Origin: an uncultured Chloroflexia bacterium
GTDB lineage: Bacteria > Chloroflexota > Limnocylindria > Limnocylindrales > CSP1-4
Reading direction: 5' to 3'
Assembly: GCA_963760735.1 (NCBI GenBank)
Contig: CAVXEB010000004.1
Coordinates: 1,592,329-1,656,328, forward strand
DNA: 64,000 nucleotides
In this document: one piece after another, positions 1 to 64,000 of the stretch
Layout: each line of letters starts with the position of its first letter
Position numbering within the stretch: the first letter of the stretch is position 1
Program-made: the position numbers and the translations under genes
Notes under the pieces: generated by a model
Seen by the model: the letters and a program-made list of their open reading frames with translations, nothing else
The model's database searches: none
Told to the model about the DNA's origin: nothing

Positions 1-143
1 GCCGCTCCGCCTGGCCGCAGGTCGATGGTCGCCGCGTTGCCGAACCAGGCGCCGAGGCCCTCGGCCGTGGTCAGCGCCGCCCACACCGTGGCCGGCGGAT
101 GGGCGATCTCGACGGTTCGCTCGATTCGATCGGGAAACCCCAT
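1..143 (-). CDS. SRPBCC / AHSA1-like (Activator of Hsp90 ATPase homolog) domain protein, N-terminal 47 aa only; gene runs off left edge
   Basis: The reverse-complement of 1-143 translates to MGFPDRIERTVEIAHPPATVWAALTTAEGLGAWFGN..., which matches the AHSA1/SRPBCC N-terminus. An AGGAGAG RBS lies 6 nt upstream of the ATG at 143. Confidence 0.5.
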   Translation of the reverse strand, partial: MGFPDRIERTVEIAHPPATVWAALTTAEGLGAWFGNAATIDLRPGGA

Positions 144-165
144 GACAACTCTCCTGGACTACGTG

Positions 166-210
166 GCAACCATTTGGTTGCTACTCAAGTTATAGCAACT
201 GATCGGTTGC
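166..210. promoter_or_regulatory. Two similar 16-bp inverted repeats (GCAACCATTTGGTTGC at 166-181; GCAACTGATCGGTTGC at 195-210) in the divergent corA / SRPBCC intergenic region; candidate operator pair
   Basis: Read directly from the sequence. The arms GCAAC(C)/(G)GTTGC are repeated with a 29-bp centre-to-centre spacing, in a locally AT-richer stretch. Confidence 0.3.
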
Positions 211-374
211 GTCAAGTGCGGCGCCGTGAGGATCACCGCCGCGGAACTCCGTGTGCCACAGTTGCCCGACACCGATGGTTCGGTCTCGCCTTGCTGGCGG
301 ACGGGCTCGTCGGTCCGGCCCGCAGCGGGGATAGACAGGCCCACGGATCGCGTGACCTTGGGAGGGAAGGTGAC

Positions 375-1526
375 ATGACGGAGCGCCGATCGCGCTTCCA
401 GCTCCCGACGCGACGCCCACGCCACCCCGCCCATCCGACGCACGAGCCGGCCCCCGAAGTGTCGATGGAGGCCCGCCCCGAGGATGTCGCGGCGCCGGTC
501 GAGCAGAGCCTCGTCGACACCGCCATCTACCGCGACGGGCACCGAGTCGACACGCCGGCGACCGTCGCGGAGACCGCGCGGCGTCTGCGGGCCCAACCCG
601 GGACGATGGGCTGGATCGGGCTGTTCCGGCCGGCCGAGGCGCAGCTGCTCCCGGTCGCCGAGGAGTTCGGGCTGCACGAGCTTGCCGTCGAGGACGCGAT
701 CGTCGCCCACCAGCGGCCCAAGCTCGAACGGTACGGCGACACGCTGTTCGTCGTGCTCCGGGCGGCCACCTATCTCGACGACGTCGAGGAGGTCGAGTTC
801 GGCGAGATCCACGTCTTCGTCGGGCCGAACTTCGTCCTGACCGTCCGGCACAGCCGGACGCCGGACCTCGGCGCCGTCCGCCATCGGATGGAGGACGACC
901 CGGAGCTCCTCGCCCGTGGCCCCGAGGCCGTCCTGTACGCGATCCTCGACAGCGTCGTCGACGGCTACGCGCCGGTCGTCGCCGGGCTCCAGAAGGACAT
1001 CGACGAGATCGAGGGCCAGGTGTTCCAGCGGCGACCCGAAGGTGTCACGACGGATCTACGAGCTGTCGCAGGAGGTGATCGAGTTCCAGCGGGCGACGCG
1101 GTCCGCTCCAGCGCCATGCTGGACGCGCTCGCCGCGGGCTTCGACAAGTACGGCACGGACGAGGAGCTGCAGCGCTACCTGCGTGACGTCGGCGACCATG
1201 CGACGACGGTCACCGAGCGGGTCGCCGCCTTCCGCCAGTCGCTCAGCGACATCCTGACCGTCAATGCGACCCTCGTGAACCAGGCCCAGAACGAGGAGAT
1301 CAAGCGGCTGACCGAGGCCAGCTTCGATCAGAACGAGGAGGTCAAGCGGGTCTCGGCATGGGCAGCGATCCTGTTCGCACCGACGCTCGTCGGGACGGTC
1401 TACGGCATGAACTTCGCCAACATGCCCGAGCTCGACTGGCAGTACGGCTACCTGTACGCGCTGGGCCTGATGCTGCTGACGAGCGTCACGCTGTGGTTGA
1501 TCTTCAGGGCCCGCGGCTGGCTGTGA
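375..1526 (+). CDS. corA: CorA-family Mg2+/Co2+ transporter
   Basis: The C-terminus has the YGMNF (GMN) signature and two TM helices. The ATG at 375 has a GGGAGGGAAGG RBS. The ORF track's 99 start adds an implausible 92-aa N-terminal extension. Confidence 0.8.
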   Translation: MTERRSRFQLPTRRPRHPAHPTHEPAPEVSMEARPEDVAAPVEQSLVDTAIYRDGHRVDTPATVAETARRLRAQPGTMGWIGLFRPAEAQLLPVAEEFGLHELAVEDAIVAHQRPKLERYGDTLFVVLRAATYLDDVEEVEFGEIHVFVGPNFVLTVRHSRTPDLGAVRHRMEDDPELLARGPEAVLYAILDSVVDGYAPVVAGLQKDIDEIEGQVFQRRPEGVTTDLRAVAGGDRVPAGDAVRSSAMLDALAAGFDKYGTDEELQRYLRDVGDHATTVTERVAAFRQSLSDILTVNATLVNQAQNEEIKRLTEASFDQNEEVKRVSAWAAILFAPTLVGTVYGMNFANMPELDWQYGYLYALGLMLLTSVTLWLIFRARGWL

Positions 1527-1550
1527 GCAGGAGTCGCTGCACGCCTGCGT

Positions 1551-2339
1551 CTACGGCAAGCTGCCCACCGTGGACGGATCCCCATCGACCTCCGGGCCGC
1601 GATTGGCAAGGTGCATCCGTCGTTCGGCGGCCACTGCCGCGGTCCTGACGTCCCCGTCCGTTGGGCTGGCCCAGCCGAGCGACAGCCGAATCGAGAGACC
1701 CACCGACTCGAGCCAGTCGTCGGTGACAGCCCGCACGCGCTTCACGTAGCCGGCAGCTTTCTCCTCATCCGTCTCGAGGAGCAGGACCCCGTATCGCGCA
1801 CCGGGGAACCACGCGATCCAGTCGGCCTTGCGACCCTGTGCCACGAGCAGACGGGCCGTCTCGCGGGCCACCCGGTCGGCCATGTCGGGGCCGAGCGCCG
1901 CGCCCAGGTCGTCGAGGTGCGGGAGCTCGGCCATGACCACGGTCACGGGCCGCCCGAAACGGGCGAGGCGTGCCGACTCCTCACGGATCGCCCGGGACCA
2001 CGTCGCAGGATCGGCGAGTCCGGCGCGCCAGTCCGGTGGGGTCGAGTCCTGCCGGCGCCCGGGCGTGATGACGTCGCCGGCGCCGGGCGCGACGACCCCT
2101 TCCTCCTCGTCGCTCACGCTCGACGCCGCCGCAGCGTGAGGAACGGGACCGGGCGAGTCGGGCAATACACCGGCGACGAAGGCCTCGACGTCGGCGGCGG
2201 CGATGGGCACATCTTCAGTGGCGGCCACCGGCCTCGATCGGCTCCGGCGACGAGCCCGGAGCGCGGCCCAGATCGCGACTCCAACGTCCACGACGATGAG
2301 GCCGGCCAGGATCGCGAGGAGGACCTGGTCCTGCGTCAC
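1551..2339 (-). CDS. Membrane-anchored protein with a degenerate (inactive) GGDEF-like domain
   Basis: It has an N-terminal TM helix (LLAILAGLIVVDVGVAIWAAL) and an acidic linker. The domain (RFGRPVTVVMAELPHLDDL ... ARYGVLLLETDEEKAAGYVKRVR ... LSLGWASPTDGD ... AERRMHLAN) follows the GGDEF fold pattern but lacks the GGDEF/GGEEF motif. The GTG start at 2339 lies 4 nt after the parA stop, so the 2450 start would overlap parA by about 107 nt. Confidence 0.5.
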   Translation of the reverse strand: MTQDQVLLAILAGLIVVDVGVAIWAALRARRRSRSRPVAATEDVPIAAADVEAFVAGVLPDSPGPVPHAAAASSVSDEEEGVVAPGAGDVITPGRRQDSTPPDWRAGLADPATWSRAIREESARLARFGRPVTVVMAELPHLDDLGAALGPDMADRVARETARLLVAQGRKADWIAWFPGARYGVLLLETDEEKAAGYVKRVRAVTDDWLESVGLSIRLSLGWASPTDGDVRTAAVAAERRMHLANRGPEVDGDPSTVGSLP

Positions 2340-2343
2340 CAGG

Positions 2344-3183
2344 TCAGCCCGCTCGATGGATCGCCGCGGCCACGTTCGTTGAACGCGCGAACAACCGGCG
2401 CCAGCGTGACTGCGGGCGCCGGACGGGCTCCGAGAGATCCGCGCGCGCAATCAGCTCGTCGGCGAGCATCCGATAGTCGAGGGACGCACCGCTCTCGGGG
2501 GCATAGGCCGTGATCGGAAGACGGGCGGCTTCGGCCTCGGCGAGACGGATGCTCTCCCGGATGGTCGTTCGGGCCACGCGCCACCCGTAGATGCGTTCCA
2601 GCTCGTTGACGACCCCTCTCGCATGGAGTGTCCGGTTCATTCGACAGGCCAAAATCAGCGGACTCCGGAGGCCCGGATTGAAGGTGGACTGGATGCGCCC
2701 CATCTCGCGGACGACAGCCGCGACGCCGGGCAACGCGATCGCATGAGCCTCGACCGGGATGACCACCTCCTGGACGGCCATCAGGGCACCGACGGAGAGA
2801 TACGAGAGGGACGGCGGGCAATCGACGATCACGTACGCCCAGTCCGGGCTCAATCGTCGAACGGCTCGCACGACCCGCAGGCTGACCTCGCCCTTCTGGG
2901 TCTGCTCGGCCTCGAGCAGCCCGGCCGAGGAGCGCACGATCGCCAGCCCCGGGACGGCCGTCCGCTGGGCGTTGGCCACACCGTCGGGTGACGCGATGAG
3001 ATCGCGATGGTCACGGGCACCGGCGAGCCAGACGGACGCACTGCCCTGCGGATCGAGATCGATGAGCAGCGTCGGGAAGCCCCGCTCAGCGAGAATCGCG
3101 GCCAGACTGACCGCGGTCGTGGTCTTGCCGCTTCCCCCCTTGCGATTGACCACGGCGATGGTCCGCACGGTGATGCCCCACAC
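2344..3183 (-). CDS. ParA/Soj/MinD-family P-loop ATPase; no parB partner in the window
   Basis: Deviant Walker A motif [18 protein letters not shown] near the N-terminus, 279 aa, typical ParA architecture. Confidence 0.85.
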
Positions 3184-3600
3184 GATCGTGGCGGCGGGAG
3201 CAAATGGCAGTCCCGGCCACCGGGGCCGCAGGGTACATCAGCCGTCGGCGGGTACGGAAGTCCCAGCCGGACGATGGGAACGATGTCCGGTGCAGGCGGT
3301 CGACGCGCATCACGCGCGCTCGACTGAACCATCCGCCGTTCGAGCGTCGGATTGGGCGAGTCACCCGGTCCGCCGCGCGACAGGGCGGTCTACGGAATCT
3401 TGGTGATGACCGACGCCTCGGTCGACCCCGAGGCTGGCATGTCGCCCCTGCATGGCGAACCAAGGGTCCAAATCCGACAACGAACTCGGTTCGACACGAC
3501 CCAACCATCATGCTGTCGGCGGCGTCTGGACTCCCGACAGAAGCGATCGACGGCGACACCGCGACGAGCGGGCGCCAGGATCGACGGCCAGAGGGACGAC

Positions 3601-4194
3601 GTGGATGCGGTGACGACGGCGACGAACGCAGCGACGTCGGTCGACGACGCGCTCGTTCGGCGCGCTCGCTCCGGCGACGCCGCCGCGTTCGAGGTGCTGG
3701 TCGATACGCGGATCGATCGCTGCTACCGGCTTGCCTGGTCGATCCTGTCCAACGACGCGGACGCGGCCGATGCGACGCAGGACGCGCTCGTCGCGGCCTG
3801 GCGCCAGCTTCCGCGCCTCCGCGATTCGGCGTCCTTCGATGGCTGGCTCAACCGGATCGTTGCGAACACCGCCGTGTCGGCGCGCCGGCATCGGGTGCGG
3901 CTCCGCGAGGTGTCGGTCCGACCGGCCGACCCGAGCGCGGAGAGCTCTCCTCCTGAGTCTCCGCAGAACCTCCATGGCCGAACGCAGATGGACGAGATGG
4001 TCGACAACGACGCGATCGGACGTGCCTTCGACCGCCTGCGGCCGAAGGACCGGATGATTCTCGTCCTCCACCACGTCGAGGAGCGGCCCGTGGCCGAGAT
4101 CGCGCGGTCGCTCGGCATCCCGCTCGGAACGGCCAAATGGCGCCTGCATGCCGCTCGCAACGCGCTCGAGAAGGCGATGGAGGCCGAGGCATGA
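3601..4194 (+). CDS. ECF (sigma-70 family, group 4) RNA polymerase sigma factor
   Basis: Region 2 (ALVRRARSGDAAAFEVL ... DATQDALVAAWRQLPRL) and region 4 HTH (ILVLHHVEERPVAEIARSLGIPLGTAKWRLHAARN) are present. The GTG 3601 start is chosen to give a normal approximately 197-aa ECF. In-frame ATG 3439 and ATG 3352 are alternatives. Confidence 0.75.
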   Translation: MDAVTTATNAATSVDDALVRRARSGDAAAFEVLVDTRIDRCYRLAWSILSNDADAADATQDALVAAWRQLPRLRDSASFDGWLNRIVANTAVSARRHRVRLREVSVRPADPSAESSPPESPQNLHGRTQMDEMVDNDAIGRAFDRLRPKDRMILVLHHVEERPVAEIARSLGIPLGTAKWRLHAARNALEKAMEAEA

Positions 4195-5339
4195 ACGCTC
4201 CGCGCTTGACCGACGCCCAGATCGCCCAGGCACTGCGTGTCCATGTTCCGGAGCGCGCAGGGGCCGGCTTGCGCGAACGGACGCTCCGGGCAGCCGGGGC
4301 CACCGCCCAGCAGCGGGCGCTGCCCTCGTTCCTCGGCGCTCTCAGCGAAGCGGACCCGGTCGTGCGGCGGCGAGGCCTCCTCATCGCCGCGGCCCTCCTG
4401 GTTGCGGTGGCATTCGCGGGTGCCGCGGCGGTCGGGGCGTTGCGCCTCCTCCAGCCGGACCCCATCCGCGACCTGAGCGTCCTCACGCCTGAGCACGTCG
4501 AGGACCTCGGCCTCGAGCCGCCGACGGACGTCCAGGCGTTCGTCCTGTCCAGCTACGATCGGATGCCGAAGCTGCCGCCGGTCGCCATGACGTGGCGAGC
4601 CCATGGCTCGGCCAAGGGCCGCATCTATGTCGATCGCTCGGGGGCGGTTCGCTTCGAGCGGTTCGCGTCGGCCGATGCGACGGAGCCCGACACGTACCGG
4701 ATCCTCCGCGGCGACAGCATTGGATCGCTGGAGACCGTCGGGTCCGAGAAGGTCTGGGTCGCGCGGCACGAGGCCATCGGCGAGGACCCGCGGGTGTTCA
4801 TCCTCGCCGAGATCGAAACCGCCCCGATCCATTTCGACGGGCCGGGCTGCGATCTGACTCGGAACGCGGACGAAGCGGGCAACGGGACCGCGGCGACGGG
4901 TTGGCGGTACGTCGGCGTCGAGTCCGTCGCGGGCCGCGCCGCCCACCGCGTCACGTGCGGCGGCGGCGACCTCTGGCTCGATAGCGAGACCCGGCTGATC
5001 CTTCGCGCCCGGACGCCGCTCCTCGACGACGCCGACCAGCCGATCCCGGGTGAGTTCCAGACATTCGAGATCACCGAGATCGCGTTCGGCGAGCAGCCGG
5101 CGGCGCTCTTCGACCTGGCAGCACCCGCAGGCGTCACCGCGGTTCCGATCGAGGACCTGGAGGCGTACCGATGTGCGCGCGATCCGCTCTGTGCTGCCCT
5201 GCCGCCCAGCGAGCGTCCCCATCCCGATACCGGTGTACCGGGGAACGACCCGCCGCCTGAGTCCAGCCCAGATCCGGGCGCGCCAACCGAACAGTCGGAT
5301 TTCGGTGCTCCGGGCAACGGCCCATCGGCAAACCCATGA
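4191..5339 (+). CDS. Putative anti-sigma factor: single-pass membrane protein with an extracytoplasmic beta-rich domain and a Pro-rich tail
   Basis: ATGA overlap with the sigma stop. The N-terminal cytoplasmic segment is followed by one TM helix (LLIAAALLVAVAFAGAAAV) and an extracytoplasmic domain. The gene position is typical of ECF cognate anti-sigmas. Confidence 0.55.
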   Translation: MNAPRLTDAQIAQALRVHVPERAGAGLRERTLRAAGATAQQRALPSFLGALSEADPVVRRRGLLIAAALLVAVAFAGAAAVGALRLLQPDPIRDLSVLTPEHVEDLGLEPPTDVQAFVLSSYDRMPKLPPVAMTWRAHGSAKGRIYVDRSGAVRFERFASADATEPDTYRILRGDSIGSLETVGSEKVWVARHEAIGEDPRVFILAEIETAPIHFDGPGCDLTRNADEAGNGTAATGWRYVGVESVAGRAAHRVTCGGGDLWLDSETRLILRARTPLLDDADQPIPGEFQTFEITEIAFGEQPAALFDLAAPAGVTAVPIEDLEAYRCARDPLCAALPPSERPHPDTGVPGNDPPPESSPDPGAPTEQSDFGAPGNGPSANP

Positions 5340-6661
5340 TCGCCGCAACCAGAGGTGGGGACATGAACCGCCCGTTCAGACGATCTGCGTCGCCGATGGC
5401 AGCGGTGGTCGCGGTCGCTGCGATCCTGACAACCGCCTGCACTGGCGGGGCGGGCGTGGCCAGCGCGACCCCCGCAGCGACGCCTGGACCTACGGCTTCG
5501 CCGGCCCCGAGCGTGACCGCGCCTTCGGCCGCTCCGTCAACCAGCCCGAGCCCGGCGGCGACCCCGCTGATCTGGACCAAGGCGAGCCTGAAGGAGGATT
5601 GGCCGGCCCCGGTCCGCACCGAGCCCACCGGCCCCGCAACCATCGTGCCGATCAGCGACAGGTACCAGGATCCCACGAGCGACACCGAGTCCGGTGCGTT
5701 CCCTTGGACCGACATCCACGTGATCGGGTTCGGGCACAACAACGCCGTCGTGGTCTACGTCCCCGGGGCGCCCAACGTGGATCCGACCGAGCAGTGGATC
5801 GCCTACGGGGTCGTCGTGGATGACGACGGCGACGGCGTCGCGGACCGTCGATTCGGGATGGACAACATCCCAGGGCCCGCGGCGGAATTGCCACACCGGG
5901 CGTGGATCACCGACCTCCACACCGGTCGGACGGAGTCGTCGGTCCTGAACTCGCTTGACTACTTCGAGTCCCCGCAGGGGATCGTCAAGACGCCGATGGT
6001 CGGCGACACCTTCTTCGGCGCCTCCTTTCCGGCCAGGCAGACGGAGACCGACAAGGGCCCGTCCTGCTCACCGGCCCGTCACGCGGGCCCAAGCCATCCT
6101 TACGGCAACCCGCCGCCCTGGATGCGTGGGTTGGCCCCGGGAGAGCTCGAGTTCGGCGGGGGCGGAGACGTTGCCGGGAGCGCCGTTCAGAAGCAGAAGC
6201 CCGACACCAGGCCTGCCCGCTTCTACGCATGGGCATCGGTGATCGTCGATGGCCGGGTCATGGCCACCGATTTCGCCCCGGATGCGGGATGGCTGCATCC
6301 TTCGCCGAAGGCTCAACCGATCGAGGACGAGGTCGCCGTCGCTCCGCCAATCGACTCGCTCGACGAAGCCGTTGCCGCCGTTGGAGTGGTCGAGCCAGGC
6401 TTGACCGGCTTCCTGGCGACCGACACCAAGGTCCCCGGCGTGTCGGCCTGGATCGAGGCCGAGGCACGGGGCGGGGGCTGGGACATCACCTACGTGTGTG
6501 GTGACTCTCCGGACGGCGGCGCCAGCCACGTGGCAGCCGAGATCCACGTCCGCCGGAACGGGACCGTCGACGAGATCTGCGTCTGGCATGATCCGAGCGG
6601 GAACGACTACGCAGCTCCGGGGTACAGCCCGCCTGAAACCGAGGAGGCCGGCGCCTGTTGA
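5336..6661 (+). CDS. Secreted lipoprotein, function unknown
   Basis: ATGA overlap with the upstream gene. The signal peptide has a lipobox (AAILTTAC) and the mature protein is Asp/Gly-rich. The internal ATG at 5363 (MNRPF) is an alternative start. Confidence 0.5.
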   Translation: MIAATRGGDMNRPFRRSASPMAAVVAVAAILTTACTGGAGVASATPAATPGPTASPAPSVTAPSAAPSTSPSPAATPLIWTKASLKEDWPAPVRTEPTGPATIVPISDRYQDPTSDTESGAFPWTDIHVIGFGHNNAVVVYVPGAPNVDPTEQWIAYGVVVDDDGDGVADRRFGMDNIPGPAAELPHRAWITDLHTGRTESSVLNSLDYFESPQGIVKTPMVGDTFFGASFPARQTETDKGPSCSPARHAGPSHPYGNPPPWMRGLAPGELEFGGGGDVAGSAVQKQKPDTRPARFYAWASVIVDGRVMATDFAPDAGWLHPSPKAQPIEDEVAVAPPIDSLDEAVAAVGVVEPGLTGFLATDTKVPGVSAWIEAEARGGGWDITYVCGDSPDGGASHVAAEIHVRRNGTVDEICVWHDPSGNDYAAPGYSPPETEEAGAC

Positions 6662-6951
6662 GCGGCGTGCGACGGAAGTCGCCGAGCCGGGATCGATTCT
6701 GCGATGGGCGTGAGAATGGCTGCGCTCGCGATGGGAGCGACGAGGTCCAGCCCACCAATTGACATCATCGCGGGCTGGACGTGTTCCGGATGGTGCCGGA
6801 GATCGGCGTCGCGCTGCTCTGCCTGTCGATCGTGCCGATCACCGTTGGGATGCTGAAGCTCGAGGACCGAGTCAAACCACGATCTCGCGGAGTACCCCGG
6901 ATGGCGCCGTAGGTCCTCGGCCTTCCCGCCAGGCCCCGACGGCATCCGCGC

Positions 6952-7584
6952 TCAGGATTGCGCGACCGGCTGACGGATGATCGTCCGAAGCTTCTCGGGG
7001 GCACTCCGCCGCGGATCGCCGAGGTAGAGCTCGTGGTGCTTCTCCCGGCGGCCGTCGAACGTGTAGCCGAGCTCATGGATGAAGGCGTGCAGCCGCTCGA
7101 TCGTCGGGCCTTCGTCGCTGTACGGGCCGAGATACATGATCTGCGCCGCAAGCTCTTCCTCGAAGCCCGCCAGGCGTGCTCGGTCGACCGCCGCAAGCCC
7201 CTTCTTGCGGCGGACCTCGCCGCGGGCCCACTCGAAGCGGTCGAGGGTGACGACATCGGGTTGGGAGATCATCGCGGTCCAGTGCCAATTGGCTTTCCGC
7301 CCGGTAGCGAACTCGGCCATGTCGTCGGCCCACCACAGGCCCTCCAATGGCCCGACGCGGTAGGTGAGCCCGATCTCCTTCTTGATGGCGAACCCGAGGG
7401 TGTACGACAGGCCGAACAGCGCCTGGATCGCGCCCCGGTACTCGGTTGACGTGTTGGGGTCGCCCTCGCCGTCGATCTGGATGAACGTCAGCCTCGGCAC
7501 GCGCACCAGCTCAGGCGCCCGAGCCGCTTCGTACAGGCGGTCGATTGGGAGCTCGCGAACGGGAACCGCAGGAGCGGTCGTCAC
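6952..7584 (-). CDS. GyrI-like small-molecule-binding domain protein (AraC effector-binding / YdeE-like)
   Basis: Sequence pattern of GyrI-like domains, including ...RLTFIQIDGEGDP ... GPLEGLWW ... ISQPDVV ... YLGPYSDEGPT..., 210 aa. Confidence 0.65.
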   Translation of the reverse strand: MTTAPAVPVRELPIDRLYEAARAPELVRVPRLTFIQIDGEGDPNTSTEYRGAIQALFGLSYTLGFAIKKEIGLTYRVGPLEGLWWADDMAEFATGRKANWHWTAMISQPDVVTLDRFEWARGEVRRKKGLAAVDRARLAGFEEELAAQIMYLGPYSDEGPTIERLHAFIHELGYTFDGRREKHHELYLGDPRRSAPEKLRTIIRQPVAQS

Positions 7585-7641
7585 GGCACAACCACCTGCT
7601 TCATCTCCCCTCGCCTGACCATGCGTTCGACTTGATCGTAG

Positions 7642-8160
7642 TCAACGTGGGGCGAGCCTGGCCCCGCGGACGGCCAGGTATCCGAGCGCGACGAGGAGCG
7701 GGAGCTGGATGACCCGCAGCGTGATGCCCCACGTCTCGAACGGCGGCGTTCGGGTTGTAGAGACGTCCACGTACGCCCAGTAGACGAACACCTGGAAGAT
7801 CAGGCCCGCGACCCAGACCCAGCGTCGGTCGACGCCCACGAGCAGCACCGCGCCGAGCAGGAACGCGCCACCGGCCAGGGCCCCGAAGACCCACAGGAAG
7901 TCCCGGTCGCTGTCTGTCCCGCCGACGTTCAGCACGCCGAGGCCGATCAGGAAGTAGATGGCGGCCATGATCGCTGCCACGGCAGCCGCACCGTATCGGA
8001 TCGTCCGGCGAGATATACCCACGACGTCGGTCCTCCTTCGATTGGAGGTTGCCCGTGTCTCGGGTCTGGCACCAGTGCCGAACCGACCGTTCCTGCCGGT
8101 CCGTGTCGCTCCGAACACGCTGATCGCCGGCGCTCGATCGGTCATCTCAGGGCACAGCAT
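7642..8160 (-). CDS. Integral membrane protein (about 4 TM), function unknown; true start probably internal
   Basis: Hydrophobic helices AAVAAIMAAIYFLIGLGVL, WVFGALAGGAFLLGAVLLV, WVWVAGLIFQVFVYWAY and LPLLVALGYLAV. Confidence 0.35.
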   Translation of the reverse strand: MLCPEMTDRAPAISVFGATRTGRNGRFGTGARPETRATSNRRRTDVVGISRRTIRYGAAAVAAIMAAIYFLIGLGVLNVGGTDSDRDFLWVFGALAGGAFLLGAVLLVGVDRRWVWVAGLIFQVFVYWAYVDVSTTRTPPFETWGITLRVIQLPLLVALGYLAVRGARLAPR

Positions 8161-8385
8161 GACTGTTGTCGAGGGATGTCAGCCCAGGATCGCCGCTACG
8201 GCGCGATGAGTCTCCGACATGACCCAGGCACTCGAGTCTCGGCGTTTCCCGCGTCGCGGAAGACGTGCCGGCCTTTGTCCGCGCGACCGCTGACGAGCCA
8301 GCGGGTGGCCCCGACGGACGCCTTGGCCTGGCCTGGGTGATCGACAGCGCCCGTTCGGCCCTCCTTGAGCCGGTCTACCTTCAGC

Positions 8386-8793
8386 TCACGGGAGGATCCG
8401 GAAACGTCCGCCACTGAGCGGTCGCAGGACGTCGAAGTGCCGGCGATCGAGGGTCACGATGGTTCGCGTTCGGTAACGCTCGGCCAGGATCACGTTCGAA
8501 GCGTCCGCGACGCCGACGTTCTGGTCTGCATACCGCTCGATGACGGCGCAAGCCTGAACGAGCCCCTCGACATCGATCGCGGGTAGGTCCCATGCACCGC
8601 CGGTCAGCTCCCGCAGAACCGCCATCTCGGCCGAGACGCCGAGCCGAGACGCCACGAGGTAGTCGAGTTCGGCGACCACGTAGGGCGAAACCACGAGGGG
8701 CTCCGTCGCCCCGCCGAGAATGGCGGAAACCGTGTCGTGATCGGGCTCGTCGGTGTCGAAGAATGCGAGCAGCGCGCCGGTGTCGACGATCAC
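8386..8793 (-). CDS. vapC: PIN-domain ribonuclease toxin VapC
   Basis: MIVDTGALLAFFDTDEPDHD ... VVSPYVVAELDYL ... TIVTLDRRHF, with conserved acidic PIN residues; 4-nt overlap with the upstream antitoxin. Confidence 0.85.
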   Translation of the reverse strand: MIVDTGALLAFFDTDEPDHDTVSAILGGATEPLVVSPYVVAELDYLVASRLGVSAEMAVLRELTGGAWDLPAIDVEGLVQACAVIERYADQNVGVADASNVILAERYRTRTIVTLDRRHFDVLRPLSGGRFRILP

Positions 8794-9038
8794 CGCTCGC
8801 CGAACCCGCGCAGATGTTCGTCGGCCTCGCGCGCGATCGGAGCGCGGCTGGCGAACAGGCCACCGCGCGGGCGCGGTCGATCATTGCCGACCGCTTCGCG
8901 GATCGAGTCGCGAATGACCTCGGCCTCGGACACTCCCCGCTGCCGGGCAACGCGCTTGATCGCCGACTTGAGCTCCGTCGGCAAATAGATGGTCGTCTTG
9001 TCCACGCACGTATGGTACCACCGCTGGCGCTGGGCCAA
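8790..9038 (-). CDS. vapB: Ribbon-helix-helix (CopG-like) antitoxin VapB
   Basis: 82 aa. TIYLPTELKSAIKRVARQRGVSEAEVIRDSIRE forms an RHH. The gene overlaps vapC by 4 nt. Confidence 0.75.
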   Translation of the reverse strand: MAQRQRWYHTCVDKTTIYLPTELKSAIKRVARQRGVSEAEVIRDSIREAVGNDRPRPRGGLFASRAPIAREADEHLRGFGER

Positions 9039-9078
9039 CGTGGGCGATCGACTGTGTAGTGTGTTGCCTTGATCTGGT

Positions 9079-9125
9079 TGCGCTTCTGGGATCGACGCTG
9101 CGGGCCGCTCGCCTCCAATCCGACC
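9079..9125. repeat. About 45-nt repeat GGGATCGACGCTGCGGGCCGCT(C/A)GC(C/G)TCC(A/G)A(T/G)CCGACCCT(C/G)A, copy 1 (second copy at 15048-15094)
   Basis: Near-identical sequence found twice in the window, both in intergenic regions flanking the Kelch anti-sigma island. Confidence 0.6.
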
Positions 9126-9158
9126 CTCAGCACCCGAATCCTCAATAGGTCGGTCGGG

Positions 9159-9506
9159 TTACAGGCCCAGATGCAGGCGTAGGGCCTCATCGATGTCGAG
9201 CATGATTGCGTTCGGGACGACGCCCAGCCGGTCACCAACCCGCTCGACGGCAATCGAGCGGATCTGTTCAGCCTGCGCCTTGGAGTCGCGGTCGAGCCCC
9301 GCCTCGGTGGCTGGAAGCAGGACCTGGAACGGATAGACGCGCTCGACGTTCGATGTCACGGGAACCACCGTGATCACGCCGCGACCCAGTCGCCCCGCCG
9401 TCGCGTTGGCCGCGTCGTTGCTGACGATGACCGCTGGCCGGCGCTTGTTCGCCTCGGATCCGCGGGCAGGATCGAGATCGACGGAATGGATGTCGCCGCG
9501 CCGCAT
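9159..9506 (-). CDS. mazF: MazF/PemK-family endoribonuclease toxin
   Basis: MRRGDIHSVDLDPARGSEANKRRPAVIVSNDAAN ... VVPVTS is the classic MazF/PemK N-terminus. The ATG at 9506 overlaps the antitoxin stop (TGATG). Confidence 0.8.
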   Translation of the reverse strand: MRRGDIHSVDLDPARGSEANKRRPAVIVSNDAANATAGRLGRGVITVVPVTSNVERVYPFQVLLPATEAGLDRDSKAQAEQIRSIAVERVGDRLGVVPNAIMLDIDEALRLHLGL

Positions 9507-9727
9507 CACGACTTGAGTCCGTCGCCGGTCGTCGAATCCCAGAGGGTGCCATCGTCCTGGGCGGCCCACTCATCCCACGCCGCTTCGTATGTCCCGCCCA
9601 GCTCGGCCGTGCGCAGCAGGCGAACAGCTCGATGGAGCGCGGCCGATCTGGATTCCAGCCCCTGCTCCTTGGCGTATTCGTCGAGGAACTGGACGTCCTC
9701 GCCCGGGAGGCTGACACTGACTTTCAT
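9506..9727 (-). CDS. mazE: MazE-like antitoxin
   Basis: 73-aa acidic protein (MKVSVSLPGEDVQFLDEYAKEQG...) immediately upstream of and overlapping mazF. Confidence 0.6.
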   Translation of the reverse strand: MKVSVSLPGEDVQFLDEYAKEQGLESRSAALHRAVRLLRTAELGGTYEAAWDEWAAQDDGTLWDSTTGDGLKS

Positions 9728-9871
9728 ACTGAGATGCTACCACCGGTAGGGCTCGGGTGGCAATGCGGGTCTGCCCATGAGCGGAGTCGACACCCCAGTC
9801 CCGGCCCGGCACCATCGCCCTGATCTGGATAGGCGTGAATCAGCACGGTGGTTTCGTGCATCTATCGGGCG

Positions 9872-10426
9872 ATGGTGGCCATGACCGGAAGCACGACGGA
9901 GACCTCGGCGGGCCTGATGCGCCTCGCTGCGGATGGCGACGAGCTGGCCTTCGCGGGCATCGTGGACGCCCACCACGCCGACATGAGCAGTGTTTGCTTC
10001 GTCGTCACGGGTGGTGACGTCGAGCTCACCGAGGAGGCGGTCCAGTCTGCCTGGCCGATCGCCTGGCGGAAGCTGCACACGATCCGCGATCCCGAACGCC
10101 TTCGACCGTGGCTCATCTCGATCGCCGTCAACGAAGCCCGACAGCTGGCGCGTCGTCGACGGCGGGGTCGGGTGCTCGAAATCTCGGTCGCCCGCGATCC
10201 ATCCGCGGAAACCCCCTCGGATCCCGGCTCCCACGTCGGCGACATCGACCTCCGCAATGCCCTTGCCGGCATGAGCGCGGAGGACCGGGCGCTGATCGCC
10301 CTGCGATACGTCGCGGGATTCGATTCCACGGAGCTGGCGCGCGCTCTCCACATGAGTCCCTCCGGCACTCGCGCCCGATTGGCCCGATTGCTTGGCCGTC
10401 TTCGATCGGAGCTTGGCGATGGATGA
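9872..10426 (+). CDS. ECF sigma factor
   Basis: Region 2 (LISIAVNEARQLARRRRR) and region 4 (LIALRYVAGFDSTELARALHMSPSGTRARLAR) are present. The start is ambiguous among in-frame ATG 9872, ATG 9881 and ATG 9917. Confidence 0.8.
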   Translation: MVAMTGSTTETSAGLMRLAADGDELAFAGIVDAHHADMSSVCFVVTGGDVELTEEAVQSAWPIAWRKLHTIRDPERLRPWLISIAVNEARQLARRRRRGRVLEISVARDPSAETPSDPGSHVGDIDLRNALAGMSAEDRALIALRYVAGFDSTELARALHMSPSGTRARLARLLGRLRSELGDG

Positions 10427-13193
10427 CATGACCGCGTTCGAGGACCGGTTCGGGGAGCGCGTCCGGGCGTTCGCCACGAGCGGCGTGCAGTCGGTGGACT
10501 CTGCGGCCATTGCGCGAGGCGTGGCGGTCGGCCATCCCAAGAAGCCCGTCACCGGGCCGGCCAGGCGTCGGCTTCTGGACGACATTCATCGAGGCCGCCA
10601 GCGGCGCATCTTCAGAACCACACTGGCCGCGGCGGCGATCGTCGCGGCGGTCGCACTCGGTGGTGTGTTGGCGGTGATCGGGGGTCCGAGCCCGGCGCCG
10701 AGCGTGCATCCCAGCCCCAGCCTTCCTGGCGTCGTGCCTCCAAGTTCGACGCCCAGCGCGACAGCGCCGACCTCGTCCACGGTCGCGGCTCCGGGAGGGG
10801 TCTGGATCGCCACCGGGGCGATGGGAACGCCTCGCTCCGGCCACACCGCCGTCCGACTGCTGGATGGCCGGGTGCTCGTCGTGGGCGGCGCCAGCGGCGA
10901 TCCGGACAACGACACCTCCGCGGAGTTGTACGACCCGGTCACGGGGACCTGGTCGGCCACTGGAAGGATGGTCAGGACCCGGGGGGGTGGCTCCGCGTTC
11001 GCGGCCATGCGACTGCGCGATGGCAAGGTGCTTGCCGGGGATGACCAGGGCGCCGAGGTGTACGACCCGGATGACGGGACCTGGAAGGCCACCAAGACGA
11101 TGGCTCTCATCGATCCTGATGGGTCGAGCCACTGGGGCCGGGCCACGTTGCTGGACGATGGCAAGGCGCTCGTGGTCCACGACGGCGGCAGCTCCGAAGT
11201 CTACGACCCCGACAGCGGGACCTGGACCGCCACAGGGCAGCTGACACCGCCCGTGGACATCCCCACCCCGATCACGCTGCCCGACGGCAAGGTCCTCGTG
11301 GCCGGCGGGGAAGACACGACTCGCGATGGGGATCGGGCCGCCCTGTATGACCCGGCCACGGGCACCTGGGTCGCCACTGGAGCGATGGGGATGCCTCGAC
11401 TTGAACACCTCCTGGTATCGCTCCTCGATGGCCGTGTGCTCGTGGTGGGCGGCGCCAACGACGATCAACACGACACGTCCGCCGAGGTGTACGACCCGGC
11501 CACGGGGACCTGGTCCGCCACCGGGAGCATGCTCAACGCACACACCCGCTTCCCGGCCACCCTGTTGGGCGACGGCCGGGTGCTCGTCGGGGACGCCGCC
11601 GGCGCCGAGATCTACGACCCCGACAGCGGGACCTGGACGTTCACCGAGAAGATGGTCATGCCCACCGAGGGCTCCGCCACGTTGTTGTTCGATGGCACGG
11701 TCCTCGTGGCGGGTAGTGGGGGCTCGGCGGAGTTGTACATCCCTGCCGGCGCCTCGCCACCACCTGCGTTGCCGACTACCCCTGCGACCGGCGCCTGGAT
11801 CGCCACCGGGACGATGGGTACGCCTCGCTCCGGCCACACGTCGGTTCGGCTGCTTGATGGCCGGGTGCTCGTCGTGGGCGGCGGCAACGGCGACGTGAAC
11901 GACAGGTCCGCGGAGTTGTACGACCCGGCGACCGGGGCCTGGTCCGCCACCGGGAACACGGCCAAGCCCCCTGCGTGCTTCGACGCCACGCTGCTACGCG
12001 ACGGCAAGGTGCTTGTGGGGGATGTCGACGACCCGGACGCGGACCACCCGGTCCTCGGCGCCGAAGTGTACGACCCGGCAACCGGAACCTGGGCTTCCAC
12101 CGGGAAGATGGCCATCAGGGATGGTTGCTGGCTGTCCGCCACGCTCCTTCGCGACGGGAGGGTGCTCGTGACGGGTCGCGAGGGCTCCCAGCTGTACGAC
12201 CCGGACAGCGCGACCTGGGCTGCGACTGAGAGCATGATCGCTCGACCCGGCTTGATGGGGCGCCGCTTCGGCGCGGCCGTCCTGCTGCCCGATGGCCGCG
12301 TACTGATCGCGGGCGGTGGTACCGACAACCAGTACCTGGACACGGCCGAGCTGTACGATCCGGACACGGGGTCGTGGACCGCGATCGCGAACATGCACAG
12401 CCCCAAGGCTGGCCCCAGGGCCACGCTGATGCGCGACGGCAAGGTGCTCGTGATCGGCCGCTCCTCCTCGACGACCGCCGAGGTGTACGACCCGGCGACC
12501 GGGACGTGGACCGCCACCGGGGACTTCGCCAGAGCGGGCGTTCACTACGGATCGCTCACGCTATTGTCCGATGGCATGGTGCTCGTGGCGGACGACTACG
12601 GCGCCGAGCTGTACGACCCGGGCACCGGATCCTGGACCACCACCGGGTACCCGCTCCGGGGGCACGATGGTCCTCTGACGCTGCTCCTCGATGGCACCGT
12701 CCTCGCGGCGGGCGGCCGTGATTGCCTGAATGGGGGGTGTGTCGCAACGGGCTCAGCCGAGCTGTATGTGCCTGGCGGCGTGTCGCCGCCACCCGCTGTG
12801 GCGGCCCTCCCGATCCCGACCCAGACCCCGATCCCGACCGCGACTCCGAGCCCGACTCCGGTCCTACCCCAGGCGGGACCTGGCGGACGGCCCTGGAAGA
12901 TCCGGGTCAGCAACAGCAGCTCTCGACCCGCGACGTTGTTCGTCGCCGAGGAAAGCGATCAGGGCGTCATGGGGAAGCTCGTCGGGTCCGCGACCCCGAG
13001 TGTCGTGCCACCCGGCACCACCGTGGACGTGACCTTTCTCGTGCCCGCGACAGACACGGGTGGATGGTCGATCTTCGTGAACCCGCGACCAGGCACCGAC
13101 ACCGGAGGGGTGATCGGGTGGACCGTCTTTCCGCCGTCGGGCTCGATCCACATCAATGAGGAAGGGCTGTCCGGCTGGATGGGCGAGAGTTGA
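10419..13193 (+). CDS. Anti-sigma factor with two tandem six-bladed Kelch-repeat beta-propellers and a C-terminal beta-sandwich domain (about 925 aa)
   Basis: The gene overlaps the sigma stop (alternative start 10428). One TM helix is present (LAAAAIVAAVALGGVLAVIGG). Twelve Kelch-type blades of the form AE(L/V)YDPxTGTWxxTGxM...RxxHTAxLLxDGRVLVxGG are split into two approximately 330-aa halves. Confidence 0.75.
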   Translation: MDDMTAFEDRFGERVRAFATSGVQSVDSAAIARGVAVGHPKKPVTGPARRRLLDDIHRGRQRRIFRTTLAAAAIVAAVALGGVLAVIGGPSPAPSVHPSPSLPGVVPPSSTPSATAPTSSTVAAPGGVWIATGAMGTPRSGHTAVRLLDGRVLVVGGASGDPDNDTSAELYDPVTGTWSATGRMVRTRGGGSAFAAMRLRDGKVLAGDDQGAEVYDPDDGTWKATKTMALIDPDGSSHWGRATLLDDGKALVVHDGGSSEVYDPDSGTWTATGQLTPPVDIPTPITLPDGKVLVAGGEDTTRDGDRAALYDPATGTWVATGAMGMPRLEHLLVSLLDGRVLVVGGANDDQHDTSAEVYDPATGTWSATGSMLNAHTRFPATLLGDGRVLVGDAAGAEIYDPDSGTWTFTEKMVMPTEGSATLLFDGTVLVAGSGGSAELYIPAGASPPPALPTTPATGAWIATGTMGTPRSGHTSVRLLDGRVLVVGGGNGDVNDRSAELYDPATGAWSATGNTAKPPACFDATLLRDGKVLVGDVDDPDADHPVLGAEVYDPATGTWASTGKMAIRDGCWLSATLLRDGRVLVTGREGSQLYDPDSATWAATESMIARPGLMGRRFGAAVLLPDGRVLIAGGGTDNQYLDTAELYDPDTGSWTAIANMHSPKAGPRATLMRDGKVLVIGRSSSTTAEVYDPATGTWTATGDFARAGVHYGSLTLLSDGMVLVADDYGAELYDPGTGSWTTTGYPLRGHDGPLTLLLDGTVLAAGGRDCLNGGCVATGSAELYVPGGVSPPPAVAALPIPTQTPIPTATPSPTPVLPQAGPGGRPWKIRVSNSSSRPATLFVAEESDQGVMGKLVGSATPSVVPPGTTVDVTFLVPATDTGGWSIFVNPRPGTDTGGVIGWTVFPPSGSIHINEEGLSGWMGES

Positions 13194-13198
13194 TCGAT

Positions 13199-14617
13199 GT
13201 GAACCGCAGGTTCGCACCCGTCGTCGTGGTCGCTCTGCTAGTCATCGCCGGCTGTACGACCGGGCAACCGCCTGGGAGCGGGTCCGCTTCGCCGAGCCTG
13301 GCTGTGCCGAGCATGGCGTCCGTCCCGTCGTCGACCCCGACGAGCCCACCCAGCCCGGCAGCCAGCCCCGGAGTGGCCTCGATCTCCGATGGCCCGCTCG
13401 CCCCCGGCACCTACAGGATCCCGCAGTGGGACACGGGCTGCAGCGAGCACCAGCCAGGGTGCAGCCCGTCGCCCGCGCATGACGCCGTCCGCGTGACCCT
13501 CACCGTGCCCGGTGGCTGGGAGGGGATCGCGGGCACGATCTGGTTGGCCGAAAAGGGGAATGGGGCGCCCGACGGGGCCGGTCTGCTCGTCGGCAGGGGC
13601 GCCTGGCTGCTGACCGATGCGTGCACGAAGGCCGAACACGCGATCCCTCCGGATATCGAGGTCGGACCGAGTGTCGACGACTTCGCCAACGCCATCGCGG
13701 GTCATCCACTGCTCGATGCCTCGGATCCTGTCGACGTCACCCTTGCCGGATACGCCGGCAAGTACATCGACCTGCAGGTGCCGGCCGATCTCTCCAAGTG
13801 CGAGGTCTACCGTCCCTTCGATCCCGGGATCTACGCCCAGGGGCCGAGCCACCAGTGGCACCTCTGGATCCTCGACGTGGATGGCCTCCGCTTCGTGGTC
13901 CAGAGCACGGACTACCCAGGAACGTCGGCAAAGCACAAGACGCAGCTCAAAGCGATCGTGGATTCGATCAGGATCGACACTGGCGCGACGCCCGAGGTCC
14001 TCGGGGAGCGGCTGGCGGCCGGCACCCACACGGCGGCACCGTTCGACCCAGCGCTGCCCGACGCGTGGGGCGTCTGTGTTGGCCAGCCCGGCTGTTCGGA
14101 AGATCCCGCCGACGACTCGATCCGCATCACCTATACGGTGTCGGAGGGCTGGGCCTTCGGCTACGGGGCCGCGGTGACCAAACCGTCCGCGGGCACGGTC
14201 GCACCGAGCGGGATGAGCCTGCACTTCCTCCGTGGCGGGTGGCTGTTCAGCGACCCTTGCGTCACGACCGAAAGACCGCCGGACATCGAGGTCGGGCCGA
14301 CCGCCGACGACTTCGCCGACGCGCTCGCCGCCCATCCGCTCCTGGATGTCACGACGCCGGTCGATGTCAGGCTCGGTGGGTTCTCAGGGAAGTACCTCGA
14401 CCTCCAGGTGCCGGCTGACATCAGCGCCTGCGCCGAGTCCTACTACCCCTGGACGCCCGCCTTCTCTGCCCAGGGCCCGAACCATCGATGGCACATCTGG
14501 AACCTCGATGTCGACGGCGTCCGGGTCGTGATCCAGAGCGGAGACTTCGCAGGGACGCTACCGGAGAACCTCGTCGAGATGCACACAATCATCGAGTCCA
14601 TCCAGATCGAGCCCTGA
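13199..14617 (+). CDS. Secreted lipoprotein containing two tandem copies of an uncharacterised approximately 190-aa domain (paralogous to the ectodomain of anti-sigma 15738-16700)
   Basis: GTG 13199 gives MNRRFAPVVVVALLVIAGC with a lipobox; TTG 13190 is the alternative. The internal repeat spans DIEVGPSVDDFANAIAGHPLLD ... LQVPADLSKC ... WHLWILDVDGLRFVVQS and DIEVGPTADDFADALAAHPLLD ... LQVPADISAC ... WHIWNLDVDGVRVVIQS. Confidence 0.7.
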   Translation: MNRRFAPVVVVALLVIAGCTTGQPPGSGSASPSLAVPSMASVPSSTPTSPPSPAASPGVASISDGPLAPGTYRIPQWDTGCSEHQPGCSPSPAHDAVRVTLTVPGGWEGIAGTIWLAEKGNGAPDGAGLLVGRGAWLLTDACTKAEHAIPPDIEVGPSVDDFANAIAGHPLLDASDPVDVTLAGYAGKYIDLQVPADLSKCEVYRPFDPGIYAQGPSHQWHLWILDVDGLRFVVQSTDYPGTSAKHKTQLKAIVDSIRIDTGATPEVLGERLAAGTHTAAPFDPALPDAWGVCVGQPGCSEDPADDSIRITYTVSEGWAFGYGAAVTKPSAGTVAPSGMSLHFLRGGWLFSDPCVTTERPPDIEVGPTADDFADALAAHPLLDVTTPVDVRLGGFSGKYLDLQVPADISACAESYYPWTPAFSAQGPNHRWHIWNLDVDGVRVVIQSGDFAGTLPENLVEMHTIIESIQIEP

Positions 14618-14928
14618 CACGATTGGCTCGAGTGGCTCGCGCCGCTCGACGCGCGGGCCGGACGTGTGAGCGGTGTTGGTCGGACGCTCTCCTCGGCCAC
14701 CTGCCCGATGGCCGGCAGTGTCTGAGCCGCGGCCGCTGCGGACGGCTCACTCGGTTCGTCGATGGAACGGCCGTATTGAGCCGGAGCGAGTAGCCGTCGG
14801 CCTCGTTCGGGCGACCTCACGGTCATCAGCTACTCGAGCGTTGTGCCAGGCATTCGAGCGGAAGCGCAAGCGGGTTCGCCTCGGAGCACAGGGCTGATGC
14901 CTTTGTGCATCGGCTATTCTTGATCGGC

Positions 14929-14965
14929 GCCGACATAGCTCAGCGGTAGAGCAGCTGTTTCGTAA
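14929..14965 (+). repeat. 5' half of tRNA-Thr(CGT) (acceptor 5' strand through the anticodon loop, GCCGACATAGCTCAGCGGTAGAGCAGCTGTTTCGTAA); att-like remnant
   Basis: Identical to nt 1-37 of the intact tRNA at 21265. The identity breaks exactly in the anticodon loop and is followed by a 55-nt sequence identical to that after the 17663 copy. Confidence 0.8.
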
Positions 14966-15047
14966 GTCTCCCGCCCTGTGCGCAGTGCTACCCCGAGTGG
15001 CGGCCCGATACAAACGGGCACACTTATCAGCTATTCAATTCTTGGGG

Positions 15048-15094
15048 TGGTCCGCCTAGGATCGACGCTGCGGGCCGCTAGCGTCCGAGCCGAC
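15048..15094. repeat. About 45-nt repeat, copy 2 (see 9079-9125)
   Basis: GGATCGACGCTGCGGGCCGCTAGCGTCCGAGCCGACCCTGA matches 9079-9125 at about 85% identity. Confidence 0.6.
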
Positions 15095-15186
15095 CCTGAC
15101 TACCCGCACTGAACGATTCCGGCGCTCCGTACCCTCATGCTCGATAGACCGCGGTCGTCTCGACCACGGCTGATCGCCGGAGACCC

Positions 15187-15741
15187 ATGGACCGAGACCT
15201 CGTCGAGCGGGCGCGCTCGGGCGACCAGGCGGCATTCGAGGATCTGGTGCACCAGGTCAGCGACACGCTGTTCGGGATCGCTCGACGCATCCTGCGCGAT
15301 CCCGGCCTCGCCGAGGACGTTCTGCAGAACGCCCTTGTGACCATTTGGCGGAAGCTGCCGCATCTGCGGGAGCCAGACCGCTTCGAGGCATGGGCCTACC
15401 GGATCCTCGTCAACGCTTGCTACGCGGTTGCTCCGCACAACCGGAGATGGGCATCGACCGTGCGCGTTCTCCCAATCGATCGGGCGGACGACGTGGACGC
15501 TTACCAATCGATCTCCAATCGCGACGAGTTGGAGCAGGCTTTCCGCCGGCTACCGCTCGACCAGCGGGCGGTGTTCGTCCTCCACCACCACGTGGGCCTG
15601 CCCCTCGTGGCAGTGGCCGAGACGCTCGGCATCCCCGACGGAACCGCCCGCTCGCGACTGCACTACGCCACCCGCGCACTTCGGTCCGCTTTCGAGGCGG
15701 GCCGGGCGCCGATCAAGGTCCAGGAAGGGCGACTGTCATGA
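15187..15741 (+). CDS. ECF sigma factor
   Basis: MDRDLVERARSGDQAAFEDLVHQ ... ALVTIWRKLPHL ... VFVLHHHVGLPLVAVAETLGIPDGTARSRLHYA, 184 aa. Confidence 0.85.
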   Translation: MDRDLVERARSGDQAAFEDLVHQVSDTLFGIARRILRDPGLAEDVLQNALVTIWRKLPHLREPDRFEAWAYRILVNACYAVAPHNRRWASTVRVLPIDRADDVDAYQSISNRDELEQAFRRLPLDQRAVFVLHHHVGLPLVAVAETLGIPDGTARSRLHYATRALRSAFEAGRAPIKVQEGRLS

Positions 15742-16700
15742 GCGACGACCGAGCCTTCGAACGCGCCGTGGACGACTGGCTGGCAGACGGGTCCGACCGG
15801 ACCCCTCGGCCGGTGGTCGACGCCGTCTTCCTGGCCATCAAGACGACACCACAATCGCGGGATCTTCGGATTCCGTGGAGGACCCCACCCATGTCCGTTC
15901 CGCTGCGGCTCGCCGCCGGGATCGCGGTCGTCGCGATCGTCGGCTTCGCGGCCCTGACCGTCTTCACACCGGGCACCGGCCCCGGCTCCGGCCCGACGCC
16001 GGCGCCGTCGGCCACTCTCGCGCCGACCCCGTCACCGTCGCTCCTCCCCGCGGCTGGCGCCCTCGAACCGGGGACGTATGATTGGATTGCGTACTACACG
16101 CCCGTGGGGGGAGCGCGGTTCACCATCACCGTACCCGAGGGATGGGCGACGGCTGAGGGAGGAGTATTCGTCTATAGGAATCGCGTGGCCGCTGCGGCGA
16201 GCATGCCGCCGTTCACTGGATCTGGCGAGGTCCTACTCGCTATCTGGACCGTCAGCCATGTCTACACCGACGCCTGCCATCACGATGCGACGCTGGTCGA
16301 CGCCGGAACGACGATCGATGAGCTTGCGAGCTTGCTGGTGGCGCAGAAGGGCCGGGTCGCGTCGGCCGCCACCGACGTCACCCTGGGGGGCTTCCCGGCC
16401 AAGCGGATCGAGTTGACCGTCCCGGCCGACCTCGATGTCACGAAATGCGACGGGGGAATCATCAGGTTCTGGCCGGACCCGGGCCCGGATGAGTCCGGCG
16501 GCCTGTGCTGCAGTGCCGTCGGTTCGACCGATGTCGTCTATGTCGTCGACGTCGCCGGCGATCGCTTCGCCGTCGTTGCCAGGCATCAGGCGAGCAGCTC
16601 TGCCGAGGAGCTGGCCGAGCTCGAGGCCATCGTCGCTTCCATCAAGATCGAACCGCCGGCAACCAGTCCGTCCCCATCGGGCGCGTCCCCGTCTCCCTGA
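15738..16700 (+). CDS. Anti-sigma factor with one TM helix and an extracytoplasmic domain homologous to the lipoprotein 13199-14617 repeat
   Basis: ATGA overlap with the sigma stop. The TM helix is LAAGIAVVAIVGFAALTVF. The ectodomain (EPGTYDW ... TVPEGW ... DAC ... DVTLGGFPAKRIELTVPADLDVTKC ... VYVVDVAGDRFAVVARH) aligns with both repeats of the lipoprotein. Confidence 0.7.
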   Translation: MSDDRAFERAVDDWLADGSDRTPRPVVDAVFLAIKTTPQSRDLRIPWRTPPMSVPLRLAAGIAVVAIVGFAALTVFTPGTGPGSGPTPAPSATLAPTPSPSLLPAAGALEPGTYDWIAYYTPVGGARFTITVPEGWATAEGGVFVYRNRVAAAASMPPFTGSGEVLLAIWTVSHVYTDACHHDATLVDAGTTIDELASLLVAQKGRVASAATDVTLGGFPAKRIELTVPADLDVTKCDGGIIRFWPDPGPDESGGLCCSAVGSTDVVYVVDVAGDRFAVVARHQASSSAEELAELEAIVASIKIEPPATSPSPSGASPSP

Positions 16701-16826
16701 TCGGCCACACGACGCAAGGCACGCTTCAATCCGAGGGGGAGCCCGTGCTCCCCCCGGAAGGATTGGGGTCTCCAGAGTGACACCCGCTTACGCCACGTCG
16801 CCCTGACAAGTGCTACTATGTCGCAC

Positions 16827-17090
16827 ATGGAACGTGTCGGTGTGCGCGAGCTTCGGCGTCAGGCCAGTGCCATCCTGCGAAGAGTCGCCGCGGGCGAGAC
16901 GATCGAGGTCACTGATCGAGGACGTCCGGTCGCGGTCCTGCTGCGATCGATGCCAACCGGTCTGGCCAAGCTCGAGCGCGAAGGACTGCTGCGTCGCGCC
17001 GAGGCTGACCTGCTCGACCTCCCCACGGTCCAGCTGCCGGCCAATTCACCCGCTCCGTCCGACCTCGTGTCGAAGGCGCGGACGGATTGA
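16827..17090 (+). CDS. Phd/YefM-family antitoxin
   Basis: MERVGVRELRRQASAILRRVAAGETIEVTDRGRPVAVLL matches the Phd/YefM fold; it overlaps the downstream PIN toxin by 4 nt. The ORF track places the start at 16818 (MSHM...). Confidence 0.7.
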   Translation: MERVGVRELRRQASAILRRVAAGETIEVTDRGRPVAVLLRSMPTGLAKLEREGLLRRAEADLLDLPTVQLPANSPAPSDLVSKARTD

Positions 17091-17482
17091 AGGCCGTCTA
17101 TCTCGATAGCTCGGCGTTCGTCAAGCTGGTCGTCACCGAGGCGCAGTCGACCGAGCTCCGAGAATTCCTCGCGACGCACGAGGCTCGCCGCGTGTCGTCT
17201 TCCCTCCTCCGGGCCGAAGCCCTCCGAGCGGTCCGCCACCTGGGGCCTGACGCTCTCGCCATCGCCCGCGAGGGCCTTCGGCGTGTCGACCTGATCGCCA
17301 TCGACGATCGGATCCTCGATGCGGCCGGCATCCTCGAGCCTCGAATACTGCGCACGCTCGATGCCATCCATCTCGCGACCGCTCTGACGCTAGGTGACGA
17401 CCTCGACACGATCGTGACCTACGACGATCGGATGATCGAGGGGGCGGCGCTCATCGGGCTGGCCGCCGTCGCCCCGCGCTGA
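17087..17482 (+). CDS. vapC: PIN-domain toxin VapC
   Basis: MKAVYLDSSAFVKLVVTEAQS ... SSSLLRAEAL ... DAIHLATAL ... IVTYDDRM. Confidence 0.85.
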   Translation: MKAVYLDSSAFVKLVVTEAQSTELREFLATHEARRVSSSLLRAEALRAVRHLGPDALAIAREGLRRVDLIAIDDRILDAAGILEPRILRTLDAIHLATALTLGDDLDTIVTYDDRMIEGAALIGLAAVAPR

Positions 17483-17662
17483 TTGCGCCTAGATCGAACG
17501 GTCGTGCGGTTCGGGACCTCTCAAGGGTGCCCGACAGTCGTCGGCGTAGACACACTTATCAGCTGTTCGAGCGCTGTGCTACCGCTCTGAGCACGATCGC
17601 CGGCATGCTCCCGTGAGGGCGAATTGCCGCTGTGCGTTGAGCATCGGCTATTCTTGATCGGC

Positions 17663-17699
17663 GCCGACATAGCTCAGCGGTAGAGCAGCTGTTTCGTAA
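17663..17699 (+). repeat. Second copy of the 5' half of tRNA-Thr(CGT); att-like remnant
   Basis: It is identical to 14929-14965 and to nt 1-37 of the intact tRNA. It is embedded in an approximately 130-nt repeat (17642-17770 versus 14912-15036). Confidence 0.8.
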
Positions 17700-17870
17700 G
17701 TCTCCCGCCCTGTGCGCAGTGCTACCCCGAGTGGCGGCCCGATACAAACGGGCACACGTTTCAGCTATTCGGATTCAGGCACTGCCCGCCGCAGACGCAC
17801 GCTACGGCTGCGTCTTCCCGACACGACCCGGATGACCCTCCGCGATCCAACTGAACGCTCAACATCCCGT

Positions 17871-19052
17871 TCAAGAGCCGGAGACGGGGGCCCAGCTGTA
17901 CGTGCCATAGGTGGACGGTTCGTGGGTCACCTGGCCGATGAAGGCGCCGTCGAGATCCATGATCCAGAGGTCGTTGAGATCGCCGGCACCACGCTGGACG
18001 AGCAGATACTTCCCGTCCGGCGACCACTCGCCGACCTCGGCTTGGTCGGAGCCATCGGTCGCCGAGATTTCCTTCTGATCGCTGCCGTCGGGGCGGACCA
18101 GCGAGACCACGGACGTGCTCCCGTGCTTCCGCGAATAGGTGATCCACTCTCCGGTCGGAGACCACGACACCGCCCAGACAAAGTCCGCGCGCTCCGTGAT
18201 CGGTCGGGCCTCGCCGTCGTCGACGTCGACGTCGACGACGTAGATCCTGCCCTCGACGCCGAACGTCGCGCGCCTCCCATCCGGCGAGAGGCTGCCGACT
18301 GGCACGTCGAAGAAGTCGATCTTCGTGCCCGGCGGGTTGAGCTGGCGCAAGCCGCTGCCATCGGCGTTGACGACGTACACGTCGCCCGCCTCGTGCGGCT
18401 CGTCAGCACGTTCGGCCATGAACAGGATCTTCGACGCGCCCGGCGTGATCCCGAATGGATCGACATGGGCGATCCCCTCCGGAAGCGCGATCACGAGGCG
18501 GAGGTCGGCGAGGTCGGGGGATCCAAGGTACAGGCCGTTCCGAGCCGGCCGCGTATCATCCCAGCCGTCGAAGGCGATCCATCGACCATCTACGCTCGGC
18601 GTTGCCGGGCCAAGGGTGAGCGTCTTGATGGGTGGATCGATGACCGTGCGGTCAGCGCCATCCGGCCGCATCGTGGTGAACGACCAGGTGCCGTGCCCGG
18701 TGGAGCCCATCGTCCAGACGTGCGTCCCGTCCGTCGACCAACGGGCGCAGGCGCAGCCTTCGGCCGTGAAGAGCGCACGCTCATCCGTCCCGTCCGTGTT
18801 GATTGTGAAGTAGTGCTCCACCTGATCCGAGCCGCGACGATGGAACAGGATCCGGCCCGGCGGGACTTCGGCCGGGACCGCGGTCGCCGTGGGCTCGGGT
18901 GATGCGAGCGCCGTTCGACCAGGAGATGCCGGTGCAGTCGGCGAGGCGCCCGACCGAGCTGGGCCCGAGCCCTGGCAGGCCACCAACGACAGGGCAAGCA
19001 CCAGCCGCAAGCCTGCCCGTGGCCGACGAGTATTCACGACGTCGGCTGCCAA
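17871..19052 (-). CDS. Lipoprotein with PD40 / TolB-like beta-propeller repeats
   Basis: The signal peptide has lipobox LSLVAC. Repeated WSxDG(T/K) PD40 motifs are present (WSTDGTHVW, WSPTGEWITY, WSPDGKYLLV). The 5' end overlaps the upstream anti-sigma by 19 nt. Confidence 0.7.
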   Translation of the reverse strand: MAADVVNTRRPRAGLRLVLALSLVACQGSGPARSGASPTAPASPGRTALASPEPTATAVPAEVPPGRILFHRRGSDQVEHYFTINTDGTDERALFTAEGCACARWSTDGTHVWTMGSTGHGTWSFTTMRPDGADRTVIDPPIKTLTLGPATPSVDGRWIAFDGWDDTRPARNGLYLGSPDLADLRLVIALPEGIAHVDPFGITPGASKILFMAERADEPHEAGDVYVVNADGSGLRQLNPPGTKIDFFDVPVGSLSPDGRRATFGVEGRIYVVDVDVDDGEARPITERADFVWAVSWSPTGEWITYSRKHGSTSVVSLVRPDGSDQKEISATDGSDQAEVGEWSPDGKYLLVQRGAGDLNDLWIMDLDGAFIGQVTHEPSTYGTYSWAPVSGS

Positions 19053-20374
19053 AGCGCGTTGATCAGGAATTCGGTAACGGGAATCTTGCTATCTGGATCG
19101 TGGACCCACGCACAGGCCAAGCAGCCCGCTGCCGAGAGCTGGGCCACGTCCTCGACCGGCAGCTTGGCCTTGTTGGCGCCATCGGCATCCATGATCCAAA
19201 GCTCGAATCCCGTGGGCGCCGACGGATCGCCAACGCTGTGGGCGAAGACCAGGCGCCCATCTGCCGTCCAATTCGGTCGGCCAGAAGCGCGGTCGGTCGT
19301 CAAGGCCTGAAGACCGGTGCCGTCCGGGCGAATGGCGTAAATATCCCCGCCATGGGGAGTCTCACCGGGGGTCTCGCCGTAGAAGACGATCAGCGAGCCA
19401 TCCGGCGACCAGCGCGGCTCGATGGCATAGAGGTTCCGCGGGCCAATCTGATGCAGGTTGCTCCCATCAGCATTGACCATGAGGAGCGTCGCTTGGGAGG
19501 GACGGGCCGTCTGCCGAGCGAAGGTCAATCGGGTCCCGTCCGGCGACCAATGCGGCGCGTCATTGCGGTCGGAGGCCGTCGAGGCGAGCTCGGTGACGTG
19601 ACCGGTGGCCACGTCCACCAGGGCGATCACCGATCCCCCCGAGGTCGTGATGGGCGGCCGGGCGAACGCGATCGTGGCGCCGTCTGGCGAGAACTCGTAG
19701 CCCGAGACCGTGGGGCAGCCGATCGGGCACAAGACGTCAAATGGGAGCGACTGCAGGACGGCGCCCGACGCATCGGCCAGCCACAGTCCCGCGGCATCCT
19801 CGAAGAGCAGGCGGGTCCCATCACGTGACCACGAAAGGGGGGTCTGGTAACCGTGGTGGTCCGGCAGCAATTCGTGCGCATTGGTTCCATCCGTGTTCGA
19901 AACCCAGATCCGCGAGCATCCGGTGGGCCGCTGGTCGTCCCACCAACCCCTAGCTCCACGCTCACAGTCCGTGTCGACCGCCTCGAGTGGAACGAACTTC
20001 ACGTACGCGATCAGGCCCGAGGACGCAGGGGGCACTGAAGGGGCCTCCGACCGGAGTTCGGCGGATGGTTCGGTGGACGGATCCGCCGACCTGACAACGG
20101 ACGGCGGCACGACAGACGGCAACTTGACGATGCCGGACCCAGCGATGAGCGCCCCGCCCACGATCGCGCTGATCAATGCTGCGGCGACGAGCACGAGACT
20201 CGTCCGGCGACCGAACCTGGCCGGCCAGCGGCCGAACCAGCGGCGCTGCGGCACGAGGGGGATCGTCGCCAGGACGTGCTGGTAGAAGCGGTCTTCGTCT
20301 CCCAGGTCGGCAGCCCGCTCGCGGAGTCCTTGGGCGAGGTACGTATCGACGAGGTCGGGGTCGATGGTGGTCAT
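19034..20374 (-). CDS. Anti-sigma factor with one TM helix and an extracytoplasmic PD40/TolB-like beta-propeller
   Basis: 4-nt overlap with the ECF sigma 20371-20934. The TM helix is LVLVAAALISAIVGGALIAGSGI. PD40 motifs follow (WSRDGTRLLF, FSPDGATIAF, WSPDGTRLTF, WSPDGSLIVF). Confidence 0.7.
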   Translation of the reverse strand: MTTIDPDLVDTYLAQGLRERAADLGDEDRFYQHVLATIPLVPQRRWFGRWPARFGRRTSLVLVAAALISAIVGGALIAGSGIVKLPSVVPPSVVRSADPSTEPSAELRSEAPSVPPASSGLIAYVKFVPLEAVDTDCERGARGWWDDQRPTGCSRIWVSNTDGTNAHELLPDHHGYQTPLSWSRDGTRLLFEDAAGLWLADASGAVLQSLPFDVLCPIGCPTVSGYEFSPDGATIAFARPPITTSGGSVIALVDVATGHVTELASTASDRNDAPHWSPDGTRLTFARQTARPSQATLLMVNADGSNLHQIGPRNLYAIEPRWSPDGSLIVFYGETPGETPHGGDIYAIRPDGTGLQALTTDRASGRPNWTADGRLVFAHSVGDPSAPTGFELWIMDADGANKAKLPVEDVAQLSAAGCLACAWVHDPDSKIPVTEFLINALWQPTS

Positions 20375-20934
20375 GCCTGGGTCTCCAGCGCTCGTCCGAG
20401 CGCCTTTCGCGCGGCGTGGAGCCGTGACTTCGCGGTGCCGACGGGAATGCCGAGCTCCCGCGCGACCTGGTCCAGAGGGCGCTCCTCGAGATGGTGGAGG
20501 GCAAGGATCTGGCGATCGGCGATCGACAGGCGATCGAAGGCGGCCAGCACCGCGGCGCGCTCGAGCGCATGCGGCGCTGGATCCGCGGCTTGCAGAGCCG
20601 CTCCCTCGAGGTCGATCTCCCTTATGCGCCCACGCCTGCGCAGCAGATCACGGCAGCGGTTTGCGAGGATGGTGTTCAGCCACGCGTTGAACCGGCGCTC
20701 GTCACGAAGCCGCGGGAGGTTCTGCCAGGCCGAGACGAAGGCATCCTGGGTGGCATCCCGGGCGTCTGCCTCGTTCCTGACGATCGTGCGGGCGAGCCTG
20801 AGCAGGCCCGGCAGCCGGTCCGCCATCAGGAGGCCGAATGCGTCGGCGTCACCGCGCGCCGCTCGGGTGATGAGGACGTCATCGGCGACCGACGCCGCAT
20901 CGCGGGTGCCTCGGGTCAGGTCCAAGGCGCACAT
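20371..20934 (-). CDS. ECF sigma factor
   Basis: LITRAARGDADAFGLLMADR ... DATQDAFVSAWQNLPRL ... ILALHHLEERPLDQVARELGIPVGTAKSRLHAARK, 187 aa. Confidence 0.85.
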   Translation of the reverse strand: MCALDLTRGTRDAASVADDVLITRAARGDADAFGLLMADRLPGLLRLARTIVRNEADARDATQDAFVSAWQNLPRLRDERRFNAWLNTILANRCRDLLRRRGRIREIDLEGAALQAADPAPHALERAAVLAAFDRLSIADRQILALHHLEERPLDQVARELGIPVGTAKSRLHAARKALGRALETQA

Positions 20935-20966
20935 CGTGGGCTCCTCGTAGGTCGCATGTCACGTAT

Positions 20967-20992
20967 GACGGCCACCAAGCGGGTCTGGTTCG
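20967..20992 (-). promoter_or_regulatory. Candidate ECF-type autoregulatory promoter (-35 GAACC, 16-nt spacer, -10 CGTC) upstream of sigma 20371-20934
   Basis: The minus strand reads tcGAACCagacccgcttggtggcCGTCatacg about 33 nt upstream of the ATG. A second GAACC lies about 25 nt further upstream. Confidence 0.35.
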
Positions 20993-21250
20993 AGCCTTCT
21001 CAAGCTCTGGTTCGTGTAGCCACGGGACGCCCCGGGCCCACCGGCCTGTTGACTGGTGCCTGACCCCCGCGGATTCACGCTTCGAACTCCGGGCCGGGAG
21101 GTCAAATAGAACGCCCGTTCCGGGAGACCGTGGGATTTGACCTACGTGCTCTGACAGTCATCGGCTGTTCGAGCGCTGTGCCGGCCAGATGAAGGCGATC
21201 CCGACCGTGCTCCAGAGCTCGTGAACAGACTGATGTCTTCGAGCAGCACC

Positions 21251-21256
21251 TATAAT
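21251..21256 (+). promoter_or_regulatory. TATAAT -10-like hexamer 8 nt upstream of tRNA-Thr
   Basis: Exact TATAAT in a 70%-GC background immediately before the tRNA 5' end. Confidence 0.3.
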
Positions 21257-21264
21257 CGTGCGGC

Positions 21265-21339
21265 GCCGACATAGCTCAGCGGTAGAGCAGCTGTTTCGTA
21301 AACAGCAGGTCCTCGGTTCAAATCCGAGTGTCGGCTCCA
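21265..21339 (+). tRNA. tRNA-Thr (anticodon CGT), intact, with encoded CCA
   Basis: Manual fold of the cloverleaf is complete: acceptor GCCGACA/TGTCGGC, D stem GCTC/GAGC, anticodon stem GCTGT/ACAGC with loop TTCGTAA (anticodon CGT), variable AGGTC, T stem CTCGG/CCGAG with TTCAAAT loop, discriminator T, then CCA. Confidence 0.9.
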
Positions 21340-21397
21340 CTCCCCTCTTCGTGCTCAGGAAGAGCAGCTGTTTGGAGTTAGCACGGTCTTTGCGGCG

Positions 21398-21435
21398 GAC
21401 GAAGACCTGCTAACTGACGAAGACCTGCTAACTGG
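21398..21435 (+). repeat. Tandem direct repeat 2 x 19 nt (GACGAAGACCTGCTAACTG) just downstream of tRNA-Thr. Related copies occur at 23950-23966 and 26408-26423.
   Basis: Read from the sequence; the GAAGACCTGCT core recurs. Confidence 0.7.
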
Positions 21436-21498
21436 ACAGGTTCCTACCCTCGGCGAGGGCCGTCCAAGCACGAGCGTGTCTGCCGGCGAGGCGAGACG

Positions 21499-21531
21499 CC
21501 AACATCAGGGCCCACGAAGACCTGCTGTCTT
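21499..21531. repeat. Inverted repeat GAAGACCTGCT-N11-AGCAGGTCTTC sharing the GAAGACCTGCT core
   Basis: Perfect 11-bp arms. Confidence 0.6.
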
Positions 21532-22040
21532 CCAGATAGCAGGTCTTCCCGAATACAGGAATCCGGCTGATCGGTCGCGCGGTTCTACCGCCACGCGGTC
21601 TGTGATGACCGACCGCGTACGGTCTCGTCCAATGAAGCTCTCCGACCAGTACGACCTCGAGGGCTTCCAGCAGGACGTCAACTGGCGGGCACCTGCGTTC
21701 GTTCGGGACCCAACTCGTCGCAGCCGGCCTGGATGAGTTGGCATCGATTGACTTCTGGGATGAGGACGTCGGCCGCTTCTACGTCGCAACGGAGGCCGCC
21801 ATCTACATCGGCGTCTTCACGCCACGTCGCGACAGCGGGTTTGATCTCAACCTGAGGCGAGCGGCATACCGTGGCGTCATGTGTCCTCCTTGCGATCACC
21901 ACCGATGTGGGCGAGGGAACCGTCGTCAAGTGAGGATCGAGGATCCGGCCTTGGAACGAGCGTCGAATCGCGATCGAGAGCTGAAGCGGCTGGCGGAGTT
22001 CGGGACGGTCTGCCTCCGGCGCCACGGGCGACACGGTCGG

Positions 22041-22793
22041 CTACCAGCGGAAGAGCGCCAGCTCCTCTGCGAACGACAAGTCCACGACCTCCGAGGGGAC
22101 TTCGTCAGAGGCGGCGGCCCCGGTCTCAGGTGGCAGGAGCTGTCGTGCGAGGGTCGCGAACTGCCATGCCTTGTACCGTTCGATCGGCCACCCGCATTCC
22201 TCGGTGAAGGCCTGGTAGGTCTCCCAGCGGTGCACCCCGAACAGCAAGTCGAGCGCCAGTGATGGATCGAGTCCGGGACGTAGCTCGCCGCCGCGAGCGA
22301 ACGTCTCGATGACCTGCCGCATTCCATCCCGCCGGCGCCGTTCGAGTGCATGCCACGCTTCGTCGACGCCAGGGTCCACCGATGCGGCCGCGCGGACGGC
22401 GGGCATCAGTGGGCTCACGCCCCGATAGATCTCGTTGCCGTACTCGACGATGAGCGCGAGACGCCGCGTACCGGATGTCGCGGCCATCACGTGACCGAAC
22501 CAGGCGCGCTCGATTGGCTCTTCGGGACCACCCTGCTCACCACCGGCCACGTTCAGGGCCGCGAGGAGCAGCTCGGCCTTGGTATGAAACGCGAAATAGA
22601 CCGTCTGTACGGCGACTCCTGCGTCGGCGGCGATCGTTTCCATCGTCGTGGCCGCGTAGCCCGGGCCCTGGAAGCGGATCAGGGCGGCCTCGATGATCCG
22701 GCGACGGGTCGCCTGCGCTCGTTCACGTCGGGTGGGGCTCGGAACGTCCGATGGAGGAATTGGGGGCTTGACTGCGGTCATGGTGGACAGCAT
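22041..22793 (-). CDS. TetR/AcrR-family transcriptional regulator
   Basis: N-terminal HTH (RRRIIEAALIRFQGPGYAATTMETIAADAGVAVQTVYFAFHTKAELL) with a C-terminal ligand-binding domain. Confidence 0.85.
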   Translation of the reverse strand: MLSTMTAVKPPIPPSDVPSPTRRERAQATRRRIIEAALIRFQGPGYAATTMETIAADAGVAVQTVYFAFHTKAELLLAALNVAGGEQGGPEEPIERAWFGHVMAATSGTRRLALIVEYGNEIYRGVSPLMPAVRAAASVDPGVDEAWHALERRRRDGMRQVIETFARGGELRPGLDPSLALDLLFGVHRWETYQAFTEECGWPIERYKAWQFATLARQLLPPETGAAASDEVPSEVVDLSFAEELALFRW

Positions 22794-22849
22794 ACTCCAG
22801 CACTCACTAGCGTGACCTCTAGTGGCGAGTCTGATAGCGCGAGGATGCC

Positions 22850-23329
22850 ATGACCGCGGTGATCGAGAACACGATCGACATCACCCGCCCGCCCGATGCG
22901 GTCTTCGATTACCTTTCCGACCTCCAGAACGAGCTCCAGTGGAATCCGGATTGCGTATCGGTGGAGAAGCTCACCGACGGGGCGGTTGGCCTGGGGACAC
23001 GGTTTCGGGCCAAGTGGAAGCAAGGCCCGGCCATCGAAACCGAGTGCACGCTGTTCGAGCGGCCGCGATCCTGGCGGTACGAGAACGGCGGCCCCGCAAG
23101 CCTGGTGCTCACGATCAAGCTCGAGGCAACCCCAACCGGCGGCACGCGGATGACGTCGCATGGCGAGTGGACGCCTCACGGTTGGTTTCGCCTGGCCTTT
23201 CCCGTCTTCATCCGCGTGATGCGACGCGCCGAGCACGGCGTCGTCGCCAACGCCCGACGCGCCCTGGAGGAAGGGCTCGACCGGCCACCAGGGCGATCGC
23301 CAACAGCGTTACCTGCAGGCAGGGCATGA
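22850..23329 (+). CDS. SRPBCC-superfamily protein (polyketide cyclase / dehydrase-like)
   Basis: IDITRPPDAVFDYLSDLQNELQWNPDCVSVEKL ... follows the SRPBCC pattern, 159 aa. Confidence 0.7.
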   Translation: MTAVIENTIDITRPPDAVFDYLSDLQNELQWNPDCVSVEKLTDGAVGLGTRFRAKWKQGPAIETECTLFERPRSWRYENGGPASLVLTIKLEATPTGGTRMTSHGEWTPHGWFRLAFPVFIRVMRRAEHGVVANARRALEEGLDRPPGRSPTALPAGRA

Positions 23330-23790
23330 CTGGACCCGATGCCGCAGTCACGGAGCACGCTTTGGTAGCGGCTCGAATGGTTGGAACCGGCTCCGAGCGC
23401 GGCGCACTAGCCATCCGCGTCGCCGCAGGCATGCATCTCTTCCTGGGCCTGGCCTTCGGTGCTTCCGTCCCGATCGTGCTCAGCCACCTCGTCCGCCAAG
23501 GCGAGCTGCCGATGTCACCCTTTGGATGGAGGTACATGGCCGGACAGCCGGTCGAACACCTGAGCACCGACCAGTTCATCGCGCTCGGTTGGGCGCTCGT
23601 CGGCGTTTCTGCCCTCGACGTGGTCGCCGGGATCTGGCTCTGGCAGGGTCGCCGCCGAGGTCTCAGGCTGGCGCTCGCAACCGCCGCTCCGGCCCTCGTC
23701 CTCGGCGCCGCCTTCGAGCTGCCGCTGCTCCTGGTCGGCGTGCCGATCCGGACGGCGCTGGCTTTGGCGGGGCGTCGGGCGGTCCGATGA
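23326..23790 (+). CDS. Small integral membrane protein (about 4 TM)
   Basis: ATGA overlap with the SRPBCC stop. Helices include LAIRVAAGMHLFLGLAFGASVPIVL and FIALGWALVGVSALDVVAGIWLW. Confidence 0.5.
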   Translation: MTGPDAAVTEHALVAARMVGTGSERGALAIRVAAGMHLFLGLAFGASVPIVLSHLVRQGELPMSPFGWRYMAGQPVEHLSTDQFIALGWALVGVSALDVVAGIWLWQGRRRGLRLALATAAPALVLGAAFELPLLLVGVPIRTALALAGRRAVR

Positions 23791-24019
23791 GTTCGCCGGA
23801 TCTCGACTAAGCGCGCGCAAGCTCAGTCGCGACGATCGGCGACTCCGCGCGTCCTCGTGGGCATGGTCGGCGATGTATATGCCCACCTCCGAGGGACGAT
23901 GTCGGCGACATCGCGCCATACCTCAGAGGCTGACAACGGGTTCAGAATCGAAGACCTGCTAACTGAGCGGCCTACGCTCGCGATTCCATGCTTGTGCTAC
24001 AACGCTTACGCCGAACTCC

Positions 24020-24064
24020 TTCGTAAACAGCAGGTCCTCGGTTCAAATCCGACTGTCGGCTCCA
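24020..24064 (+). repeat. 3' half of tRNA-Thr(CGT) (anticodon loop through CCA), 1 mismatch; att-like remnant
   Basis: TTCGTAAACAGCAGGTCCTCGGTTCAAATCCGACTGTCGGCTCCA matches nt 31-75 of the intact tRNA, with one mismatch in the T arm (GAGTG to GACTG). Confidence 0.8.
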
Positions 24065-24421
24065 ACAGATCATGCGTGAGGTCGGGCCCTTTGCCCGCTC
24101 TCAGGGCTGTTGTCGCCGTTTCGTGAGCCCTGCTCTGACCCCTTTCGCGACTCTCTTCCACGACCACTCGTCTGGTGATCTGGGAGCCGCGTGCTTCGGG
24201 TGGTCATTGCCCGCGCAACTACCTCGAAATCGAGGTGAGCGGAGAGCGCGCCGGCGGCCACCCAGCCGCTGATCGGCGCGTTGCCGTCATCATCCACGAC
24301 CGTCGAGGGCAGCGTTGTCGGGACAGTTGGCACTGTCCGGGGCGCGTCCTTCGCCCGATCATGAGGGCAACCCTACAGGGTGACCCTCGGGCCACTCGAC
24401 CACGCAACGGAGGTGGTGACC

Positions 24422-24640
24422 ATGGTGGCCAAGCAACGGGACCGCATCCTGATCGACTCCGACAAGGCCGGCGAACCGGCTCGCGAAGGCGAGATTCTCG
24501 AGGTGATCGAGGCCGAGTACGGGACCCGCTACCGTGTCGCCTGGGACGACGGGCACGAGTCGACGATCCGGCCGGCAGGCGGAATCGCCCATGTCGTCCA
24601 TCCCACGGAGAAGGTCGGGCCGACGGAACCGCGGCGCTGA
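24422..24640 (+). CDS. DUF1918-like small protein
   Basis: MVAKQRDRILIDSDKAGEPAREGEILEVIEAEYGTRYRVAWDDGHESTIRP resembles actinobacterial DUF1918 proteins. Confidence 0.55.
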   Translation: MVAKQRDRILIDSDKAGEPAREGEILEVIEAEYGTRYRVAWDDGHESTIRPAGGIAHVVHPTEKVGPTEPRR

Positions 24641-24842
24641 TCCGGTCGAAGAGCGATCAGATAGCGCGAGGAGGCCGTTTGCGTCCCACACTGGAGGCCG
24701 ATCAAGCACCCGCTGGCTCGGCGGTCATCGACGGGCCCCGCTGCTCGTCCCCCTCGTCCCAAGCAGCAGGTCGTCTCCGTGGCCGCAACGAGTGGAACGG
24801 CCGGCGGCGACTCGATGACCGCCCCCAGGGGAAGGAGGGGCT

Positions 24843-25262
24843 GTGATGACCAGTCCCCGCACTACCGGTGTCTGGATCTCCGCCAACTCCGCAACCGTGT
24901 TGCGCTGGAGCCCGGAGCTCACCGCGCGCCACCGCATCGACTCGACGGTACCTGGCCGGCGCCGCTCGACGGGACGACCACCCACCGAAGAGCACCCGGG
25001 CGGCGAAGGCCATCGCGACGAACACATGCGGGCCTTCTTCGATCAGGTCTCTCGAGTGGTGGCGGTTGACGACGACCTGCTCCTGGTCGGGGACGGAGAG
25101 GTCGTCGGGCACCTCGCGGACGACATCCGGGCCGACGACGCGAACCACGGCCGTGAGAGACGGATCCAGGTCCAGAAGAGCGGGCCGATCACGGAACCCC
25201 AGTTGCTCGCCCGGATCCGAACGTTCGCGGGATCGCCAGCCAAACGCCACCGGCCGCGCTGA
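24843..25262 (+). CDS. Hypothetical protein
   Basis: Protein-like composition with no recognised domain. An Arg-rich antisense ORF (24702-25250) overlaps it. Confidence 0.3.
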   Translation: MMTSPRTTGVWISANSATVLRWSPELTARHRIDSTVPGRRRSTGRPPTEEHPGGEGHRDEHMRAFFDQVSRVVAVDDDLLLVGDGEVVGHLADDIRADDANHGRERRIQVQKSGPITEPQLLARIRTFAGSPAKRHRPR

Positions 25263-25512
25263 TCACGGGTATTGACTCGGGACTGACCGGGATTCGAAGC
25301 CTCGTCCCGCCGCACAACCGCGCACCCGAAGCGCTTGCGCGCGATCACGACCGGCTCGCTGATTGTGAGATTTGGCCGGAGGACTAGGATAGGTGCGGCC
25401 CCCGCTCCGCACGTCGACGACGATCCCTTTTGGGGTTTGGTCAGATCGCGACAACCGGGGGCCTCTGCCGGGCGCATGAGTTTGCCGAGGGCCCTGGTGG
25501 CAGGAGGACGAG

Positions 25513-26328
25513 ATGCCGGCTCGGAAGACCAGGGGGAAGGTCGCGTTCGGTACCCGAGCCGAGCACCGCGCCGCGAAGGCCGCCGCCGATGCGGCAGCCG
25601 CGGCCGCGCTGAGTCAAGCCGCGGCCGGAGCTGCCGATGTGACCCGCGGCAAAGACGAGGCGGCCGTCGCAGCGACCTATTCGACCCTGAGCGATGCGGC
25701 CGCCCGGAGAGGTGCGCGCGACGCCGCCGAGGGCGCTGCGACCCTCGACATGGCCGACGAAGTCGCCGCTGGCGGAGCACTCGCCGCCGCGCTCAGCACC
25801 GACGAGTTCCGCCGCGGCATGGACCTTGCAGCCATCGCCGGCCAGGTCCAGGTGGCCGCGGATCTCGTCCGGGGTGTCGGGCAGCCGACGCTCGCGGCCT
25901 TTCTCGGCCGGACGAGCCACCAGCTGCGCGTCCTGGCAACCGACGCGCTCCGCCGAGCCACCGAGGGCGCTCTCGTGGCCCACGGAGCGGAGCACCTCGC
26001 GGGTGAGCTCGCGGCGCTCGGACGGACCGAGATGGGCGAGGGGCGCGACGAATACGCGAGCTCCGATGCGCTTGGCGCCGCAAGTGCCGAGATGGCGGCG
26101 GCGGCCGTGCGATCGGCGGCCGCAGGAGCCGCTGAACTCGCTGCCGCGGCGGCGATGGGCGGGATGGCGCAGGCTCTGGCGCACGACAGCGCCGAGCCCC
26201 TGGCCGGCGCCGGCGAGGCAGACGAAGGCCTTTCCGGGAGAGCCGCGGCGGCCCACCGTCCGCCAAAGGCGGCAACCCGGGCTCCAGCCCGGCAGGGATC
26301 AGGCAGGCCATCCAGGCCAAAGAAGTAG
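25513..26328 (+). CDS. Ala-rich hypothetical protein
   Basis: Strong AGGAGG RBS 5-10 nt upstream of the ATG; coiled-coil-like low-complexity Ala-rich sequence. Confidence 0.45.
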   Translation: MPARKTRGKVAFGTRAEHRAAKAAADAAAAAALSQAAAGAADVTRGKDEAAVAATYSTLSDAAARRGARDAAEGAATLDMADEVAAGGALAAALSTDEFRRGMDLAAIAGQVQVAADLVRGVGQPTLAAFLGRTSHQLRVLATDALRRATEGALVAHGAEHLAGELAALGRTEMGEGRDEYASSDALGAASAEMAAAAVRSAAAGAAELAAAAAMGGMAQALAHDSAEPLAGAGEADEGLSGRAAAAHRPPKAATRAPARQGSGRPSRPKK

Positions 26329-26466
26329 ATCTCCGTTGGAGACGGGTTTCGGAGTGGCCTCGGGTTTCGGCTACTCCCCACCTTCGTGCTCGAGTTGCGG
26401 CGCGTTGAAGACCTGTTGACTGGGCGGCCAGGGCTCGCGATGAAGAGCAGCCTCTGACGGGCGATG

Positions 26467-27814
26467 TCAACGGGTTCCGCGAACGGCAAATCGGACGTTC
26501 AACGGGTTGATTCCGTAGGGGAGCGGCCGGTCCGAGGCCAGCTTCGGCCGAAGCAGCTCGAACTGCCGCTGTCGGAGCAGCTCCGCGAGGCTGGCAGTGC
26601 CGAGCAGGAGGGCGAGATTTCGGCCGGCACACTGCGCGCCGCCGCGCGAGAACACGTTCATCTGCCAGTCGGCGTCTGCCGAGCCGTCGAGCCAGAGGCC
26701 CGGTGCGAACCGGTTCGCATGCGGCAGGCCGACGCGCGCGATGGTGGGCGGCGACCGGGATGAGGACACTCGTGCCGATCGGCAGCGTCTCGCCGTACCA
26801 CTCCGTCTCGGCCGCCGTGACTCGCACGAGCATCGCTGCCGCGGGATACAGCCGGACGCTGTCGAGCAGGCAGGCGCGCACGAAGGGAAGGTCGGCGAGG
26901 CCGGCGACCGTGCCCGGCCCATGGGCCTTGTCCGCCTGGCGGACCTCGGCGAGGGCGCGCTCGTGCGCGACGGGATCGGTCGCGAGCAGCGCCAGCGCGT
27001 TGAAGACCGCGATGCGAACCGCGTCGAGCGCCATCAGCCAGAACGGAGCCTGGCCGTTCGGCCGAGTGTCCGCCTCCGTGGGCGCGGACGCGAAGAGACT
27101 GACGAGCGTTCCGGGCTCGGCGGCGGCTGCGTACCGCTGGATCCGTGCGTCCATGGACGCACGGAGCCGTGCGTTCCTGCGTCGATTCCAGAACTTGAGC
27201 CCCAGCCAGTCGGCGTCCGCGCGCAATCGGCTGTGCTCCTCGCTGAACTCCGTGTCATCCGCGGCGGCATCCCCGAAGGCGCAGCGCCGCGAGATCCTCC
27301 GAAAGGCCGCGAGCGACCGCTCGTAATCGAGGACCGCGGCGTCCGCCAGCATCGCCGCAATTTCCTCGTGGACGACCCGCAGGAATCGCTCCGCGAGGCG
27401 ATGGGGCTCGTGTCCGTAGTCAAGCACGGCCTCGTTGAACGGCCGGCGCTCGGCATGGAGATCCGGGGGCGAGCCGTTGAGCACGTCTGGTGCGAACTGA
27501 GCGAACAGCCGCCTCTTTTCGGGCGCGTTCATTGCGTAGACGAAGACAGGTGACTCCAGGACCCGGCGGACATCGCTCGCCGCCAGGACGAGGAGCGTCT
27601 GCCCGCCGACGCTTCGAAGCATCACGGGCCGGTCGGAGTAGCGCTCGGTCAGACGCTCCACCGTCGCCACGCCGCGCCCGTGGTCAAAGCGGATCGCCAG
27701 CTCGGTCCAGAACGGCAACGGGATCAGGGCCCCCCGGAGCGCGGTCGGCAGCTGGTACGTCAGCGTGAACCGGACGCTCTCGAGGAGCGACGCCCGCGGG
27801 AGCCCTGAGGTCAT
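26467..27814 (-). pseudogene. Cytochrome P450, frameshifted in a (CG)4 tract near 26733-26741
   Basis: The N-terminal 360 aa are read in one frame up to ...LIPVAAHH. The heme-binding FSRGGAQCAGRNLAL and the PxRW-like ANRFAPGLW are read in the +1 frame (ORF 26467-26922). The combined length of about 449 aa is normal for a P450. Confidence 0.6.
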
Positions 27815-27963
27815 CCTTACCCCCCCTGTGGAGCGGCCTCGCATCATCGTAGGACGCTGACGACTCGCTGGCGTTTCGGCGAGCGCGATACGGGTCAACC
27901 GTGCGGCCGGGGACAAGGCGGCCCACACTTGAAGGGTTCTGCCCGTTGCTGTGAGGCGACCGC

Positions 27964-28323
27964 ATGACCATGGCTGATCCGCCCATTGATCCGACCGTTC
28001 CTCCGAGCGGTCCGGGCTGCGTCGAGTGCCTCGCCACGCCGGACGGATGGTGGTTCCACCTCCGGCGGTGCGCGGCCTGCGGTCACGTCGGGTGCTGCGA
28101 CTCGTCACCGTCGCAGCATGCCCATCATCACGCCGACGATGCCGGCCACCCGATCGCGCAGAGCTACGAGCCCGGCGAGGACTGGTTCTGGGACTACGTC
28201 CGCGACGGCCAGGTGGAGGGGGTCCCGCCTCTTGCGCCGCCCCGCCATCATCCGCGCGATCAACCCGTGCCGGCGCCAGCCGATCGGGTCCCCGAAGACT
28301 GGGTGAGGCAGCTGCACAACTGA
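27964..28323 (+). CDS. UBP-type zinc-finger domain protein
   Basis: CVECLATPDGWWFHLRRCAACGHVGCCDSSPSQHAHHH shows the zf-UBP Cys/His pattern. Confidence 0.6.
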   Translation: MTMADPPIDPTVPPSGPGCVECLATPDGWWFHLRRCAACGHVGCCDSSPSQHAHHHADDAGHPIAQSYEPGEDWFWDYVRDGQVEGVPPLAPPRHHPRDQPVPAPADRVPEDWVRQLHN

Positions 28324-28348
28324 GCTCGGGGCGGCCACACTCGAGACG

Positions 28349-28837
28349 TTGATGACCGACAAGGCGCTGTTCCTCCTGCCCGCGCTCCGGCGAGCCCGCG
28401 ACCTCATCGATCGCGAGTACGCGGAGCCGCTCGACCTCGACGCGATGGCTCGCGAAGCCGGCTACTCGCGCTTCCACTTCGCCCGGGGGTTTGCCGCGGC
28501 GTACGGGGAGACACCACGGGCGTACCTCACTCGCCGGCGGATCGAGCGCGCGAAGACCCTGCTGCGAACCGCGAATCTCTCCGTGACCGAGATCTGCTTC
28601 CTCGTCGGCTTCTCGAGCCTCGGCTCGTTCAGCGCCCGCTTCCGGGAGCTCGTCGGACGGTCGCCGAGTGAATACCGCGACGACGCGGTGGCACGGACCG
28701 GCGTCCCGCCGATCCCCGGGTGCGTGGTGATGATGTGGACGCGGCCGCACCCCGACGGTCAGCAATCCGGGAGAAGCGCAGCGGCCCCCGGCGCGGCTAC
28801 GGTGGCCCGGGAACCACAGCCGAAGGAGCACCGATGA
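28349..28837 (+). CDS. AraC-family HTH transcriptional regulator
   Basis: The AraC signature is YSRFHFARGFAAAYGETPRAYLTRRRIERAKTLLRTANLSVTEICFLVGFSSLGSFSARFRELVGRSPSEYR. Confidence 0.8.
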   Translation: MMTDKALFLLPALRRARDLIDREYAEPLDLDAMAREAGYSRFHFARGFAAAYGETPRAYLTRRRIERAKTLLRTANLSVTEICFLVGFSSLGSFSARFRELVGRSPSEYRDDAVARTGVPPIPGCVVMMWTRPHPDGQQSGRSAAAPGAATVAREPQPKEHR

Positions 28838-29247
28838 TCAGCCGCCTCAATCACGTGAACGTGTTCGTGCTCGATCAGGACCGGGCCAAGACGTTCTACA
28901 CCGAGACCCTCGGGTTCGAGCTTCGGAACGACGCCGTCCTCGACGGCTTCCGCTGGCTCACGGTCGGGCCGAAGGACCAGAAGGATCTCAACATCCTCCT
29001 CGCCTATCCCGCCCCGCCGATGTTCAGCCCCGAGGACGCGGAGGCGGTCCGAGCGCTCGTCGCGAAGGGCTCGCTCGGCGGCGGCGTGTTCGAGACGGCC
29101 GACTGCCAGAAGGCATTCGAGGAGCTGTCGGCGAAAGGCGTCACCTTTCTTCAGGAGCCCGCCGAGCGGCCGTACGGGATCGAAGCGCTGTTCCGGGACG
29201 ACTCCGGCAACTGGTTCAGCCTCACCCAGCCGAAGTGGCTCGGCTAG
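28834..29247 (+). CDS. Glyoxalase/bleomycin-resistance (VOC) family protein
   Basis: MISRLNHVNVFVLDQDRAKTFYTETLGFEL ... ; GAAGGAG RBS; ATGA overlap with the araC stop. Confidence 0.85.
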   Translation: MISRLNHVNVFVLDQDRAKTFYTETLGFELRNDAVLDGFRWLTVGPKDQKDLNILLAYPAPPMFSPEDAEAVRALVAKGSLGGGVFETADCQKAFEELSAKGVTFLQEPAERPYGIEALFRDDSGNWFSLTQPKWLG

Positions 29248-29290
29248 CGGGCGTTCCGGCTGAGGGCGGCGCGAATACAGCCGATCGATC

Positions 29291-29674
29291 TCAGGCGCTC
29301 GCCGGATAACCCCGGAGCGTGGGGAGGAAGTCGAACCATGGGGCCGCGACAGGTTCGAGGGTCGGGCCGGGTGTGAGCACCAGTGGACGGCTTGGTGTCC
29401 GGCGTGCGACGACCGTCACGCTGTCCGCGACGGGCGCGTCCGCGTCAGCGACGTCGGATGCGCCCCACATCGGACAGTCGAGATCGTGGCCTGGCGCCGT
29501 TGGCTTCCAGCAGCGACATCGGAGCGGCTGGCTGGGCGGAACGAACTTCAAGAGCGTCATGACCGCAAGGATGCGAAGCAGCCGTCCCGCACGCCATCGA
29601 CCGACGGCGATCCTGCGTACCGTCATCTGACCATGACGTCCGGCGAGGAGGGCGGACGTCGGCCGCAACGGCAC
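29291..29674 (-). CDS. Small hypothetical (possibly secreted) protein
   Basis: ORF with a hydrophobic N-terminal stretch (LLRILAVMTLLKFV); no homology recognised. Confidence 0.25.
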   Translation of the reverse strand: MPLRPTSALLAGRHGQMTVRRIAVGRWRAGRLLRILAVMTLLKFVPPSQPLRCRCWKPTAPGHDLDCPMWGASDVADADAPVADSVTVVARRTPSRPLVLTPGPTLEPVAAPWFDFLPTLRGYPASA

Positions 29675-29725
29675 CGCCGCGCCACGATGTCCCGGCCAGG
29701 CCGTTCGGCCCCAGTCGTTGCGTCT

Positions 29726-29747
29726 TTGGTTCGGTTTTGGTTCAATC
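29726..29747 (+). promoter_or_regulatory. GGTTCA direct-repeat motif site 1 (TTGGTTCGGTTTTGGTTCAATC)
   Basis: It lies about 35 nt upstream of the Gfo/Idh/MocA ATG at 29779. See the motif finding for the full set. Confidence 0.55.
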
Positions 29748-29778
29748 TGATCGCAGGGGATCGCGACGGGAAGGGGCG

Positions 29779-30909
29779 ATGGAGCATTCAGATGGCGGCC
29801 GCGTGCCGCTCCGGGTCGGCGTCATCGGCTGTGGCCTGGTCGCCCAGGTCATGCACCTGCCCTACCTGCGCGAGCTGTCCGATCGGTTCTCGCTCGAGGC
29901 GATCTGCGACCTCTCGCCGGCCGTCCTGTCGGCCGTCGGGGAGCGGTTCGCCGTTCCGACCCGGGTCGTCCACTGGCAGGACCTGCTCGAGACGCCGCTC
30001 GACGCCGTGGTGATCGCCACCCCGGGATCGCACGCCCAGCAGGCGGTCGCGGCCGCCCGGGCCGGGCTCCACATCTTCGTCGAGAAGCCGATGTGCTTCT
30101 CGCCCGTCGAGGGGCGGGCGATGATCGAGGCGGCGCGAACTGCCGGCGTCACGTTGATGGTCGGCAACATGAAGCGCTTCGATCCGGCCGTCGGCCGCCT
30201 CGCGGAGGAGCTCGCGACGACCGGCGCCCTGCGCCTCGTCCAGGTCACCACCCTCGAGGCGCCGTTCCGGCCCTACGTCCAGCAGTATCCGCTCGCCCTC
30301 CCGGCAGATGACGTCGACGCCGACGGGCTCGCGGCCGCCGTGAGCGCGTCGGACACGGCGCTCGCCGAGGCGCTCCCGGACAGCGACACCGCGACGAGAG
30401 CGGTCTACCAGGCGGTGTTGCTCGACACGCTCATCCACGAGCTGAACCTGCTCCGACTGTTCCTCGGGACGCCGACCGGGGTTCGGCACGCGCGGGTGAC
30501 GAGGGAAGCCGCGACGATCGAGCTCGAGTTCGGCAACGTCACGGCCGTCCTCACCTGGGTCGACCTGCCGGGGATCGCCCGCTATCAGCAGGAGCTCGTC
30601 TTCTACGCGCCGGATCGCCGGCTCCGGCTGAGCTTCCCCTCGCCGTTCCTGCGGAACGCCCCGACCGAGCTGGTCGTCGAGGGCGGCGTTGTCGGCGGCC
30701 CGCGCTCCTGGGCAACCCACGAGGTGGTCGCGTACGAGGAGGCGTTCAAGCTGGAGCTGATCGAGTTCGCCGCCGCGATCTCCGACCGGCGCGAGCCGCG
30801 GACGACCAGCGAGGACGGTCTTGCCGACGTCGAGCTGTGCGTCGCGATCATGGAGTCGATGCGAACGGGCAGTCCGGTGCGTGGCCTCGCGTCGGCGGCT
30901 GCGCGATGA
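29779..30909 (+). CDS. Gfo/Idh/MocA-family NAD(P)-dependent oxidoreductase
   Basis: N-terminal Rossmann (LRVGVIGCGLVAQVMHLPYL) plus family-typical EKPM motif. Confidence 0.85.
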   Translation: MEHSDGGRVPLRVGVIGCGLVAQVMHLPYLRELSDRFSLEAICDLSPAVLSAVGERFAVPTRVVHWQDLLETPLDAVVIATPGSHAQQAVAAARAGLHIFVEKPMCFSPVEGRAMIEAARTAGVTLMVGNMKRFDPAVGRLAEELATTGALRLVQVTTLEAPFRPYVQQYPLALPADDVDADGLAAAVSASDTALAEALPDSDTATRAVYQAVLLDTLIHELNLLRLFLGTPTGVRHARVTREAATIELEFGNVTAVLTWVDLPGIARYQQELVFYAPDRRLRLSFPSPFLRNAPTELVVEGGVVGGPRSWATHEVVAYEEAFKLELIEFAAAISDRREPRTTSEDGLADVELCVAIMESMRTGSPVRGLASAAAR

Positions 30910-31820
30910 CCGTCCGGATCGCCAACGCTCCGGTGACCTACGGCGCCTTCGAGCGCACCGTGGGCCAGCCGGGCGTGCCGACCGCCGACGCCGTCCTCGA
31001 CGCGGTCGCCGACGCCGGCTACGAGGGCATCGACCTCGGTCCGGTCGGCTTCCTCGGCCTCGGCGACGGGCTCCGGGATGCGCTCGCCGACCGTGGCCTG
31101 GCGCTCGCCGGCGGCTACGTCGAGCTGCCGTTCAGCGACCCTGCCCGCCTTCCGGAGGCATGGCGCGAGCTCGACGCGGTGCTCGACGCGTTCGATGCCG
31201 CCGCGTCCATCCAGGGGCCACATCCGCCTCGGCCGACGCTCGCCCACGCGCCGACCCCGGAACGCGCGGCGCATCCCGGCCAGGCAGGCAGCAATCCGTC
31301 GCTGGCAATGAAGCCGGCCGCCTGGTCCGCGTTCGTCGACGGCATCGGCGAGGCGATGGATCGGTGCCGTGCGCGGGGCTACGAGCCGACGTTCCACCCG
31401 GAGCTCGGCACGGATGTCGAGGCCCCGGCCGAGATCGAGGCGCTGCTCGCAGCGACCGAGATCGGGCTCTGCCTCGACACCGGCCACTTCCTCGCCGCCG
31501 GCGGCGACCCGGTCGCCGCCATCGCCGGCTGGGCCCCTCGGATCAAGCAGGTCCATGTCAAGGACGCCCGTCTGGATCGCATCGCCGAGGTCGTCCGGCT
31601 CGACGAGGACGCGGACGCCATCTGGGGTCGAGGCGTGTTCTGCGCGCTGGGCGAGGGAGACCTCGACGTCCCGGGCGTGCTCGAGGCGCTCAAACGTGCC
31701 GGGTACGAGGGCTGGATCGTCGTCGAGCAGGACTCCCTGCCCGGTGATGCGGCCACGTTCGCTGCCGCGGCGCGGGCGCAGCAGGAGAACCGGCGGATCC
31801 TGGCGCGAAGCGGCTACTGA
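30906..31820 (+). CDS. Sugar phosphate isomerase/epimerase (xylose-isomerase-like TIM barrel)
   Basis: ATGA overlap with the upstream gene. The pattern (YEGIDLGP ... GYEPTFHPELGT ... GLCLDTGHF ... VHVKDAR ... GYEGWIVVEQD) fits the AP endonuclease 2 / xylose isomerase-like fold. Confidence 0.8.
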   Translation: MTVRIANAPVTYGAFERTVGQPGVPTADAVLDAVADAGYEGIDLGPVGFLGLGDGLRDALADRGLALAGGYVELPFSDPARLPEAWRELDAVLDAFDAAASIQGPHPPRPTLAHAPTPERAAHPGQAGSNPSLAMKPAAWSAFVDGIGEAMDRCRARGYEPTFHPELGTDVEAPAEIEALLAATEIGLCLDTGHFLAAGGDPVAAIAGWAPRIKQVHVKDARLDRIAEVVRLDEDADAIWGRGVFCALGEGDLDVPGVLEALKRAGYEGWIVVEQDSLPGDAATFAAAARAQQENRRILARSGY

Positions 31821-33235
31821 GCCGGCCGGCCTCCGACCCAGACGGGGTTCGTGAGCGTGAGCAGGTCGCCGTTCGACGCCGTTCCCGTTCGCAGCTCGAG
31901 CCGCCACCACGTCGACGCAACGAGTCCGGGCCGGACGAGACGGGTGGTCCCGGGCTGGCAGGCCTCGAGGGCGATCCTCGAACCGGACGTGACGAACCAG
32001 AGCGTCGCCGGTGCCTCCAGCCCGTCGACGGTTGCCTCCAGATCCACGGGGCCGTCGCCGGGGAGCTCCGAGCCCGGCAGCCCGACCTCGGCTCCATCGG
32101 GGCCACTGGCGCGGAACGACACGATCGGTCCGGACGACAGGAACACGTGCCCGCGCCGGATCCCGTCGAGGATCGCGGCCTCGCTGCGGTCGTCGGCGTG
32201 GACGTGGTTCATCGGCAGGGCCACGTACTCGTCCTCCTCCGCCGAGTGACTGTCCGTCCCCGAGACGGCAGTCGGCCGGAAGCCCGCGTCGAGCAGGTCG
32301 GTCCAGAGGGCGAGCGCGCTGTCGTTGGCGGTTTCGGGGATCGCCCAGCGGCCGTTCCAGACCTCGATCGCATCGATCGTCGAGTAGTCCACGAGCGCGA
32401 AGTCCCAGTGGCAGCCGACGCACCACGGGTCGCCGAATGCGCTCGGGTGATTGATCGAGATCAGGGCGTCCTGACGGTGGGCCTGCTCCGCGATCGTGGC
32501 CGCGCCGCTGCCGCGACCTGCGTTCCGCCAGTCGATCGCCTGGTGGAGCCCGAAGCAGTTCATGTGGCCGTGGAAGGTCGTGACCTCGCTTGCCCGGATC
32601 GGGGTGATCACGTCCGGCCAGCGATCGACCTCGCGATGGTGGCTGATCGTGTTGTGGTCGGTGATCGCCAGGAAGTCGAGGCCGCGCTCGACGGCGCCAC
32701 GGACCCGGTCCTCGACCGTGATCTCGCCGTCGCTGTGCACGGTGTGCGAGTGGAGATCGCCGCGGTACCAGCGAGGACCATCGGCCTCGGACGGACGGCG
32801 GGCCGTGGCTGCCGGAACGACCTCCGCCGGCCGTGGCTCCGTCGTTGCATCGGCGACCGTGGCGGATGCCGCGAGGTGGTACTCGAGATAGCCGGTCTCG
32901 CCGCCATCGTTGAGGATGGACGCGGTCGAGACCACGAGGGCCCAGGTCCCGGGCGGCAGCGGCCCGGCGAGGAGTCCGAGCGTGGCGGCCGATTCCCCGA
33001 CGACGTTCTCGCGGTCCCGCGATGCGACGCCGCGAAATCCGGCGGGATCGAAGAGCGTCACCGACAGCCCGTTCGCCTCGTGCTCGGACCCCATGTCGGC
33101 GGGCTCCCAGCTGAACCGGATGCGAAGCTCGGACGTGCGCTCCGGGACCTCGATCTCGAAGCGAATGTGCTGGTGACGGTCCCGATGGGTCCACCGACCG
33201 CTCGTGTCGAGCAGCGGCAGGACCGCCTGGTCCAT
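31814..33235 (-). CDS. PHP-domain metal-dependent phosphoesterase (CehA/McbA-like) with N-terminal beta domain
   Basis: WYRGDLHSHTVHSDG ... LAITDHNTI matches PHP-domain motifs. The ATG at 33235 overlaps the GH4 stop by 1 nt. Confidence 0.7.
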   Translation of the reverse strand: MDQAVLPLLDTSGRWTHRDRHQHIRFEIEVPERTSELRIRFSWEPADMGSEHEANGLSVTLFDPAGFRGVASRDRENVVGESAATLGLLAGPLPPGTWALVVSTASILNDGGETGYLEYHLAASATVADATTEPRPAEVVPAATARRPSEADGPRWYRGDLHSHTVHSDGEITVEDRVRGAVERGLDFLAITDHNTISHHREVDRWPDVITPIRASEVTTFHGHMNCFGLHQAIDWRNAGRGSGAATIAEQAHRQDALISINHPSAFGDPWCVGCHWDFALVDYSTIDAIEVWNGRWAIPETANDSALALWTDLLDAGFRPTAVSGTDSHSAEEDEYVALPMNHVHADDRSEAAILDGIRRGHVFLSSGPIVSFRASGPDGAEVGLPGSELPGDGPVDLEATVDGLEAPATLWFVTSGSRIALEACQPGTTRLVRPGLVASTWWRLELRTGTASNGDLLTLTNPVWVGGRPAQ

Positions 33236-34581
33236 CAAGCCGCGCCGAACTGTTCCACCAGCGCCGGCTGGCCCGCGAGGTAGCCGTCGAGGATCCGCTC
33301 GGCGACGTTGACCGATGGGACCAGGGGATGGAGCGCGAGCGCCTTGATGGCCATGGCTCGTGAGCCGGAGAGTGCCGCCTCGATCGCCGCCCGCTCGGCC
33401 GCGCGAACCGAGAGGATCAGGCCCTGTGCCTGCAGGGGAACACTCCCGATCGCCGCTGGAACGACCCCGCCCGGGCCGATGATGCACGGCACCTCGACGA
33501 TCGCCTCCTCGTCGAGGAACGGCAGGCTCGAGCGATTGGGAACGTCAAGGATCATGACCCGGTAGCCGTCGCCGTGGAGCCCGTCCACGAGGTTCAGGGC
33601 CAGCGTCCCGTAGTCGCCCGGTCCACGCGCCGCCACGATCCCGGCCATCTCGTCCTCCCGGCCGGTCCACGCCTCCTCCATGTAGTGCGACTCGCGCTCG
33701 GCGTGGGTGCGACGCCAGTCGCGCAGCGCCTCGGCCGGTGAGCCGTGACCCGCGTAGAAGGCGGCCTGCTGACGTTCGAGGAAGGCGGAGCGAACCGTCC
33801 CGGCGTTCATCGCCTCGAGCGCCTCGGCGTTGAAGTCGTAGTAGTAGAGGTACTCGTTCGGGATCATCCCCACCGAGCGGAGCCAGTCCGCACCGAACAG
33901 GCGCCCCTCTTCGAAGGTCTCGAGCCGTTCGCGGTCCGCCAACAGGCCCGGCAGGACGTCCCGCCCGCCGTCGAGGACACCACGCAGCCAGCCCAGGTGG
34001 TTGATCCCGAAATAGTCGAACCACAGCTCCTCGGGCGGCCGGTCGAGGGCACCCGCGACCCGCTTGCAGAGGTCCAGCGGGGCGTCGCAGATGCCGATCA
34101 CCCGGTCGCCCAGGACCCGCCGAGCGGCTTCCGTCACCAGGCCCACCGGGTTCGTGAAGTTCACGAAGGTCGCGTTGGGCGCTCGGCGAGCCACCACCTC
34201 GGCGATCGAGGTGACGACCGGGACGGTCCGAAGGGCGAAGGTGATCCCGCCGGGTCCCGTCGTCTCCTGCCCGATCACGCCCTGGGCGATGGCTGCCGTC
34301 TCGTCGAGAATACGGCCCGCCATGCCGCCGGCCCGAACCGCGCAGTAGACGATGTCGGCACCATCCACCGCCTCGTCGAGGTTGGTCGTCATCGTCACCG
34401 GCGCGGTCGCTCCGAGCTCCTCGGAGATGCCGTCGAGGACGCAGCCGATCCGGTCCAGGCGGCCCTGGTCGATGTCGTAGAAGGCGACCTCGTCGTAGCG
34501 GGTCGCGACCTCGCCGGCGGCGAGGGCTCGGTAGATCACCGGCGTCCGGAAGCCGCCGGCACCGATCAGCGTCAACTTCAT
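33235..34581 (-). CDS. Glycoside hydrolase family 4 (NAD+/Mn2+-dependent 6-phospho-glucosidase / alpha-glucosidase-like)
   Basis: MKLTLIGAGGFRTPVIY ... DIVYCAVRAGG ... FVNFTNPVGLVTEA ... IGICDAPLDL fits the GH4 Rossmann and active-site pattern. Confidence 0.85.
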   Translation of the reverse strand: MKLTLIGAGGFRTPVIYRALAAGEVATRYDEVAFYDIDQGRLDRIGCVLDGISEELGATAPVTMTTNLDEAVDGADIVYCAVRAGGMAGRILDETAAIAQGVIGQETTGPGGITFALRTVPVVTSIAEVVARRAPNATFVNFTNPVGLVTEAARRVLGDRVIGICDAPLDLCKRVAGALDRPPEELWFDYFGINHLGWLRGVLDGGRDVLPGLLADRERLETFEEGRLFGADWLRSVGMIPNEYLYYYDFNAEALEAMNAGTVRSAFLERQQAAFYAGHGSPAEALRDWRRTHAERESHYMEEAWTGREDEMAGIVAARGPGDYGTLALNLVDGLHGDGYRVMILDVPNRSSLPFLDEEAIVEVPCIIGPGGVVPAAIGSVPLQAQGLILSVRAAERAAIEAALSGSRAMAIKALALHPLVPSVNVAERILDGYLAGQPALVEQFGAA

Positions 34582-34587
34582 GCCGGC

Positions 34588-34608
34588 GATTGAACCAAAT
34601 TTGAACCG
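34588..34608 (-). promoter_or_regulatory. GGTTCA direct-repeat motif site 2 (CGGTTCAAATTTGGTTCAATC on the minus strand), ending 6 nt before the GH4 ATG
   Basis: Read directly from the sequence. Confidence 0.55.
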
Positions 34609-34637
34609 TAATATCAAGCCGTTCGTACCGGCTCGCG

Positions 34638-35927
34638 CTAGAAGCGGATGTCTGCGTCCCGGAGCAGGTCGGCGATCGTCACGGTCTGGCCGCGCTCCAT
34701 GGACGCGTTGGACGCGATGCCGGTCAGGATCGACCATGCGCCGTCGACGTGGCTGGATCGGCGGAGATACGGGTCGTGGCTCGCCGCCGGGTTCAGCAGC
34801 TGGTCGAGCATGACGGGGTCGCCGCCGCCGTGATCTCCTTCGCCTGACCAGACGTCCACCCGCTGCGGCTCCTCGCCGTGGCGGTGAAGAACCGTTGTCG
34901 TCGCGCTGTCGTCGGCGTGATGCCTCGTCCCGCCGAAGATGCCGTGCACGCCGACGTGCCGGTGCGTCAGCTCGCCAGCGGTGCCGGAGAACACGATCTC
35001 GTATCCCTCCCACGGGCTGTAGGCACACAGGGTGTAGTTCATCGAGACGCCGTTTGCGTAGCCGACCTGGACCTGCATCGTGTCCTCGATGCTGATCTCA
35101 CTCGAGAAGATGCAGCGGTCGCGGACGTAGCCGTCCGCGTCTTCCGTCTCGAGATACAGAGGGCTCAGATCCGGGTCGCCTTCGAGGTCGAGGCGATACG
35201 GGCACGGAACGCTCGCCGGGCAGGTGTGACAGCGCTCACCCCGTCCGCTCAGCCCGAGGGATTCGGCCGTGCTCGGGGTGTAGAAGCGACGAGCGCCCAG
35301 CGCCGAGATCGTCTCGGGGTGGGACCCGACCCACCAGTTGACCAGGTCGAAATGATGGGTCGCCTTGTGGACGAGCAGCCCGCCCGACTGATCCTTCCGG
35401 CGATGCCATCGGCGGAAGTAGTCGGCCCCGTGGACCCGGTCGAGGGACCACCGGAAATCCACGGCGGTGATCTCGCCGATGCCGCCGGACACCAGGATGT
35501 CCTTCAGCTGGGTGTGAGCCGGGTTGTAGCGATAGTTGAAGGTCACCGTGATCGAACGGCCGGTTTCCCGCTGCGCGTCGACGATCCTCTTCAACCTGGC
35601 GAGATCGATCGTCATCGGCTTTTCGGTGATGACGTCACAGCCGGCCCGCAGCGCCCGGACGATGTAGGCGTCGTGCAGGTAGTCCGGCGTAGTCACGATG
35701 ATCGTGTCGGGTCGCTGCTCGGCGATCATCCGATCGAACTCGTCGGCCGGGTAGAGGCCGATGACATCCGCACCCCCACCGGGAACCCGGGAGGCAGCCA
35801 GCGCCAGACGCAGCGGGTTGCTGTCGCACAGTGCGACGAGCTCGTTGCCGGCGTCGATCGGGTGGTCGACCAGCGCCTCGCGATACATGGCGTGCCGCGA
35901 TCCCGTCCCGACGATGGCGTACCTCAC
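34638..35927 (-). CDS. Gfo/Idh/MocA-family oxidoreductase
   Basis: MRYAIVGTGSRHAMY ... DTIIVTTPDYLHDAYIVRALRAGCDVITEKPM. Confidence 0.85.
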   Translation of the reverse strand: MRYAIVGTGSRHAMYREALVDHPIDAGNELVALCDSNPLRLALAASRVPGGGADVIGLYPADEFDRMIAEQRPDTIIVTTPDYLHDAYIVRALRAGCDVITEKPMTIDLARLKRIVDAQRETGRSITVTFNYRYNPAHTQLKDILVSGGIGEITAVDFRWSLDRVHGADYFRRWHRRKDQSGGLLVHKATHHFDLVNWWVGSHPETISALGARRFYTPSTAESLGLSGRGERCHTCPASVPCPYRLDLEGDPDLSPLYLETEDADGYVRDRCIFSSEISIEDTMQVQVGYANGVSMNYTLCAYSPWEGYEIVFSGTAGELTHRHVGVHGIFGGTRHHADDSATTTVLHRHGEEPQRVDVWSGEGDHGGGDPVMLDQLLNPAASHDPYLRRSSHVDGAWSILTGIASNASMERGQTVTIADLLRDADIRF

Positions 35928-36880
35928 GTCCGGGTGCCCGGCCGGAGCTCGCGCTGGAAGAAGGCCATGACCTTCTCGTGCATTTCGGGCGTCTCGCGGT
36001 GATCGACGCCCGCCTGCACGAACACCTCGAGGGCATCCCCTGCTCCCGCCACCTCGTACATCGGTCTGGTCACCGCGAGTGCGCGTTCGATGCTCGGCGG
36101 CGGGGTGAGCTCGTCGTCCTCGCCCAGGCAGATGAGCTGCGGCCGGGGCGCCACCATGCCTGCGATCTCCCCGGTCGAGGTGCGCCGGAGCATCCCCGGC
36201 ACGAGCAGGTAGATCCCGTGGTTGTCGTGGGCGCCGAGGTCGACGAGGGTCGCGTAGTCCGCGTAGCAGCAGAGGTGCGCGACCGCCCGGATCCTCGGAT
36301 CGAGCGCCGCATGCCAGTACGCAAGCGTGGAACCGAGCGAGATCCCGAACGCCCCGATGCGCTGCGGGTCGACATCGTCGCGGGACGAGAGATAGGTCAG
36401 GGCCGCGGCCTGTTCCGACACCATCTGACCGATCAGGGACGTGCCGTACCAGATGTGGGCCTTGGCAGCCGCGCTCTCCTCGACGTCGTCGCGATCGCCG
36501 AACGTCGGCATGTCCATGCAGATCGTGACGTAGCCCGCGCGGGCAAGCAGCGGCCCGAACGGACTCAGCAGGTAGGAACGTCCGTCCATCAGCTCGCTGG
36601 CGCCGATCTCATGGCGTCCACCATGCGAGTGCCCATAGAGGATGGCCGCTTGACGACCGATGGCCCCGGCGGGTCGGGTCAGGAAGGCGCGCACCCTGCC
36701 GACACCCTCGAGGTCGAGCTCCAGGCGCTCGAACGCGTAGCCGTCCCGGTCTGCCGCCTCGGCCGAGATGAGTCCGATCCCGGGCTCACGGAATGACAGG
36801 AGCGACGCGAGCTCGTCGCGAGAGATCGCCAATCCGGCTCCCTTGTGCTGCGCCCATCCCACGGGTCGCGATTGAACCAA
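35924..36880 (-). CDS. Alpha/beta hydrolase (dienelactone hydrolase / acetyl-esterase-like)
   Basis: GHSHGG and GISLGS nucleophile-elbow motifs are present. The ORF-track start is TTG 36880, with an alternative GTG at 36862. Confidence 0.7.
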   Translation of the reverse strand: MVQSRPVGWAQHKGAGLAISRDELASLLSFREPGIGLISAEAADRDGYAFERLELDLEGVGRVRAFLTRPAGAIGRQAAILYGHSHGGRHEIGASELMDGRSYLLSPFGPLLARAGYVTICMDMPTFGDRDDVEESAAAKAHIWYGTSLIGQMVSEQAAALTYLSSRDDVDPQRIGAFGISLGSTLAYWHAALDPRIRAVAHLCCYADYATLVDLGAHDNHGIYLLVPGMLRRTSTGEIAGMVAPRPQLICLGEDDELTPPPSIERALAVTRPMYEVAGAGDALEVFVQAGVDHRETPEMHEKVMAFFQRELRPGTRT

Positions 36881-36891
36881 CGATGAACCAC
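36868..36891 (-). promoter_or_regulatory. GGTTCA direct-repeat motif site 3 (GTGGTTCATCGTTGGTTCAATCGC, minus strand), overlapping the annotated start of the hydrolase gene
   Basis: Read directly from the sequence. Confidence 0.5.
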
Positions 36892-36926
36892 GGACGCAAC
36901 GGCTCGCGGGTCGCCACGTCTGATGT

Positions 36927-38123
36927 GTGATACATTACCAGCATGAGCCCCTCGTCGCCCACATGAGGATCGTCCGCCTGCAGCTCCATCCGGTGCGTGT
37001 CACCCGGGAGACGGGTGTCGCGAACGAGCACGTCATCGTCGAGATCGAGACGGACGGCGGGGTTCCCGGATGGGGCGAGATGAGCGACCTCTCGCACCTC
37101 CCGCTCTACCAGTTCGACCTGACGCAGCTGCAGTCCGCGCTGTCGGAGATCCTCGTCGGAGCGGATCCAAGGGCGCTGAACGACATCGAGCGTCGGATGA
37201 CGGGCTTCTATCCCGACGAAGGCCACATGTACAGCCGTTCCGGGCTGGTGCGCCAGGGCGTCGAGCTGGCGCTCTTCGACTGCCTCGGGCGCGCGGACGG
37301 CGTGCCGGTCCATCGCCTCCTGGGTGGAGCGCTGCGCGATCGGATCCCCGTCTGCTACCCGGTGTTCCGTCTCCGCACGACCGATCAGGCGCCGGCGGCG
37401 CTCGACCGTGTCGACGAGAAGCTTCGCCAGGGATTCGACGTCATCCGGTTCTACGCCGGCAGCGATCCTGCCGCCGACCTGGCGTTCATGATGGGCTTCG
37501 CCGACCGGTTCGCCGGCCGGGTCCGGATCAAGTCGCTCGACTTCTCCAACCTGCTCGGATGGCGCGACGCACTCCAGGCGACCGAGCGGCTGACCGGCGT
37601 CACGGACGTGATGCTGGTCGAGAGCGTCGCGCTCCGCGGCGACATCGAGGGCCTCGCGGAGTTCCGGCGCCGCAGCAGGCATCCGGTCTCCGAGCACGCG
37701 CACGGGCAGCGACACGCCTGGCAGCTCCTGCACCAGGGCGCGGTCGACATCCTGAACCTGTCGCCGTACGTCCTTGGCGGGATCCGCCCGACGATCCGAG
37801 CGGCGGCGATGGCGGACGCCGCCGGAGCCAGCGTCCTGCTCGGCACCACGCAGGAGCTCGGCCTGGGAACCGCGGCGGTCGCCCACGTCGGCGCGGTCTT
37901 GGCGGCCCTTCCATACCCGAGCGACAACGTCGGACCGCGTCTCTACACCGCGGATGTCGCGACACCGCCCGTCGAGTACGTCGATGGCCATCTGGTCGTG
38001 CCGACCGGTCCCGGACTCGGTCCCTCGGTCGATCCGTCCCTGCTCGAGAGCCTTCGGTCGAACGGGGACTGGGGCTTCGGGCTCGACCTGGCCGGCGCCG
38101 TCGATCGCACCTTGCCGTCATGA
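36927..38123 (+). CDS. Enolase-superfamily enzyme (mandelate racemase / muconate lactonizing enzyme family; likely sugar-acid dehydratase)
   Basis: The N-terminal capping domain and barrel are recognisable (VIVEIETDGGVPGWGE ... GFDVIRFYAG ...). Confidence 0.75.
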   Translation: MIHYQHEPLVAHMRIVRLQLHPVRVTRETGVANEHVIVEIETDGGVPGWGEMSDLSHLPLYQFDLTQLQSALSEILVGADPRALNDIERRMTGFYPDEGHMYSRSGLVRQGVELALFDCLGRADGVPVHRLLGGALRDRIPVCYPVFRLRTTDQAPAALDRVDEKLRQGFDVIRFYAGSDPAADLAFMMGFADRFAGRVRIKSLDFSNLLGWRDALQATERLTGVTDVMLVESVALRGDIEGLAEFRRRSRHPVSEHAHGQRHAWQLLHQGAVDILNLSPYVLGGIRPTIRAAAMADAAGASVLLGTTQELGLGTAAVAHVGAVLAALPYPSDNVGPRLYTADVATPPVEYVDGHLVVPTGPGLGPSVDPSLLESLRSNGDWGFGLDLAGAVDRTLPS

Positions 38124-38151
38124 AGCCTGTCTGCACGGGAGGAACGTGGAA

Positions 38152-39060
38152 ATGACCGTCCGAGACGAGCCGATGGTCGCAGTCGAGCCCTTCGAGATCG
38201 CCGACCCGGCGACGACGCTGACGCCGATGCAGGAGTACCTGTTCGACCTGAACGGCTACCTGGTCCTGAGGGGCGCCATCAGCTCCGATGACGTCGCCGC
38301 GATGAACGCCACCTACGACGCGATCGCCGCCGCCAACATCGATGGGATGGGCTGGTTCGGGCGTGTCGCAGTGAACAACGTCGGCCGTCAGGAGGGAATG
38401 ATCTTCGAGCAGCTCTACGAGGCGGGTCCCGTCTGGGAGAAGCTCGTCGACCACCCGGCCTGGTTCCACAAGGTCGCCCACTTCGTCGGGTCCGACGACC
38501 CGGAGAACTTCGACAACCATCACGGCCTGCTGTTCATCGACGAGTGCTTCGGCACGATCCGGCGGAAGGGCGGCGCGCAGCGGATGCATTCGGGCGGCCA
38601 CGTCGGCACCATCCGCACCCAGTACCGGTATCACGCCGGCAAGTTCCACTGCGGCCAGATCGTCATCCTGATGGCGTTGACCGACATCGGACCGGGCGAC
38701 GGCGCGACGATGGTCGTGCCCGGCAGTCACAAGTCGAACATCAAGCATCCGCAGACCGTGCCTCTCGAGATGCGCGGCGAGGACATCTCGATCGACGGCG
38801 TCGCCGGCGCGATCGAGTGCCACCTGAAGAAGGGCGATGCCCTGCTCTTTGTCGACGCGATCGCCCACGGCTCGGCCCGCCGCACGAACCCGGAAGGCGA
38901 GCGCCGCGTGGCGAGCTATCGCTACGGACCGAGCTGGGGCTTCTTCCGCTACCCATACCGGCCGAGCGAGGAGCTGCTCGCCCGTCTGACGCCGGAGCGT
39001 CGTCAGACGATCCAGCCACACGGCGAAGTCGTCGAACCGCCCGCGCCGCCACCGTTCTGA
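38152..39060 (+). CDS. Phytanoyl-CoA dioxygenase (PhyH)-family Fe(II)/2-oxoglutarate oxygenase
   Basis: GGGAGGAACG RBS. The HxD...H facial-triad context is MHSGGHVG ... TMVVPGSHK. Confidence 0.75.
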   Translation: MTVRDEPMVAVEPFEIADPATTLTPMQEYLFDLNGYLVLRGAISSDDVAAMNATYDAIAAANIDGMGWFGRVAVNNVGRQEGMIFEQLYEAGPVWEKLVDHPAWFHKVAHFVGSDDPENFDNHHGLLFIDECFGTIRRKGGAQRMHSGGHVGTIRTQYRYHAGKFHCGQIVILMALTDIGPGDGATMVVPGSHKSNIKHPQTVPLEMRGEDISIDGVAGAIECHLKKGDALLFVDAIAHGSARRTNPEGERRVASYRYGPSWGFFRYPYRPSEELLARLTPERRQTIQPHGEVVEPPAPPPF

Positions 39061-39095
39061 CGAGACGGGCGCCGTGGCGTCCGGGGTCGCGCCGA

Positions 39096-39890
39096 TCAGC
39101 CCGTCGCGTCGATGCTCTTGCCGCCGTCGATGGCGACGGTGGCGCCCGTGATCATCACGGCAACGTCCGAGCAGAGGAAGCGGATCAGCGCGGCGACCTC
39201 TCCGGGCTCGATCAGACGGCCCCACGCCGCCGCCAGCGGCGCCATCGCCAGGTAGGAGGCGAGGGCGGCCGCCGGGTCGGGGGCCTCAGTCAGGTTGCGA
39301 TCCATGATCCCGGTGTCGCCGACCGGACCCGGACAGACGGCATTGACCCGGATGCGGTCTGCAGCATGGGCCCGCGCCAGCGAACGGGTCAGCATCAGGA
39401 GACCCGCCTTGGACGTCGAGTAGGCCGGTTCGTCCGCTCGTGCGACGAGCCCGGCGTTGGAGGCGACGTTGACGATCACGCCGCCGCCCGTCGCACGCAG
39501 CCGCGGAATGGCCTGACGGGCGACCAGGAACGGGCCCTTGAGGTTCGTGTCGAGACAGGTGTCCCAGTCGATCTCCGAGAGGTCCTCGACGCGCCCGACC
39601 ATGTCGATGCCCGCGTTGTTGACGAGGATGTCGAGCCGGCCGCCGTTGTCGATCTCGACGAAGGCCTCCTCGACGGATCGGGCATCCGCGACATCCATCC
39701 GGACGACCCGGAGGTCGAGGCCCTGGGCGGAGGCCTCGGCGGCGACGTGCCGCCCCCGATCGAGGTCCCGGGAGGCGACGTAGACCGCCGCGCCGTCCGC
39801 CGCGAGCACCCGGGCGGTCGCCAGCCCGATGCCCGTTGCCCCTCCGGTGACGATCGCGACGCGGCCGGCGAGCTCCCGGTCCATGGTCAT
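39096..39890 (-). CDS. Short-chain dehydrogenase/reductase (SDR)
   Basis: TGGATGIG glycine motif and the NNAG ... YSTSKAG catalytic pattern. Confidence 0.85.
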   Translation of the reverse strand: MTMDRELAGRVAIVTGGATGIGLATARVLAADGAAVYVASRDLDRGRHVAAEASAQGLDLRVVRMDVADARSVEEAFVEIDNGGRLDILVNNAGIDMVGRVEDLSEIDWDTCLDTNLKGPFLVARQAIPRLRATGGGVIVNVASNAGLVARADEPAYSTSKAGLLMLTRSLARAHAADRIRVNAVCPGPVGDTGIMDRNLTEAPDPAAALASYLAMAPLAAAWGRLIEPGEVAALIRFLCSDVAVMITGATVAIDGGKSIDATG

Positions 39891-40771
39891 GACGCCACCG
39901 CCGGCCAGGATCGACGGTGCGCCGGCCAGACGAAGCCGGCGCCGGTCCCGGGGACCCAGACCGACGCGGACGGATGGTGCTTGCGCATCGCTCGGACGAA
40001 GGCGTCGGGTCGTCCGACGTTGCCCCGGATCGTGTCGAAGTGCATCGGGATCGCGAGGGCCACGCCGACATCGCGGGCGAGCCGCGCCGCCTCATCCGGT
40101 GACAGGTTGCCGACGATGCCGCGCCGTTCCCGCTCCGGATCGCGACCATTGATCGGGAGCAGGGCGATGTCCGGACGGAGCTCGGCCACGGCCCGGACCA
40201 GGATCTCGTCCGCCAGCGTGTCGCCAGCGTGGTAGAGGCGAACGCCGTCGAGCTCGACGACGTAGCCGACGAACCTTGGTGTTCCCTGCTCCTGATCGCC
40301 CAGGGAATATCCGTCCTCGATCGAGACGGCATGCCGAGCCGGCACCGCCGTCGCCCGAACGTGCCCGACATCGATCGGGCTGTCGATCCGGGCGCCGGAC
40401 ACCCGATCGGCCGGGATCCCCGCGCCGGTCACGAGGGGCACGAGCGGCGCCGGCACGACGAACCGGGCGGCCGGCGAGACGTCCGCGATGATCGTCCAGA
40501 TCGGCAGGTCGAGGTGGTCGCCGTGCTCGTGCGTCGCGAGGACAGCGGTGACGCCGACGAGGCCGCGCGGATCGACCATCGGCTCGACCAGCCTCTCGGG
40601 TCGTCTCGAGAGGAACGGGTCGATCAGGACGAGGTCGTCGCCGCTCCGGAGGGCGAAGCCCGCCTGGCCGAGCGCGACCAGCCCGACCGAGTCCCGCGGC
40701 GGACGCCATGCGGCCAGGTGCGAGGCGAACGCGACGGCCGACGTCACGCCCGCGCCGCCGTCGGATGCCAT
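39887..40771 (-). CDS. MBL-fold metallo-hydrolase (possible lactonase)
   Basis: ATHEHGDHLD is the HxHxDH metal motif. The start is set at ATG 40771 (MASDGG...). The upstream 150 codons of the ORF are R/P/S-rich and lack a motif. Confidence 0.65.
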   Translation of the reverse strand: MASDGGAGVTSAVAFASHLAAWRPPRDSVGLVALGQAGFALRSGDDLVLIDPFLSRRPERLVEPMVDPRGLVGVTAVLATHEHGDHLDLPIWTIIADVSPAARFVVPAPLVPLVTGAGIPADRVSGARIDSPIDVGHVRATAVPARHAVSIEDGYSLGDQEQGTPRFVGYVVELDGVRLYHAGDTLADEILVRAVAELRPDIALLPINGRDPERERRGIVGNLSPDEAARLARDVGVALAIPMHFDTIRGNVGRPDAFVRAMRKHHPSASVWVPGTGAGFVWPAHRRSWPAVAS

Positions 40772-40793
40772 CCGCCGGACCGGAACCCTCCGA

Positions 40794-41522
40794 TCACGAC
40801 GAGGCGATCGGGGGGGCCGCCGTCCGGCCGCCGGTCTCCTCGACGTGGCGACGGGTGTCGGCCAGGGCCTGCCGGAGGTGGGCCGCCATCGCGTCGCGTG
40901 CCGCACCGCCGTCCCGGGCGGAGATCGCGTCGACGACCCGCTGATGCTCACCGCGTCGGTGCGGCTGGCCCCGATACAGCCGCGGAAACACCGCGCGCGC
41001 AATGAGGACGTGCGTCCGGAGTCCCGCGTAGAGAGTGTCGAGTCGCTGGTTGTGAGCGGCCTGAACGATGGCGGCGTGCAGCTCGGCGTCGGTGGCAATC
41101 TCCTGGAGATACGTCTCCAGGTCGATGGCGCGGCCCGCTCGGCCGGCCGGTCCGGACTCGAGGCGCTCCGCGAGCTCCTGCACCCGCGCGAGCTCGTCGG
41201 GCGTCGCCCGGCCGGCGGCAAGTTCTGCAGCCTCGGGCTCGATCATCAGGCGGATCTCGTAGAGCTCCTCGATGTCCCGGATCGAGACCGGCGAGACGAC
41301 GGTCCCGCGACGTGGCGTCACCGTGACCAGGCCCTCGGCGGCCATCTGGTTCACGGCGTCCCGAACCGGGGTGATGCTGACGCCGAGCGCGGCCGCGATG
41401 TCCGGCGGGGAGATCCGCTCGCCGGGCTCGAGCTCGCGACGAAGGATCCGGCCGAGGAGCTGATCGTGGATCTGCTGCTGGAGCGATCGCAGCTCGAGGC
41501 CGCCGTCCGTGGGTGCGCCCAT
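40794..41522 (-). CDS. GntR-family regulator (FadR/FCD subfamily)
   Basis: N-terminal wHTH (ISPPDIAAALGVSITPVRDAVNQMAAEGLV) plus a helical C-terminal domain. Confidence 0.8.
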   Translation of the reverse strand: MGAPTDGGLELRSLQQQIHDQLLGRILRRELEPGERISPPDIAAALGVSITPVRDAVNQMAAEGLVTVTPRRGTVVSPVSIRDIEELYEIRLMIEPEAAELAAGRATPDELARVQELAERLESGPAGRAGRAIDLETYLQEIATDAELHAAIVQAAHNQRLDTLYAGLRTHVLIARAVFPRLYRGQPHRRGEHQRVVDAISARDGGAARDAMAAHLRQALADTRRHVEETGGRTAAPPIASS

Positions 41523-41569
41523 CGCCGGGAGTGTAGACGGCTGATGTACCAGACTTCTGGCATGCCGTC

Positions 41570-41590
41570 AGTGAACCAAAGGTGAACCGA
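41570..41590 (-). promoter_or_regulatory. GGTTCA direct-repeat motif site 4 (CGGTTCACCTTTGGTTCACTG, minus strand), about 50 nt upstream of the GntR start
   Basis: Read directly from the sequence. Confidence 0.55.
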
Positions 41591-41647
41591 ACGAGCAAGG
41601 ACCGTCGCGAGAGGTCGAGGAACTCCGTCGATCCCGCCCGGCCCGCC

Positions 41648-42442
41648 CTAGATGGCGACGCGCGGCGTCCCGACCCCTGCCGCGAGGGTCGTGGCGAAGC
41701 CGTAGCGGTCGCCACGGTTCAGCAAGCGAGCCGTCTCGAACGGCTCGTCGTACTGGTCGAACGTCATCTCGTCGAGCTCGAGCAGGGGATCGCCCGCGCG
41801 GACGGTCAGGAGCGACGCCTGGCGCTCGGTCGCCGGCACCGCGCGGACCACGACCTCTGCCCGGCTGGGGATGACCCCACCACGCTCGCGGACGGTGCCG
41901 TAGAGCGACCGATTGGCGAAGTCCACGCCCTTCAGCGCCGGAATGAGGCGCGGATGCAGGACCGAGCGGTCCAGCGAGATCGGGACGCCCTCGATGAACC
42001 GCACCCGCTCCAGCTCGAACACCTTCGACGACGCGACGATCCGCAGGTCCGACGCCTCGCCGGTCGTGGCGGTCCGCGATCGAGCGGCCAGGACGTTCGA
42101 GGTCACGACATAACCGTGCCGGGCCGCCCACTCGGTGAAGCTCGGGGGGCCTTCGATCCGCTCGGTCACCGCGGGCCCGACGACGACCCAGCCGCCCCGA
42201 CCCCGGGCCTGGATCAGGCCCTTGTCGGCCAGCGCGGAGAGGGCTCGCCGGAGCGTGTTCCGGGCAACCCCGAGCCGGGCCCCGAGCTCGCGCTCGGGGG
42301 CCAGGCGACTCCCCGGCAGAAGTCGTCCGGTGAGGATGTCGGCCTCGATCCGTCGGAGCACCTGGACGGACGGCAGGTCATCGCCGTGGACGTCGTGTCG
42401 CCCGGTCCCGAGGGGCTCGTCGGCGGCCTGAGGCAGGGTCAT
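41648..42442 (-). CDS. GntR-family regulator (HutC subfamily with UTRA effector domain)
   Basis: wHTH (LAPERELGARLGVARNTLRRALSALADKGLI) plus a UTRA-like C-terminal domain. Confidence 0.8.
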   Translation of the reverse strand: MTLPQAADEPLGTGRHDVHGDDLPSVQVLRRIEADILTGRLLPGSRLAPERELGARLGVARNTLRRALSALADKGLIQARGRGGWVVVGPAVTERIEGPPSFTEWAARHGYVVTSNVLAARSRTATTGEASDLRIVASSKVFELERVRFIEGVPISLDRSVLHPRLIPALKGVDFANRSLYGTVRERGGVIPSRAEVVVRAVPATERQASLLTVRAGDPLLELDEMTFDQYDEPFETARLLNRGDRYGFATTLAAGVGTPRVAI

Positions 42443-42546
42443 GGTTGGTACGCTCGTCCCTACTCCGAACTCGGCGGCACACGATCAGAGGAGATCGCAT
42501 TGTATGACCTGGGTCCGGCCGAACCGGGTCTCGTCGGGGTCCACGG

Positions 42547-43416
42547 GTGAAGGTCGACGTTGTCTGCGTTGGCGATCCGTTCCTCGACCTGATCTTCCGT
42601 GGGCTCCCGTCGTTTCCGGTTCCCGGCGAAGAGCTCCTTGCGACCAACCTCGTGGTCGTGCCGGGTGGCATGGCGAACGTCGCGTACGCCCTCGGTCGCC
42701 TCGAGCTGGCGGCCGTCGTGTGCGCGCCGATGGGGCAGGACCCGGCCGGACGCTTCCTCGCCGGCCTGATGGCCGACGCAGGCATCGCGTGGGTCGGGCG
42801 CTTCGCCGAGGCCACGCCGGTCACCGTCGCTCTGCCGGCGGACGGGGATCGGGCGCTCGTCAGCGTCATGCCCGACCCGACCGTTGACGCGGAGACCCTG
42901 GCCGGCATCACGACCCGAGCGATCGTCGTCGACCTGCCCTCGGCCGGTCAGTTGCCGGTCCTCGGATCGCAGCCACGGGTCTACGCGGTCGTCGGCGACC
43001 CGGAGGTGGCGGTGCTGATCGATCGGCTCCCGTCGAAGCTCGACCACATCCGCGCCCTGGTCCTCAACCAGCGGGAGGTCGTGCGGGTCACCGGTCGTGC
43101 CGACGTCCCGTCCGCGGCCCGCCACCTTGCCGATCTCGGCACGACGGTCGTCGTCACCCGCGGATCACAGGGGGCGATCGCCGTCGAGCCGGACGGGCGG
43201 ATCGTGGAGGTCGCGGCGCGCACCGTCGACGTTGCCGATCCGACCGGGGCCGGCGATCTGTTCGCGGCGGCCTATGTCTGGGCGGACCTCGCCGGTCACC
43301 AGCTCGAGGAGCGGCTCCACGACGCGACGACCTACGCGTCGCTGTCGCTAGAGCGAGCGACCGATCGCCAGAAGGGCATCACCCTCCGCGAGTTCAACGC
43401 CCTGCTGACCGGCTGA
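42547..43416 (+). CDS. PfkB-family carbohydrate kinase (ribokinase / 2-keto-3-deoxy-sugar-acid kinase-like)
   Basis: VVPGGMANVA and the C-terminal DPTGAGDLFAAAY anion-hole motif. Confidence 0.8.
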   Translation: MKVDVVCVGDPFLDLIFRGLPSFPVPGEELLATNLVVVPGGMANVAYALGRLELAAVVCAPMGQDPAGRFLAGLMADAGIAWVGRFAEATPVTVALPADGDRALVSVMPDPTVDAETLAGITTRAIVVDLPSAGQLPVLGSQPRVYAVVGDPEVAVLIDRLPSKLDHIRALVLNQREVVRVTGRADVPSAARHLADLGTTVVVTRGSQGAIAVEPDGRIVEVAARTVDVADPTGAGDLFAAAYVWADLAGHQLEERLHDATTYASLSLERATDRQKGITLREFNALLTG

Positions 43417-43426
43417 CGAGCGCCGA

Positions 43427-46400
43427 TCAGGGACCTTCCGTGGCGGCCAGGACGATCCGGCCACGCAGGGTCGTGCCGGTCGTGATCGGGAGTCCGGACC
43501 CGAGATACGCCGACCAGATCGGATGGTTGCCGTCGAGCGTTCGCACGCCGCCGTACCAGTCGAGCACGTGCAGCTCCGGCGATCCGTCGACCAGCTCGGC
43601 CCGGACGTGCTGGGCGCCGTCGGACACGATCGTGAGCGACCGCGCGCCGTCGGTCGCGCCGGCGGTGAGGATCCGCCGCTTCACGCTCCGGTAGTCGTTG
43701 CTGCCGGCCGGGGTCGCGTCCTGCTCCCAGGTCTCCGCCGGATGAAGCGTCGTGTTCGAGCCCGGCAACCCCGCCGCGTAGCCCGTCGTGCGTCCCACGT
43801 GGTCCGCCGGGTACAGGCTCCACTCCCCGATCCGTCGCCACGAGAGGTCGGTCAGCTCGCGCGGCGGACGAACCGTCAGCCCGGCCTCCTTGGCGTTGAA
43901 CGCCCGCGATCCCGTGTAGGTTGCCTCGTACTCGAACGCGACGGTCCGGCCCTCGATCCGGGCGGTGATCGTGCCCTCCCAGTCCCAGCCGGCGAGCGGT
44001 ACCCGGAGCTCGTGTGGCCCGATGACCGTGACGTGCCCGACATCCGTGCGGGGGCTCGGGACGGGGACATGGGGCATGTCCACGTCGAGAACGTGGAGCT
44101 CCGGCCACTCCCGAAGCCAGCGGCCTCCGTCACCCGAGACGATCGGCAGACCCGGCTGCGAGAGGTCGAGACGAAGCTCCACGGCTCGCTCGAGGACCGC
44201 AGCCTGGGGCGCTCGCGCCGCCCCTGGCCAGGCCCACTCCCAACCGTCGATCAGCCAGCCCTCGGGATGCCGGACCTCGACACGGACGGTCTCCGACCCG
44301 GGTGTCGGGCGGAGCGTGAGGTGCGCCGTCTCGCCGGGACCGGCGGTCAGCCGTTCCGGGTTACCGTCGATCGCGGCGCCGGTCACCGCCACCTCGAGCC
44401 CCGCGAACGAGCGGTGCGAGAAGCGGTTCACGAGGGCGATGTCGAGCCGGTCACCCGCGTCGGCGAAGTCGGCGGCGGCGACCTCGATCGGCGAGTACAT
44501 CTCGTGGACGTGCCACAGCTCCGGCCGTGCCCGGTTCCACCCATCGAACAGGCCCCAGTCGCCATCGCCTCGCCGAAAGACGCCGGGCTCGGCCGGGTAG
44601 TGGTCGCGCGTCCGGACGTAGTCGGAAGCCGGGAGGTGGGCCCATGGGCCCTCGCCGATCGTCAGGTCGAGCGGGATCGCGAACACCTCCCCGAACCCGC
44701 CCCAGATCATCCCGCCGATGACGCCGCGGTCCTGCAGCGCGGCCCGCATGAACGGCTGGTAGCCGGCGCCCCAGTAGTCGCGGATCCCCGGATCGATCGC
44801 GAGGCCGTAGCCCTCGCCGGGGCCCCGGAGGCACGGCGCGAGGACCGGCGCGTACTCGTCGAGGACCACCGGCTGGTCGTACGACCCGAGCCACGCCAGG
44901 TCCTCCTGCCAGGTGCGGTCCCAACCCGGGTAGTGATAGCTCCGGATGTCGGGTCGCTCGGCGGCCGCCTTGCCGACGAGCTCGTTCTCACCGCCCAGCT
45001 CGTTGAGGTCGAACGAGAAGATCGTCGGGCGGCGCGGGTCCATCGACCGGACCAGCGCGAGTTGTGCGTCGAAGCCGCTCCCCCACCGACTCTCGTTGCC
45101 GAGGTCCCAGACGATCACCGAGCAATGTCCCCTGTCCCGGGCGACGGTCTCGGCGGTGACCTCGAGGAGATACGGGATCAGCTGGGCGGCCTCGTTCGTC
45201 CGGGTCCAGTGGTGGTCGTCGAAGCCGCCCGAGAAGCAGATCGGCGGCTGCTCGAACACGAACATCCCGACCTCGTCGCACACCTCGAGGAGATACGGGC
45301 TCGGCGGATAGTGCGACGTCCGGATGACATTGACGTTGGCCCGGCGCAGGTTGATGACATCGGCACGCATGTCCTCGGCGGACAGCGCCCGGCCCTTGAG
45401 GATCCGGGAGTCGTGCCGATTGACGCCGCGGATCCGGATCGGCGCCCCGTTGACGAGCAGCTGATTGTCACGGGTCTCGACCCGCCGGAACCCGATCCGG
45501 CGGCGGTAGGTCTGGGCGGTCCCGTCGCCGGAGGCGACCACCGCCTGGAGGTCGTACAACGTGGGCTCTTCCGCGGACCACGGGCGGACAGGCAGCGGTC
45601 CCGACGCGAACGCCTCCCGGGTGCTCGCCGCGCCATCGATCGACCCTTGCCGGCTCGAGCGATGGACGACCTCGCCGCCGTCGTCCGTCACCGTCACATC
45701 GAGGTCGAACGTCTGCGCGTCCGGCCCGACGTTGATCAGGTCCACGCCGAGGTTCATCGATCCCGACGCCGGGTTCGGGTCCCAGTCCACATCGATGTCG
45801 AGCTGGCCGAGATGGAGCATCGGGGTCGAGAACAGGAAGACGTCGCGCCAGATCCCGAGCAGCGACATGTGGGCGTACCAGCTCATGTCGTCGAGGACGG
45901 CGTACGGCGTGTACTCGGTCAGGGTGATCGCCAGCTCGTTCACTCCCGGCCCGAGAAACGGCTTGAGATCCACATCGAAGGAGGTAGCCCCGCTTCCGTG
46001 GACGCCGGCGAGGGAGCCATTGAGGCGGACCTCGGCTCGGCCGTAGGCGCCGTCGCAGCGCAGGAAGACGGCGCGCCCCGACCAGGACTCGGGCAGGTCG
46101 AAGGTCCGATGGAACGTCGCGACCCCGTCCTCCGGCACGAGCCCGTCGTAGATGACGTGGCCGGGAACCCTGGTCGGCGCCCGGCCGCTCGCGGCGTCGT
46201 GACCGCGGAACGGCCCGCCGGCAAAGCCCCACTCCCCGGTGAGATCGAGGCGATCGGCCGCCGGCGGGAGCTCACGCAGCCCGCGTGCCAGGAGGCGGGT
46301 GTCCACCGTCATCGCGGTCGCGAGCGAGCCAGTGCCCGTGGAGATCGTCACCGCGCCGTGCCGAGCGAGCGGCAGGGCGTCGAGCACCGGGATCCGGAAC

Positions 46401-46897
46401 ACCCCGGTCGGGTCGGTTGCCACCGTGATCGTCCGCGCGTCGCTCGCGACTCGAACCGGGACGCCGGCAACGCCGGCGCCATCGGGGGCACCCAGCGTGC
46501 CGATCAACCCGCCGAGCGAATCGCCGACGACCGTGATCACGGGTGGTGGCGGCTCCGACGAGAACAGGCGGAGCTCGGACATCACCACGTCCGGGCCCGC
46601 GATGCGCTCGACGGCGAGCTCGAGCGTCCCGTCGGCGTACGCAGCGCGCGGGACCACGACCCGGACGACGGTGGCCGTGGCCATGGCGAGCTCCGTGGGC
46701 GGATGCAGCTCCAGCCCTCCCGAGGTCATCGCCTGAACGCGATGCACGCCGCGTTCGCAGAGGTAGGTTGCCTCGAGCTCGTACACGGCGTCGGGACGGA
46801 GGTCGGGGAACGCCGCCTCGATGACCTCCGGGGCCCAGCCCATGAATCGAAGGCTGTCGCTCGCCAGCGTCGCGACGTCGACATCCGACATCGCCAT
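43427..46897 (-). CDS. Glycoside hydrolase family 2 (beta-galactosidase / beta-mannosidase-like), about 1156 aa
   Basis: Sugar-binding, Ig-like and TIM-barrel domains are recognisable (GVNRHDS ... VIRTSHYPPSPYLLEVCDEVGMFV ... WDLGNES). The start is ATG 46897 (MAMSDVD). The upstream part of the 1520-aa ORF is a different gene read in another frame. Confidence 0.8.
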   Translation of the reverse strand: MAMSDVDVATLASDSLRFMGWAPEVIEAAFPDLRPDAVYELEATYLCERGVHRVQAMTSGGLELHPPTELAMATATVVRVVVPRAAYADGTLELAVERIAGPDVVMSELRLFSSEPPPPVITVVGDSLGGLIGTLGAPDGAGVAGVPVRVASDARTITVATDPTGVFRIPVLDALPLARHGAVTISTGTGSLATAMTVDTRLLARGLRELPPAADRLDLTGEWGFAGGPFRGHDAASGRAPTRVPGHVIYDGLVPEDGVATFHRTFDLPESWSGRAVFLRCDGAYGRAEVRLNGSLAGVHGSGATSFDVDLKPFLGPGVNELAITLTEYTPYAVLDDMSWYAHMSLLGIWRDVFLFSTPMLHLGQLDIDVDWDPNPASGSMNLGVDLINVGPDAQTFDLDVTVTDDGGEVVHRSSRQGSIDGAASTREAFASGPLPVRPWSAEEPTLYDLQAVVASGDGTAQTYRRRIGFRRVETRDNQLLVNGAPIRIRGVNRHDSRILKGRALSAEDMRADVINLRRANVNVIRTSHYPPSPYLLEVCDEVGMFVFEQPPICFSGGFDDHHWTRTNEAAQLIPYLLEVTAETVARDRGHCSVIVWDLGNESRWGSGFDAQLALVRSMDPRRPTIFSFDLNELGGENELVGKAAAERPDIRSYHYPGWDRTWQEDLAWLGSYDQPVVLDEYAPVLAPCLRGPGEGYGLAIDPGIRDYWGAGYQPFMRAALQDRGVIGGMIWGGFGEVFAIPLDLTIGEGPWAHLPASDYVRTRDHYPAEPGVFRRGDGDWGLFDGWNRARPELWHVHEMYSPIEVAAADFADAGDRLDIALVNRFSHRSFAGLEVAVTGAAIDGNPERLTAGPGETAHLTLRPTPGSETVRVEVRHPEGWLIDGWEWAWPGAARAPQAAVLERAVELRLDLSQPGLPIVSGDGGRWLREWPELHVLDVDMPHVPVPSPRTDVGHVTVIGPHELRVPLAGWDWEGTITARIEGRTVAFEYEATYTGSRAFNAKEAGLTVRPPRELTDLSWRRIGEWSLYPADHVGRTTGYAAGLPGSNTTLHPAETWEQDATPAGSNDYRSVKRRILTAGATDGARSLTIVSDGAQHVRAELVDGSPELHVLDWYGGVRTLDGNHPIWSAYLGSGLPITTGTTLRGRIVLAATEGP

Positions 46898-46998
46898 CCG
46901 ACGCTTCGTCCTCGTCCGGAGATGCGGCGCCTGGAGCTCGAGGCCGCATTGCTCGAGGGCGATCAGAGTTCGCGGTTCGTCGGGCACGGTCCTGTTCC

Positions 46999-47949
46999 TC
47001 AGTCGAGCGCCGGAACGGCGGTTGGCGCGACGTCCGAATGGGTCGTCAACCACTGGCGCATCCCGGGTGCGGTGACGATGTGGTCGATGACCCGGCGCTG
47101 ATCGGGGTCGCACGGCGGCATCGGCAGGCTCGGCTCGCCGACGTCCCAGCCGCAGGCCTGGAGCGTCGCCTTGAGGCCTGCCAGCCAATATCCCTGGTCG
47201 AAGACCGCGGCGAGCTCCCCCACCGTGGCCTGGAGGGCGAGCGCCTCCAGCCTCGGAGCATCCTGGACCGAGGCCGCCAGGACCTGCAGCAGGCGCGGGG
47301 CGAAGTTGGCCATCCCCGAGATCAGCCCGTCGGCGCCCGACCACATCGAGATCGCCGCGAGGCGTTCGCGGCCCTGCATCACGCTGAAGGCGTCCGACCG
47401 GAGGGCAAGGAATTGCTCGAACGCGAACCAGTCGCCGGCGGAATCCTTGATCCCGACGATCCGGGGATGGCTGGCCAGCGCCCGGACGGCCGACGGGGCG
47501 AGCGGCAGGTGGGTGTTCTGCGGGATGTTGTAGAGGACGACCGGCGCCGCTGCCCGCTCGGCAACCGTCGCGAAGTACTCGACGATCCGCGTCTCGGAGT
47601 CGACCGCGTAGTACAGCGGCGCCGCGACGACGAGGAAGTCGGCCCCGGCGTCGGCGAACCGGTCCGACCGAGTCAGCGTCCGGCTCAGGCCGTTGTCGCC
47701 CACCCCGACGTAGACGGGGATCCGCCCGGCGACGTGGTCGACCGCGACCCGCGCGACGCGCAGGGCGACGTCGTCGGGCAGCCAGGTGAGCTCGCCGGAG
47801 GATCCCAGCACGAACAGGCCGTCCAGGTCCGGCACGAGCGCGTCGATCAGGCCACGCAGCACCGGCTCGTTGAGGCGCCCATCGGCGGTCAGGGGCGTCA
47901 CCAACGGACAGACGATCCCCGTCGGTCGAGGCGCGACAGCCGGGCTCAT
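46999..47949 (-). CDS. DapA/NAL-family class I aldolase (dihydrodipicolinate synthase-like; probable 2-keto-3-deoxy-sugar-acid aldolase)
   Basis: GIVCPLVTPLTADGRLNEPVLRGLIDALV ... GLFVLGSSGE ... the Schiff-base Lys context YNIPQNT. Confidence 0.8.
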   Translation of the reverse strand: MSPAVAPRPTGIVCPLVTPLTADGRLNEPVLRGLIDALVPDLDGLFVLGSSGELTWLPDDVALRVARVAVDHVAGRIPVYVGVGDNGLSRTLTRSDRFADAGADFLVVAAPLYYAVDSETRIVEYFATVAERAAAPVVLYNIPQNTHLPLAPSAVRALASHPRIVGIKDSAGDWFAFEQFLALRSDAFSVMQGRERLAAISMWSGADGLISGMANFAPRLLQVLAASVQDAPRLEALALQATVGELAAVFDQGYWLAGLKATLQACGWDVGEPSLPMPPCDPDQRRVIDHIVTAPGMRQWLTTHSDVAPTAVPALD

Positions 47950-48956
47950 GCGAGACCGGGCACGAGGATCCGCTTGGTGGACGACTCATCCGTCCGGAGC
48001 AGCTCGGGTCCCTGCTCCAGGGGGGCCACGGTGACCGGTCGAGGCGTTCGAGCGACGTCGCCGGCCGTGATGGCCTCGGCTGCCCGGACGAAGTCGGCGA
48101 AGCAGTGGCTCACCGATCCCTGGAGCGCGATCTCGCGAACGGTCAGGTCCAGCAGGTCGACTGGCGTCCGCTTCGGGTGGCCGCCGAGGACGAGGATCCG
48201 GCCGCCTCGTCGCACCGCGGCCGCCGAGGCGACCACGGCCGAAGCGGCGCCGGCGGTCTCGAAGACGATCTCGGCGTCGACGTCGGCGACGCGCTCCGGG
48301 GGCAGCGTCTCGGAGGCACCGGCGTCGCGCGCCAGCGCCCGCGCCCGCTCCGATCGGCTGACGGCGACCACCTCGCGGGCGCCCGCCAGGATCGCGGCCT
48401 CGACCACGCACAGACCGAGGGAGCCGATCCCGACGACGGCGACGCGCCGGCCCGTCAACGGTTCCTGGTGGACAGCGTGGAATGCGACGGCGAAGGGCTC
48501 GACCAGGACGGCTCGCTCCGGCTCGACATCCGGACCGATGGGCACGCACCGGCTGCCCTCGACGAGGAGGTAGTCCGCCATGCCGCCGTCGGCGCTCATG
48601 CCGAGGGCCACCATTCGCGAACAGCGATTGGCATGGCCCGTGGCGCAGTCCCGACACTGCTCGCACGGTTGCGACGGCCAGGGCGCGACCCGCGTCTCCG
48701 GGGAGAGGCCGGACGCTGCGCCGGCGACAGCGACGAAGCCGACCATCTCGTGGCCGAGGGTCACCGGCGCCATGCGGCCGTTGACCGGATGCGGCTGGAC
48801 CGGCACGGTGATCGGCCCCAGCCGGACCTCGTCGACGTCCGTGCCGCAGATCGCCGCCGCCTCGATGCGGATCAGGACCTCGGTGTCGCGGGGCGTGGGG
48901 ACCAGGACCTCGTCGAGTCGGACGTCACCCCTGGCGTGCCATCGAACCGCCTTCAT
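47946..48956 (-). CDS. Zn-dependent medium-chain alcohol/polyol dehydrogenase
   Basis: MKAVRWHARGDVRLDEV ... ICGTDV ... GHEMVGFV ... CEQCRDC ... VAVVGIGSLG. Confidence 0.85.
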   Translation of the reverse strand: MKAVRWHARGDVRLDEVLVPTPRDTEVLIRIEAAAICGTDVDEVRLGPITVPVQPHPVNGRMAPVTLGHEMVGFVAVAGAASGLSPETRVAPWPSQPCEQCRDCATGHANRCSRMVALGMSADGGMADYLLVEGSRCVPIGPDVEPERAVLVEPFAVAFHAVHQEPLTGRRVAVVGIGSLGLCVVEAAILAGAREVVAVSRSERARALARDAGASETLPPERVADVDAEIVFETAGAASAVVASAAAVRRGGRILVLGGHPKRTPVDLLDLTVREIALQGSVSHCFADFVRAAEAITAGDVARTPRPVTVAPLEQGPELLRTDESSTKRILVPGLA

Positions 48957-49876
48957 GCCGGATGCCAGCCGATCTCGGCGTGCAGGACCAGGGCCTCCTC
49001 GATGAGCTCGTCGGCGATCCGCCGGTGATGGGCGTCGAACGGCACCGCGGGCCGGCGGAGGCCCGCGCCGGCAAAGACGCCCTGGCGAACCGCCAGAAGC
49101 TTCAGGAACTGGTTGGAGATGTCGATGTGCTGATTCTGCCAACCGAGGATCGGCAGCAGCCGCGCGAACAAGGCTCTTGCCGACGGGCGGTCGCCCGCGC
49201 GATAGCGGCGAACCACGACGTCGATCACCCAGTGGAGCCCGCCCGGCGTCACGACGTGGATCCCCCGATCGAGGGCCTCGATCAGGTACGGAACCGCCCA
49301 GCCCGCGGCGACGTTGAGGCGACCTCCGGTCGCCTCGATGATCGCCGTGTACTTGGCGCCGGCCGGCACCGTCTCGACCTTGATGCAGCGGAACGGCTCG
49401 AGCTCGTCGAAGAGCCGCGCGATCGTGGCGATCGGCAGCCCGGGCCCGCCCCACTCCAGGTCCTGGATCATCAGGACGTCGATCGGCGCCTCGCAGACCG
49501 AACGAAAGAAGTCGATCGTCGCCGCCTCGTCGTGGAGCAGCGCCACCGGAGCCTGGACGAGGACGCCGGCCGCCCCGTGGGTTCGCGCGAACTCGGCGAT
49601 GGATCGGGCGGTTCGGGGATCGTCCGCGCTCGCCCCGATGAAGACCGGCACGTGTCCCGCCGCCTGCTCCAGGACCGCGCGAGTCAACGTCCGACGCTCG
49701 GCCGGCGTCAGCCGGGAGACCTCGCTCGCGACGACCGGATAGAGCAGGCCGGCCACGCCTGCCGCGAGCCGATCGGCGACCCCGCGCTCGAAACTGTCAA
49801 GATCGATCCGATCGGCTTCGTCGAACGGGGTCTGGGGGATCGCGACGACCCCCGACAGCGGGTAGAGCTCCTTCAT
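48953..49876 (-). CDS. DapA/NAL-family class I aldolase (second copy)
   Basis: GVVAIPQTPFDEADRIDLDSFERGVADRL family pattern; overlaps the ADH start by 4 nt. Confidence 0.8.
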   Translation of the reverse strand: MKELYPLSGVVAIPQTPFDEADRIDLDSFERGVADRLAAGVAGLLYPVVASEVSRLTPAERRTLTRAVLEQAAGHVPVFIGASADDPRTARSIAEFARTHGAAGVLVQAPVALLHDEAATIDFFRSVCEAPIDVLMIQDLEWGGPGLPIATIARLFDELEPFRCIKVETVPAGAKYTAIIEATGGRLNVAAGWAVPYLIEALDRGIHVVTPGGLHWVIDVVVRRYRAGDRPSARALFARLLPILGWQNQHIDISNQFLKLLAVRQGVFAGAGLRRPAVPFDAHHRRIADELIEEALVLHAEIGWHPA

Positions 49877-49946
49877 GTGCCGACCATCATGGCATATCAT
49901 ACGATGAATTGCGTCTCCATCCGGCCGGTGTGAGGAGGGCTGCGGC

Positions 49947-51677
49947 GTGGCACCTGACGATCGACGAGCGCTGCGAAGCCAGTCGTGGTGGGAGGGCGGC
50001 GCCCTCGACCTGATCGGTCACCGCTCGCAATTCCGGATGCAGGGATTCCCGGAGGAATCGTTCACCGGCCGCCCCGTGATCGGAATCCTCAACAGCTGGA
50101 GCGAGGTCGCCGGCTGCAACGCCCACCTCCGCGACCTCGCGGAGCACGTCAAGCGCGGGGTCCTGCGCGCGGGTGGGTTTCCCGTCGAGGTCCCGGTGAT
50201 CTCGCTGGGCGAGCCGATCATCAAGCCGACGGCGATGCTCTACCGGAACCTGATGGCCATGGCCGTCGAGGAGCTGATCCGCGGCAACCCGCTCGACGGC
50301 GTCGTCCTTCTGGCAGGCTGCGACAAGACGATTCCGGCGAGCCTCATGGGAGCGGCCAGCGTCGACGTGCCGGCGATGATGGTGACCGGCGGCCCGATGC
50401 TCAGCGGTCGGTTCCGGAACGAGCACGTCGGCGCCTGTACGGATTGCTGGCGGCTGCACGACGAGCTCCGGGCCGATCGGATCAGCCAGGCCGACTGGGA
50501 CGAGTTCGAGGCCGGCATGTGCCGGAGCGACGGGCACTGCTCGCCAATGGGGACCGCGTCGACGATGGCCTGCCTGACCGAGGCCCTCGGCATGGCGCCC
50601 AGCGGCAGCGCCGCGATCCCGGCCGTGGATTCGCGTCGCCGTCACGTCGCGGAACGGGCCGGGTCCCAGATCATCGACCTCGTCGCCGCGGGCACCCGCC
50701 CCTCGGACATCATGACCCGGGCTGCGTTCGAGAACGCGATCCGGACCTTGCACGCCATCGGTGGCTCGACCAACGCCGTCATCCACCTCGTGGCGATCGC
50801 GGGACGTCTCGGGGTCGATCTTCCGATCGACCTGTTCGACGAGCTCGCCGCCTCGACACCCCTGCTCGTGAACATCAAGCCATCCGGTGCCTATCTCATG
50901 GAGGACTTCTTCTACGCGGGAGGCCTGCCCGCGGTCCACGCCGAGATGACGGACCTGCTCCACCTCGACGCCCGGACGGTCACCGGTCGAACGATCGGCG
51001 AGGCGATCCTCGGCGCGTCGATCGTCAACGACGACGTGATCCGGCCGCGCGACCGCGCGCTCCTGTCGGGCGGCAGTCTCGCGATCCTCCGGGGCAGCCT
51101 CTGTCCCGACGGGGCGGTGCTCAAGGTCTCCGCGGCCAGCAGCCGGCTGCTCCAGCACGAGGGACGCGCCGTCGTCTTCCACGACGTCAACGAGCTCCAC
51201 GCGACGATCGACGATCCGGCGCTCCAGATCGAGCCCGACGACGTCCTCGTCCTCCAGAACGGCGGGCCGGTCGGCGCGCCCGGCATGCCCGAGTTCGGCC
51301 ACCTCCCGATGCCGTCCTACCTGCTGCGGCAGGGCGTCACCGACATGGTCCGGATCAGCGACGCGCGGATGAGCGGCACGGGCTTCGGCACCGTGGTCCT
51401 CCATGTCGCTCCGGAGTCGGCGATCGGCGGGCCGCTCGCGCTCGTCGAGACCGGCGACCGCATCCGCCTCGACACAGCGGGCCGGCGGCTCGACCTGCTC
51501 GTCGGGGACGAGGCGCTCGCGGCACGCCGGCAAGCGTGGACGCCCCGTCCGACGAGTGACACGAGGGGCTATCGAGGGCTGTATGTGCGGACGGTCATGC
51601 AGGCCGACCGCGGCTGCGACCTGGACTTCCTCGTCGGGCAGTCACCGCCGGTCCGGGCCGGGATCACGCACGGATGA
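49947..51677 (+). CDS. IlvD/EDD-family dehydratase (sugar-acid dehydratase such as arabinonate/xylonate/gluconate dehydratase)
   Basis: Fe-S cluster Cys context (CDKTIPA ... CPGMCxx-like SDGHCSPMGTASTM) and the SDARMSG C-terminal motif. Confidence 0.85.
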   Translation: MAPDDRRALRSQSWWEGGALDLIGHRSQFRMQGFPEESFTGRPVIGILNSWSEVAGCNAHLRDLAEHVKRGVLRAGGFPVEVPVISLGEPIIKPTAMLYRNLMAMAVEELIRGNPLDGVVLLAGCDKTIPASLMGAASVDVPAMMVTGGPMLSGRFRNEHVGACTDCWRLHDELRADRISQADWDEFEAGMCRSDGHCSPMGTASTMACLTEALGMAPSGSAAIPAVDSRRRHVAERAGSQIIDLVAAGTRPSDIMTRAAFENAIRTLHAIGGSTNAVIHLVAIAGRLGVDLPIDLFDELAASTPLLVNIKPSGAYLMEDFFYAGGLPAVHAEMTDLLHLDARTVTGRTIGEAILGASIVNDDVIRPRDRALLSGGSLAILRGSLCPDGAVLKVSAASSRLLQHEGRAVVFHDVNELHATIDDPALQIEPDDVLVLQNGGPVGAPGMPEFGHLPMPSYLLRQGVTDMVRISDARMSGTGFGTVVLHVAPESAIGGPLALVETGDRIRLDTAGRRLDLLVGDEALAARRQAWTPRPTSDTRGYRGLYVRTVMQADRGCDLDFLVGQSPPVRAGITHG

Positions 51678-52434
51678 CGGCCCTGGACGGCGTGTTCGCG
51701 GGCCCGGGCGGGATGTCGAGGCTGACCATCGACTGGGTCACCAGCCGCTCCATCGCCGCCCCGGCGCGATCCGCGTCGCCTTCGACGACGGCGTCGAGCA
51801 CCTCACGATGAGGGCCGATGCTGTAGTCGAGGAAGTCCGGCCAGTCCCAGCCATGGCGGGTGGCGATCTGGAGGCCCGCCTGGAGCGCCGGGCCGAACGC
51901 CGCCACCAGCTGGACCAGATGGTCATTGTGCGTCGCGGCCACCAGCATCGCGTGATACCGGACGTCGGCGTCGAGGTACGTCACCTCGTCATGGGCGGTG
52001 GCCATCGCCTCGAGCGCCGCCCGGATCGCGGCGTGCTCGTCGGGGTTGGCCCGTCCGGCGGCGAGCCGGGCCGCGGCGGGTTCGATGATCCTGCGGACCT
52101 CGAACATGCTGCGCAGGAACTCCGGGTCGAGGCCGGCTTCGGTCAGCCAGGCGAGCACGTCGGGGTCCAGGAGGCGCCACTCCGACCGTGGCAGGATCAC
52201 CGTTCCGCGCTTGGACCGCGATTCGACCATGCCCTTGGCGGCGAGCACCTTCGTCGCTTCCCGGACCACGGTCCGGCTGACGCCGAGCATCCGGCTCAGC
52301 TCACCCTGCTCGGGGAGGATCTCGCCCGTGGCCAGCTCGCCTCGGACGATTCGTCGGCCGATGCCGTCGACCACGCCGGCATGGATGCCGGCCGGTTGCC
52401 GTGAGATCACGATCGCTGCGGTCCGTTGATACAT
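51664..52434 (-). CDS. GntR-family regulator (FadR/FCD subfamily)
   Basis: wHTH (LPEQGELSRMLGVSRTVVREATKVLAAKGMV) plus an FCD-like C-terminal domain. The start is set at ATG 52434 (MYQRTAAIV). Confidence 0.8.
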   Translation of the reverse strand: MYQRTAAIVISRQPAGIHAGVVDGIGRRIVRGELATGEILPEQGELSRMLGVSRTVVREATKVLAAKGMVESRSKRGTVILPRSEWRLLDPDVLAWLTEAGLDPEFLRSMFEVRRIIEPAAARLAAGRANPDEHAAIRAALEAMATAHDEVTYLDADVRYHAMLVAATHNDHLVQLVAAFGPALQAGLQIATRHGWDWPDFLDYSIGPHREVLDAVVEGDADRAGAAMERLVTQSMVSLDIPPGPANTPSRAVIRA

Positions 52435-52446
52435 ACTATTGTATGA
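52431..52446. promoter_or_regulatory. Imperfect palindrome CATACTATTGTATG in an AT-rich divergent promoter; candidate GntR operator
   Basis: 5-bp arms CATAC/GTATG around TATT, overlapping the GntR start codon region. Confidence 0.25.
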
Positions 52447-52527
52447 TAGCGTCAGAGACGCCGGAACGCCATCTGCCTCCCGACGGCATCGGGCACGGCG
52501 AGGGCGTCGGCAGGGCGGCCGAAGCAT

Positions 52528-52575
52528 TGGTTCAGATTTGGTCGTTGACTCGAACGGTTCAACTTTGGTTCAATC
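52528..52575 (+). promoter_or_regulatory. GGTTCA direct-repeat motif site 5, extended (GGTTCAGATTT GGTCGTTGAC ... CGGTTCAACTTTGGTTCAATC; core 52555-52575)
   Basis: It lies upstream of the ABC permease operon. Confidence 0.55.
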
Positions 52576-52696
52576 ACTCCCGTCCGTAGAACTCCGATCG
52601 GCCAGGGCGTCGATCTCTGGAGGTTCACAGGCTGGTGGTTCCAGGACCCGAGCATAACCCTCGTCACGGGGTCGATGATCGTCCGCGCCATGGCGC

Positions 52697-53719
52697 GTGG
52701 CGATGGGATCCATTCCGCGGGTGGAGACCGTGACGGCGATCGCCCAGCCGCCAGGGCCGGCGGTCGCCGCCCGACGGTCGCGACTAGGTCGGTTCAGCCT
52801 GACCCGTGCCGAGCGCCGGAACCTGCGCACCGGCCTCCTGTTCATCTCGCCGTGGCTGATCGGGTTCTTCGCGTTCACCCTCTACCCGGCCCTCGCGTCG
52901 CTTTACTACAGCTTCACGGACTTCAAGATCCTCTCGAGCCCGCGCTGGATCGGCCTGGACAACTACACCCAGCTGCTCCGTGACCCCCTGTTCTGGAAGT
53001 CCCTCAGCAATACCCTGTATCTGACGCTCATCGGCGTGCCGCTCGCGGTCATCGTCGCGCTCTCGATCGCGCTCCTGCTCAATCGCAAGCGCATGCGCGG
53101 GATCGGGGTCTTCCGGACCATCTTCTACCTGCCCGTCGTGATCCCGGCGGTCGCCGGCGCCGTTCTCTGGATCTACCTGCTGAACCCGTCGAACGGGCTC
53201 GTCAACCAGATTCTCGGCACCGTCGGGATCCAGGGACCGGGCTGGTTCTTCGATCCGGCGTGGGCGAAGAACGGGATCGTCCTTCTCATGGTCTGGGCGG
53301 CCGGCGACGTCGTGATCATCTATCTCGGGGCGCTCCAGGGCGTGTCCCGGTCCCTGTACGAAGCCGCCGACGTGGACGGTGCGGGCGCCTGGGTGAAGCT
53401 CCGCCACGTGACAATCCCGATGATCAGCCCGGCGATCCTCTTCAACCTGATCGTGGGCGCCATCGGCGCGTTCCAGTACTTCACCCAGGCGTACGTGATC
53501 GGCAACGGGGTTGCGCGCGGCACGAACGACGTCTCCATCGGAGGCGTCCAGAACTCGCTGCTCATGTACGGGCTCAACCTGTACAACAACGGGTTCCGCT
53601 ACTTCCGGATGGGCTACGCCTCGGCCCTGGCCTGGCTGCTGCTCATCACGATCCTCGTCGCGACGATCGCGATGCTCTGGGTGTCGAGGAACCGCGTCTA
53701 CTACGAGAGCGAGCGGTGA
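52697..53719 (+). CDS. Carbohydrate ABC transporter permease (MalF/UgpA-like)
   Basis: Six TM helices; the EAA-like loop region is IYLGALQGVSRSLYEAADVDGAG. The N-terminal start is uncertain. Confidence 0.8.
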   Translation: MAMGSIPRVETVTAIAQPPGPAVAARRSRLGRFSLTRAERRNLRTGLLFISPWLIGFFAFTLYPALASLYYSFTDFKILSSPRWIGLDNYTQLLRDPLFWKSLSNTLYLTLIGVPLAVIVALSIALLLNRKRMRGIGVFRTIFYLPVVIPAVAGAVLWIYLLNPSNGLVNQILGTVGIQGPGWFFDPAWAKNGIVLLMVWAAGDVVIIYLGALQGVSRSLYEAADVDGAGAWVKLRHVTIPMISPAILFNLIVGAIGAFQYFTQAYVIGNGVARGTNDVSIGGVQNSLLMYGLNLYNNGFRYFRMGYASALAWLLLITILVATIAMLWVSRNRVYYESER

Positions 53720-54591
53720 GCACGGTGGCCCTCAGCCCGTCGATGGCCGTGACGCGGCGCCGGGCGTTGATGCGGACCCTGTCGAGGTTCGCTCCATTGA
53801 TCGTGATCCTGATCCTGGCGGCGGTCTACCTGACGCCCTTCGTCTGGATGGTCAGCACGTCCCTCAAGACCCAGGCCCAGTCGATCGCCTCGCCGCCGGT
53901 CCTGGTTCCGGGCCCGATCACGGTCGACGCATTTCCACTGGCATTCGCGAGGATGGACTTCCTGCGTGGCCTCTGGAACACCCTGATCTACGCCGTCCCG
54001 TCGGTCATCGGCACCGTGGTGTCGTGCAGCCTGGTGGCGTACGGGTTCGCGCTCGTCCCCTGGCGGGGCCGGAACGTCGTGTTCGTGATCATGCTCACGA
54101 CGATGATGCTGCCGAGCCAGGTCACGCTGATCCCGCTGTACGTCATCTACGCGAAGCTGGGCTGGATCAACACGTACCTGCCGCTCGTCGTTCCGACCTT
54201 CTTCGGGACCCCATTCTTCATCTTCCTGCTGCGCCAGTTCTTCATGGGAATCCCGCGCGAGCTCCTCGATGCCGCGCGTCTCGATGGGGCCAGTGAGCTG
54301 CGGATCCTCACGCGGATCGTCGCGCCGCTGGCCGCCCCCGCGCTGATCACGGTCGCGCTGCTGACCTTCATCGACAAGTGGAACGACTTCTACGGCCCGC
54401 TGCTCTATCTCCAGAAGCCGGAGCTCCGGCCGCTGTCCCTCTCCATCCAGGTCTTCCAGTCCGCCCATCGCACGGACTGGCCCCAGACGATGGCCGCGTC
54501 GATCCTCGTCGCGGCTCCGCTGGTGCTCATCTACTTCTTCGCACAGCGCAAGTTCATCGAGGGGATCACCCTCACCGGCATGAAGGGCTAG
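53716..54591 (+). CDS. Carbohydrate ABC transporter permease (MalG/UgpE-like)
   Basis: GTGA overlap with the upstream gene; EAA motif LDAARLDGASELRILTRIVAPLA. Confidence 0.85.
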   Translation: MSTVALSPSMAVTRRRALMRTLSRFAPLIVILILAAVYLTPFVWMVSTSLKTQAQSIASPPVLVPGPITVDAFPLAFARMDFLRGLWNTLIYAVPSVIGTVVSCSLVAYGFALVPWRGRNVVFVIMLTTMMLPSQVTLIPLYVIYAKLGWINTYLPLVVPTFFGTPFFIFLLRQFFMGIPRELLDAARLDGASELRILTRIVAPLAAPALITVALLTFIDKWNDFYGPLLYLQKPELRPLSLSIQVFQSAHRTDWPQTMAASILVAAPLVLIYFFAQRKFIEGITLTGMKG

Positions 54592-54663
54592 AGGAGGAAG
54601 GCCCTGAACATCACGACCTACCCATTCGGCGGTGCCAGTCACCAGAGGTGGAGGAGAACTTCG

Positions 54664-56016
54664 ATGCACAGGAAATTGATCGGGTTGGCGACGGCGAGCG
54701 TGCTGCTCGTCACCGCCTGCGGCTCGTCGACCGCGTCACCCACGCCCGCGACTTCGGCCGCAGCCAACCCGGGGAGCGAGGCGCCGGCCGCCAGCGCGCC
54801 GGTCGCCGTCACCAACCTGAACCTTCGCTACTGCTGGGGCGGCGAGGGTGAAGTCAAGGCGATGGAAAAGGTCATCTCGGCCTGGAATGCGAAGAACCCC
54901 GACATCCAGGTCACGGGCATCAGCGGCAGCATCAACACCGAAGAGGTCGCCGCCGCCGTCGCCGGGGGCGCGCCACCGGACATGGTGATCATGTGCGACA
55001 ACGGCGCCGTTGCCGGCTTCGCGCACGACAAGGTGATCATGCAGCTCGATCCGCTCCTGGACTCGATCAAGGCGGACAAGAGCAACATCATCCCGGCGGC
55101 CCTCAAGTGGGTGACGTATCAGGGCGGGCTCTACGGATTGCCATTCGGCCAGGACACGTGGGCGCTCTACTACGACACCGACGCCTTCAAGGCAGCCGGC
55201 CTCGACCCCACCAAGCCGCCGACGACCCCGGACGAGCTCTGGGCCGACGCCGCAAAGCTCACGAAGACGAACGCCGACGGGAGCCTGGCCCGCGCCGGGT
55301 TCATCCCCAACGATCCGGACCCGAACCTTGAGTCGACCTCGAACCTGTTCAACTGCCAGACCTACGACGAGTCGGCCAAGAAGATCACGCTGAACAGCCC
55401 CGAGTGCGTCGCCTGGTTCAACTGGTACAAGAAGTGGTACGACGAGTACAACAAGAACAACGCGATGGTCAACCTCGCCTCCACGCGAACCGGTGGCGAC
55501 GCCGGGCTGTTTATCGCCGGCCAGCAGGCGATGGTGATCATGGGCGAGTGGGAGAACGGCGCGTCGTATCTTCCGCAGACGGCCCCGAATCTCCACTACG
55601 CCACCGCCCCGATCCCAGCGGTCAGCCCGGACAAGTACGGTGCGGCGTTCATCAACGGCAACGCGTTCATGATCCCGACGGGCTCCAAGAACCCCGAGGC
55701 CGCGGCGAAGTTCGGCATGTACCTCATGACCGACGAACCGTCGAAGACGATGTCGCTCCAGAACGCAAGCGTGCCGCAGCTGACGTCGCTCCTGACGGAC
55801 CCGGAGATGCTGGCGATCCCGAACCAGAAGACCTTCCTGGACCTCGTGAACCACAAGGACGCCTGGGTCACGCCGATGATCTCGGTCTACCCGCAGATCA
55901 AGGACGGCCTCGCGAGCGCGCTGAGCGCGGTCCTGACCGGTGGCGCCGACCCGAAGAAGGCGCTCGACGATCTGGCCGGCCAGGTCCAGTCCCAGCTCGA
56001 CGCGAACGGGCCGTAG
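54664..56016 (+). CDS. Extracellular solute-binding lipoprotein (ABC sugar transporter, family 1)
   Basis: The signal peptide has a lipobox (LLVTAC). GGAGGAG RBS. Family 1 SBP sequence pattern. Confidence 0.85.
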   Translation: MHRKLIGLATASVLLVTACGSSTASPTPATSAAANPGSEAPAASAPVAVTNLNLRYCWGGEGEVKAMEKVISAWNAKNPDIQVTGISGSINTEEVAAAVAGGAPPDMVIMCDNGAVAGFAHDKVIMQLDPLLDSIKADKSNIIPAALKWVTYQGGLYGLPFGQDTWALYYDTDAFKAAGLDPTKPPTTPDELWADAAKLTKTNADGSLARAGFIPNDPDPNLESTSNLFNCQTYDESAKKITLNSPECVAWFNWYKKWYDEYNKNNAMVNLASTRTGGDAGLFIAGQQAMVIMGEWENGASYLPQTAPNLHYATAPIPAVSPDKYGAAFINGNAFMIPTGSKNPEAAAKFGMYLMTDEPSKTMSLQNASVPQLTSLLTDPEMLAIPNQKTFLDLVNHKDAWVTPMISVYPQIKDGLASALSAVLTGGADPKKALDDLAGQVQSQLDANGP

Positions 56017-56189
56017 CCCTTGAGCGTCGATCGTCGTCCATGACGTCCTAGGCCGGCGGAACCGGCCGCCATGAGCCATCCAGGCTCTCGGCCCGTCCTC
56101 CTCCATTCGAGCCGCCGTCCCGGTCCCCCGGACCGGGCGGCGGCTCGTCCGCGTGGACCGCGTGCGTCGCGCCGCGTGCCGCAGGCCCG

Positions 56190-58814
56190 ATGACCGAGCT
56201 GCCGGTGGCGGTCGACCTCCGGGTCGAGGGCGTCGTCGATCCGATCGGCCTCGACGAGCTCCGGCCACGGCTCAGCTGGCGCGTCGCGCTGGCCCACCCG
56301 TCCACCCACCAGTCCTCATTCGCCATCGAGGTATCCGGCGATCCGACCGTCGCTCCCGCGGCCGTGGTCTGGTCCCGCACCGACGTCGCAGGCCCGGACA
56401 CCGCGATCGTCTACGACGGCCCACCAGCGGGCTCGCGGGAGCGACGCTTCTGGAGAGTCCGGGTCGCCGACGACCGCGGGGCCGCCGGTCCGTGGAGCGC
56501 GCCTGCGTCCTGGGAGTCTGGTCTCCTCGCCCCCGACGACTGGATCGGTCGGTGGATCGCATGGATCGATCCGGCACGAGCGAGCTGGTCGTCCCGGAGC
56601 CCGATCCTTCGGCGGTCGTTCCGGGTCGCCGGGGCCGCCACCCGAGCGCGGGCGTACGTGACGGCGCTCGGGCTCGTGGAGCTGAGCCTCAACGGCCGTC
56701 GCGTCGGCGCCGACCGGTTGGCACCGGGGTGGACCGATTACCGGCGCCGCATCCAGTACCGAACCAGCGACGTCCTGGACCTGCTCCGACCCGGGGAGAA
56801 CGTCATCGCCGCGCGTCTCGGGCGCGGCTGGTTCGCCGGCGAGGTCGGGGACTTCGGGGCCGAGCAATACGGGGACTTCCCCGCCCTCATGGCCCAGGTC
56901 GAGGTCGACCGCGCGGACGGACGTCGGACGATCGTCGCGACCGACACGACGTGGCGAGCCCATCCGGGGCCGCTCGTCGAGGACGACTTGTTGTTCGGCG
57001 AGACGGTCGACGCGCGCGACGAGCCCACCGGCTGGGACGCGCCGGGCTTCCCGGACGACGACTGGCAGCCGGTCATCGTCCGGGCCGCGCCGGGTGGCCG
57101 ACTCGTCGCCCAGCGGGACGCGGGGGTGCGGATCGTCGACGAGCTGGCGCCCGCGGCGATGACGAGCGTCGCGCCGGACCGCCAGATCGTCGACTTCGGC
57201 CAGAACCTGGCGGGACATGTCCGGATCCGCGCCATGCAGAGCGCCGGGACGACGATCACGATCCGCCACGCCGAGGCCCTCGACGCCAGGGGCGAGCTCT
57301 ACACGGCGAACCTCCGAACGGCCCGGCAGACCGATCGGTACACCTTCGGGGGCAACGGCGAGGAGGTCTTCGAGCCGCGCTTCACCTCCCACGGCTTCCG
57401 GTACGTGGAGATCAGCGGGCTGCCGGAGGGCCTGGATCGCGGTCAGCTGACGGCCCGCGTCGTGAGCTCGATGGGCCCGGCGACGGGGTCATTCGCCTGC
57501 TCCGACGAGCTCGTCAACGCGATCCACCGCAACGTCGTCTGGGGTCTCCGCGGCGGGATCGTCGGGATCCCGACCGACTGCCCGCAGCGAGACGAGCGGC
57601 TCGGCTGGACGGCGGACGTCGCGGCGATGGCCCCGAGCGCCCTCTTCCTCGCCGACACGGCGCCTGTCTTCGAGAAGTGGCTCATCGACCTCGCCGATGC
57701 CCAGCCGCCGTCCGGCGCGTATCCGGACATCGCGCCGCGCATCGGCGTGACCGGGTCGGGCAACGCCGGCTGGGCGGACGCCGGCGTGGCTCTGCCGTGG
57801 GTCATCCATCAGCGGACCGGGGACGGCCGGGTCATCGAGCGGCAGTACGACTCGATGCGGCGGTTCGTCCGGTTTCTCGAGGCCGACCAGGTCGGCGGTC
57901 TCCGCCACGGTGGTCGGTACGGCGACTGGCTGGCGCTCGAGACCCCGACCGGCCTCGAGCTGATCGGCACGGCGTACCTGACGCGGTCCGCAGCGCTCTT
58001 CGCCCGGATGGCCCGCATGCTCGGCAACGACGAGGACGCGGACGCGGCCGCCCGGCTTGCCGCCCGTTCGCGGGCGGCCTTCCGACGTCGGTTCGCGCCC
58101 GGCGGCGTGCTCCGCGAGGAGACCCAGACCGGCTACGCCCTGGCCCTCGGGTTCGAGCTCCTCCCCCGCAGCGTCAGGTCGGCGGCCTCGAGCCGCCTCG
58201 CCGACCTGATCCGGGCGGCAGACGATCATCTCCTGACCGGGTTCCTGGGCACGGGGCTCGTGCTGGCGGTCCTGTCCGACCACGGACACCACGAGCTGGC
58301 CGCCAGGGTCGTCCGTCAGGAGACCTATCCCGGCTGGGGCTTCGAGGTCCGCCAGGGGGCAACGACGATCTGGGAGCGCTGGAATTCCTGGACTCCGGAG
58401 GAGGGGTTCGCCGACCCGGGAATGAACTCGCTCAACCACGCCGCCCTGGGCTCGGTCGCCGACTGGCTCCATGAGCGCCTGGCCGGTCTCGCGCCAGGGG
58501 CGCCCGGCTATCGGACGATGCTCGTCCGCCCGGGACCGGCAACGGGCATCGAGTGGGCGCGCGCGACGCACGAGTCGGCCCATGGACTGCATTCGGTCGA
58601 GTGGGCGGCCGACCGGCAGCGCCTCGAGGTCATCGTCGAGGTGCCACCGAACACGTTCGCTGACATCATGGTTCCCGAGGGGGGACGAGCGCTCACCCTC
58701 AACGGGCGTCGCCCGCGAACCGGCGCCGCGGGTCTCCTGCGGATCGCCGGGTCCGGCACGGAGGGCCGCCTCACGCTCAGCTGCGGCCGCCACGTCGTGG
58801 AGGTCGCGCGCTGA
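56190..58814 (+). CDS. Alpha-L-rhamnosidase (glycoside hydrolase family 78)
   Basis: N-terminal LRVEGVVDPIGLDELRPRLSWRV; the (alpha/alpha)6 catalytic-domain motifs are IVGIPTDCPQRDERLGWTADVAA. Confidence 0.85.
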   Translation: MTELPVAVDLRVEGVVDPIGLDELRPRLSWRVALAHPSTHQSSFAIEVSGDPTVAPAAVVWSRTDVAGPDTAIVYDGPPAGSRERRFWRVRVADDRGAAGPWSAPASWESGLLAPDDWIGRWIAWIDPARASWSSRSPILRRSFRVAGAATRARAYVTALGLVELSLNGRRVGADRLAPGWTDYRRRIQYRTSDVLDLLRPGENVIAARLGRGWFAGEVGDFGAEQYGDFPALMAQVEVDRADGRRTIVATDTTWRAHPGPLVEDDLLFGETVDARDEPTGWDAPGFPDDDWQPVIVRAAPGGRLVAQRDAGVRIVDELAPAAMTSVAPDRQIVDFGQNLAGHVRIRAMQSAGTTITIRHAEALDARGELYTANLRTARQTDRYTFGGNGEEVFEPRFTSHGFRYVEISGLPEGLDRGQLTARVVSSMGPATGSFACSDELVNAIHRNVVWGLRGGIVGIPTDCPQRDERLGWTADVAAMAPSALFLADTAPVFEKWLIDLADAQPPSGAYPDIAPRIGVTGSGNAGWADAGVALPWVIHQRTGDGRVIERQYDSMRRFVRFLEADQVGGLRHGGRYGDWLALETPTGLELIGTAYLTRSAALFARMARMLGNDEDADAAARLAARSRAAFRRRFAPGGVLREETQTGYALALGFELLPRSVRSAASSRLADLIRAADDHLLTGFLGTGLVLAVLSDHGHHELAARVVRQETYPGWGFEVRQGATTIWERWNSWTPEEGFADPGMNSLNHAALGSVADWLHERLAGLAPGAPGYRTMLVRPGPATGIEWARATHESAHGLHSVEWAADRQRLEVIVEVPPNTFADIMVPEGGRALTLNGRRPRTGAAGLLRIAGSGTEGRLTLSCGRHVVEVAR

Positions 58815-58816
58815 CG

Positions 58817-60163
58817 ATGGCGACCCGATCCGTTCCAGGGTCCGGCGCCACACCCTGGGAGCGCCCCGCGCCGGCGGATCGGGCCGCGCGCAGCGAGGCT
58901 ATCGAGCGGCGCATCCGCAACGCAGCCGGACGCGTCGCCGACCCGGGGCTCCGCCGTCTCCTGGAGGGGACGCTGCCGAACACCCTCGACACGACGATCG
59001 TCGCGGGTGGCACGGATGCCCGCCCCGACACGTTCGTCGTGACCGGGGACATCGACGCGATGTGGCTGCGCGACTCGACCGCCCAGGTCTGGCCGTATCT
59101 CGCCTCGATCCGCGACGACGCCGGGCTCGATCGTCTGATCCGGGGGGTGATCCACCGCCAGAGCGACCAGATCCTGCTCGATCCGTACGCGAATGCATTC
59201 CGGTCCGACGACGAGCCGAGCGAGTGGGCGAGCGACGAGACCGACATGCGGCCGGGCGTGCACGAACGGAAGTGGGAGCCGGATTCGCTCTTCGCGTTCT
59301 GCCGGCTGTCCGCCGGGTATCGGAGCGCCGGCGGCACGCTCCGACCGTTCGATGCGGCCTGGCGCGGCGCCCTCGAGTCGGTCCTCCGGACGCTGCGGAC
59401 GGAGCAGCGACTCGACGGCGCCAGCCCGTACCGGTTCCGCCGGCCGAACGGCGATCCCACGGACGTCGTGCCGAACGACGGCCGCGGCGCGGCGACGCGC
59501 CCGAACGGAATGGTGCACGGCGCCTTCCGGCCTTCCGACGACGCGTCCGATCTGCCGTTGAACGTCCCGATCAACCTCGCCCTCGCGGCCGCCCTCGACG
59601 CGGTGGCTCCACTCGTCGTTACGATCGGCGATCACGAGGCTGCGAAGGAGGCCCGCTCTCTGGCCGCGGAGATCCGCGCCGGCGTCGCCCGCGATGGGAT
59701 CGTCCGGCGGGGATCGGCGTCCGTCTGGCTCTACGAGGTGGACGGACTCGGCGGGCAGGTCCGGATGGACGACGCGAACGTGCCCAGCCTCCTGTCCCTG
59801 CCATACCTCGGCGCCTGCGACGTTGCCGACCCGACCTACGTTGCGACCCGCAGCTGGGTCCTGTCGGCCGCCAACCCATGGTGGTTCCAGGGCGGGCTCG
59901 GAGACGGCATCGGGTCGCCGCACACGGGCCCGCGGCGGATCTGGCCGATCGCCGTGGCCATGCGCGGCCTGACCGCGACCTCCGACAGCGAACGGGTGGC
60001 TGCCGCTCGCCTGCTCGGCACCTCCCACGCGGGAACGTATCTCGCCCACGAGTCCTTCGACCCCGACGACCCGACGCGGTTCACCCGGTCATGGTTCGCC
60101 TGGGCCAACTCGCTGGTCGGCGAGTTCCTCGAGCGCGCGGCGCTCGACGGCCTCCTGGGGTAG
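58817..60163 (+). CDS. GH125-like (DUF1237) metal-independent alpha-mannosidase family protein
   Basis: GDIDAMWLRDSTAQVWPYL and the overall (alpha/alpha)6 pattern; 2-nt gap after the GH78 stop. Confidence 0.55.
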   Translation: MATRSVPGSGATPWERPAPADRAARSEAIERRIRNAAGRVADPGLRRLLEGTLPNTLDTTIVAGGTDARPDTFVVTGDIDAMWLRDSTAQVWPYLASIRDDAGLDRLIRGVIHRQSDQILLDPYANAFRSDDEPSEWASDETDMRPGVHERKWEPDSLFAFCRLSAGYRSAGGTLRPFDAAWRGALESVLRTLRTEQRLDGASPYRFRRPNGDPTDVVPNDGRGAATRPNGMVHGAFRPSDDASDLPLNVPINLALAAALDAVAPLVVTIGDHEAAKEARSLAAEIRAGVARDGIVRRGSASVWLYEVDGLGGQVRMDDANVPSLLSLPYLGACDVADPTYVATRSWVLSAANPWWFQGGLGDGIGSPHTGPRRIWPIAVAMRGLTATSDSERVAAARLLGTSHAGTYLAHESFDPDDPTRFTRSWFAWANSLVGEFLERAALDGLLG

Positions 60164-60188
60164 ACAGGGACGATCGCCGCGGCGGTCC

Positions 60189-60992
60189 TCAGCCGACCCG
60201 CTTCAGCTTGCCGGTCCGCTTGGCGTAGTGCTCCGCACGACCGAAGGCCCAGAGCCCGATCGGGATGTAGACGAAGCCCATCACGATCAGGGGCCAGACG
60301 TCATCCCACAGCTGGCTGACGGGCGTCCCCTCCACGATCCCCTTTCGGACGCCATCGAGGACGTAGGTCGCAGGCGAGAACTTCGAGAGCACCTGCATCC
60401 AGCCGGGCAGGATCGTGACCGAGTAATACACGCCGCTGACGAGCAGCAGGCACGACTGCAGGACGAACGTCATCTGCGCCCCGCGCTCCACGTAGAGGAG
60501 GGGCAGGATCGCGGCGATCACCCCGATCCCGACGAAGCTGAACGAGCCGAGCGCCATGAACACCGCGGCGGTCCCCGGGTTCGCCTTCGACAGGTCGATC
60601 GCCGGGAAGAAGAGCACGAGGACCGCGAAGATCACCACCGTGTGGATCAACCCGTAGACGATCGCGTAGGACACCTGGCCGATGAGCCGCGACGAGCGCC
60701 GGATCGGCGCCATCATCGTGTACTCGAGCGTGCCCTCCCAGCGCTCGACCGCGATCGTCTCCGCGATCCAGCTGAACACCACCGAGAGGTAGTTCCAGAA
60801 GATCGCCCCCACCATCAGGGACAGGACGAGCGCCGCGCTGCCCTGGTCGACCCCGATGAGCGAGATCGAGAGCGCGCTCGCGACGGAGTAGACGAGGAAG
60901 GCGACCTCCCACGCCCAGGTCCGCCGGGTCAGGAAGAAGTTCCGCTCCATGAAGGCGTACGACGCCCGGAGCTCGTGGCCGAGCGTGGTCAT
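60189..60992 (-). CDS. ABC-2 type exporter permease
   Basis: Six TM helices; the ABC-2 family pattern overlaps the ATPase gene by 4 nt. Confidence 0.8.
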   Translation of the reverse strand: MTTLGHELRASYAFMERNFFLTRRTWAWEVAFLVYSVASALSISLIGVDQGSAALVLSLMVGAIFWNYLSVVFSWIAETIAVERWEGTLEYTMMAPIRRSSRLIGQVSYAIVYGLIHTVVIFAVLVLFFPAIDLSKANPGTAAVFMALGSFSFVGIGVIAAILPLLYVERGAQMTFVLQSCLLLVSGVYYSVTILPGWMQVLSKFSPATYVLDGVRKGIVEGTPVSQLWDDVWPLIVMGFVYIPIGLWAFGRAEHYAKRTGKLKRVG

Positions 60993-61861
60993 GGCGTGCC
61001 CTCCTCGGCGTCCTCGGAGATGTCGTCATCGAGAGAGCGGCCGGTCCAGGCCATGAACACGTCCCAGAGCGTCGCCTCACGGCCGAGCCGGCTCGATGCC
61101 GATGCGACCAGACCCTCGGGCGTGTCGCTCGCGACCACGCGCCCGCCGTCGATGATCGTGATCGCGTCGGACAGGCGCTCGGCCTCGGCGAGGTCGTGCG
61201 TGGTCAGCACGATCGTCGTGTCGTGGGTGGCACGGAGCTCCTCGACGAACTGCTGGACGTCGAGCTTCGAGCGCGGATCGAGCCCGGTCGTGGGCTCGTC
61301 CAGGAGGAGGAGGGTCGGACTCGTGAGGAGCGCTCTGGCGATCGCGACCTTCTGCTGCATGCCCCGGCTCATCTGCTCGATCGGCCGATCCACCCGATCA
61401 CTGCCGACGTGGAGGCGCTCGAGGATGGCGTAGACGGTCCGCCTGGCCGTCGGCATGTCGAGGCCGTAGGTCCGCGCGGCGAAGGTGAGGTTCTCCATCG
61501 GGCTGAGCTTCTTGAAGAAGGCCGCATCGACGCTGACCCGGTTGATCAGGCGCTTGACCCGCAGCTCGTCGCGCTCGATGTCGAGCCCGAACACCTCGAC
61601 CCGGCCCGCATCCAGGGTCAGGAGGCCCGCGATCAGCCGGATCAGGGTCGACTTGCCGGACCCGTTGGCGCCGAGGACGCCGTGGATGTCCCCGCGCTCG
61701 AGACGCAGGGACACGTCCGTGACGGCGTCGACGGGCGCCTGATGGCGACCGGTGACGAAGGTCTTGAAGACGTGGTCGACGAGCAGCGCGGGAGGCTGGG
61801 GCGCCCCCGGCGCGATGGGCGGCTGTGACGAGAGTGGGCGTGCGATCGGGTTCAGGGTCAT
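60989..61861 (-). CDS. ABC transporter ATP-binding protein
   Basis: Walker A GANGSGKST, signature MSRGMQQKV and Walker B LLLLDEP. Confidence 0.85.
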   Translation of the reverse strand: MTLNPIARPLSSQPPIAPGAPQPPALLVDHVFKTFVTGRHQAPVDAVTDVSLRLERGDIHGVLGANGSGKSTLIRLIAGLLTLDAGRVEVFGLDIERDELRVKRLINRVSVDAAFFKKLSPMENLTFAARTYGLDMPTARRTVYAILERLHVGSDRVDRPIEQMSRGMQQKVAIARALLTSPTLLLLDEPTTGLDPRSKLDVQQFVEELRATHDTTIVLTTHDLAEAERLSDAITIIDGGRVVASDTPEGLVASASSRLGREATLWDVFMAWTGRSLDDDISEDAEEGTP

Positions 61862-62208
61862 GGTGGTCTCGGGGCGTGCAGGGCGACAACCGGAGGCGGC
61901 GCGCGGACCGATCGTCCCGGATCCAGCGGCTCACAACAGAGAAGCCGCGGGTCTGGCCCACGGCTCCCGGGTTTCCATGTGGCGGCGACGCCGCCGCGCT
62001 ACCCCCGAACGACCGACGCTCGGGTGCGGATCTCAACGCTCTCGTGGGCCTGCGCGCATCGAACTGCGGTCTCCATCCGATGGCCTCACGTAGCGGAATC
62101 CATCCGACGGTCCATCTTTGGTTCAGACGGACGCCGAAGGCCGATTGTAGGGATGGTCCCGGTCCGCGTCAAAGTGAGCGGCAGGCAGACCCCTTTCACT
62201 TGACTAGT

Positions 62209-62230
62209 CTGGTTCACTTTTGGTTCAATG
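62209..62230 (+). promoter_or_regulatory. GGTTCA direct-repeat motif site 6 (CTGGTTCACTTTTGGTTCAATG), overlapping the annotated ATG of the P450. A half-site (TTTGGTTCAGA) lies at 62117-62127.
   Basis: Read directly from the sequence. Confidence 0.55.
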
Positions 62231-63418
62231 CGTCCGGTGAAGTCGTCTTCGGCGGTGGTGTGGAACCCGCTCGTCCCGCTGGACGATCCGTACCCGATCT
62301 ACCGCCGGCTACGGGACGAGGCGCCGCTCCATTACGACGACCAGTCCGACCTCTGGGTCCTGACGCGGTTCGACGACGTCCAGGCGGCCGGGAAGGACTG
62401 GGAGACCTTCTCGAGCAGCGTCGGCGGCCGGGGCAACGACGTCGACGACACCTACCAGCTCTTCCTGCCGGCCGGCGATCTCGCCGGGGTGGATCCTCCG
62501 GTTCACACCCGCCTTCGGGGCGCCCTCCGCCTCGCGTTCAGCCCGTCGGCGCTCCGCACCCGCTTCGAGCCGATCGTCCGCCGGAAGGCGATCCAGCTGA
62601 TCGAGGTCTTCATGGATGCCGGGCAGGCGGACTTCGCCCGCGACCTTGCGCGGCCGCTTCCCGGCACGACGATGTTCTCCTGGTTCGGCTTCCCGGAGAC
62701 GGACCATCCACAGCTGCTCGACTGGTTCGGCGACATGCTCGAGCGGGACCCCGGCGAGCGCGCGCTGCCGGATCGCGCGATTGCCGGCCGTGACCGGATG
62801 CGGGCGTACATGCAGGAAGCAGCGGCCGGCCGGCGGAGATCTCCGCGCGAGGACCTGATGACGTTTCTCGTCGAAGCCGAGGACTCCGGCCAGATCAGCG
62901 CCGACGAGCTCACCGGTGGCGCGATGCTGCTGTTCGTCGCGGGGATCACCACGACATCCGGGCTCATCTCCAACTCCCTGCTCCATCTCGATCGGTATCC
63001 GGACCAACGGGACCGCATCCGCGACGATCCGTCGGTCGTCCCCGCGGCCGTCGAGGAGCTGCTCCGGTACGACGCCCCGATCCAGGCCCTCGCGCGGACC
63101 GCGACGAGGGACGTCGAGATCCACGGCCGGGTGATCCCGCGAGACGCACGAGTCGCGCTAGTGTGGGCGTCCGCGAACCGCGACGAGCGGCGCTGGGCGG
63201 ATCCGGACCGACTCGACATCGACCGCGAGCTGCAACGACACATCACGTTCGGCGACGGGATCCACCACTGCCTCGGTGCTCCGCTGGCCCGCATGGAGGC
63301 GCGGATCGTCTTCGAGGAGCTCTTCCAGCGGATTCCCGAGTACGCCGTGTGCGGTCCGATCGTCCGGATCAAGACGCCGACGGACCGGGCGCTCGAGTCG
63401 CTGCCCGTCGAGTTCTGA
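62228..63418 (+). CDS. Cytochrome P450
   Basis: EELLRYDAP (ExxR), the PERF-like ERRWADPDRLD and heme-binding FGDGIHHCLGAPLA. The true start may be GTG 62240 or 62261 downstream of the motif. Confidence 0.85.
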   Translation: MRPVKSSSAVVWNPLVPLDDPYPIYRRLRDEAPLHYDDQSDLWVLTRFDDVQAAGKDWETFSSSVGGRGNDVDDTYQLFLPAGDLAGVDPPVHTRLRGALRLAFSPSALRTRFEPIVRRKAIQLIEVFMDAGQADFARDLARPLPGTTMFSWFGFPETDHPQLLDWFGDMLERDPGERALPDRAIAGRDRMRAYMQEAAAGRRRSPREDLMTFLVEAEDSGQISADELTGGAMLLFVAGITTTSGLISNSLLHLDRYPDQRDRIRDDPSVVPAAVEELLRYDAPIQALARTATRDVEIHGRVIPRDARVALVWASANRDERRWADPDRLDIDRELQRHITFGDGIHHCLGAPLARMEARIVFEELFQRIPEYAVCGPIVRIKTPTDRALESLPVEF

Positions 63419-63435
63419 CGGCCGGCGGCGGTGGG

Positions 63436-64000
63436 TCAGGCGGTCGGGGATCGCGATGACTGTCCGCCGAGCGCCTCGTTCCAGGAGCGGTCGAGCAGCT
63501 CGGCGAGCTCGCGCGGGCGGCTCAGCGCCGGACAGTGTCCGCTGTCGATCTCGTCGGGCTCGATGCCGAGCCGGTCACGGACCAGTGGACGGAGCCATCG
63601 CGCCGGGAAGTACCGGTCGCTCCTGCAGAGGACGAACCGCGTCGGGATGTCCGGCCACCGCATGAGCGGCCACGGCTCCCGGCCGGGCGTGTCGGATTGG
63701 CGACGGCCGCGGCTCATGGCGTCGTCGGCAAGCTCCCGCGGGACGTCGTGGTAGAAGACCGCGCGGGCGCTCGAATCCTCGAGCTGCTCGGGCTCCCAAC
63801 CCGTCGTCGCGAACATCACTTCGGCGCGTTTCGCCGGGTGACGGGATCATCGCGGCGACGAGCACGATGAGCCGGGCATCGAGCCGCTCGGCCGCGATCG
63901 GAGCGACATAGCCGCCGAATGAATGGGCGACGACGACCGCGTCACGCCGATCGCCGATCGCATCGATGACGACCGTCGCGTATTCGGTCAGCCCCGCCCG
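63436..64000 (-). pseudogene. Alpha/beta-fold hydrolase, 3' part in window, apparently frameshifted near 63825-63835; 5' end beyond the right edge
   Basis: The nucleophile elbow VVVAHSFGG is in the frame entering from 64000. The catalytic-His motif IDSGHCPALSRP is in a different frame (ORF 63436-63819). The two frames overlap around PSPGET / RAEVMF. Confidence 0.45.

Follow-up and report, generated by a model that had tools for sequence, protein, structure and literature searches.

The window analysed here, a 64-kb stretch of DNA, contains one tRNA gene, a tRNA-Thr(CGT) at 21265-21339 on the forward strand (ARAGORN; Rfam tRNA, 72.6 bits), whose anticodon loop TTCGTAA occupies 21295-21301. The initial annotation described half copies on both sides of this intact gene, and that observation holds exactly. 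The 37-nt 5' half of the tRNA (through TTTCGTAA) is repeated without mismatch at 14929-14965 (copy 1, forward strand, tRNA positions 1-38, matching 21265-21301 and ending in TTCGTAA) and at 17663-17699; three exact occurrences of a 37-mer within 64 kb exclude chance. Both upstream halves are followed by the same non-tRNA sequence, identical over 57 nt (55 nt had been reported), and the whole repeat, 14903-15036 versus 17637-17770, shows 98% identity over 134 nt. Homologous regions with 62-70% identity precede the two halves and the intact gene, at approximately 14819, 17552 and 21154. On the other side, the 45-nt 3' part of the tRNA (TTCGTAA to CCA) is found again at 24020-24064 with a single mismatch, a G to C change that disrupts a T-stem pair. 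TTCGTAA provides the last bases of the 5' fragments and the first bases of the 3' fragments, and their overlap is exactly this 7-nt anticodon loop.

The repeat unit is conserved as was claimed, but it measures approximately 370 bp and not 190 bp: about 170 nt corresponding to the region upstream of the tRNA, followed by the 37-nt 5' half and an arm of about 165 nt, the whole being conserved across at least 140 non-redundant copies. The upstream part of module 1 (P-arm, 14760-14928, forward strand; nhmmer profile match 14812-15045, E=3e-64; 140 non-redundant modules) contains a hairpin region of the GAACG..CGTTC type, ATCAGCTACTC at 14825, an inverted GCTGAT, ATCGGCTATTC at 14909 and a -10-like TATTCT. 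The adjoining 5'-half copy 1 constitutes the attL-type junction on the left of islet 1, and the islet 1 arm (P' side, 14966-15131, forward strand) presents, in order, GTCTCCCGCC..GCGCAGTGCTAC..CCGATACAAACGGGCAC, ATCAGCTATTC at 15026 and GGATCGACGCTGCGGGCCGCTAGCGTCC..CCGACCC. Module 2 (17489-17865, forward strand; nhmmer 17546-17779, E=1e-62), which shares the 98% repeat with module 1, consists of an upstream part that forms the right end of islet 1 (17489-17662), 5'-half copy 2 (17663-17699) and an arm that forms the left end of islet 2 (17700-17865), with motif matches at 17558, 17643 and 17760. The upstream part of module 3 (21100-21264, forward strand; nhmmer 21148-21301, E=2.5e-30) forms the right end of islet 2 and at present also flanks the intact tRNA on its 5' side; it has a motif match at 21160 and a -10-like TATAAT at 21250-21255. 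ATCAGCTRTTC repeats recur at constant positions (-104, -20 and +61, with an inverted copy at -38); the window holds nine matches versus 0.6 expected, seven of them within the three modules. These short repeats are putative arm-type binding sites.

Each displaced copy retains its promoter-like upstream region, and the sequence is strongly conserved, as might be expected if the 5' half and arm encoded a functional RNA or served as a leader (for instance, a regulatory RNA derived from the tRNA, or a promoter and leader that drive the cargo) and had been duplicated together with the genes they serve. However, the tRNA is the only Rfam match in the window, and RNAalifold analysis of 140 non-redundant arms revealed no compensatory pairs, suggesting that the module is conserved as DNA sequence, as expected of protein-binding sites. 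Moreover, cargo genes mostly run opposite to the tRNA (107 opposite versus 74 in the same direction), and so does the gene that immediately follows the arm in 45 of 65 cassettes. A functional RNA would also leave the 3'-type family and the cassette polymorphism described below unexplained, and we regard this explanation as very improbable.

The gene content previously listed for the islets is correct (Pfam). Islet 1 carries, on the forward strand (15187-17482), an ECF sigma factor (15187-15741), an anti-sigma-like protein (15738-16700), a Phd antitoxin (16818-17090) and a PIN toxin (17087-17482). The cargo of islet 2 (17871-20934, reverse strand; Pfam) comprises two PD40 proteins (17871-19052 and 19034-20374) and an ECF sigma factor (20371-20934); a homologous cassette with 68% identity is present in L101. 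From break to break (14966-17699), islet 1 is shared at 98.9-99.2% identity by L004, L029 and L063, genomes that represent different species; identity falls to 59-66% in the 160 nt left of its left 5' half and to 54-76% in the 160 nt past its right break. Its right neighbour varies by genome, being another arm, a tRNA 3' half or unrelated DNA. The edges of this discrete mobile unit lie at the 5'-half copies.

Presence and absence also differ between relatives. In L063, islet 1 directly abuts the intact tRNA, an empty site for islet 2, and L250 has a single 2-kb cassette adjoining the tRNA, a sigma/anti-sigma version that lacks the toxin-antitoxin pair. Cassette order is variable as well: a Kelch cassette lies right of islet 1 in L029 and left of it in the window.

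Could such exchanges be driven by homology? A single ancient integration might have been followed by RecA-dependent recombination after DNA uptake, with the 370-bp modules acting as portable homology and no dedicated recombinase involved. The near identity of modules inside one genome (the 98% repeat in the window), the clean deletion of whole modules and the failure to find a cis recombinase at the junctions searched would all fit, and in L029 the block of islet 1 identity continues for 109 nt within the following arm. At position 16, the two 5'-half copies of L063 have a T where islet 1 elsewhere has a C; this is not predicted by a simple crossover in the anticodon loop, so that gene conversion, which the pattern resembles, must be invoked. 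Nevertheless, the low identity of the outer flanks of islet 1 in four genomes (around 60% on the left, 54-76% on the right) places both exchange points within the 37-nt 5' half, a block too short for efficient homologous recombination. The exact meeting of 5'- and 3'-type fragments at the anticodon loop is left unexplained, and so is the conservation of the 165-nt arm with its fixed-position repeats across different Chloroflexota classes. Homology-driven exchange is therefore, in our assessment, an unlikely account of the array.

Members of this cassette family occur in dozens of Chloroflexota species from soil. At least 71 genome blocks (the genome loci were compared as 8-kb blocks) and at least 120 metagenome contigs have the module 3' of a broken tRNA-Thr(CGT) 5' half. 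The arm is not a generic dispersed repeat: among the matches listed, it always stands 3' of such a half, with the break located after the anticodon loop. Cassettes range from approximately 0.4 to 10 kb (median 2.9 kb); the median spacing between units is 2851 nt (n=78), up to five units lie within 14.5 kb (L217), and same-strand copies on single contigs are spread over 56-100 kb. Many metagenome contigs terminate within the module, indicating that the repeat does break short-read assemblies, and repeats mis-joined in a metagenome-assembled genome could in principle mimic an array. Such an assembly or binning artefact is hardly credible, given base-precise junction sequences and the recurrence of this architecture across many projects in about 190 independent contigs, some of them 0.3-2.2 Mb long.

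Of the three islets initially proposed, all stand, but a fourth and older one at 24065-26343 had been overlooked. The 3'-type islets form a second conserved family, marked by GAAGACCTGCTAACT repeats: motifs of this type have six matches in the window versus 0.32 expected, all within 3'-type modules and on both sides of the core. The left-end arm of islet 3 (21340-21550, forward strand) contains a tRNA-trailer-like CTCCCCTCTTCGTGCTCAGGAAGAGCAGCTGTTTGGAG, GAAGACCTGCTAACT at 21401 and 21419, and variants at 21516 and 21534 (inverted); these motifs are also present downstream of intact tRNAs in L052, L068, L097, L168 and L190. Its cargo (22041-23919, both strands; Pfam) encodes a TetR regulator (22041-22793, reverse), an SRPBCC/polyketide-cyclase-like protein (22850-23329, forward) and an uncharacterised protein (23515-23919, reverse); a TetR homolog with 70% identity resides within a 3'-type islet of L052. 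The right end (23945-24064, forward strand) combines a P arm, with GAAGACCTGCTAACT at 23950 followed by ..CATGCTTGTGCTACAACGCTTA.., and the displaced tRNA 3' part at 24020-24064; this arm is conserved in L052 and occurs twice in L168.

Islet 4, likewise 3'-type (both strands; Pfam), encodes a DUF1918 protein (24380-24640, forward), an acVLRF1-like protein (24843-25262, forward) and an uncharacterised protein (25441-26256, reverse). It is defined by a third, decayed copy of the tRNA 3' end with its native trailer at approximately 26344-26395, in which the T-loop is deleted; the displaced end plus trailer ACTCCCCACCTTCGTGCTC extends over 26344-26421 (forward strand; alignment to 21324-21377 and to the L065 and L080 trailers), with a GAAGACCTGTTGACT motif at 26407. 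In L065, a homolog (89%) of the window sequence from 26457 onward lies within 33 nt of the tRNA 3' end, so that islets 3 and 4 are absent there and the downstream empty site is documented too. Similarly, the homolog of this sequence follows the tRNA in L080, and the islet 4 region is absent.

The region from 3.5 to 14.8 kb, which the initial annotation did not recognise as part of the array, consists of fossil cassettes. The outermost part (3352-9057; homology to cassette cargo and Pfam) is without recognisable att modules. It contains an ECF sigma factor (3352-4194), two uncharacterised genes (4137-6661), a GyrI-like gene (6952-7584), another uncharacterised gene (7642-8160) and a PIN/RHH toxin-antitoxin pair (8386-9038). 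The segments 3498-6666 and 8385-9057 match, at 70-93%, cargo that elsewhere lies inside cassettes or directly 3' of arms (L185, L004, L017, L107, L154, L219, L063 and others). Next to it is a MazF/PemK fossil (9075-9779, reverse strand; Pfam PemK_toxin 2e-26) with the toxin at 9159-9569 and a probable antitoxin at 9570-9815; homologs of this cassette (88-89%) start about 80-93 nt after the break in L169, L043 and L217. A truncated distal arm remnant at 9085-9140 aligns locally to positions +90 to +141 of the islet 1 arm; a deletion has removed the 5' half together with the initial ~85 nt of the arm, and no right-hand module is left. Older cargo that has lost its left arm and kept its right module intact follows at 9780-14759 (forward strand; Pfam and homologs), with a Kelch-repeat protein (10392-13193) and an uncharacterised 475-aa protein with an internal 630-nt repeat (13190-14617). 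The homologous Kelch segment begins approximately 225 nt after the break in L221 and L142.

No integrase, excisionase or transposase had been seen in the islets, and Pfam/HMM searches found no recombinase anywhere in the window. The same holds for the family: HMM searches of six-frame ORFs within about 4-8 kb, the reach of the 8-kb blocks, revealed no tyrosine recombinase beside the approximately 190 arm-type junctions listed, and Pfam analysis of 300 genes flanking arm-type junctions likewise revealed no recombinase. Without a recombinase in cis, the presumed enzyme would have to act in trans. The islets had been described as either decayed or trans-mobilised; as the absence of an integrase is a trait of a whole widespread family and not of these copies, trans-mobilisation is favoured over decay.

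A further reading is that each islet was once an autonomous island or prophage that lost its integrase and became an immobile scar. Integrase-bearing elements do target this tRNA: the phage L124, in which int abuts a 3'-type attP starting at TTCGTAA, as the proposed search for an integrase with such an att site anticipated, and the L096 family, in which the break in the gene's 5' part falls at positions 38-42. Integrase remnants are found near other fragment types (L014, L109), and the distal array is clearly decaying (the arm remnant at 9085-9140, the 3' end at 26344-26395). In contrast, no recognisable integrase or remnant lies near any of the ~190 conserved-arm junctions listed, the cassettes are small and uniform in architecture, and their att module is intact and conserved. 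In addition, islet 1 is shared at about 99% identity by four species whose neighbouring DNA shows 80-90%, pointing to recent transfer of the integrase-less form. We therefore consider decayed remnants to be quite unlikely.

The explanation we favour, with a probability of roughly 0.68, is that tRNA-Thr(CGT) serves as the primary attachment site for recombinase-less cassettes that are moved in trans and form arrays on both sides of the gene. The serial site-specific insertion of integrase-less elements at the anticodon loop put forward earlier is supported by the empty sites in relatives, the mobility of islet 1, the tie of the arm to the tRNA and the use of this same site by integrase-bearing elements, and it is extended here. 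A 5'-type cassette would circulate with an attP of about 370 bp, made up of ~170 nt of promoter-like tRNA upstream sequence, the 5' half and the ~165-nt arm. Strand exchange in or at TTCGTAA would be carried out by a site-specific recombinase, most probably a tyrosine integrase of the heterobivalent kind, which a helper element or a host gene would encode elsewhere. The tRNA would receive a new promoter and 5' half from the incoming cassette, and the old ones would be displaced leftward and joined to the arm of the cassette, so that repeated insertion would yield a direct-repeat array. In the mirror-image reaction of the 3'-type family, the attP would carry the tRNA 3' part, and the array would accordingly grow on the other side of the tRNA. 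Over time, tRNA-distal modules would be deleted and the cargo fixed as fossil cassettes.

Classical core sites are usually inverted repeats. The 5'-type attP sequence right of the overlap (GTCTCCCG) does not form an inverted repeat with the left anticodon-stem site (GCAGCTGT), an asymmetry that counts against the proposed reaction. Identical ends, as expected of a circular or excised form, were found in none of the 120 metagenome contigs listed, and the arm was not found on viral or plasmid-like contigs. An anticodon-centred attP is, on the other hand, the commonest class among tRNA-targeting tyrosine integrases (2083 of 3919 islands; PMC4383910).

The closest known systems are cis-mobilizable elements, the Dehalococcoides ssrA islands, tycheposon arrays and integrons. 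Like CIMEs in accretion arrays at ICE/IME att sites, e.g., Streptococcus ICESt1/CIME (PMC5704250, PMC6323972), the cassettes are att-flanked, lack integrase and transfer genes, lie in tandem at a primary attachment site and presumably depend on a recombinase supplied elsewhere. However, CIMEs are sporadic deletion derivatives beside a parent ICE, whereas here a whole widespread family, with about 190 junctions listed, has no parent or helper in view, the cassettes are very small, the arrays long, and the att module includes the tRNA promoter and 5' half. In the same phylum, Dehalococcoides has tandem direct-repeat islands with accessory, strain-specific cargo at the single-copy ssrA gene, a t(m)RNA gene, and an integration module is missing from 15 of 31, for which cis-mobilization has been proposed (PMC3146451). 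In the present family, what is repeated is one part of the tRNA, either the 5' half or the 3' part, with the break at the anticodon loop; the att module spans ~370 bp and none of the islands has a recombinase.

Islands catalogued by Islander/TIGER are similarly delimited by an intact tDNA and a displaced fragment in direct orientation around an anticodon-centred site; the element restores the tRNA, and serial integration leads to tandem arrays. Among these, islands with a 5' fragment form a recognised minority (159 of 3919) and arrays of three or more are rare (four cases), and by definition every island has an integrase gene and a length of at least 2 kb (PMC4383910, PMC7192596). Lacking an integrase as a rule, the cassette family falls outside this definition and would go unreported by those tools. 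In Prochlorococcus tycheposons, serial tRNA integration also moves older elements outward, with partial tRNAs between elements and degenerate material building up distally into a hypervariable island, but these elements of 10-20 kb themselves encode a tyrosine or serine recombinase and, in many cases, replication genes (bioRxiv 10.1101/2020.12.28.424599), neither of which is carried by the cassettes described here.

The likeness to integrons would lie in the array form, the single primary site, the lack of an own recombinase, the toxin-antitoxin and accessory cargo and the variable order. Integrons and chromosomal super-integrons are long direct-repeat arrays of small recombinase-less cassettes at one primary site, served by a trans-acting enzyme; their cargo includes many toxin-antitoxin pairs and accessory functions, and cassette order differs between relatives. 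In contrast to integrons, no intI adjoins the array, about 370 bp of conserved sequence without covariation take the place of a structure-defined attC, the cassettes are usually multi-gene with their own regulators and in both orientations, and the primary site is inside a tRNA gene with growth on both sides. The cassette family represents an integron-like way to gather accessory genes.

The only tRNA gene detected in the window by ARAGORN and Rfam is an intact tRNA-Thr(CGT) at 21265-21339 on the + strand. As described in the initial annotation, exact repeats of its first 37 nt lie at 14929-14965 and 17663-17699. The two copies share the non-tRNA sequence behind them, with identity unbroken for 57 nt, and homologous upstream DNA (62-70% identity) precedes both copies as well as the intact gene. 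The full repeat extends over 134 nt with 98% identity (14903-15036 vs 17637-17770). The 45 nt from TTCGTAA to CCA are likewise present again, at 24020-24064, with a single mismatch that disrupts a T-stem pair. TTCGTAA, the complete 7-nt anticodon loop, forms the end of the 5' fragments and the start of the 3' fragment, and the fragments at 14929, 17663 (5') and 24020 (3') all lie on the + strand, in the same direction as the tRNA at 21265. GC content dips to 66% at 16-24 kb, compared to 69-73% elsewhere in the window. Pfam analysis agrees with the gene content first listed for the islets, and the reported absence of a recombinase among the islet genes was confirmed.

The conserved unit exceeds the repeat recognized initially. 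Alignment of 140 non-redundant copies gives a conserved length of ~370 bp, hereafter the module, consisting of an upstream part of ~170 nt (a GAACG..CGTTC palindrome, followed by CAGTyATCAGCTGTTCGAGCGyTGTGC and a -10-like CTATnCT), the 37-nt tRNA 5' half at the center, and a downstream arm of ~165 nt (GTCTCCCGCC..GCGCAGTGCTAC..CCGATACAAACGGGCAC, followed by ACTTATCAGCTATTC and then GGATCGACGCTGCGG..GCGTCC..CCGACCC). Intact modules are present at both ends of islet 1 (14966-17699) and of islet 2, which lies between the second 5'-half copy and the intact tRNA. The 11-mer ATCAGCTRTTC occupies fixed positions within every module; allowing at most one mismatch, the window contains 9 matches vs 0.6 expected, 7 of which are inside the three modules. 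Together with the TTCGTAA overlap and the GAAGACCTGCTAACT repeats, it is a putative recombination motif. Short repeats flank the core at fixed positions, a placement that makes them candidate arm-type sites of a heterobivalent tyrosine integrase.

One genome per species (185,579 species) was scanned for the tRNA 5' half followed by any base except the A of the intact gene, which yielded at least 118 eight-kb blocks with a broken 5' half, at least 71 of which have a recognizable arm homolog after the break. The blocks come mostly from metagenome-assembled genomes of Chloroflexota, labeled Chloroflexia, Limnocylindrales/Limnocylindria, Dehalococcoidia or Anaerolineae. A scan of metagenome contigs with an arm-only pattern added at least 120 further contigs, predominantly from soil. 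An assembly artefact as the source of the array architecture is excluded by its occurrence in at least ~190 independent contigs, some longer than 1 Mb.

Conservation of the arm could point to a functional RNA, but this explanation is disfavored by the orientation of the cargo (see below), by the lack of a match between the arm and any known RNA in Rfam, and by the lack of compensatory covariation, both with RNAalifold on 140 arms and in manual pair counts. On the last two results, a structured RNA or folded single-stranded DNA was rejected. A GACGCT/AGCGTC hairpin that seemed compensatory between two copies in the window was unsupported across the 140 arms. The arm is thus conserved in the DNA sequence itself, the pattern that protein-binding sites would give.

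Evidence that the cassettes, i.e., the module-bounded cargo units, move as discrete elements comes from islet 1. BLAST of the window against the loci of relatives gives 98.4-99.0% identity for islet 1 in three loci from different species (L004, L029, and L063), in which the surrounding DNA is 80-82% identical or differently arranged. From break to break (14966-17699 in the window; 2730-2735 nt) identity is 98.9-99.2% among the four genomes, vs 59-66% in the 160 nt left of the left 5' half and 54-76% in the 160 nt right of the right break. The right neighbor differs in each genome: after the right 5' half, the window continues with another arm leading into islet 2, L029 with a different arm leading into a Kelch-like cassette, L063 with the tRNA 3' half, which completes an intact gene, and L004 with unrelated DNA. 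The L004 right junction (reverse strand ~6751-6800) breaks after TTTC (tRNA position 35), not after TTCGTAA, and may represent a different element or a deletion ending inside the anticodon loop. In locus L250, the sole cassette beside the tRNA is a 2.0-kb version with the same ECF sigma (98%) and anti-sigma genes, without Phd-VapC, and a relative of islet 2 (68% identity) is present in L101. Empty sites, expected among relatives if the islets were inserted, were indeed found, as islet 2 is absent from L063 and L250, and the islets downstream of the tRNA (islets 3 and 4) are absent from L065 and L080.

The main alternative to site-specific integration is homologous recombination, with the module serving as portable homology. 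This would force both exchange points inside the 37-nt identical block in all four islet 1 contexts and leaves the conservation of the arm and the repeats across classes unexplained, and for these reasons we disfavor it. The discrete mobility of islet 1, the relatives lacking one or more islets and the fragment junctions in the anticodon loop support, and extend, the serial site-specific insertion that was proposed from the window alone.

Both 5'-half copies around islet 1 in L063 (reverse strand 2462-2498 and 5196-5232) carry a T at tRNA position 16, where islet 1's own copy has a C in the other three genomes, which suggests gene conversion between the repeats after integration. Across the loci, T alleles at this position are too few to place the crossover by this polymorphism, and some arrays are mixed.

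Arrays vary considerably in size. The 78 spacings between successive 5' halves in all loci range from 365 to 10,424 nt (median 2851), and L217 contains five units within 14.5 kb. Same-strand junctions spread across 56-100 kb of a single contig in CAVQKO010000010 (L095, L079, L035, L102), CAWHHU010000001 (L007, L050, L006), and CAVRFC010000005 (L114, L086), which suggests that very long arrays exist.

Downstream of the tRNA, the uninterrupted arrangement can be read from two relatives. A homolog of window 26457-27853 starts within 33 nt of the tRNA 3' end in L065 (89% identity), and ~270 nt past it in L080, identifying 21340-26456 of the window as inserted DNA. At 26344-26395 lies a decayed tRNA 3' end, with the T-loop deleted and followed by the native trailer ACTCCCCACCTTCGTGCTC; this resolves the insertion into two 3'-type islets, islet 3 (21340-24064) and the older islet 4 (24065-26343), which the initial annotation had missed. 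A conserved stretch of approximately 75 nt preceding the displaced 3' fragment (GAAGACCTGCTAACTG ... CAyGCTTGTGCyACAACGCTTA ...) is shared by the window, L052, and L168, where two tandem copies exist. Against an expectation of 0.3, the 15-mer GAAGACCTGCTAAC has 6 matches in the window, each at an end of islet 3 or 4, and this motif also occurs downstream of intact tRNAs in several loci. The 3'-type islets are a family of their own.

A profile search of the window did not identify 5'-type modules beyond the three, and traces of further cassettes extend to the left. The segments 3498-6666, 8385-9057, 9075-9779, 9780-13193, and 13470-14620 each match (69-93%) cargo that in other loci sits within cassettes or directly behind arms. 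A remnant of the distal part of an arm is present at 9085-9140, the preceding ~85 nt of that arm being deleted together with the 5' half, and at 9779/9780 the whole module between two cassettes is gone. Together with islets 3 and 4, these fossil cassettes delimit a hypervariable region around the tRNA of ~3.4-26.4 kb. Just left of the fossil cassettes, a ParA/MinD-like ATPase gene (2344-3183) adjoins a GGDEF gene; 29-64 kb of the window is ordinary sugar-metabolism DNA.

Cassettes contain 1-8 genes, frequently with their own regulators. The commonest Pfam families among 300 junction-flanking genes are methyltransferases, ECF sigma factors, TetR, PD40, alpha/beta hydrolases, LuxR, cyclases and response regulators; two IS256-type transposases are also present. 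Relative to the tRNA, 107 cargo genes are in opposite and 74 in co-directional orientation, and in 45 of 65 cassettes the gene closest to the arm runs opposite as well; on this basis, expression of the cargo from the displaced tRNA promoter was rejected. The regulatory (ECF sigma/anti-sigma, TetR, LuxR, cyclases), toxin-antitoxin and small-molecule-modifying nature of the cargo suggests a reservoir of niche-adaptation modules.

The islet 1 ECF sigma factor (15187-15741) belongs to a very large and tightly conserved family (2103 database clusters at E<=1e-60), with 81-98% identity in the best 120 of the 2103 clusters. Copies in L251 and L252 lie away from any tRNA-Thr module, so that this sigma/anti-sigma pair occurs in cassettes and in ordinary chromosomal surroundings alike. 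An unknown 475-aa protein (13190-14617) has an internal 630-nt tandem duplication (13646-13788 vs 14276-14418, 76%), and a segment of it is 70% similar to 16373-16433 of the islet 1 anti-sigma-like gene (15738-16700). This similarity points to a possible extracytoplasmic domain shared among cargo proteins.

No integrase, resolvase or transposase was identified in the window by Pfam analysis of all substantial ORFs. An earlier box-II regular expression proved too strict, as it missed the integrase of the viral contig L124 (discussed below); instead, recombinase HMMs were built from six tyrosine recombinases and run on every six-frame ORF of all loci (8-kb blocks). There was no match in the window, and those in the loci were limited to L096, L024 (an archaeal genome) and remnants in L014 and L109, none of which adjoins a conserved-arm junction within the 8-kb blocks. 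The HMMs did not detect tyrosine recombinases in the metagenome contigs listed (at least 120) either, recombinases are not enriched among the 25 commonest Pfam families of the 300 junction-flanking genes, and no integrase was found in three further 20-kb contexts. Similarly, no recombinase flanks the array ends in the window or the 29 intact tRNA ends in the loci. An arm-bearing autonomous element was found neither in the at least 118 genome blocks and at least 120 metagenome contigs (~8 kb around the junctions) nor in IMG/VR; the conserved arm is absent from the viral contigs of IMG/VR, and a helper on viral contigs is accordingly unsupported. The metagenome contigs listed (at least 120) showed no terminal overlaps indicative of excised circles. 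Simple decay of once-autonomous islands would have to explain why integrases are missing across the whole family and why the integrase-less form was transferred recently between species, and is disfavored on both counts.

A tyrosine integrase with TTCGTAA in its own att site, for which a search had been proposed, is encoded by L124 (IMG/VR UViG_3300045968_000086), a 13.9-kb phage contig of 69% GC with prim-pol and portal genes that probably represents a temperate phage infecting the same host lineage. The end of its integrase gene (5056-6318; Pfam 4e-19) adjoins an attP that holds the exact 45-nt 3' part of the window tRNA, starting at TTCGTAA and flanked by GGCAACAGA repeats. In a second, small integrase family (14 clusters at >=47% identity), found in L096 (1710-3269), L245 (9852-11264), L248 (9853-11264), and L249 (7576-9053), the integrase gene immediately follows a resident 5' part whose break falls at positions 38-42. 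It is itself followed by a complete, different tRNA-Thr(CGT) on the opposite strand, so that the resident tRNA is destroyed and replaced rather than reconstituted; their cargo is defense-like (M78 peptidase/HTH, DUF4411, ResIII helicase, Imm5-like). Four other loci (L034, L057, L059, L075) represent another class of junction, with a complete alternative tRNA-Thr(CGT) gene (GCCGCCTTAGCTCAGTGG...) ~22 nt past the 5' half and encoded in the same direction. The arms of the L096 family and of L124 differ from those of both cassette families. With its own arm, different architecture and complete replacement tRNA, the L096 integrase is unsupported as a helper. L124 and the L096 family demonstrate that recombinases target the site in this lineage, and do not thereby identify the helper.

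Our data are consistent with serial site-specific integration at the anticodon loop, based on the anatomy of the arrays and on known tRNA-targeting integrases. A circular 5'-type cassette would carry all three parts of the module (upstream region, 5' half, arm) as its attP. Exchange with the tRNA gene would place the arm behind the resident upstream region and 5' half at the left junction, and the resident 3' half behind those of the cassette at the right junction, regenerating the tRNA with a new promoter. The 3'-type family would use the converse reaction, and the recombinase would presumably act in trans. We infer the enzyme, the circular intermediate, the exact cleavage points and the crossover at the anticodon loop from the sequences at the junctions. 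Among 3919 known islands, 2083 have an anticodon-centered attP and 159 are 5'-fragment islands (PMC4383910). On a broader reading, to which we give roughly a one in four chance, soil Chloroflexota of the Limnocylindria type would maintain a dedicated, integron-like gene-capture platform based on a tRNA gene, in which a predicted chromosomal recombinase inserts cassettes into the anticodon loop from either side. Every 5'-type cassette would renew the promoter and 5' half of the tRNA, and the arrays, growing to 50-100 kb, would be the main accessory-gene reservoir of these genomes.

Like Islander islands, the islets show an intact tRNA gene at one end and a displaced, directly oriented fragment of it at the other, a crossover that would lie, judged by the fragment identity blocks, at a canonical sublocation (anticodon loop or T loop), and relatives in which the site is uninterrupted. 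In contrast to Islander/TIGER islands, they contain no integrase of their own. As standard island-detection tools require an integrase gene per island (PMC4383910; PMC7192596), a family of this sort is invisible to them. Islets 1 and 2, with intact modules as attL/attR-like flanks and neither integrase nor transfer genes (Pfam), resemble CIMEs, but att sites shared with an autonomous ICE or IME were not found within ~8 kb of the junctions or in IMG/VR.

The arrays are closer to CIMEs accreted at an attachment site than to integrons, which they resemble in function. Integrons comprise intI, attI and a promoter beside the first cassette, whereas no recombinase is located at the array ends or at the 29 intact tRNA ends. 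The attC sites of integrons are conserved in structure and recombined as folded single strands; in contrast, the module is conserved in primary sequence without compensatory changes (140 copies). Integron cassettes are mostly promoterless single ORFs read from the platform promoter, unlike the cassettes described here, with up to eight genes, regulators of their own and a mainly opposite orientation. The outward island growth and distal decay of the tycheposon model are alike here (10.1101/2020.12.28.424599), but not its hallmark, an own tyrosine or large serine recombinase, often with replication genes. IMEX, elements that exploit host XerCD, attach at the chromosomal dif site or at a dif-like 28-bp site; the site used by the arrays is the tRNA anticodon stem-loop. 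In Dehalococcoides, of the same phylum, ssrA islands form tandem arrays, 15 of 31 without an integration module (PMC3146451).

We found no description of this cassette family in the literature. We rate it as a known kind of system, the new aspect being two widespread recombinase-less families on one tRNA anticodon loop, on both sides, of which the upstream family carries the tRNA promoter and 5' half. Besides being widespread, these arrays escape standard tools, and the gap in their mechanism is itself informative. The trans-acting enzyme, if identified, would add a site-specific recombinase whose attP (~370 bp) is defined and whose attB is a tRNA, and its identity would tell whether integron-like gene capture arose independently of the IntI system. 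Two unrelated cassette families exploit a single 7-nt site, each from its own side. An essential single-copy tRNA gene obtains its promoter and 5' half from mobile DNA, such that the host's tRNA expression signals are replaced at every insertion. The family appears to shape tens of kb per genome in an abundant, mostly uncultured soil phylum.

Follow-up and report, generated by a model that had tools for sequence, protein, structure and literature searches.

Regulators of the HutC family normally recognize palindromic operators of the form NyGTMTAKACNy, and direct-repeat operators are a known minority among GntR regulators, with TGGTATAW described for NanR, TGGTATT for NagQ and TGTATTAWTT for FarR (PMC4494728, PMC8012715). 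DasR and NagR (YvoA), the best-studied HutC regulators, are sugar-responsive repressors that bind 16-bp palindromic dre sites symmetrically, through half-sites that start with TGGT. The HutC members NagQ and FarR/MngR combine a GntR winged helix-turn-helix with a UTRA-type domain and control local sugar-catabolic regulons, using tandem direct repeats that start with (T)GGT or TGT instead of the family palindrome (PMC4494728). Escherichia coli NanR, of the FadR/FCD subfamily, is a GntR-family repressor with an FCD domain that controls several operons of one small regulon from (GGTATA)3 in the promoter region, that is, GGT-initiated hexamers repeated directly about 8-9 bp apart with one dimer on each of the three repeats; its dimers bind cooperatively (PMC8012715). 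An N-terminal extension of 32 residues is the source of this cooperativity. In another protein family, PhoP of the OmpR/PhoB type binds PHO boxes, which are also 11-bp direct repeats with a GTTCA core; GTTCACC is the core of actinobacterial PHO boxes.

The repeat described here comes from a 64,000-nucleotide stretch of DNA (the window) of a Chloroflexota bacterium (Limnocylindrales). Compared with NagQ and FarR, its half-site is GGTTCA, each promoter has two units in strict 11-bp phase, unit 2 appears to double as the -10 element and several promoters are apparently leaderless. NanR differs from it in spacing and domain, since here two units stand 11 bp apart and the candidate regulator carries a UTRA domain. 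The recognition helix of DasR and NagR (YvoA), SRTTVRQAL, aligns with ARNTLRRAL in this regulator.

The GGTTCA repeat and its promoters

When the window was searched with GGTTCANNNNNGGTTCA, the GGTTCA-N5-GGTTCA repeat, with an 11-bp period, came up seven times at ≤1 mismatch; 200 shuffles gave 0.145 copies on average and never more than 2. All seven copies (five exact, two with one mismatch) lie within 29.7-62.2 kb, and no two-unit site was found in 1-29.7 kb of the window. A previous sequence-only reading had proposed this two-unit motif, and both the excess over expectation and the location of the copies, all 5' of genes, agree with it. Its 11-bp period was also correct, but the spacing was written as N4-TT, which would make a 12-bp period; the consensus of the sites is GGTTCA-N3-TT-GGTTCA(A/C)T. 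The six sites that it listed are all (6/6) immediately 5' of a gene or operon, with gene identities assigned by Pfam. The features are as follows:

29718-29723: TTGCGT, -35-like element of the Gfo/Idh/MocA-TIM barrel promoter
29728-29744 (+): two-unit site GGTTCGgttttGGTTCA, one mismatch (unit 1 is GGTTCG), in the promoter of the operon for Gfo/Idh/MocA and a xylose-isomerase-like TIM barrel; likely ATG at 29779, preceded by the Shine-Dalgarno sequence GGAAGGGG
34591-34607 (-): exact two-unit site, GH4-PHP promoter, -35 TTGATA 4 nt upstream
36873-36889 (-): exact two-unit site, promoter of the alpha/beta hydrolase and Gfo operon, -35 TTGCGT
41572-41588 (-): exact two-unit site ending in GGTTCACT, distal promoter of the GntR/FCD (GntR1), MBL and SDR operon
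41648-42442 (-): candidate cognate repressor of 264 aa, GntR winged helix-turn-helix plus UTRA (Pfam), HutC subfamily
42436-42452 (+): tentative degenerate site GGgTCAtggttGGTaCg, 3 mismatches, overlapping the regulator start codon antisense and facing PfkB
52529-52572 (+): four-unit array, promoter of the operon for ABC permeases, SBP, GH78 and GH125; exact pair at 52556-52572
62109-62125 (+): auxiliary two-unit site GGTCCAtctttGGTTCA, one mismatch, without its own -35; the P450 promoter site follows about 100 bp downstream
62211-62227 (+): exact two-unit site, P450 promoter, -35 TTGACT 5 nt upstream

Two promoters carry additional units, which had been described as half-sites. At the importer, the layout is GGTTCA-N5-GGTCGT followed by TGACT-N5-GGTTCA-N5-GGTTCAAT, so that the extra units are real but form a second pair (52529-52545), which overlaps the -35 TTGACT upstream of the promoter-proximal pair (52556-52572). 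Likewise, the extra copy reported at 62117 exists but is a full second two-unit site; it is placed in the divergent ABC-2 exporter/P450 region and is conserved in L001, L002 and L052.

Upstream of unit 1, at a distance of 4-5 nt, is a TTGAC-like -35 element (TTGACT, TTGCGT or TTGATA), and the repeat covers the spacer and the -10, with unit 2 overlapping a TTCAAT -10. These promoters, with their predicted 5' ends, were assigned from geometry; one point against the assignment is that TTCAAT does not have the A normally found at the second position of a -10 element. In the GH4 promoter of the window, unit 2 continues as TTCAAT, with the ATG (34575) 7 nt further on; the start codon is found 8-12 nt past unit 2 in 31 distinct orthologous promoters and, because it is so near, the GH4 mRNA is probably leaderless. 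The alpha/beta hydrolase-Gfo operon has a GTG or ATG start 10-15 nt past unit 2, and the P450 gene a GTG at 62237, 7 nt past TTCAAT. Several of the target promoters appear leaderless. Such a placement, over the spacer and the -10 with a good -35 left upstream, agrees with a repressor and not with an OmpR/PhoB-type activator.

Conservation at orthologous loci had been suggested as a check on the motif, and in many Candidatus Limnocylindrales MAGs and contigs the promoters of GH4, ABC permease, SBP, P450, alpha/beta hydrolase and Gfo1 retain the motif between diverged flanks. Orthologous copies were found 5' of Gfo1 and of the alpha/beta hydrolase-Gfo operon in L060 and at the P450 promoter in L001, L004 and L043. 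The importer core, with TTGACT and GGTTCAAT as its ends, does not vary among the aligned orthologous promoters (7/7); in its upstream pair, unit 1 is retained only in the closest relatives and unit 2 with the overlapping -35 (GGTCGTTGACT or a near variant) in most aligned orthologues, with L084 as the exception. All these data support the motif as a transcription-factor operator that marks one regulon within the cluster, and it may have a wider, global spread in the source genome.

GH2, ilvD and dapA have no upstream site at ≤2 mismatches in the window search, as had been claimed. GH78 also lacks a site of its own; however, it had been set apart from the regulon on this basis and it is on the same strand downstream of the SBP gene, probably within the motif-bearing importer operon. 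The proposed split of the cluster into at least two regulons holds in that the motif-bearing set is distinct from the ilvD/dapA part, which appears to be a separate regulon associated with two related boxes, the GntR2 (DgoR-like) palindrome at 52428-52448 and another at 49894-49909.

A GntR-UTRA regulator as candidate binder

The cognate factor had been expected elsewhere in the genome. This expectation is not supported: the GntR+UTRA regulator at 41648-42442 lies inside the motif span, tracks the motif across lineages and shares its helix with unrelated repeat-bearing GntRs. The exact site at 41572-41588 is 60 nt past its stop codon. Its nearest solved structures are DasR, NagR/YvoA and PhnF, with a match to DasR and NagR (YvoA) of E about 6e-23 over residues 26/35-253. 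Its recognition helix is GVARNTLRRAL, and within the window the G(V/L)ARNTLRR(A/V)L helix is found in this regulator only. Homologues at 60-73% identity (L129-L132) are divergent from GH4, usually with PfkB next, and the repeat sits in the very short intergenic region shared by GntR_UTRA and GH4; no other regulators are listed in the gene tables of these loci. The order on the 920-kb contig of L001 is PfkB <- / -> GntR_UTRA -> [site] GH4.

The ARNTLRR helix is also present in unrelated FCD-type GntRs, probably proteobacterial (MAG labels Alphaproteobacteria, Proteobacteria, Pseudomonadota and Hypericibacter); these GntRs have the GGTTCA repeat immediately upstream of their genes, which it flanks in two divergent copies. 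In a reciprocal test, 75 metagenome loci (300 kb) picked solely by the peptide pattern [EAT][RQ][LYF]G[VL]ARNTL contained 44 sites at ≤1 mismatch, compared with 0.67 in shuffles. Furthermore, the distance from the best match to the helix codons downstream is constant in the FCD groups (148 or 157 nt), and this match has 0-2 mismatches, compared with 3-5 in control windows.

Some observations count against this regulator as the binder. Its own promoter in the window has only the 3-mismatch site at 42436-42452, and matches of that quality were frequent by chance in control windows; at the same position, L039 and L140 have 1 mismatch and L145 has 0. A head-to-tail site is atypical for the HutC family. 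In addition, the three GntR genes always co-occur in the closest relatives, and it is the more distant loci, together with the helix argument, that tell them apart. The repeat, conserved and located in promoters, co-varies with this type of DNA-binding domain, and we estimate a probability of about 75% that GGTTCA-N5-GGTTCA is the operator of the HutC-type GntR at 41648-42442 (-).

Other possible readers of the repeat

It is unlikely that the binder is one of the FCD-type regulators, GntR1 (40794-41522, -) or GntR2 (51664-52404, -), although each has a GGTTCA site in its upstream region in the window, GntR2 is divergent from the four-unit importer promoter and the other repeat-bearing GntRs are of the FCD type. 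Their helices, VSITPVRDAV and VSRTVVREAT, differ from the motif-tracking ARNTLRR helix, and each gene has its own conserved palindrome at the proximal promoter (CTGATGCATCAG for GntR1, CATAC-N4-GTATG for GntR2). The distal GGTTCA site of the GntR1 operon is kept in L001 but absent from L002 and L004, where only the proximal CTGATGCATCAG/TACACT promoter is retained. GntR2 homologues at 44-68% identity, used as a negative control, have no site within 17-21 kb, and the motif-bearing GH4/GntR_UTRA loci L129-L131 lack a neighbouring FCD GntR.

The block could also be mainly a promoter signature, an unusual extended -10 and spacer read by RNA polymerase or a dedicated sigma factor; its constant placement with respect to the -35 and the start codon, the resemblance of TGgTTCAAT to an extended -10 and three ECF sigma genes within the first 21 kb of the window would agree with this. 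We consider it very unlikely, as a promoter has no need for a repeated hexamer, neither auxiliary copy (62109 and 52529) stands in a -35 or -10 context, and other promoters of the cluster use canonical TAnnnT -10 boxes (TACACT, TACATT and TACAAT). Moreover, the divergent region of the FCD-GntR loci has the repeat in both orientations, upstream of leaders with a Shine-Dalgarno sequence.

Response-regulator activator boxes take the place of the -35, as PHO boxes do at activated genes. A PHO-box-like array bound by a remote OmpR/PhoB- or GlnR-type response regulator, the architecture originally proposed from two direct repeats one helical turn apart and the likeness of GTTCA to GTTCACC, is extremely unlikely, since the repeat is placed after a good -35, ahead of the transcription start, and covers the -10 instead, the targets are sugar genes of a single cluster, the lineage is Chloroflexota and not Actinomycetota, and the motif follows GntRs with one recognition helix across unrelated lineages, including the loci picked by protein pattern alone. 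No Response_reg domain was found among the ~70 window ORFs scanned with Pfam, in line with the earlier statement on the window, and a response regulator acting here would need to be encoded at a distance; the gene tables for 13 related loci show no Response_reg gene either.

A putative local sugar switch

If the GntR+UTRA regulator is the binder, it would probably act as a repressor: unit 1 lies in the 17-18 nt spacer of each target promoter and unit 2 (TTGGTTCAAT) overlaps the extended -10, TGgTTCAAT, and because the units occupy these elements the bound protein would exclude RNA polymerase from the promoter. Binding of an effector derived from a sugar to the UTRA domain would then cause the regulator to dissociate and turn on six operons at the same time, namely GH4-PHP, the two Gfo/Idh/MocA operons, the FCD-GntR/lactonase/SDR operon, the ABC importer with its GH78 rhamnosidase and GH125 mannosidase, and the P450 gene. 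One dimer might span two units or, as in NanR, each unit might bind one dimer; the extra units suggest that more than one dimer binds cooperatively at the importer and P450 promoters.

The operator proposed here would add one more case to the direct-repeat layouts already known for NanR, NagQ and FarR. For the organism, an uncultured soil Chloroflexota bacterium, it would mean an ordinary local sugar switch built on a rare head-to-tail site layout.

Distribution and conservation of the GGTTCA repeat

The pattern search of the window revealed a head-to-tail repeat, GGTTCA-N5-GGTTCA, or GGTTCA-N3-TT-GGTTCA(A/C)T in its longer form, with 7 sites at no more than one mismatch compared to 0.145 on average and at most 2 in 200 shuffles (G+C content of the window, 69%). 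The 11-bp period was present in 7/7 sites, and positions 1-29.7 kb were without any site at this threshold. The spacing given in the sequence-only reading, GGTTCA-N4-TTGGTTCA, had one spacer base too many and matched nowhere in the window; the six sites that it listed are each immediately 5' of a gene or operon in the map of the sugar cluster, which was built from Pfam scans of the window ORFs.

Sites of the repeat in the window (pattern search)
29728-29744, +, one mismatch
34591-34607, -, exact
36873-36889, -, exact
41572-41588, -, exact
52556-52572, +, exact
62109-62125, +, one mismatch
62211-62227, +, exact

Genes of the sugar cluster (Pfam)
29779-30909, +, Gfo/Idh/MocA
30837-31820, +, xylose-isomerase-like TIM barrel
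within 31814-33487 (ORF as scanned), -, PHP-domain protein
33235-34575, -, GH4
34638-35927, -, second Gfo/Idh/MocA
35924-~36860, -, alpha/beta hydrolase
36927-38123, +, enolase-superfamily (MR_MLE)
to 39060, +, PhyH
39096-39890, -, SDR
after SDR, to ~40750, -, metallo-beta-lactamase fold
40794-41522, -, GntR1 (GntR+FCD)
41648-42442, -, GntR+UTRA
42547-43416, +, PfkB
after PfkB, -, GH2 and Zn-ADH
48953-49900, -, DHDPS-family
49947-51677, +, IlvD/Edd-family
51664-52404, -, GntR2 (GntR+FCD)
52697-56016, +, two ABC permeases and SBP
56190-58814, +, GH78
58817-60163, +, GH125
60189-61861, -, ABC-2 exporter
62237-63418, +, P450

The first 21 kb also carry three ECF-type sigma factor genes (3352-4194, +; 15187-15741, +; 20371-20934, -), which lie beside Kelch-repeat and beta-propeller proteins and are unrelated to the sugar cluster, and a tRNA gene is found at 21265-21336 (+).

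Homologues of the cluster proteins came from Candidatus Limnocylindrales (Chloroflexota) MAGs and soil metagenomes, and the source organism is not an actinomycete. In four related loci (L001-L004), whose GntR1 homologues share 67-78% identity, the repeat is kept 5' of the SBP, permease and P450 genes, and in L001 also 5' of the GntR1 gene, with intergenic flanks that diverge around it. An exact-pattern scan of 185,579 species genomes, one genome per species, returned at least 120 stretches. Most of the matches listed were chance matches in unrelated taxa, and about 17 stretches among them were Limnocylindrales or 'Chloroflexia' MAGs with the site 5' of GH4, permease, P450, alpha/beta hydrolase or Gfo1. 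Some of the chance matches, unrelated to the GntR regulon, have structures of their own: two inverted copies of GGTTCATTTTTGGTTCAAT on either side of a hairpin in L030 (4245-4301; labelled Anaerolineales), and tandem 11-bp arrays in Legionella (L071, 339-2840), Lachnospiraceae (L077, 1311-1350) and Aureispira (L100, 3263-3320) MAGs. Found at six promoters of the cluster and present, rather than absent, across the orthologous promoters of Limnocylindrales, the repeat fits the regulon-defining operator that had been proposed from the sequence, and its regulon in the source genome may reach beyond the cluster.

Predicted promoter architecture

The site alignment showed -35-like TTGNNN hexamers (TTGACT and TTGCGT twice each, TTGATA and TTGCTC once each) upstream of the 5' GGTTCA, or unit 1, at a distance of 4-5 nt in the window and 3-5 nt in relatives. 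The end of the 3' GGTTCA, unit 2, forms TTCAAT or TTCACT with a spacer of 17-18 nt from the -35-like hexamer, and a TG two bases 5' of TTCAAT gives an extended -10 layout. The GH4 ATG follows 7 nt after TTCAAT and opens the N-terminus MKLTLIGAGG, with which the NAD-binding fold of GH4 usually begins. In 31 distinct promoters from the window and related loci the GH4 start codon lies 8-12 nt past unit 2, leaving no room for a Shine-Dalgarno sequence, from which we infer that GH4 transcripts are leaderless, unit 2 occupying the -10 and unit 1 lying within the spacer. A sigma-70 promoter scan of 29-45 kb called nothing, because TTCAAT is without the A at -10 position 2 that the scanner requires; the promoter assignment therefore follows from geometry, according to which the operator units would cover the spacer and the -10 of the six promoters.

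Additional units were found at two of these promoters. The ABC importer promoter carries the array GGTTCA-N5-GGTCGT-TGACT-N5-GGTTCA-N5-GGTTCAAT (52529-52572), whose core from TTGACT to GGTTCAAT does not vary among seven aligned orthologues. Most of the seven retain the upstream unit GGTCGT; the first unit is confined to the closest relatives. The P450 gene has a second full site (62109-62125) about 100 bp upstream of its promoter site, conserved in L001, L002 and L052.

Two other conserved elements were observed in the cluster. In the importer leader, a 45-nt block, GGAGGTTCACAGGCTGGTGGTTCCAGGACCCGAGCATAACCCTCG (52619-52663, +), is conserved in six orthologous leaders and contains GGTTCA and GGTTCC, 15 nt apart. 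Neither this block nor the leader as a whole matched an Rfam family, and the leader was set aside as an RNA element since RNAalifold found only 1/16 pairs compensatory; the block may serve as additional operator units or as an unknown leader RNA. In addition, the MR_MLE promoter (36920-36938, +) has the sequence (C/T)TGATGTGTGATACATTAC, conserved in L001 and L002. The MR_MLE ATG lies 6 nt past TACATT, so this gene, too, probably has a leaderless mRNA, and it carries a candidate operator distinct from the GGTTCA repeat.

Candidate regulators of the repeat

The gene at 41648-42442 (-) codes for a HutC-type protein with an N-terminal GntR wHTH (PF00392, 3.8e-18) and a C-terminal UTRA domain (PF07702, 2.5e-33), and its closest PDB relatives are DasR, YvoA/NagR and PhnF. 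The three GntR genes always co-occur in close relatives, so that the repeat is assigned to one of them through less closely related loci and the helix correlation described below. Homologues of GntR+UTRA adjoin GH4 divergently in L132 (73% identity), L131 (65%), L129 (64%) and L130 (60%), with the repeat inside the very short intergenic region between both genes and no regulator besides GntR_UTRA in the gene tables of these loci; PfkB is next in order in L129-L131. The same divergent arrangement with the repeat occurs in L007 and L081, and in all six loci the site lies between GH4 and GntR_UTRA or overlaps the GntR_UTRA start. In the window, L009, L039, L084, L119 and L208 it is found just downstream of the GntR_UTRA gene. 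As judged from these gene orders, the putative operator lies in promoters adjoining the GntR+UTRA gene, and the two stay together in different lineages.

Furthermore, in L039, L140 and L145 a site with 0-1 mismatch also overlaps the GntR_UTRA start codon and faces PfkB. The equivalent positions in the window (42436-42452) have 3 mismatches, not significant alone, and probably represent a site that has decayed with respect to these relatives. A separate GntR_UTRA operator, ATTGTATGRCCTGG, was considered in the PfkB/GntR_UTRA region and is better read as the TACAAT -10 of GntR_UTRA.

A second group of loci among the matches listed (L033, L055, L058 and L075, from MAGs labelled Pseudomonadota, Alphaproteobacteria, Proteobacteria and Hypericibacter) carries two divergent copies of aATGGTTCAnnnTTGGTTCAAT, ~90-140 bp apart. 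Of these loci, L033 and L055 were scanned with Pfam, and in both the copies flank a GntR+FCD gene; in L058 and L075 the GntR identity comes from sequence alignment; the neighbouring operon of L033 and L075 codes for an FAA hydrolase, an alpha/beta hydrolase and an amidohydrolase. The FCD GntRs of this group share 24-26% overall identity with the GntR+UTRA protein of the window and have an unrelated effector domain, yet they have the recognition helix in common with it.

Recognition helix regions
window GntR+UTRA (41648-42442, -): PERELGARLGVARNTLRRAL
second-group FCD GntRs: PERALAEQYGLARNTLRRVL
window GntR1 (40794-41522, -): VSITPVRDAV
window GntR2 (51664-52404, -): VSRTVVREAT

When the loci collected by then were searched for RNT[LV]R[RK], every GntR match adjoined a site, and the two remaining matches were non-GntR. 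For a reciprocal test not conditioned on DNA, metagenome contigs were scanned with a peptide pattern derived from the helix, [EAT][RQ][LYF]G[VL]ARNTL. The 75 loci chosen in this way (300 kb) contained 44 sites at no more than one mismatch, compared to 0.67 in shuffles, and the site was found in 23/30 of the Limnocylindrales-type loci, the other 7 being contigs of 1.0-3.9 kb. In the FCD group 'QVPPERALAEQFGLARNTLRRVLK' an exact site precedes the helix codons by 157 nt in 6/6 loci. In the FCD group 'LPAERELAAQYGVARNTLRRAV' the element aATTGGTTCAcTAccGGTCYAATAt is found 147-149 nt (148 in most) upstream of these codons in 13/13 loci, with 1-2 mismatches compared to 3-5 in control windows of the same loci. 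ARNTLRR proteins with a different helix 2 (SEAEL/TEAEL; L168, L171, L180) had no site. These data show that DNA-binding-domain sequence correlates with putative operator sequence in UTRA-type and FCD-type GntRs, and that the repeat travels with an ARNTLRR-type DNA-binding domain. The 41648-42442 protein is alone in the window in having this helix; it is the most likely binder, which argues against a factor encoded elsewhere, as the sequence-only reading had supposed.

The other two GntR proteins were also considered as binders. The proximal promoter of GntR1 (41528-41552, -) contains a 12-bp palindrome, CTGATGCATCAG, which in the window reads CTGGTACATCAG (41541-41552). Next comes a TACACT -10 near the start codon. 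L001, L002 and L004 keep both elements, even though two of them, L002 and L004, have no GGTTCA site belonging to GntR1. GntR2, annotated by JGI as galactonate-repressor-like, was first favoured by analogy with NanR and was rejected because its distant homologues are without the repeat (no site at no more than one mismatch within 17-21 kb of homologues at 68, 62, 50 and 44% identity) and it has its own palindrome. This palindrome, CATAC-TATT-GTATG inside GATACATACTATTGTATGATA (52428-52448, +), is conserved in the GntR2 promoter and also found in L032, L049, L122 and L040, and CATAC-N4-GTATG is probably the operator of GntR2 itself. ATCATAC...GTATGAT-like boxes were also observed with distant GntR2 homologues (L125-L127). 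The divergent DHDPS-family and IlvD/Edd-family genes are separated by 46 bp, in which ATATCATACGATGAAT (49894-49909, +) resembles one half of the GntR2 box. This suggests a regulon of GntR2, distinct from that of the repeat, for the sugar-acid genes; the earlier proposal of at least two regulons in the cluster is borne out by both elements.

A response regulator is the least probable binder: of the OmpR/PhoB or GlnR box put forward earlier, the 11-bp direct repeats stand, but neither a cognate response regulator, encoded among the window ORFs scanned or co-conserved in the related loci, nor a box over the -35 was found. No receiver domain was detected among the window ORFs scanned with Pfam, as the sequence-only reading had noted, or in the gene tables of the related loci. 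OmpR/PhoB-type activator boxes overlap or replace the -35, whereas the present repeat starts 4-5 nt past the -35-like hexamer and runs through the -10. The likeness to PHO boxes and GlnR sites is limited to the period and the GTTCA core, and repeat position, gene content and co-variation with the GntR DNA-binding domain all argue against such a factor.

Proposed mechanism and relation to known GntR systems

DasR, NagR and most HutC regulators act by occlusion of RNA polymerase and effector-triggered release. By putative binding to the repeat, the HutC-type regulator of the window would likewise occlude RNA polymerase at the six promoters, and an effector bound to the UTRA domain would release it. 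Compact modules in which the regulator faces GH4-PfkB, often with an ABC importer, were found among the related loci; as the ancestral arrangement, they suggest an effector that stems from the imported glycoside, either a sugar or a sugar phosphate.

GntR operators are usually palindromic, the HutC consensus being NyGTMTAKACNy, with direct-repeat exceptions in NanR (TGGTATAW), NagQ (TGGTATT) and FarR (TGTATTAWTT) (PMC4494728). The head-to-tail GGTTCA-N5-GGTTCA does not follow the HutC palindrome, but since FarR and NagQ exist as exceptions, a non-palindromic site does not exclude membership of the HutC family. The candidate pair belongs with this direct-repeat set, from which it differs in its new half-site and new lineage, in a phase of strictly 11 bp and in the fusion of the operator with the -10. 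NanR, an FCD-domain repressor, has an operator of three GGTATA hexamers with 2-3 nt spacers, whereas the present case has a different hexamer, two units, an 11-bp period and a UTRA-domain regulator, and would resemble NanR in its working without being a member. In NanR one dimer binds per repeat and the dimers cooperate (PMC8012715), whereas here one dimer could span both units. A literature search on GGTTCA operators returned only primer sequences and nuclear-receptor papers.

A tentative and rather doubtful extension is that the ARNTLRR wHTH, joined to UTRA in Limnocylindrales or to FCD in the second group, constitutes a specificity class crossing GntR subfamilies and reading head-to-tail GGTTCA at 11-bp phase, with the operator fused with the -10 in Limnocylindrales. 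If true, the tandem binding mode would be a property of the DNA-binding domain and linker and not of the dimerisation domain, and in Limnocylindrales one short element would be promoter and switch for the whole glycoside-utilisation cluster.

The finding is useful annotation knowledge and not a new principle. It provides a first concrete regulon and a predicted regulator-operator pair for Limnocylindrales, an abundant soil lineage that is not known to have a cultured model, and enlarges by one the small group of direct-repeat GntR regulators. GH4, Gfo/Idh/MocA oxidoreductases, TIM-barrel isomerases, the rhamnosidase/mannosidase importer operon and P450 would be tied into one co-regulated glycoside-utilisation unit, and motif prediction for GntR proteins could benefit from the association of the ARNTLRR helix with GGTTCA.

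Follow-up and report, generated by a model that had tools for sequence, protein, structure and literature searches.

Candidate direct-repeat operators in predicted leaderless promoters of a sugar regulon from an uncultured Limnocylindria bacterium

Results and discussion

A direct-repeat motif found throughout a 64-kb stretch of DNA from an uncultured bacterium (64,000 nucleotides, hereafter the window) is probably an operator built into the promoters of leaderless genes, among them a GH4 glycosidase and a P450, and its likely ligand is a repressor of the HutC subfamily of GntR regulators encoded at 41648-42442. In several cases the motif appears to abut or overlap a start codon, because the geometry of promoter and operator would put the transcription start site at the start codon itself. 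Placement by GH4 orthologues indicates that the host is an uncultured soil Chloroflexota bacterium of the class Ca. Limnocylindria, not an actinobacterium.

A direct-repeat motif directed towards genes

Read in gene sense, the motif consists of two directly repeated GGTTCA units with a period of 11 bp, GGTTCA-N5-GGTTCA (TGAACC-N5-TGAACC on the opposite strand). It occurs seven times in the window, five times exactly and twice with one mismatch (29728-44, 34591-607, 36873-89, 41572-88, 52556-72, 62109-25 and 62211-27), and each site is directed towards the adjacent gene. With up to two mismatches allowed there are nine matches, against a mean of 2.2 in shuffled sequences, and no shuffle reached nine.

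To this we added a comparative set drawn from about 45 related loci, which gave 70 unique sites. Information content in these sites is high over yGGTTCAnnTTTGGTTCAATc and falls to about zero immediately 3'; the AT after GGTTCA is 83-90% conserved, though it lies outside the search pattern. The repeat unit in yGGTTCAnnTTTGGTTCA is a head-to-tail heptamer with a TGGT core, not a GT-N-AC palindrome, and the 70 sites display no inverted symmetry beyond TTGnnnCAA.

Promoter geometry in related loci

A TTGAC-like -35 hexamer (TTGACn or TTGCnn) lies 2-6 nt upstream of the repeat in 60 of the 70 sites, and the 17-18 nt that separate it from the -10 element agree with the 16-18 nt of sigma-70-type promoters. 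An ATG or GTG is present 7-12 nt after the repeat (the offset) at 46 of these 60 sites versus 14% of random control positions, although the binomial p of about 2e-27 ignores shared ancestry and overstates independence, since many of the 46 sites are orthologous and they represent about six gene families. None of the ten sites lacking a -35 hexamer has a start codon at this offset.

In 42 of the 46 sites, 35-37 nt separate the -35 hexamer from the start codon, while the repeat in between shifts by 2-3 nt. Where the gap between hexamer and repeat is 2 nt the offset is 10-11; where it is 4-5 nt the offset is mostly 8-9 (Spearman rho -0.49). The 5-9 nt preceding the start codon vary in sequence, and no Shine-Dalgarno (SD) sequence is present between repeat and start codon in -35-bearing sites with a start at offset 7-12. 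The proximal repeat overlaps the proposed -10 element, as TGgTTCAAT when the gap is 4-5 nt or as CAnnnT when it is 2 nt, and the resulting layout, TTCAAT followed by 6-8 nt or CAnnnT followed by 6-7 nt and then ATG or GTG without GGAG, is of the leaderless type. The constant 35-37 nt, the conserved -35 hexamer and the lack of an SD thus fit what would be expected of leaderless mRNAs with an operator in the core promoter.

In sigma-70 promoters an A at position 2 of the -10 element is nearly invariant. Both A2 and T6 are present in the class with a 2-nt gap (CACGCT, CAGTCT, CACTGT); the main-class TTCAAT has T at position 2, with TG at the extended -10 position. This T, which counts against the proposed -10, explains why a consensus promoter scanner returned no promoter in 29500-42700, whereas a perfect TATAAT is present at the window's tRNA gene. 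In related loci TANNNT was found at 6-7 nt in 7 of 14 occurrences, a small count that likewise tells against the leaderless reading.

GH4 and P450: predicted leaderless genes

The GH4 gene (33235-34581, minus strand) is predicted to be leaderless, starting at ATG 34581. Site B in front of it (34591-34607, minus strand; GGTTCAAATTTGGTTCA) is an exact match to the motif. A putative -35 hexamer, TTGATA (34612-34617), lies 17 nt upstream of a putative extended -10, TTCAAT after TG (34589-34594), which overlaps the proximal repeat and is followed by 7 nt (CGCCGGC) and the ATG. The spacing of 6 nt between motif and ATG given in an earlier note is correct when counted from GGTTCAATC to the ATG at 34581-34579, and corresponds to 9 nt after GGTTCA. 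The orthologues have TTGCCC or TTGACC at the position of TTGATA; motif, TTGnCC hexamer and ATG (offset 8-10) are kept in all 19 motif-bearing GH4 loci. The stretch from GGTTCAATC to ATG in these 19 loci is 5-7 nt long, conserved in length and not in sequence, and contains no SD in any of them. It had been proposed that the true starts lie downstream, but for GH4 this is contradicted by the Pfam GH4 domain, which begins at residue 2, by the conserved N-terminus MKLTLIGAGG and by conservation of the ATG in 19 of 19 loci. Four motif-less GH4 homologues (L017, L019, L020, L024) present the classical leaderless geometry, TAnnnT or NAnnnT followed by 6-7 nt and GTG, and an actinobacterial GH4 locus (L023) has GGAGG.

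The P450 gene is preceded by site G (62211-62227, plus strand; GGTTCACTTTTGGTTCA), with a -35 hexamer TTGACT at 62200-62205 and a -10 element TTCAAT at 62224-62229. We read the gene from GTG 62237 (62237-63418, plus strand; offset 9), a start position conserved in the orthologues at offset 8-9, three of which (L002, L003, L015) have a GTG at offset 8. ATG 62228 does lie inside the TTCAATG of the motif, as noted earlier, and would then be upstream of the predicted transcription start; the alternative GTGs formerly placed at 62240 and 62261 are off by 3 and are found at 62237 and 62255/62258. Further upstream, site F (62109-62125, plus strand; GGTCCATCTTTGGTTCA) is an auxiliary repeat pair with neither a -35 hexamer nor a nearby start codon.

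Sites followed by a predicted leader

Three other genes, encoding an oxidoreductase (29779), an alpha/beta hydrolase (36832) and an ABC sugar transporter (52697), appear to use the same promoter-operator module with a leader, and the leaders of the first two carry canonical SDs. This lineage therefore does use SDs when a leader is present.

Site A (29728-29744, plus strand; GGTTCGGTTTTGGTTCA), with -35 TTGCGT at 29718-23 and -10 TTCAAT at 29741-46, precedes a GFO/IDH/MocA oxidoreductase gene starting at ATG 29779, whose leader of about 25 nt carries the SD GGGAAGGGG. This is the site previously described as set apart from its start; it is, with the SD in between, though the distance from GGTTCA (ending at 29744) to the ATG is 34 nt rather than 35.

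Site C (36873-36889, minus strand; GGTTCATCGTTGGTTCA), with -35 TTGCGT at 36894-36899 and -10 TTCAAT at 36871-36876, lies in front of the alpha/beta hydrolase gene. TTG 36880 and GTG 36862 are in frame, as reported, but they are not the only in-frame starts: an SD, AAGGGAG (36844-36838), precedes TTG 36832 (together 36830-36844, minus strand). This TTG aligns with the conserved orthologue start (V/L)(A/P)ISR, before which an SD is also found in L001, L006 and L015. With this SD and the start at TTG 36832, a short leader is the more likely arrangement, and GTG 36862 is a possible second, leaderless start.

Site E is a double operator before the ABC sugar transporter (52529-52574, plus strand). 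Its distal element O2 (GGTTCAGATTTGGTCGT, 52529-45) abuts the -35 hexamer TTGACT (52545-50), sharing one base with it, and its proximal element O1 (GGTTCAACTTTGGTTCA, 52556-72) overlaps the -10 element TTCAAT (52569-74). From there to the transporter start at 52697 runs a leader of about 115 nt. The same double arrangement is found in six related loci (L003, L009, L015, L032, L104, L114).

Site D (41572-41588, minus strand; GGTTCACCTTTGGTTCA), with -35 TTGCTC at 41593-98 and -10 TTCACT, directly follows the stop codon of the HutC gene. An ATG at offset 8 (41563) does not share the reading frame of the next gene, and the site is probably the ancestral GH4 promoter left behind at a rearrangement junction.

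A candidate regulator

Co-localisation suggests that the motif is most likely the binding site of the neighbouring HutC-subfamily GntR sugar repressor (41648-42442, minus strand; 264 aa). Pfam finds an N-terminal GntR winged helix-turn-helix (wHTH) domain (PF00392, E 3.8e-18, residues 26-87) and a C-terminal UTRA domain of chorismate-lyase fold (PF07702, E 2.5e-33, residues 110-247). Among solved structures the protein is closest to DasR and NagR/YvoA (full-length matches, E about 6e-23); PhnF also matches over the full length, and no NCBIfam equivalog reached its cutoff for this protein. The HutC gene adjoins the motif in about 30 loci, including those of homologues at 56-65% identity, which are divergent from GH4 with the motif in between. 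The gene order PfkB-HutC-GH4 is conserved, and GH4 loci without the motif also lack the HutC gene (L017, L019, L020). A point against is that in the window itself the PfkB/HutC intergenic region contains a degenerate motif site only. The other two GntR genes each have palindromic boxes of their own.

One of these, an FCD-type GntR gene (40794-41522), follows site D in the window and adjoins motif-type promoters in four short metagenome contigs (L027, L100, L118, L145). NanR, a member of the FadR subfamily, is already known to bind direct repeats, and one locus (L015) has six motif sites with no HutC gene within 21 kb. The same operator and promoter could thus serve this regulator or one encoded outside the window. 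We consider this unlikely, since the FCD-type gene is absent from about 20 loci with GH4, motif and HutC gene, and in 6 of 6 loci examined has a strongly conserved palindrome of its own, CTG(G/A)TGCATCAG, which immediately precedes a TACACT-7nt-ATG promoter, as expected of a FadR-type autoregulatory site.

Proposed mode of action

We propose that the operator is a pair, at some sites two pairs, of TGGTTCA-type direct repeats one helical turn apart, placed within a sigma-A-type core promoter. Transcription would start 6-8 nt past the -10 element, which for GH4, P450 and several other regulon genes of related genomes corresponds to the A or G of the start codon; the GH4 and P450 mRNAs would be leaderless and need no SD. 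The bound repressor would cover about -26 to -9, that is, the spacer and the -10 element, and also the -35 hexamer where a second repeat pair is present, and would be released when a sugar-derived effector binds its UTRA domain.

The earlier note had offered leaderless or short-leader transcripts, a steric repressor and an RNA-level element as separate readings. The leaderless reading is supported for GH4 and, probably, P450 by the -35 hexamer, the 35-37 nt and the lack of an SD, the hydrolase being more likely short-leadered; its premise, the frequency of such transcripts in Actinobacteria, has no bearing on a member of Limnocylindria. The steric reading survives in spirit and not as a roadblock over the start of translation: the repeats cover the promoter spacer and the -10 element, and therefore a bound factor would exclude RNA polymerase. 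Both readings are needed and do not compete. The RNA-level reading finds no support, with folding z-scores of -0.6 to +1.95 at five sites and, at gathering scores over the whole window, a single tRNA as the only Rfam match. Moreover, if the transcript is leaderless, the motif is not transcribed from its own promoter.

Could the transcripts instead be leadered, starting further upstream, for instance at the preceding gene's promoter, with the repeats in a 5' untranslated or intercistronic region where they act as a roadblock or through RNA, and the SD-free starts used in some other way? GH4 lies 50-60 nt downstream of a co-directional gene in the window and in most genomes, where that gene is HutC, so that read-through transcripts are possible, and position 2 of TTCAAT is not the canonical A. 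However, leadered transcripts leave unexplained why a TTGAC hexamer precedes the -10 element by 17-18 nt, the constant 35-37 nt from hexamer to start despite the shifting repeats, and the retention of the same module in divergent GH4/HutC pairs with only about 20-40 nt between the genes; nor is there an RNA structure or Rfam family to support action through RNA. We regard this alternative as quite improbable. The resemblance of direct repeats with an 11-bp period to Pho boxes raises the question of an activator of the PhoB/PhoP or SARP type that replaces the -35 element. In PhoB/OmpR- or SARP-type promoters the repeats replace the -35 element and are followed, some 8-12 nt on, by the -10 element; here a separate -35 hexamer lies upstream of the repeats, and no more than 8-11 nt separate the last of them from the start codon. 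Such an activator would place the transcription start about 20 nt inside the GH4 coding sequence, where the essential N-terminal GxGG leaves no later start, and a Pfam scan covering 50 of the 61 called genes revealed neither a response regulator nor a SARP. TGAACC is also similar to the -35 elements of ECF promoters, and the window encodes four ECF sigma factors at 3.6-21 kb, yet an opposite-strand ECF promoter (TGAACC ... GTCAAC) would at most sites be directed at the 3' end of a gene that is convergent or lies upstream, with a TGAACC-to-GTCAA spacing varying over 13-17 nt, which ECF promoters do not tolerate. Activator and ECF promoter alike are very improbable.

Relation to known systems

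NagQ-like direct-repeat operators and leaderless promoters are already known kinds of element; the motif presented here would join both. Yang et al. (2006) reportedly found an 11-bp period in NagQ sites. Direct-repeat binding is known for HutC and FadR members, including NagQ (TGGTATT), FarR and NanR (PMC4494728). NagQ of Proteobacteria, which acts on N-acetylglucosamine genes, likewise belongs to the HutC subfamily, with predicted direct repeats of a TGGT-core heptamer, and controls sugar catabolism genes beside its own gene (PMC4494728). Here, by contrast, the heptamer is TGGTTCA, the host is a Chloroflexota bacterium, and the regulon comprises GH4, PfkB, an ABC transporter, a rhamnosidase and P450. 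DasR of Streptomyces and NagR/YvoA of Bacillus, the closest solved relatives, are effector-released HutC-subfamily repressors of sugar genes. Their dre half-site, TGGTCT, resembles the TGGTTC found here. However, they bind a 16-bp palindrome, whereas our half-sites follow one another in the same orientation with an 11-bp period, and this implies that the two wHTH domains, or two dimers, are arranged differently. For E. coli, NanR (FadR subfamily, TGGTATAW) and FarR/MngR (HutC subfamily, TGTATTAWTT) are also reported to recognise direct repeats, with different sequences and proteins. The NanR repeats overlap the nanA promoter.

The accepted in silico mark of bacterial leaderless genes is a TANNNT that precedes the start codon by about 12 nt, and a 2011 survey found such genes in only 4 of 12 Chloroflexi genomes, where they made up 4.7% of genes on average (PMC3160421), which speaks against the leaderless reading. 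Leaderless mRNAs of Actinobacteria and Deinococcus-Thermus likewise have a -10 element 6-8 nt before ATG or GTG, no SD, and the start codon at their 5' end (PMC3160421; PMC4633059). Our case, predicted from sequence, differs in its host, Limnocylindria being outside the 2011 survey (PMC3160421), and in the -10 element of its main class, TTCAAT with an upstream TG instead of TANNNT.

Out-of-frame starts and module copies

The start codon at offset 8-11 is retained even when out of frame with the main ORF; it then opens an upstream ORF (uORF) terminating at the main start, with NTGA as the overlap (PfkB in L008, L010 and L016; P450 in L003). At the P450 of L003 the GTG opens a 22-codon uORF ending in GTGA on the P450 start; in L002 the conserved GTG (offset 8) and the ATG of this gene are out of frame with each other. 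uORF lengths differ between orthologues, and the ATGA or GTGA ending on the main start recurs in several unrelated genes. A leaderless, short, non-conserved ORF before the main gene is also described for mycobacterial polycistronic mRNAs (PMC4633059; bioRxiv 10.1101/834739); ending exactly on the main start in several unrelated genes is, relative to what these sources describe, where our uORFs differ.

A tentative and rather doubtful extension is that in Limnocylindria the module of about 36 bp (-35, tandem operator, -10 and 5'-terminal start codon) is a portable, self-sufficient cassette whose copies recombine. Any ORF behind it would then join the regulon, because no ribosome-binding site is needed, and an out-of-frame start would be kept as the opening of a leaderless uORF. 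Such a uORF, whose sequence and length would be arbitrary, ends in ATGA or GTGA on the real start and may deliver ribosomes to it by termination-reinitiation. The module is present at both ends of a seven-gene insertion in the window's genome, which hints that recombination between copies rearranges the regulon.

A direct repeat in a carbohydrate-utilisation locus

The window carries a direct repeat, TGAACC-N5-TGAACC on one strand or GGTTCA-N5-GGTTCA in the sense of the neighbouring gene, in five exact and two one-mismatch copies: 29728-29744 (site A, at an oxidoreductase gene), 34591-34607 (site B, at GH4), 36873-36889 (site C, at an alpha/beta hydrolase gene), 41572-41588 (site D, after a HutC-type regulator gene), 52556-52572 (site E, at an ABC transporter), 62109-62125 (site F, auxiliary) and 62211-62227 (site G, at a P450 gene). 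All copies point towards the adjacent gene. With up to two mismatches allowed, nine matches are observed, while 100 dinucleotide-preserving shuffles of the window gave a mean of 2.2 and never reached nine; the motif is real and far beyond chance.

Genes were called by codon statistics and annotated with Pfam, which identifies 29-63 kb as a carbohydrate-utilisation locus. It encodes glycosidases (GH4, GH2, GH78, GH125), GFO/IDH/MocA oxidoreductases, an alpha/beta hydrolase, an enolase-superfamily enzyme, a PfkB kinase, a P450, an ABC sugar transporter and three GntR-family regulators, one of HutC type (41648-42442) and two of FCD type (40794-41522 and 51664-52434). None of ten regulon proteins, the HutC protein included, has an equivalog match in NCBIfam, and only the PHP-domain protein passes a curated cutoff (CehA/McbA family metallohydrolase). 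The earlier note had appealed to actinobacterial habits of transcription; this premise, and with it an actinobacterial origin, falls, since close relatives of the GH4 protein (83-97% identity) all come from metagenome-assembled genomes (MAGs) of Chloroflexota, class Candidatus Limnocylindria.

Start codons next to the motif

An earlier reading of the motif as abutting or overlapping start codons described four genes, and in three of the four the details needed correction. The exception is GH4, where ATG 34581-34579 indeed lies 9 nt past GGTTCA, that is, 6 nt past GGTTCAATC. This ATG is the predicted true start, given a Pfam GH4 domain that opens at residue 2 and a conserved N-terminus, MKLTLIGAGG. 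At the alpha/beta hydrolase gene the two starts described, TTG 36880 and GTG 36862, do keep the frame; a third in-frame start, TTG 36832, had been missed. The latter is preceded by AAGGGAG (36844-36838) and matches the orthologues' conserved start, (V/L)(A/P)ISR, in the alignment; three of these orthologues (L001, L006, L015) carry AAGGGGAG, AGGAGG or GAGGG at the same distance. GTG 36862, at offset 10 from the proximal repeat, keeps the frame only in the window and in L001 and would add an unconserved extension; it could be an additional, leaderless start or mere coincidence. At the P450 gene, ATG 62228 does lie inside TTCAATG, and the alternative GTGs are at 62237 and 62255/62258 rather than 62240 and 62261; a GTG at offset 8 is shared by the orthologues of L002, L003 and L015, the ATG of L002 being out of frame. 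Site A is well separated from its gene, by 34 nt and not 35 from the repeat to ATG 29779, with a Shine-Dalgarno sequence (SD), GGGAAGGGG, in between.

Promoter geometry across related loci

In all 19 motif-bearing related loci, the GH4 upstream region keeps the string cTTG(c/a)CC, 4 or 5 nt, GGTTCA, nn, TTT, GGTTCA, ATC, 5 to 7 nt, ATG. The last 5-7 nt are conserved in length, not in sequence, and hold an SD in none of the 19. GH4 homologues lacking the motif (L017, L019, L020, L024) have TAGTCT, CATACT, TAGGCT or TATCCT, then 6-7 nt and GTG; such a -10-like hexamer 6-7 nt before the start is the classical signature of leaderless genes (PMC3160421). A motif-less actinobacterial homologue (L023) has GGAGG instead.

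A set of 70 unique sites was drawn from the window, 24 genome loci, those metagenome contigs of high GC among the matches listed, and four contigs with distant HutC homologues. A TTG stands at the -35 position, 2-6 nt before the distal repeat, at 60 of them. An ATG or GTG follows at offset 7-12 past the proximal repeat in 46 of these 60, against 14% of random positions in the same DNA, and at none of the ten that lack a -35-like hexamer. Measured from the first T of the -35, the start codon lies 35, 36 or 37 nt away in 42 of the 46, with the repeats sliding inside: a gap of 2 nt between hexamer and distal repeat goes with offsets of 10-11 (PfkB promoters of L005, L007, L008, L010, L016 and L035; GH4 in L146-L149), and a gap of 4-5 nt mostly with offsets of 8-9. 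Gap and offset have a Spearman correlation of -0.49, over phylogenetically non-independent sites from about six gene families. This apparent compensation is the most informative result of the comparison. Information content is high over yGGTTCAnnTTTGGTTCAATc and near zero directly after. TTGAC was considered as a third repeat unit and rejected, as it bears no similarity to GGTTCA and lies 2, 4 or 5 nt from the repeats while keeping a constant distance to the start.

A proposed operator inside probably leaderless promoters

The layout (-35 hexamer, 17-18 nt, hexamer, 6-8 nt, start codon) is that of a putative sigma-70-type promoter in which transcription is predicted to begin at the start codon itself. 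The downstream hexamer is TTCAAT in the main class, with a T and a G preceding GGTTCA at the extended -10 position (TG-g-TTCAAT). Promoters with a 2-nt gap have CACGCT, CAGTCT or CACTGT instead, all with A in second and T in sixth place. Past the proximal repeat, main-class sites read 'AT'; other bases stand there precisely in the class whose -10 is shifted, so from the hexamer assignment in both classes this 'AT' would be a promoter feature and not part of the repeat. The repeats would cover about -26 to -9, and a protein bound there would compete with RNA polymerase. The ABC transporter promoter has an additional repeat pair in the window (52529-52545, GGTTCAGATTTGGTCGT then TTGACT) as well as in at least six related loci, and this pair reaches and slightly overlaps the -35 hexamer.

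One simple model would thus explain why the motif touches start codons: the genes lack a leader and the operator lies inside the core promoter. Leaderless transcripts and a steric repressor had been offered as separate readings; both are supported by the geometry and appear to belong together, the first by the constant -35-to-start distance and the SD-free, variable spacer (some members do have leaders), the second by the position of the operator. A roadblock over the translation start would not be needed to account for it.

Is such a promoter credible in this organism? In sigma-70 promoters, an A almost always stands where TTCAAT has T. A consensus promoter scan reported no promoter in 29500-42700, which we count against the model, the scanner having found none because it requires A at position 2 of the -10. 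The window's tRNA gene (21265-21336) has, unlike TTCAAT, a perfect TATAAT, 8 nt upstream, and this too counts against the model. Of the 12 Chloroflexi genomes in a 2011 survey, only four showed leaderless genes, at a mean of 4.7% of their genes (PMC3160421). In our data, TANNNT occurs within 0-20 nt of candidate starts in 14 cases, 7 of them at 6-7 nt, too few for a firm genome-wide statement. The putative system (a direct-repeat GntR/HutC operator, core-promoter occlusion, leaderless mRNAs) is made of known kinds of parts, in a host from an unstudied Chloroflexota class.

Other readings of the same sites fare less well. An element acting at the RNA level, also proposed in the earlier note, is not supported: Rfam found no family in the whole window except a tRNA, and five motif regions folded no better than shuffles. 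The repeats could instead be an activator site replacing the -35, such as a PhoP/OmpR-type Pho-box or a SARP-like site; we reject this because the start codon lies only 8-11 nt past the last repeat, with the GH4 N-terminus fixed, and a separate -35 stands upstream. An ECF-sigma promoter on the opposite strand (TGAACC-N-GTCAAC) was suggested by the four ECF sigma genes at 3.6-21 kb in the window, but most sites would then face another gene's 3' end with nothing downstream, and the spacing would vary from 13 to 17 nt, on which grounds it is rejected too. Read-through transcription may place the motif inside an untranslated region, which leaves the conserved -35 and its constant distance to the start unexplained.

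The four ECF-type genes lie within 17 kb (3601-4194, 9848-10426 and 15187-15741 on the plus strand, 20371-20934 on the minus strand), each adjoining unannotated or beta-propeller (Kelch, PD40) genes.

Leadered members and upstream ORFs

Not all regulon members appear leaderless. Predicted leaders measure about 25 nt for the oxidoreductase starting at 29779, about 30 nt for the alpha/beta hydrolase (start 36832) and about 115 nt for the ABC transporter. Members with a leader, the first two of these among them, carry good SDs, so the lineage would use SDs where an untranslated region exists.

The start codon at offset 8-11 is conserved even where its frame differs from that of the main ORF, in which case a short ORF runs from it and stops exactly on the main start: at PfkB, 14 codons ending ATGA in L008, 47 codons ending GTGA in L010 and 31 codons ending GTGA in L016; at P450, 22 codons ending GTGA in L003. 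L005 and L007 have this codon in frame with PfkB, to which it is joined by an N-terminal extension. These conserved out-of-frame starts further support a start codon at the 5' end of the mRNA and suggest termination-reinitiation from leaderless uORFs. A portable promoter-operator-start cassette, with leaderless uORFs as adaptors, is suggested, not established. Leaderless initiation is best known in Actinobacteria and Deinococcus groups; the loci compared here provide computational evidence for it, and for leaderless uORFs coupled to main ORFs, beyond these groups. For annotation of these MAGs, promoter geometry can help to place start codons.

Short ORFs at leaderless distance from a -10 hexamer, ending ATGA or GTGA on the main start, also occur at 36932-36966 (+) and 49873-49901 (-) of the window: the enolase-superfamily gene has TACATT, uORF ATG 36943 and main ATG 36963, and a DHDPS-family gene has TATGAT, uORF ATG 49890 and main ATG 49876. 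The arrangement recurs in L002 (2294), L013 (1354), L003 (14051) and L008/L010/L016 (near 9080/955). Orthologous promoters keep it, with uORFs of 5, 36 and 57 codons. The count of uORFs ending on main starts is too small for a firm genome-wide statement.

Candidate regulators

The proposed regulon (GH4 glycosidase, PfkB kinase, ABC sugar transporter, rhamnosidase, oxidoreductases, P450) is testable, with a named candidate regulator, in an abundant, uncultured soil Chloroflexota class. About 16 genomes share the core order PfkB(-) HutC(+) GH4(+) PHP(+). Genes for more distant HutC homologues (56-65% identity) are transcribed away from a GH4 paralogue, and the 20-40 nt separating the two contain the motif (L018, L021, L022, L066, L136, L143, L146-L149), and the three Limnocylindria GH4 loci without the motif (L017, L019, L020) all lack the HutC gene as well. 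The HutC protein combines a GntR winged helix-turn-helix with a UTRA domain, and among solved structures DasR and NagR/YvoA come closest to it. Palindromes are the target of most HutC proteins. Even so, binding to direct repeats is documented for NagQ (TGGTATT) and FarR in the HutC subfamily and for NanR (TGGTATAW) in the FadR subfamily (PMC4494728). Given this precedent, the conserved adjacency and the separate boxes of the other GntR genes, we rank the HutC gene first, as probably encoding the binding factor. Family membership and operator position are the basis on which its effector and the sign of regulation are inferred.

Binding by the product of FCD gene 40794-41522 ranks second. This gene is, however, always preceded by CTG(G/A)TGCATCAG and TACACT-7nt-ATG, and gene 51664-52434 is matched by TCATCGTATGA-type boxes, which stand at its start and at 49897-49907; both non-HutC genes thus appear to have operators of their own. 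A regulator outside our view ranks third.

Upstream of FCD gene 40794-41522, at 41520-41556 (-), the conserved palindrome reads CTGGTACATCAG, or CTGATGCATCAG in L145. Together with the TACACT, 7 nt and ATG that come after it, it resembles a leaderless promoter under autoregulation, distinct from the GGTTCA regulon. ATG 41563, past site D, was rejected as the start of this gene, being out of frame and in a frame not conserved between loci. The TCATCGTATGA / TATCATACAAT boxes lie at 49897-49907 (-), between divergent genes for the DHDPS-family protein and an IlvD/EDD dehydratase, and at 52430-52470 (-), where ATG 52434 of the second FCD gene stands 8 nt past TATCAT; they are probably the operator of that regulator.

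The PfkB/HutC intergenic region of the window has only a degenerate motif site. Read on the other strand, the distal repeat contains the ATG of the HutC gene itself (cATGAACC) in many genomes, as in L005 (9110-9126), L007 (9123-9139), L035 (254-270), L148 (2975-2991) and L149 (5971-5987), and in L147 and L148 the TAGACT hexamer of the HutC gene overlaps back to back with the CAGTCT of the divergent GH4 promoter. The two genes may therefore share a single operator, with autoregulation of HutC.

About 15 other genomes have the HutC gene directly beside GH4. Relative to L002-L016, the window and its closest relative, L001, have seven genes inserted between the HutC gene and GH4 (34638-41522), for an FCD regulator, an MBL-fold protein, an SDR, a PhyH, an enolase-superfamily protein, an alpha/beta hydrolase and an oxidoreductase. 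A GGTTCA promoter stands at both junctions (sites D and B), site D being degenerate in L001.

Occurrences in metagenomes

Among the matches listed for the metagenome pattern scan with GGTTCANNNTTGGTTCAAT, low-GC repeats with no relation to the regulon prevail; of the 18 contigs with high GC there, about 13 have a promoter-type site, adding little new information. Low-GC repeat families with GGTTCA-N5-GGTTCA among the matches listed occur in L026, L036, L037, L046, L051, L058, L074, L077 and L110, and also L042, L053, L056, L057, L060 and others. One such family is a conserved human-gut element, ...GTTGGTTCAAAATA...GTTGGTTCAGTGTTGGTTCAAT, and another contains GATTGGTTCAATATTGGTTCAATATTGnACCAATATG.
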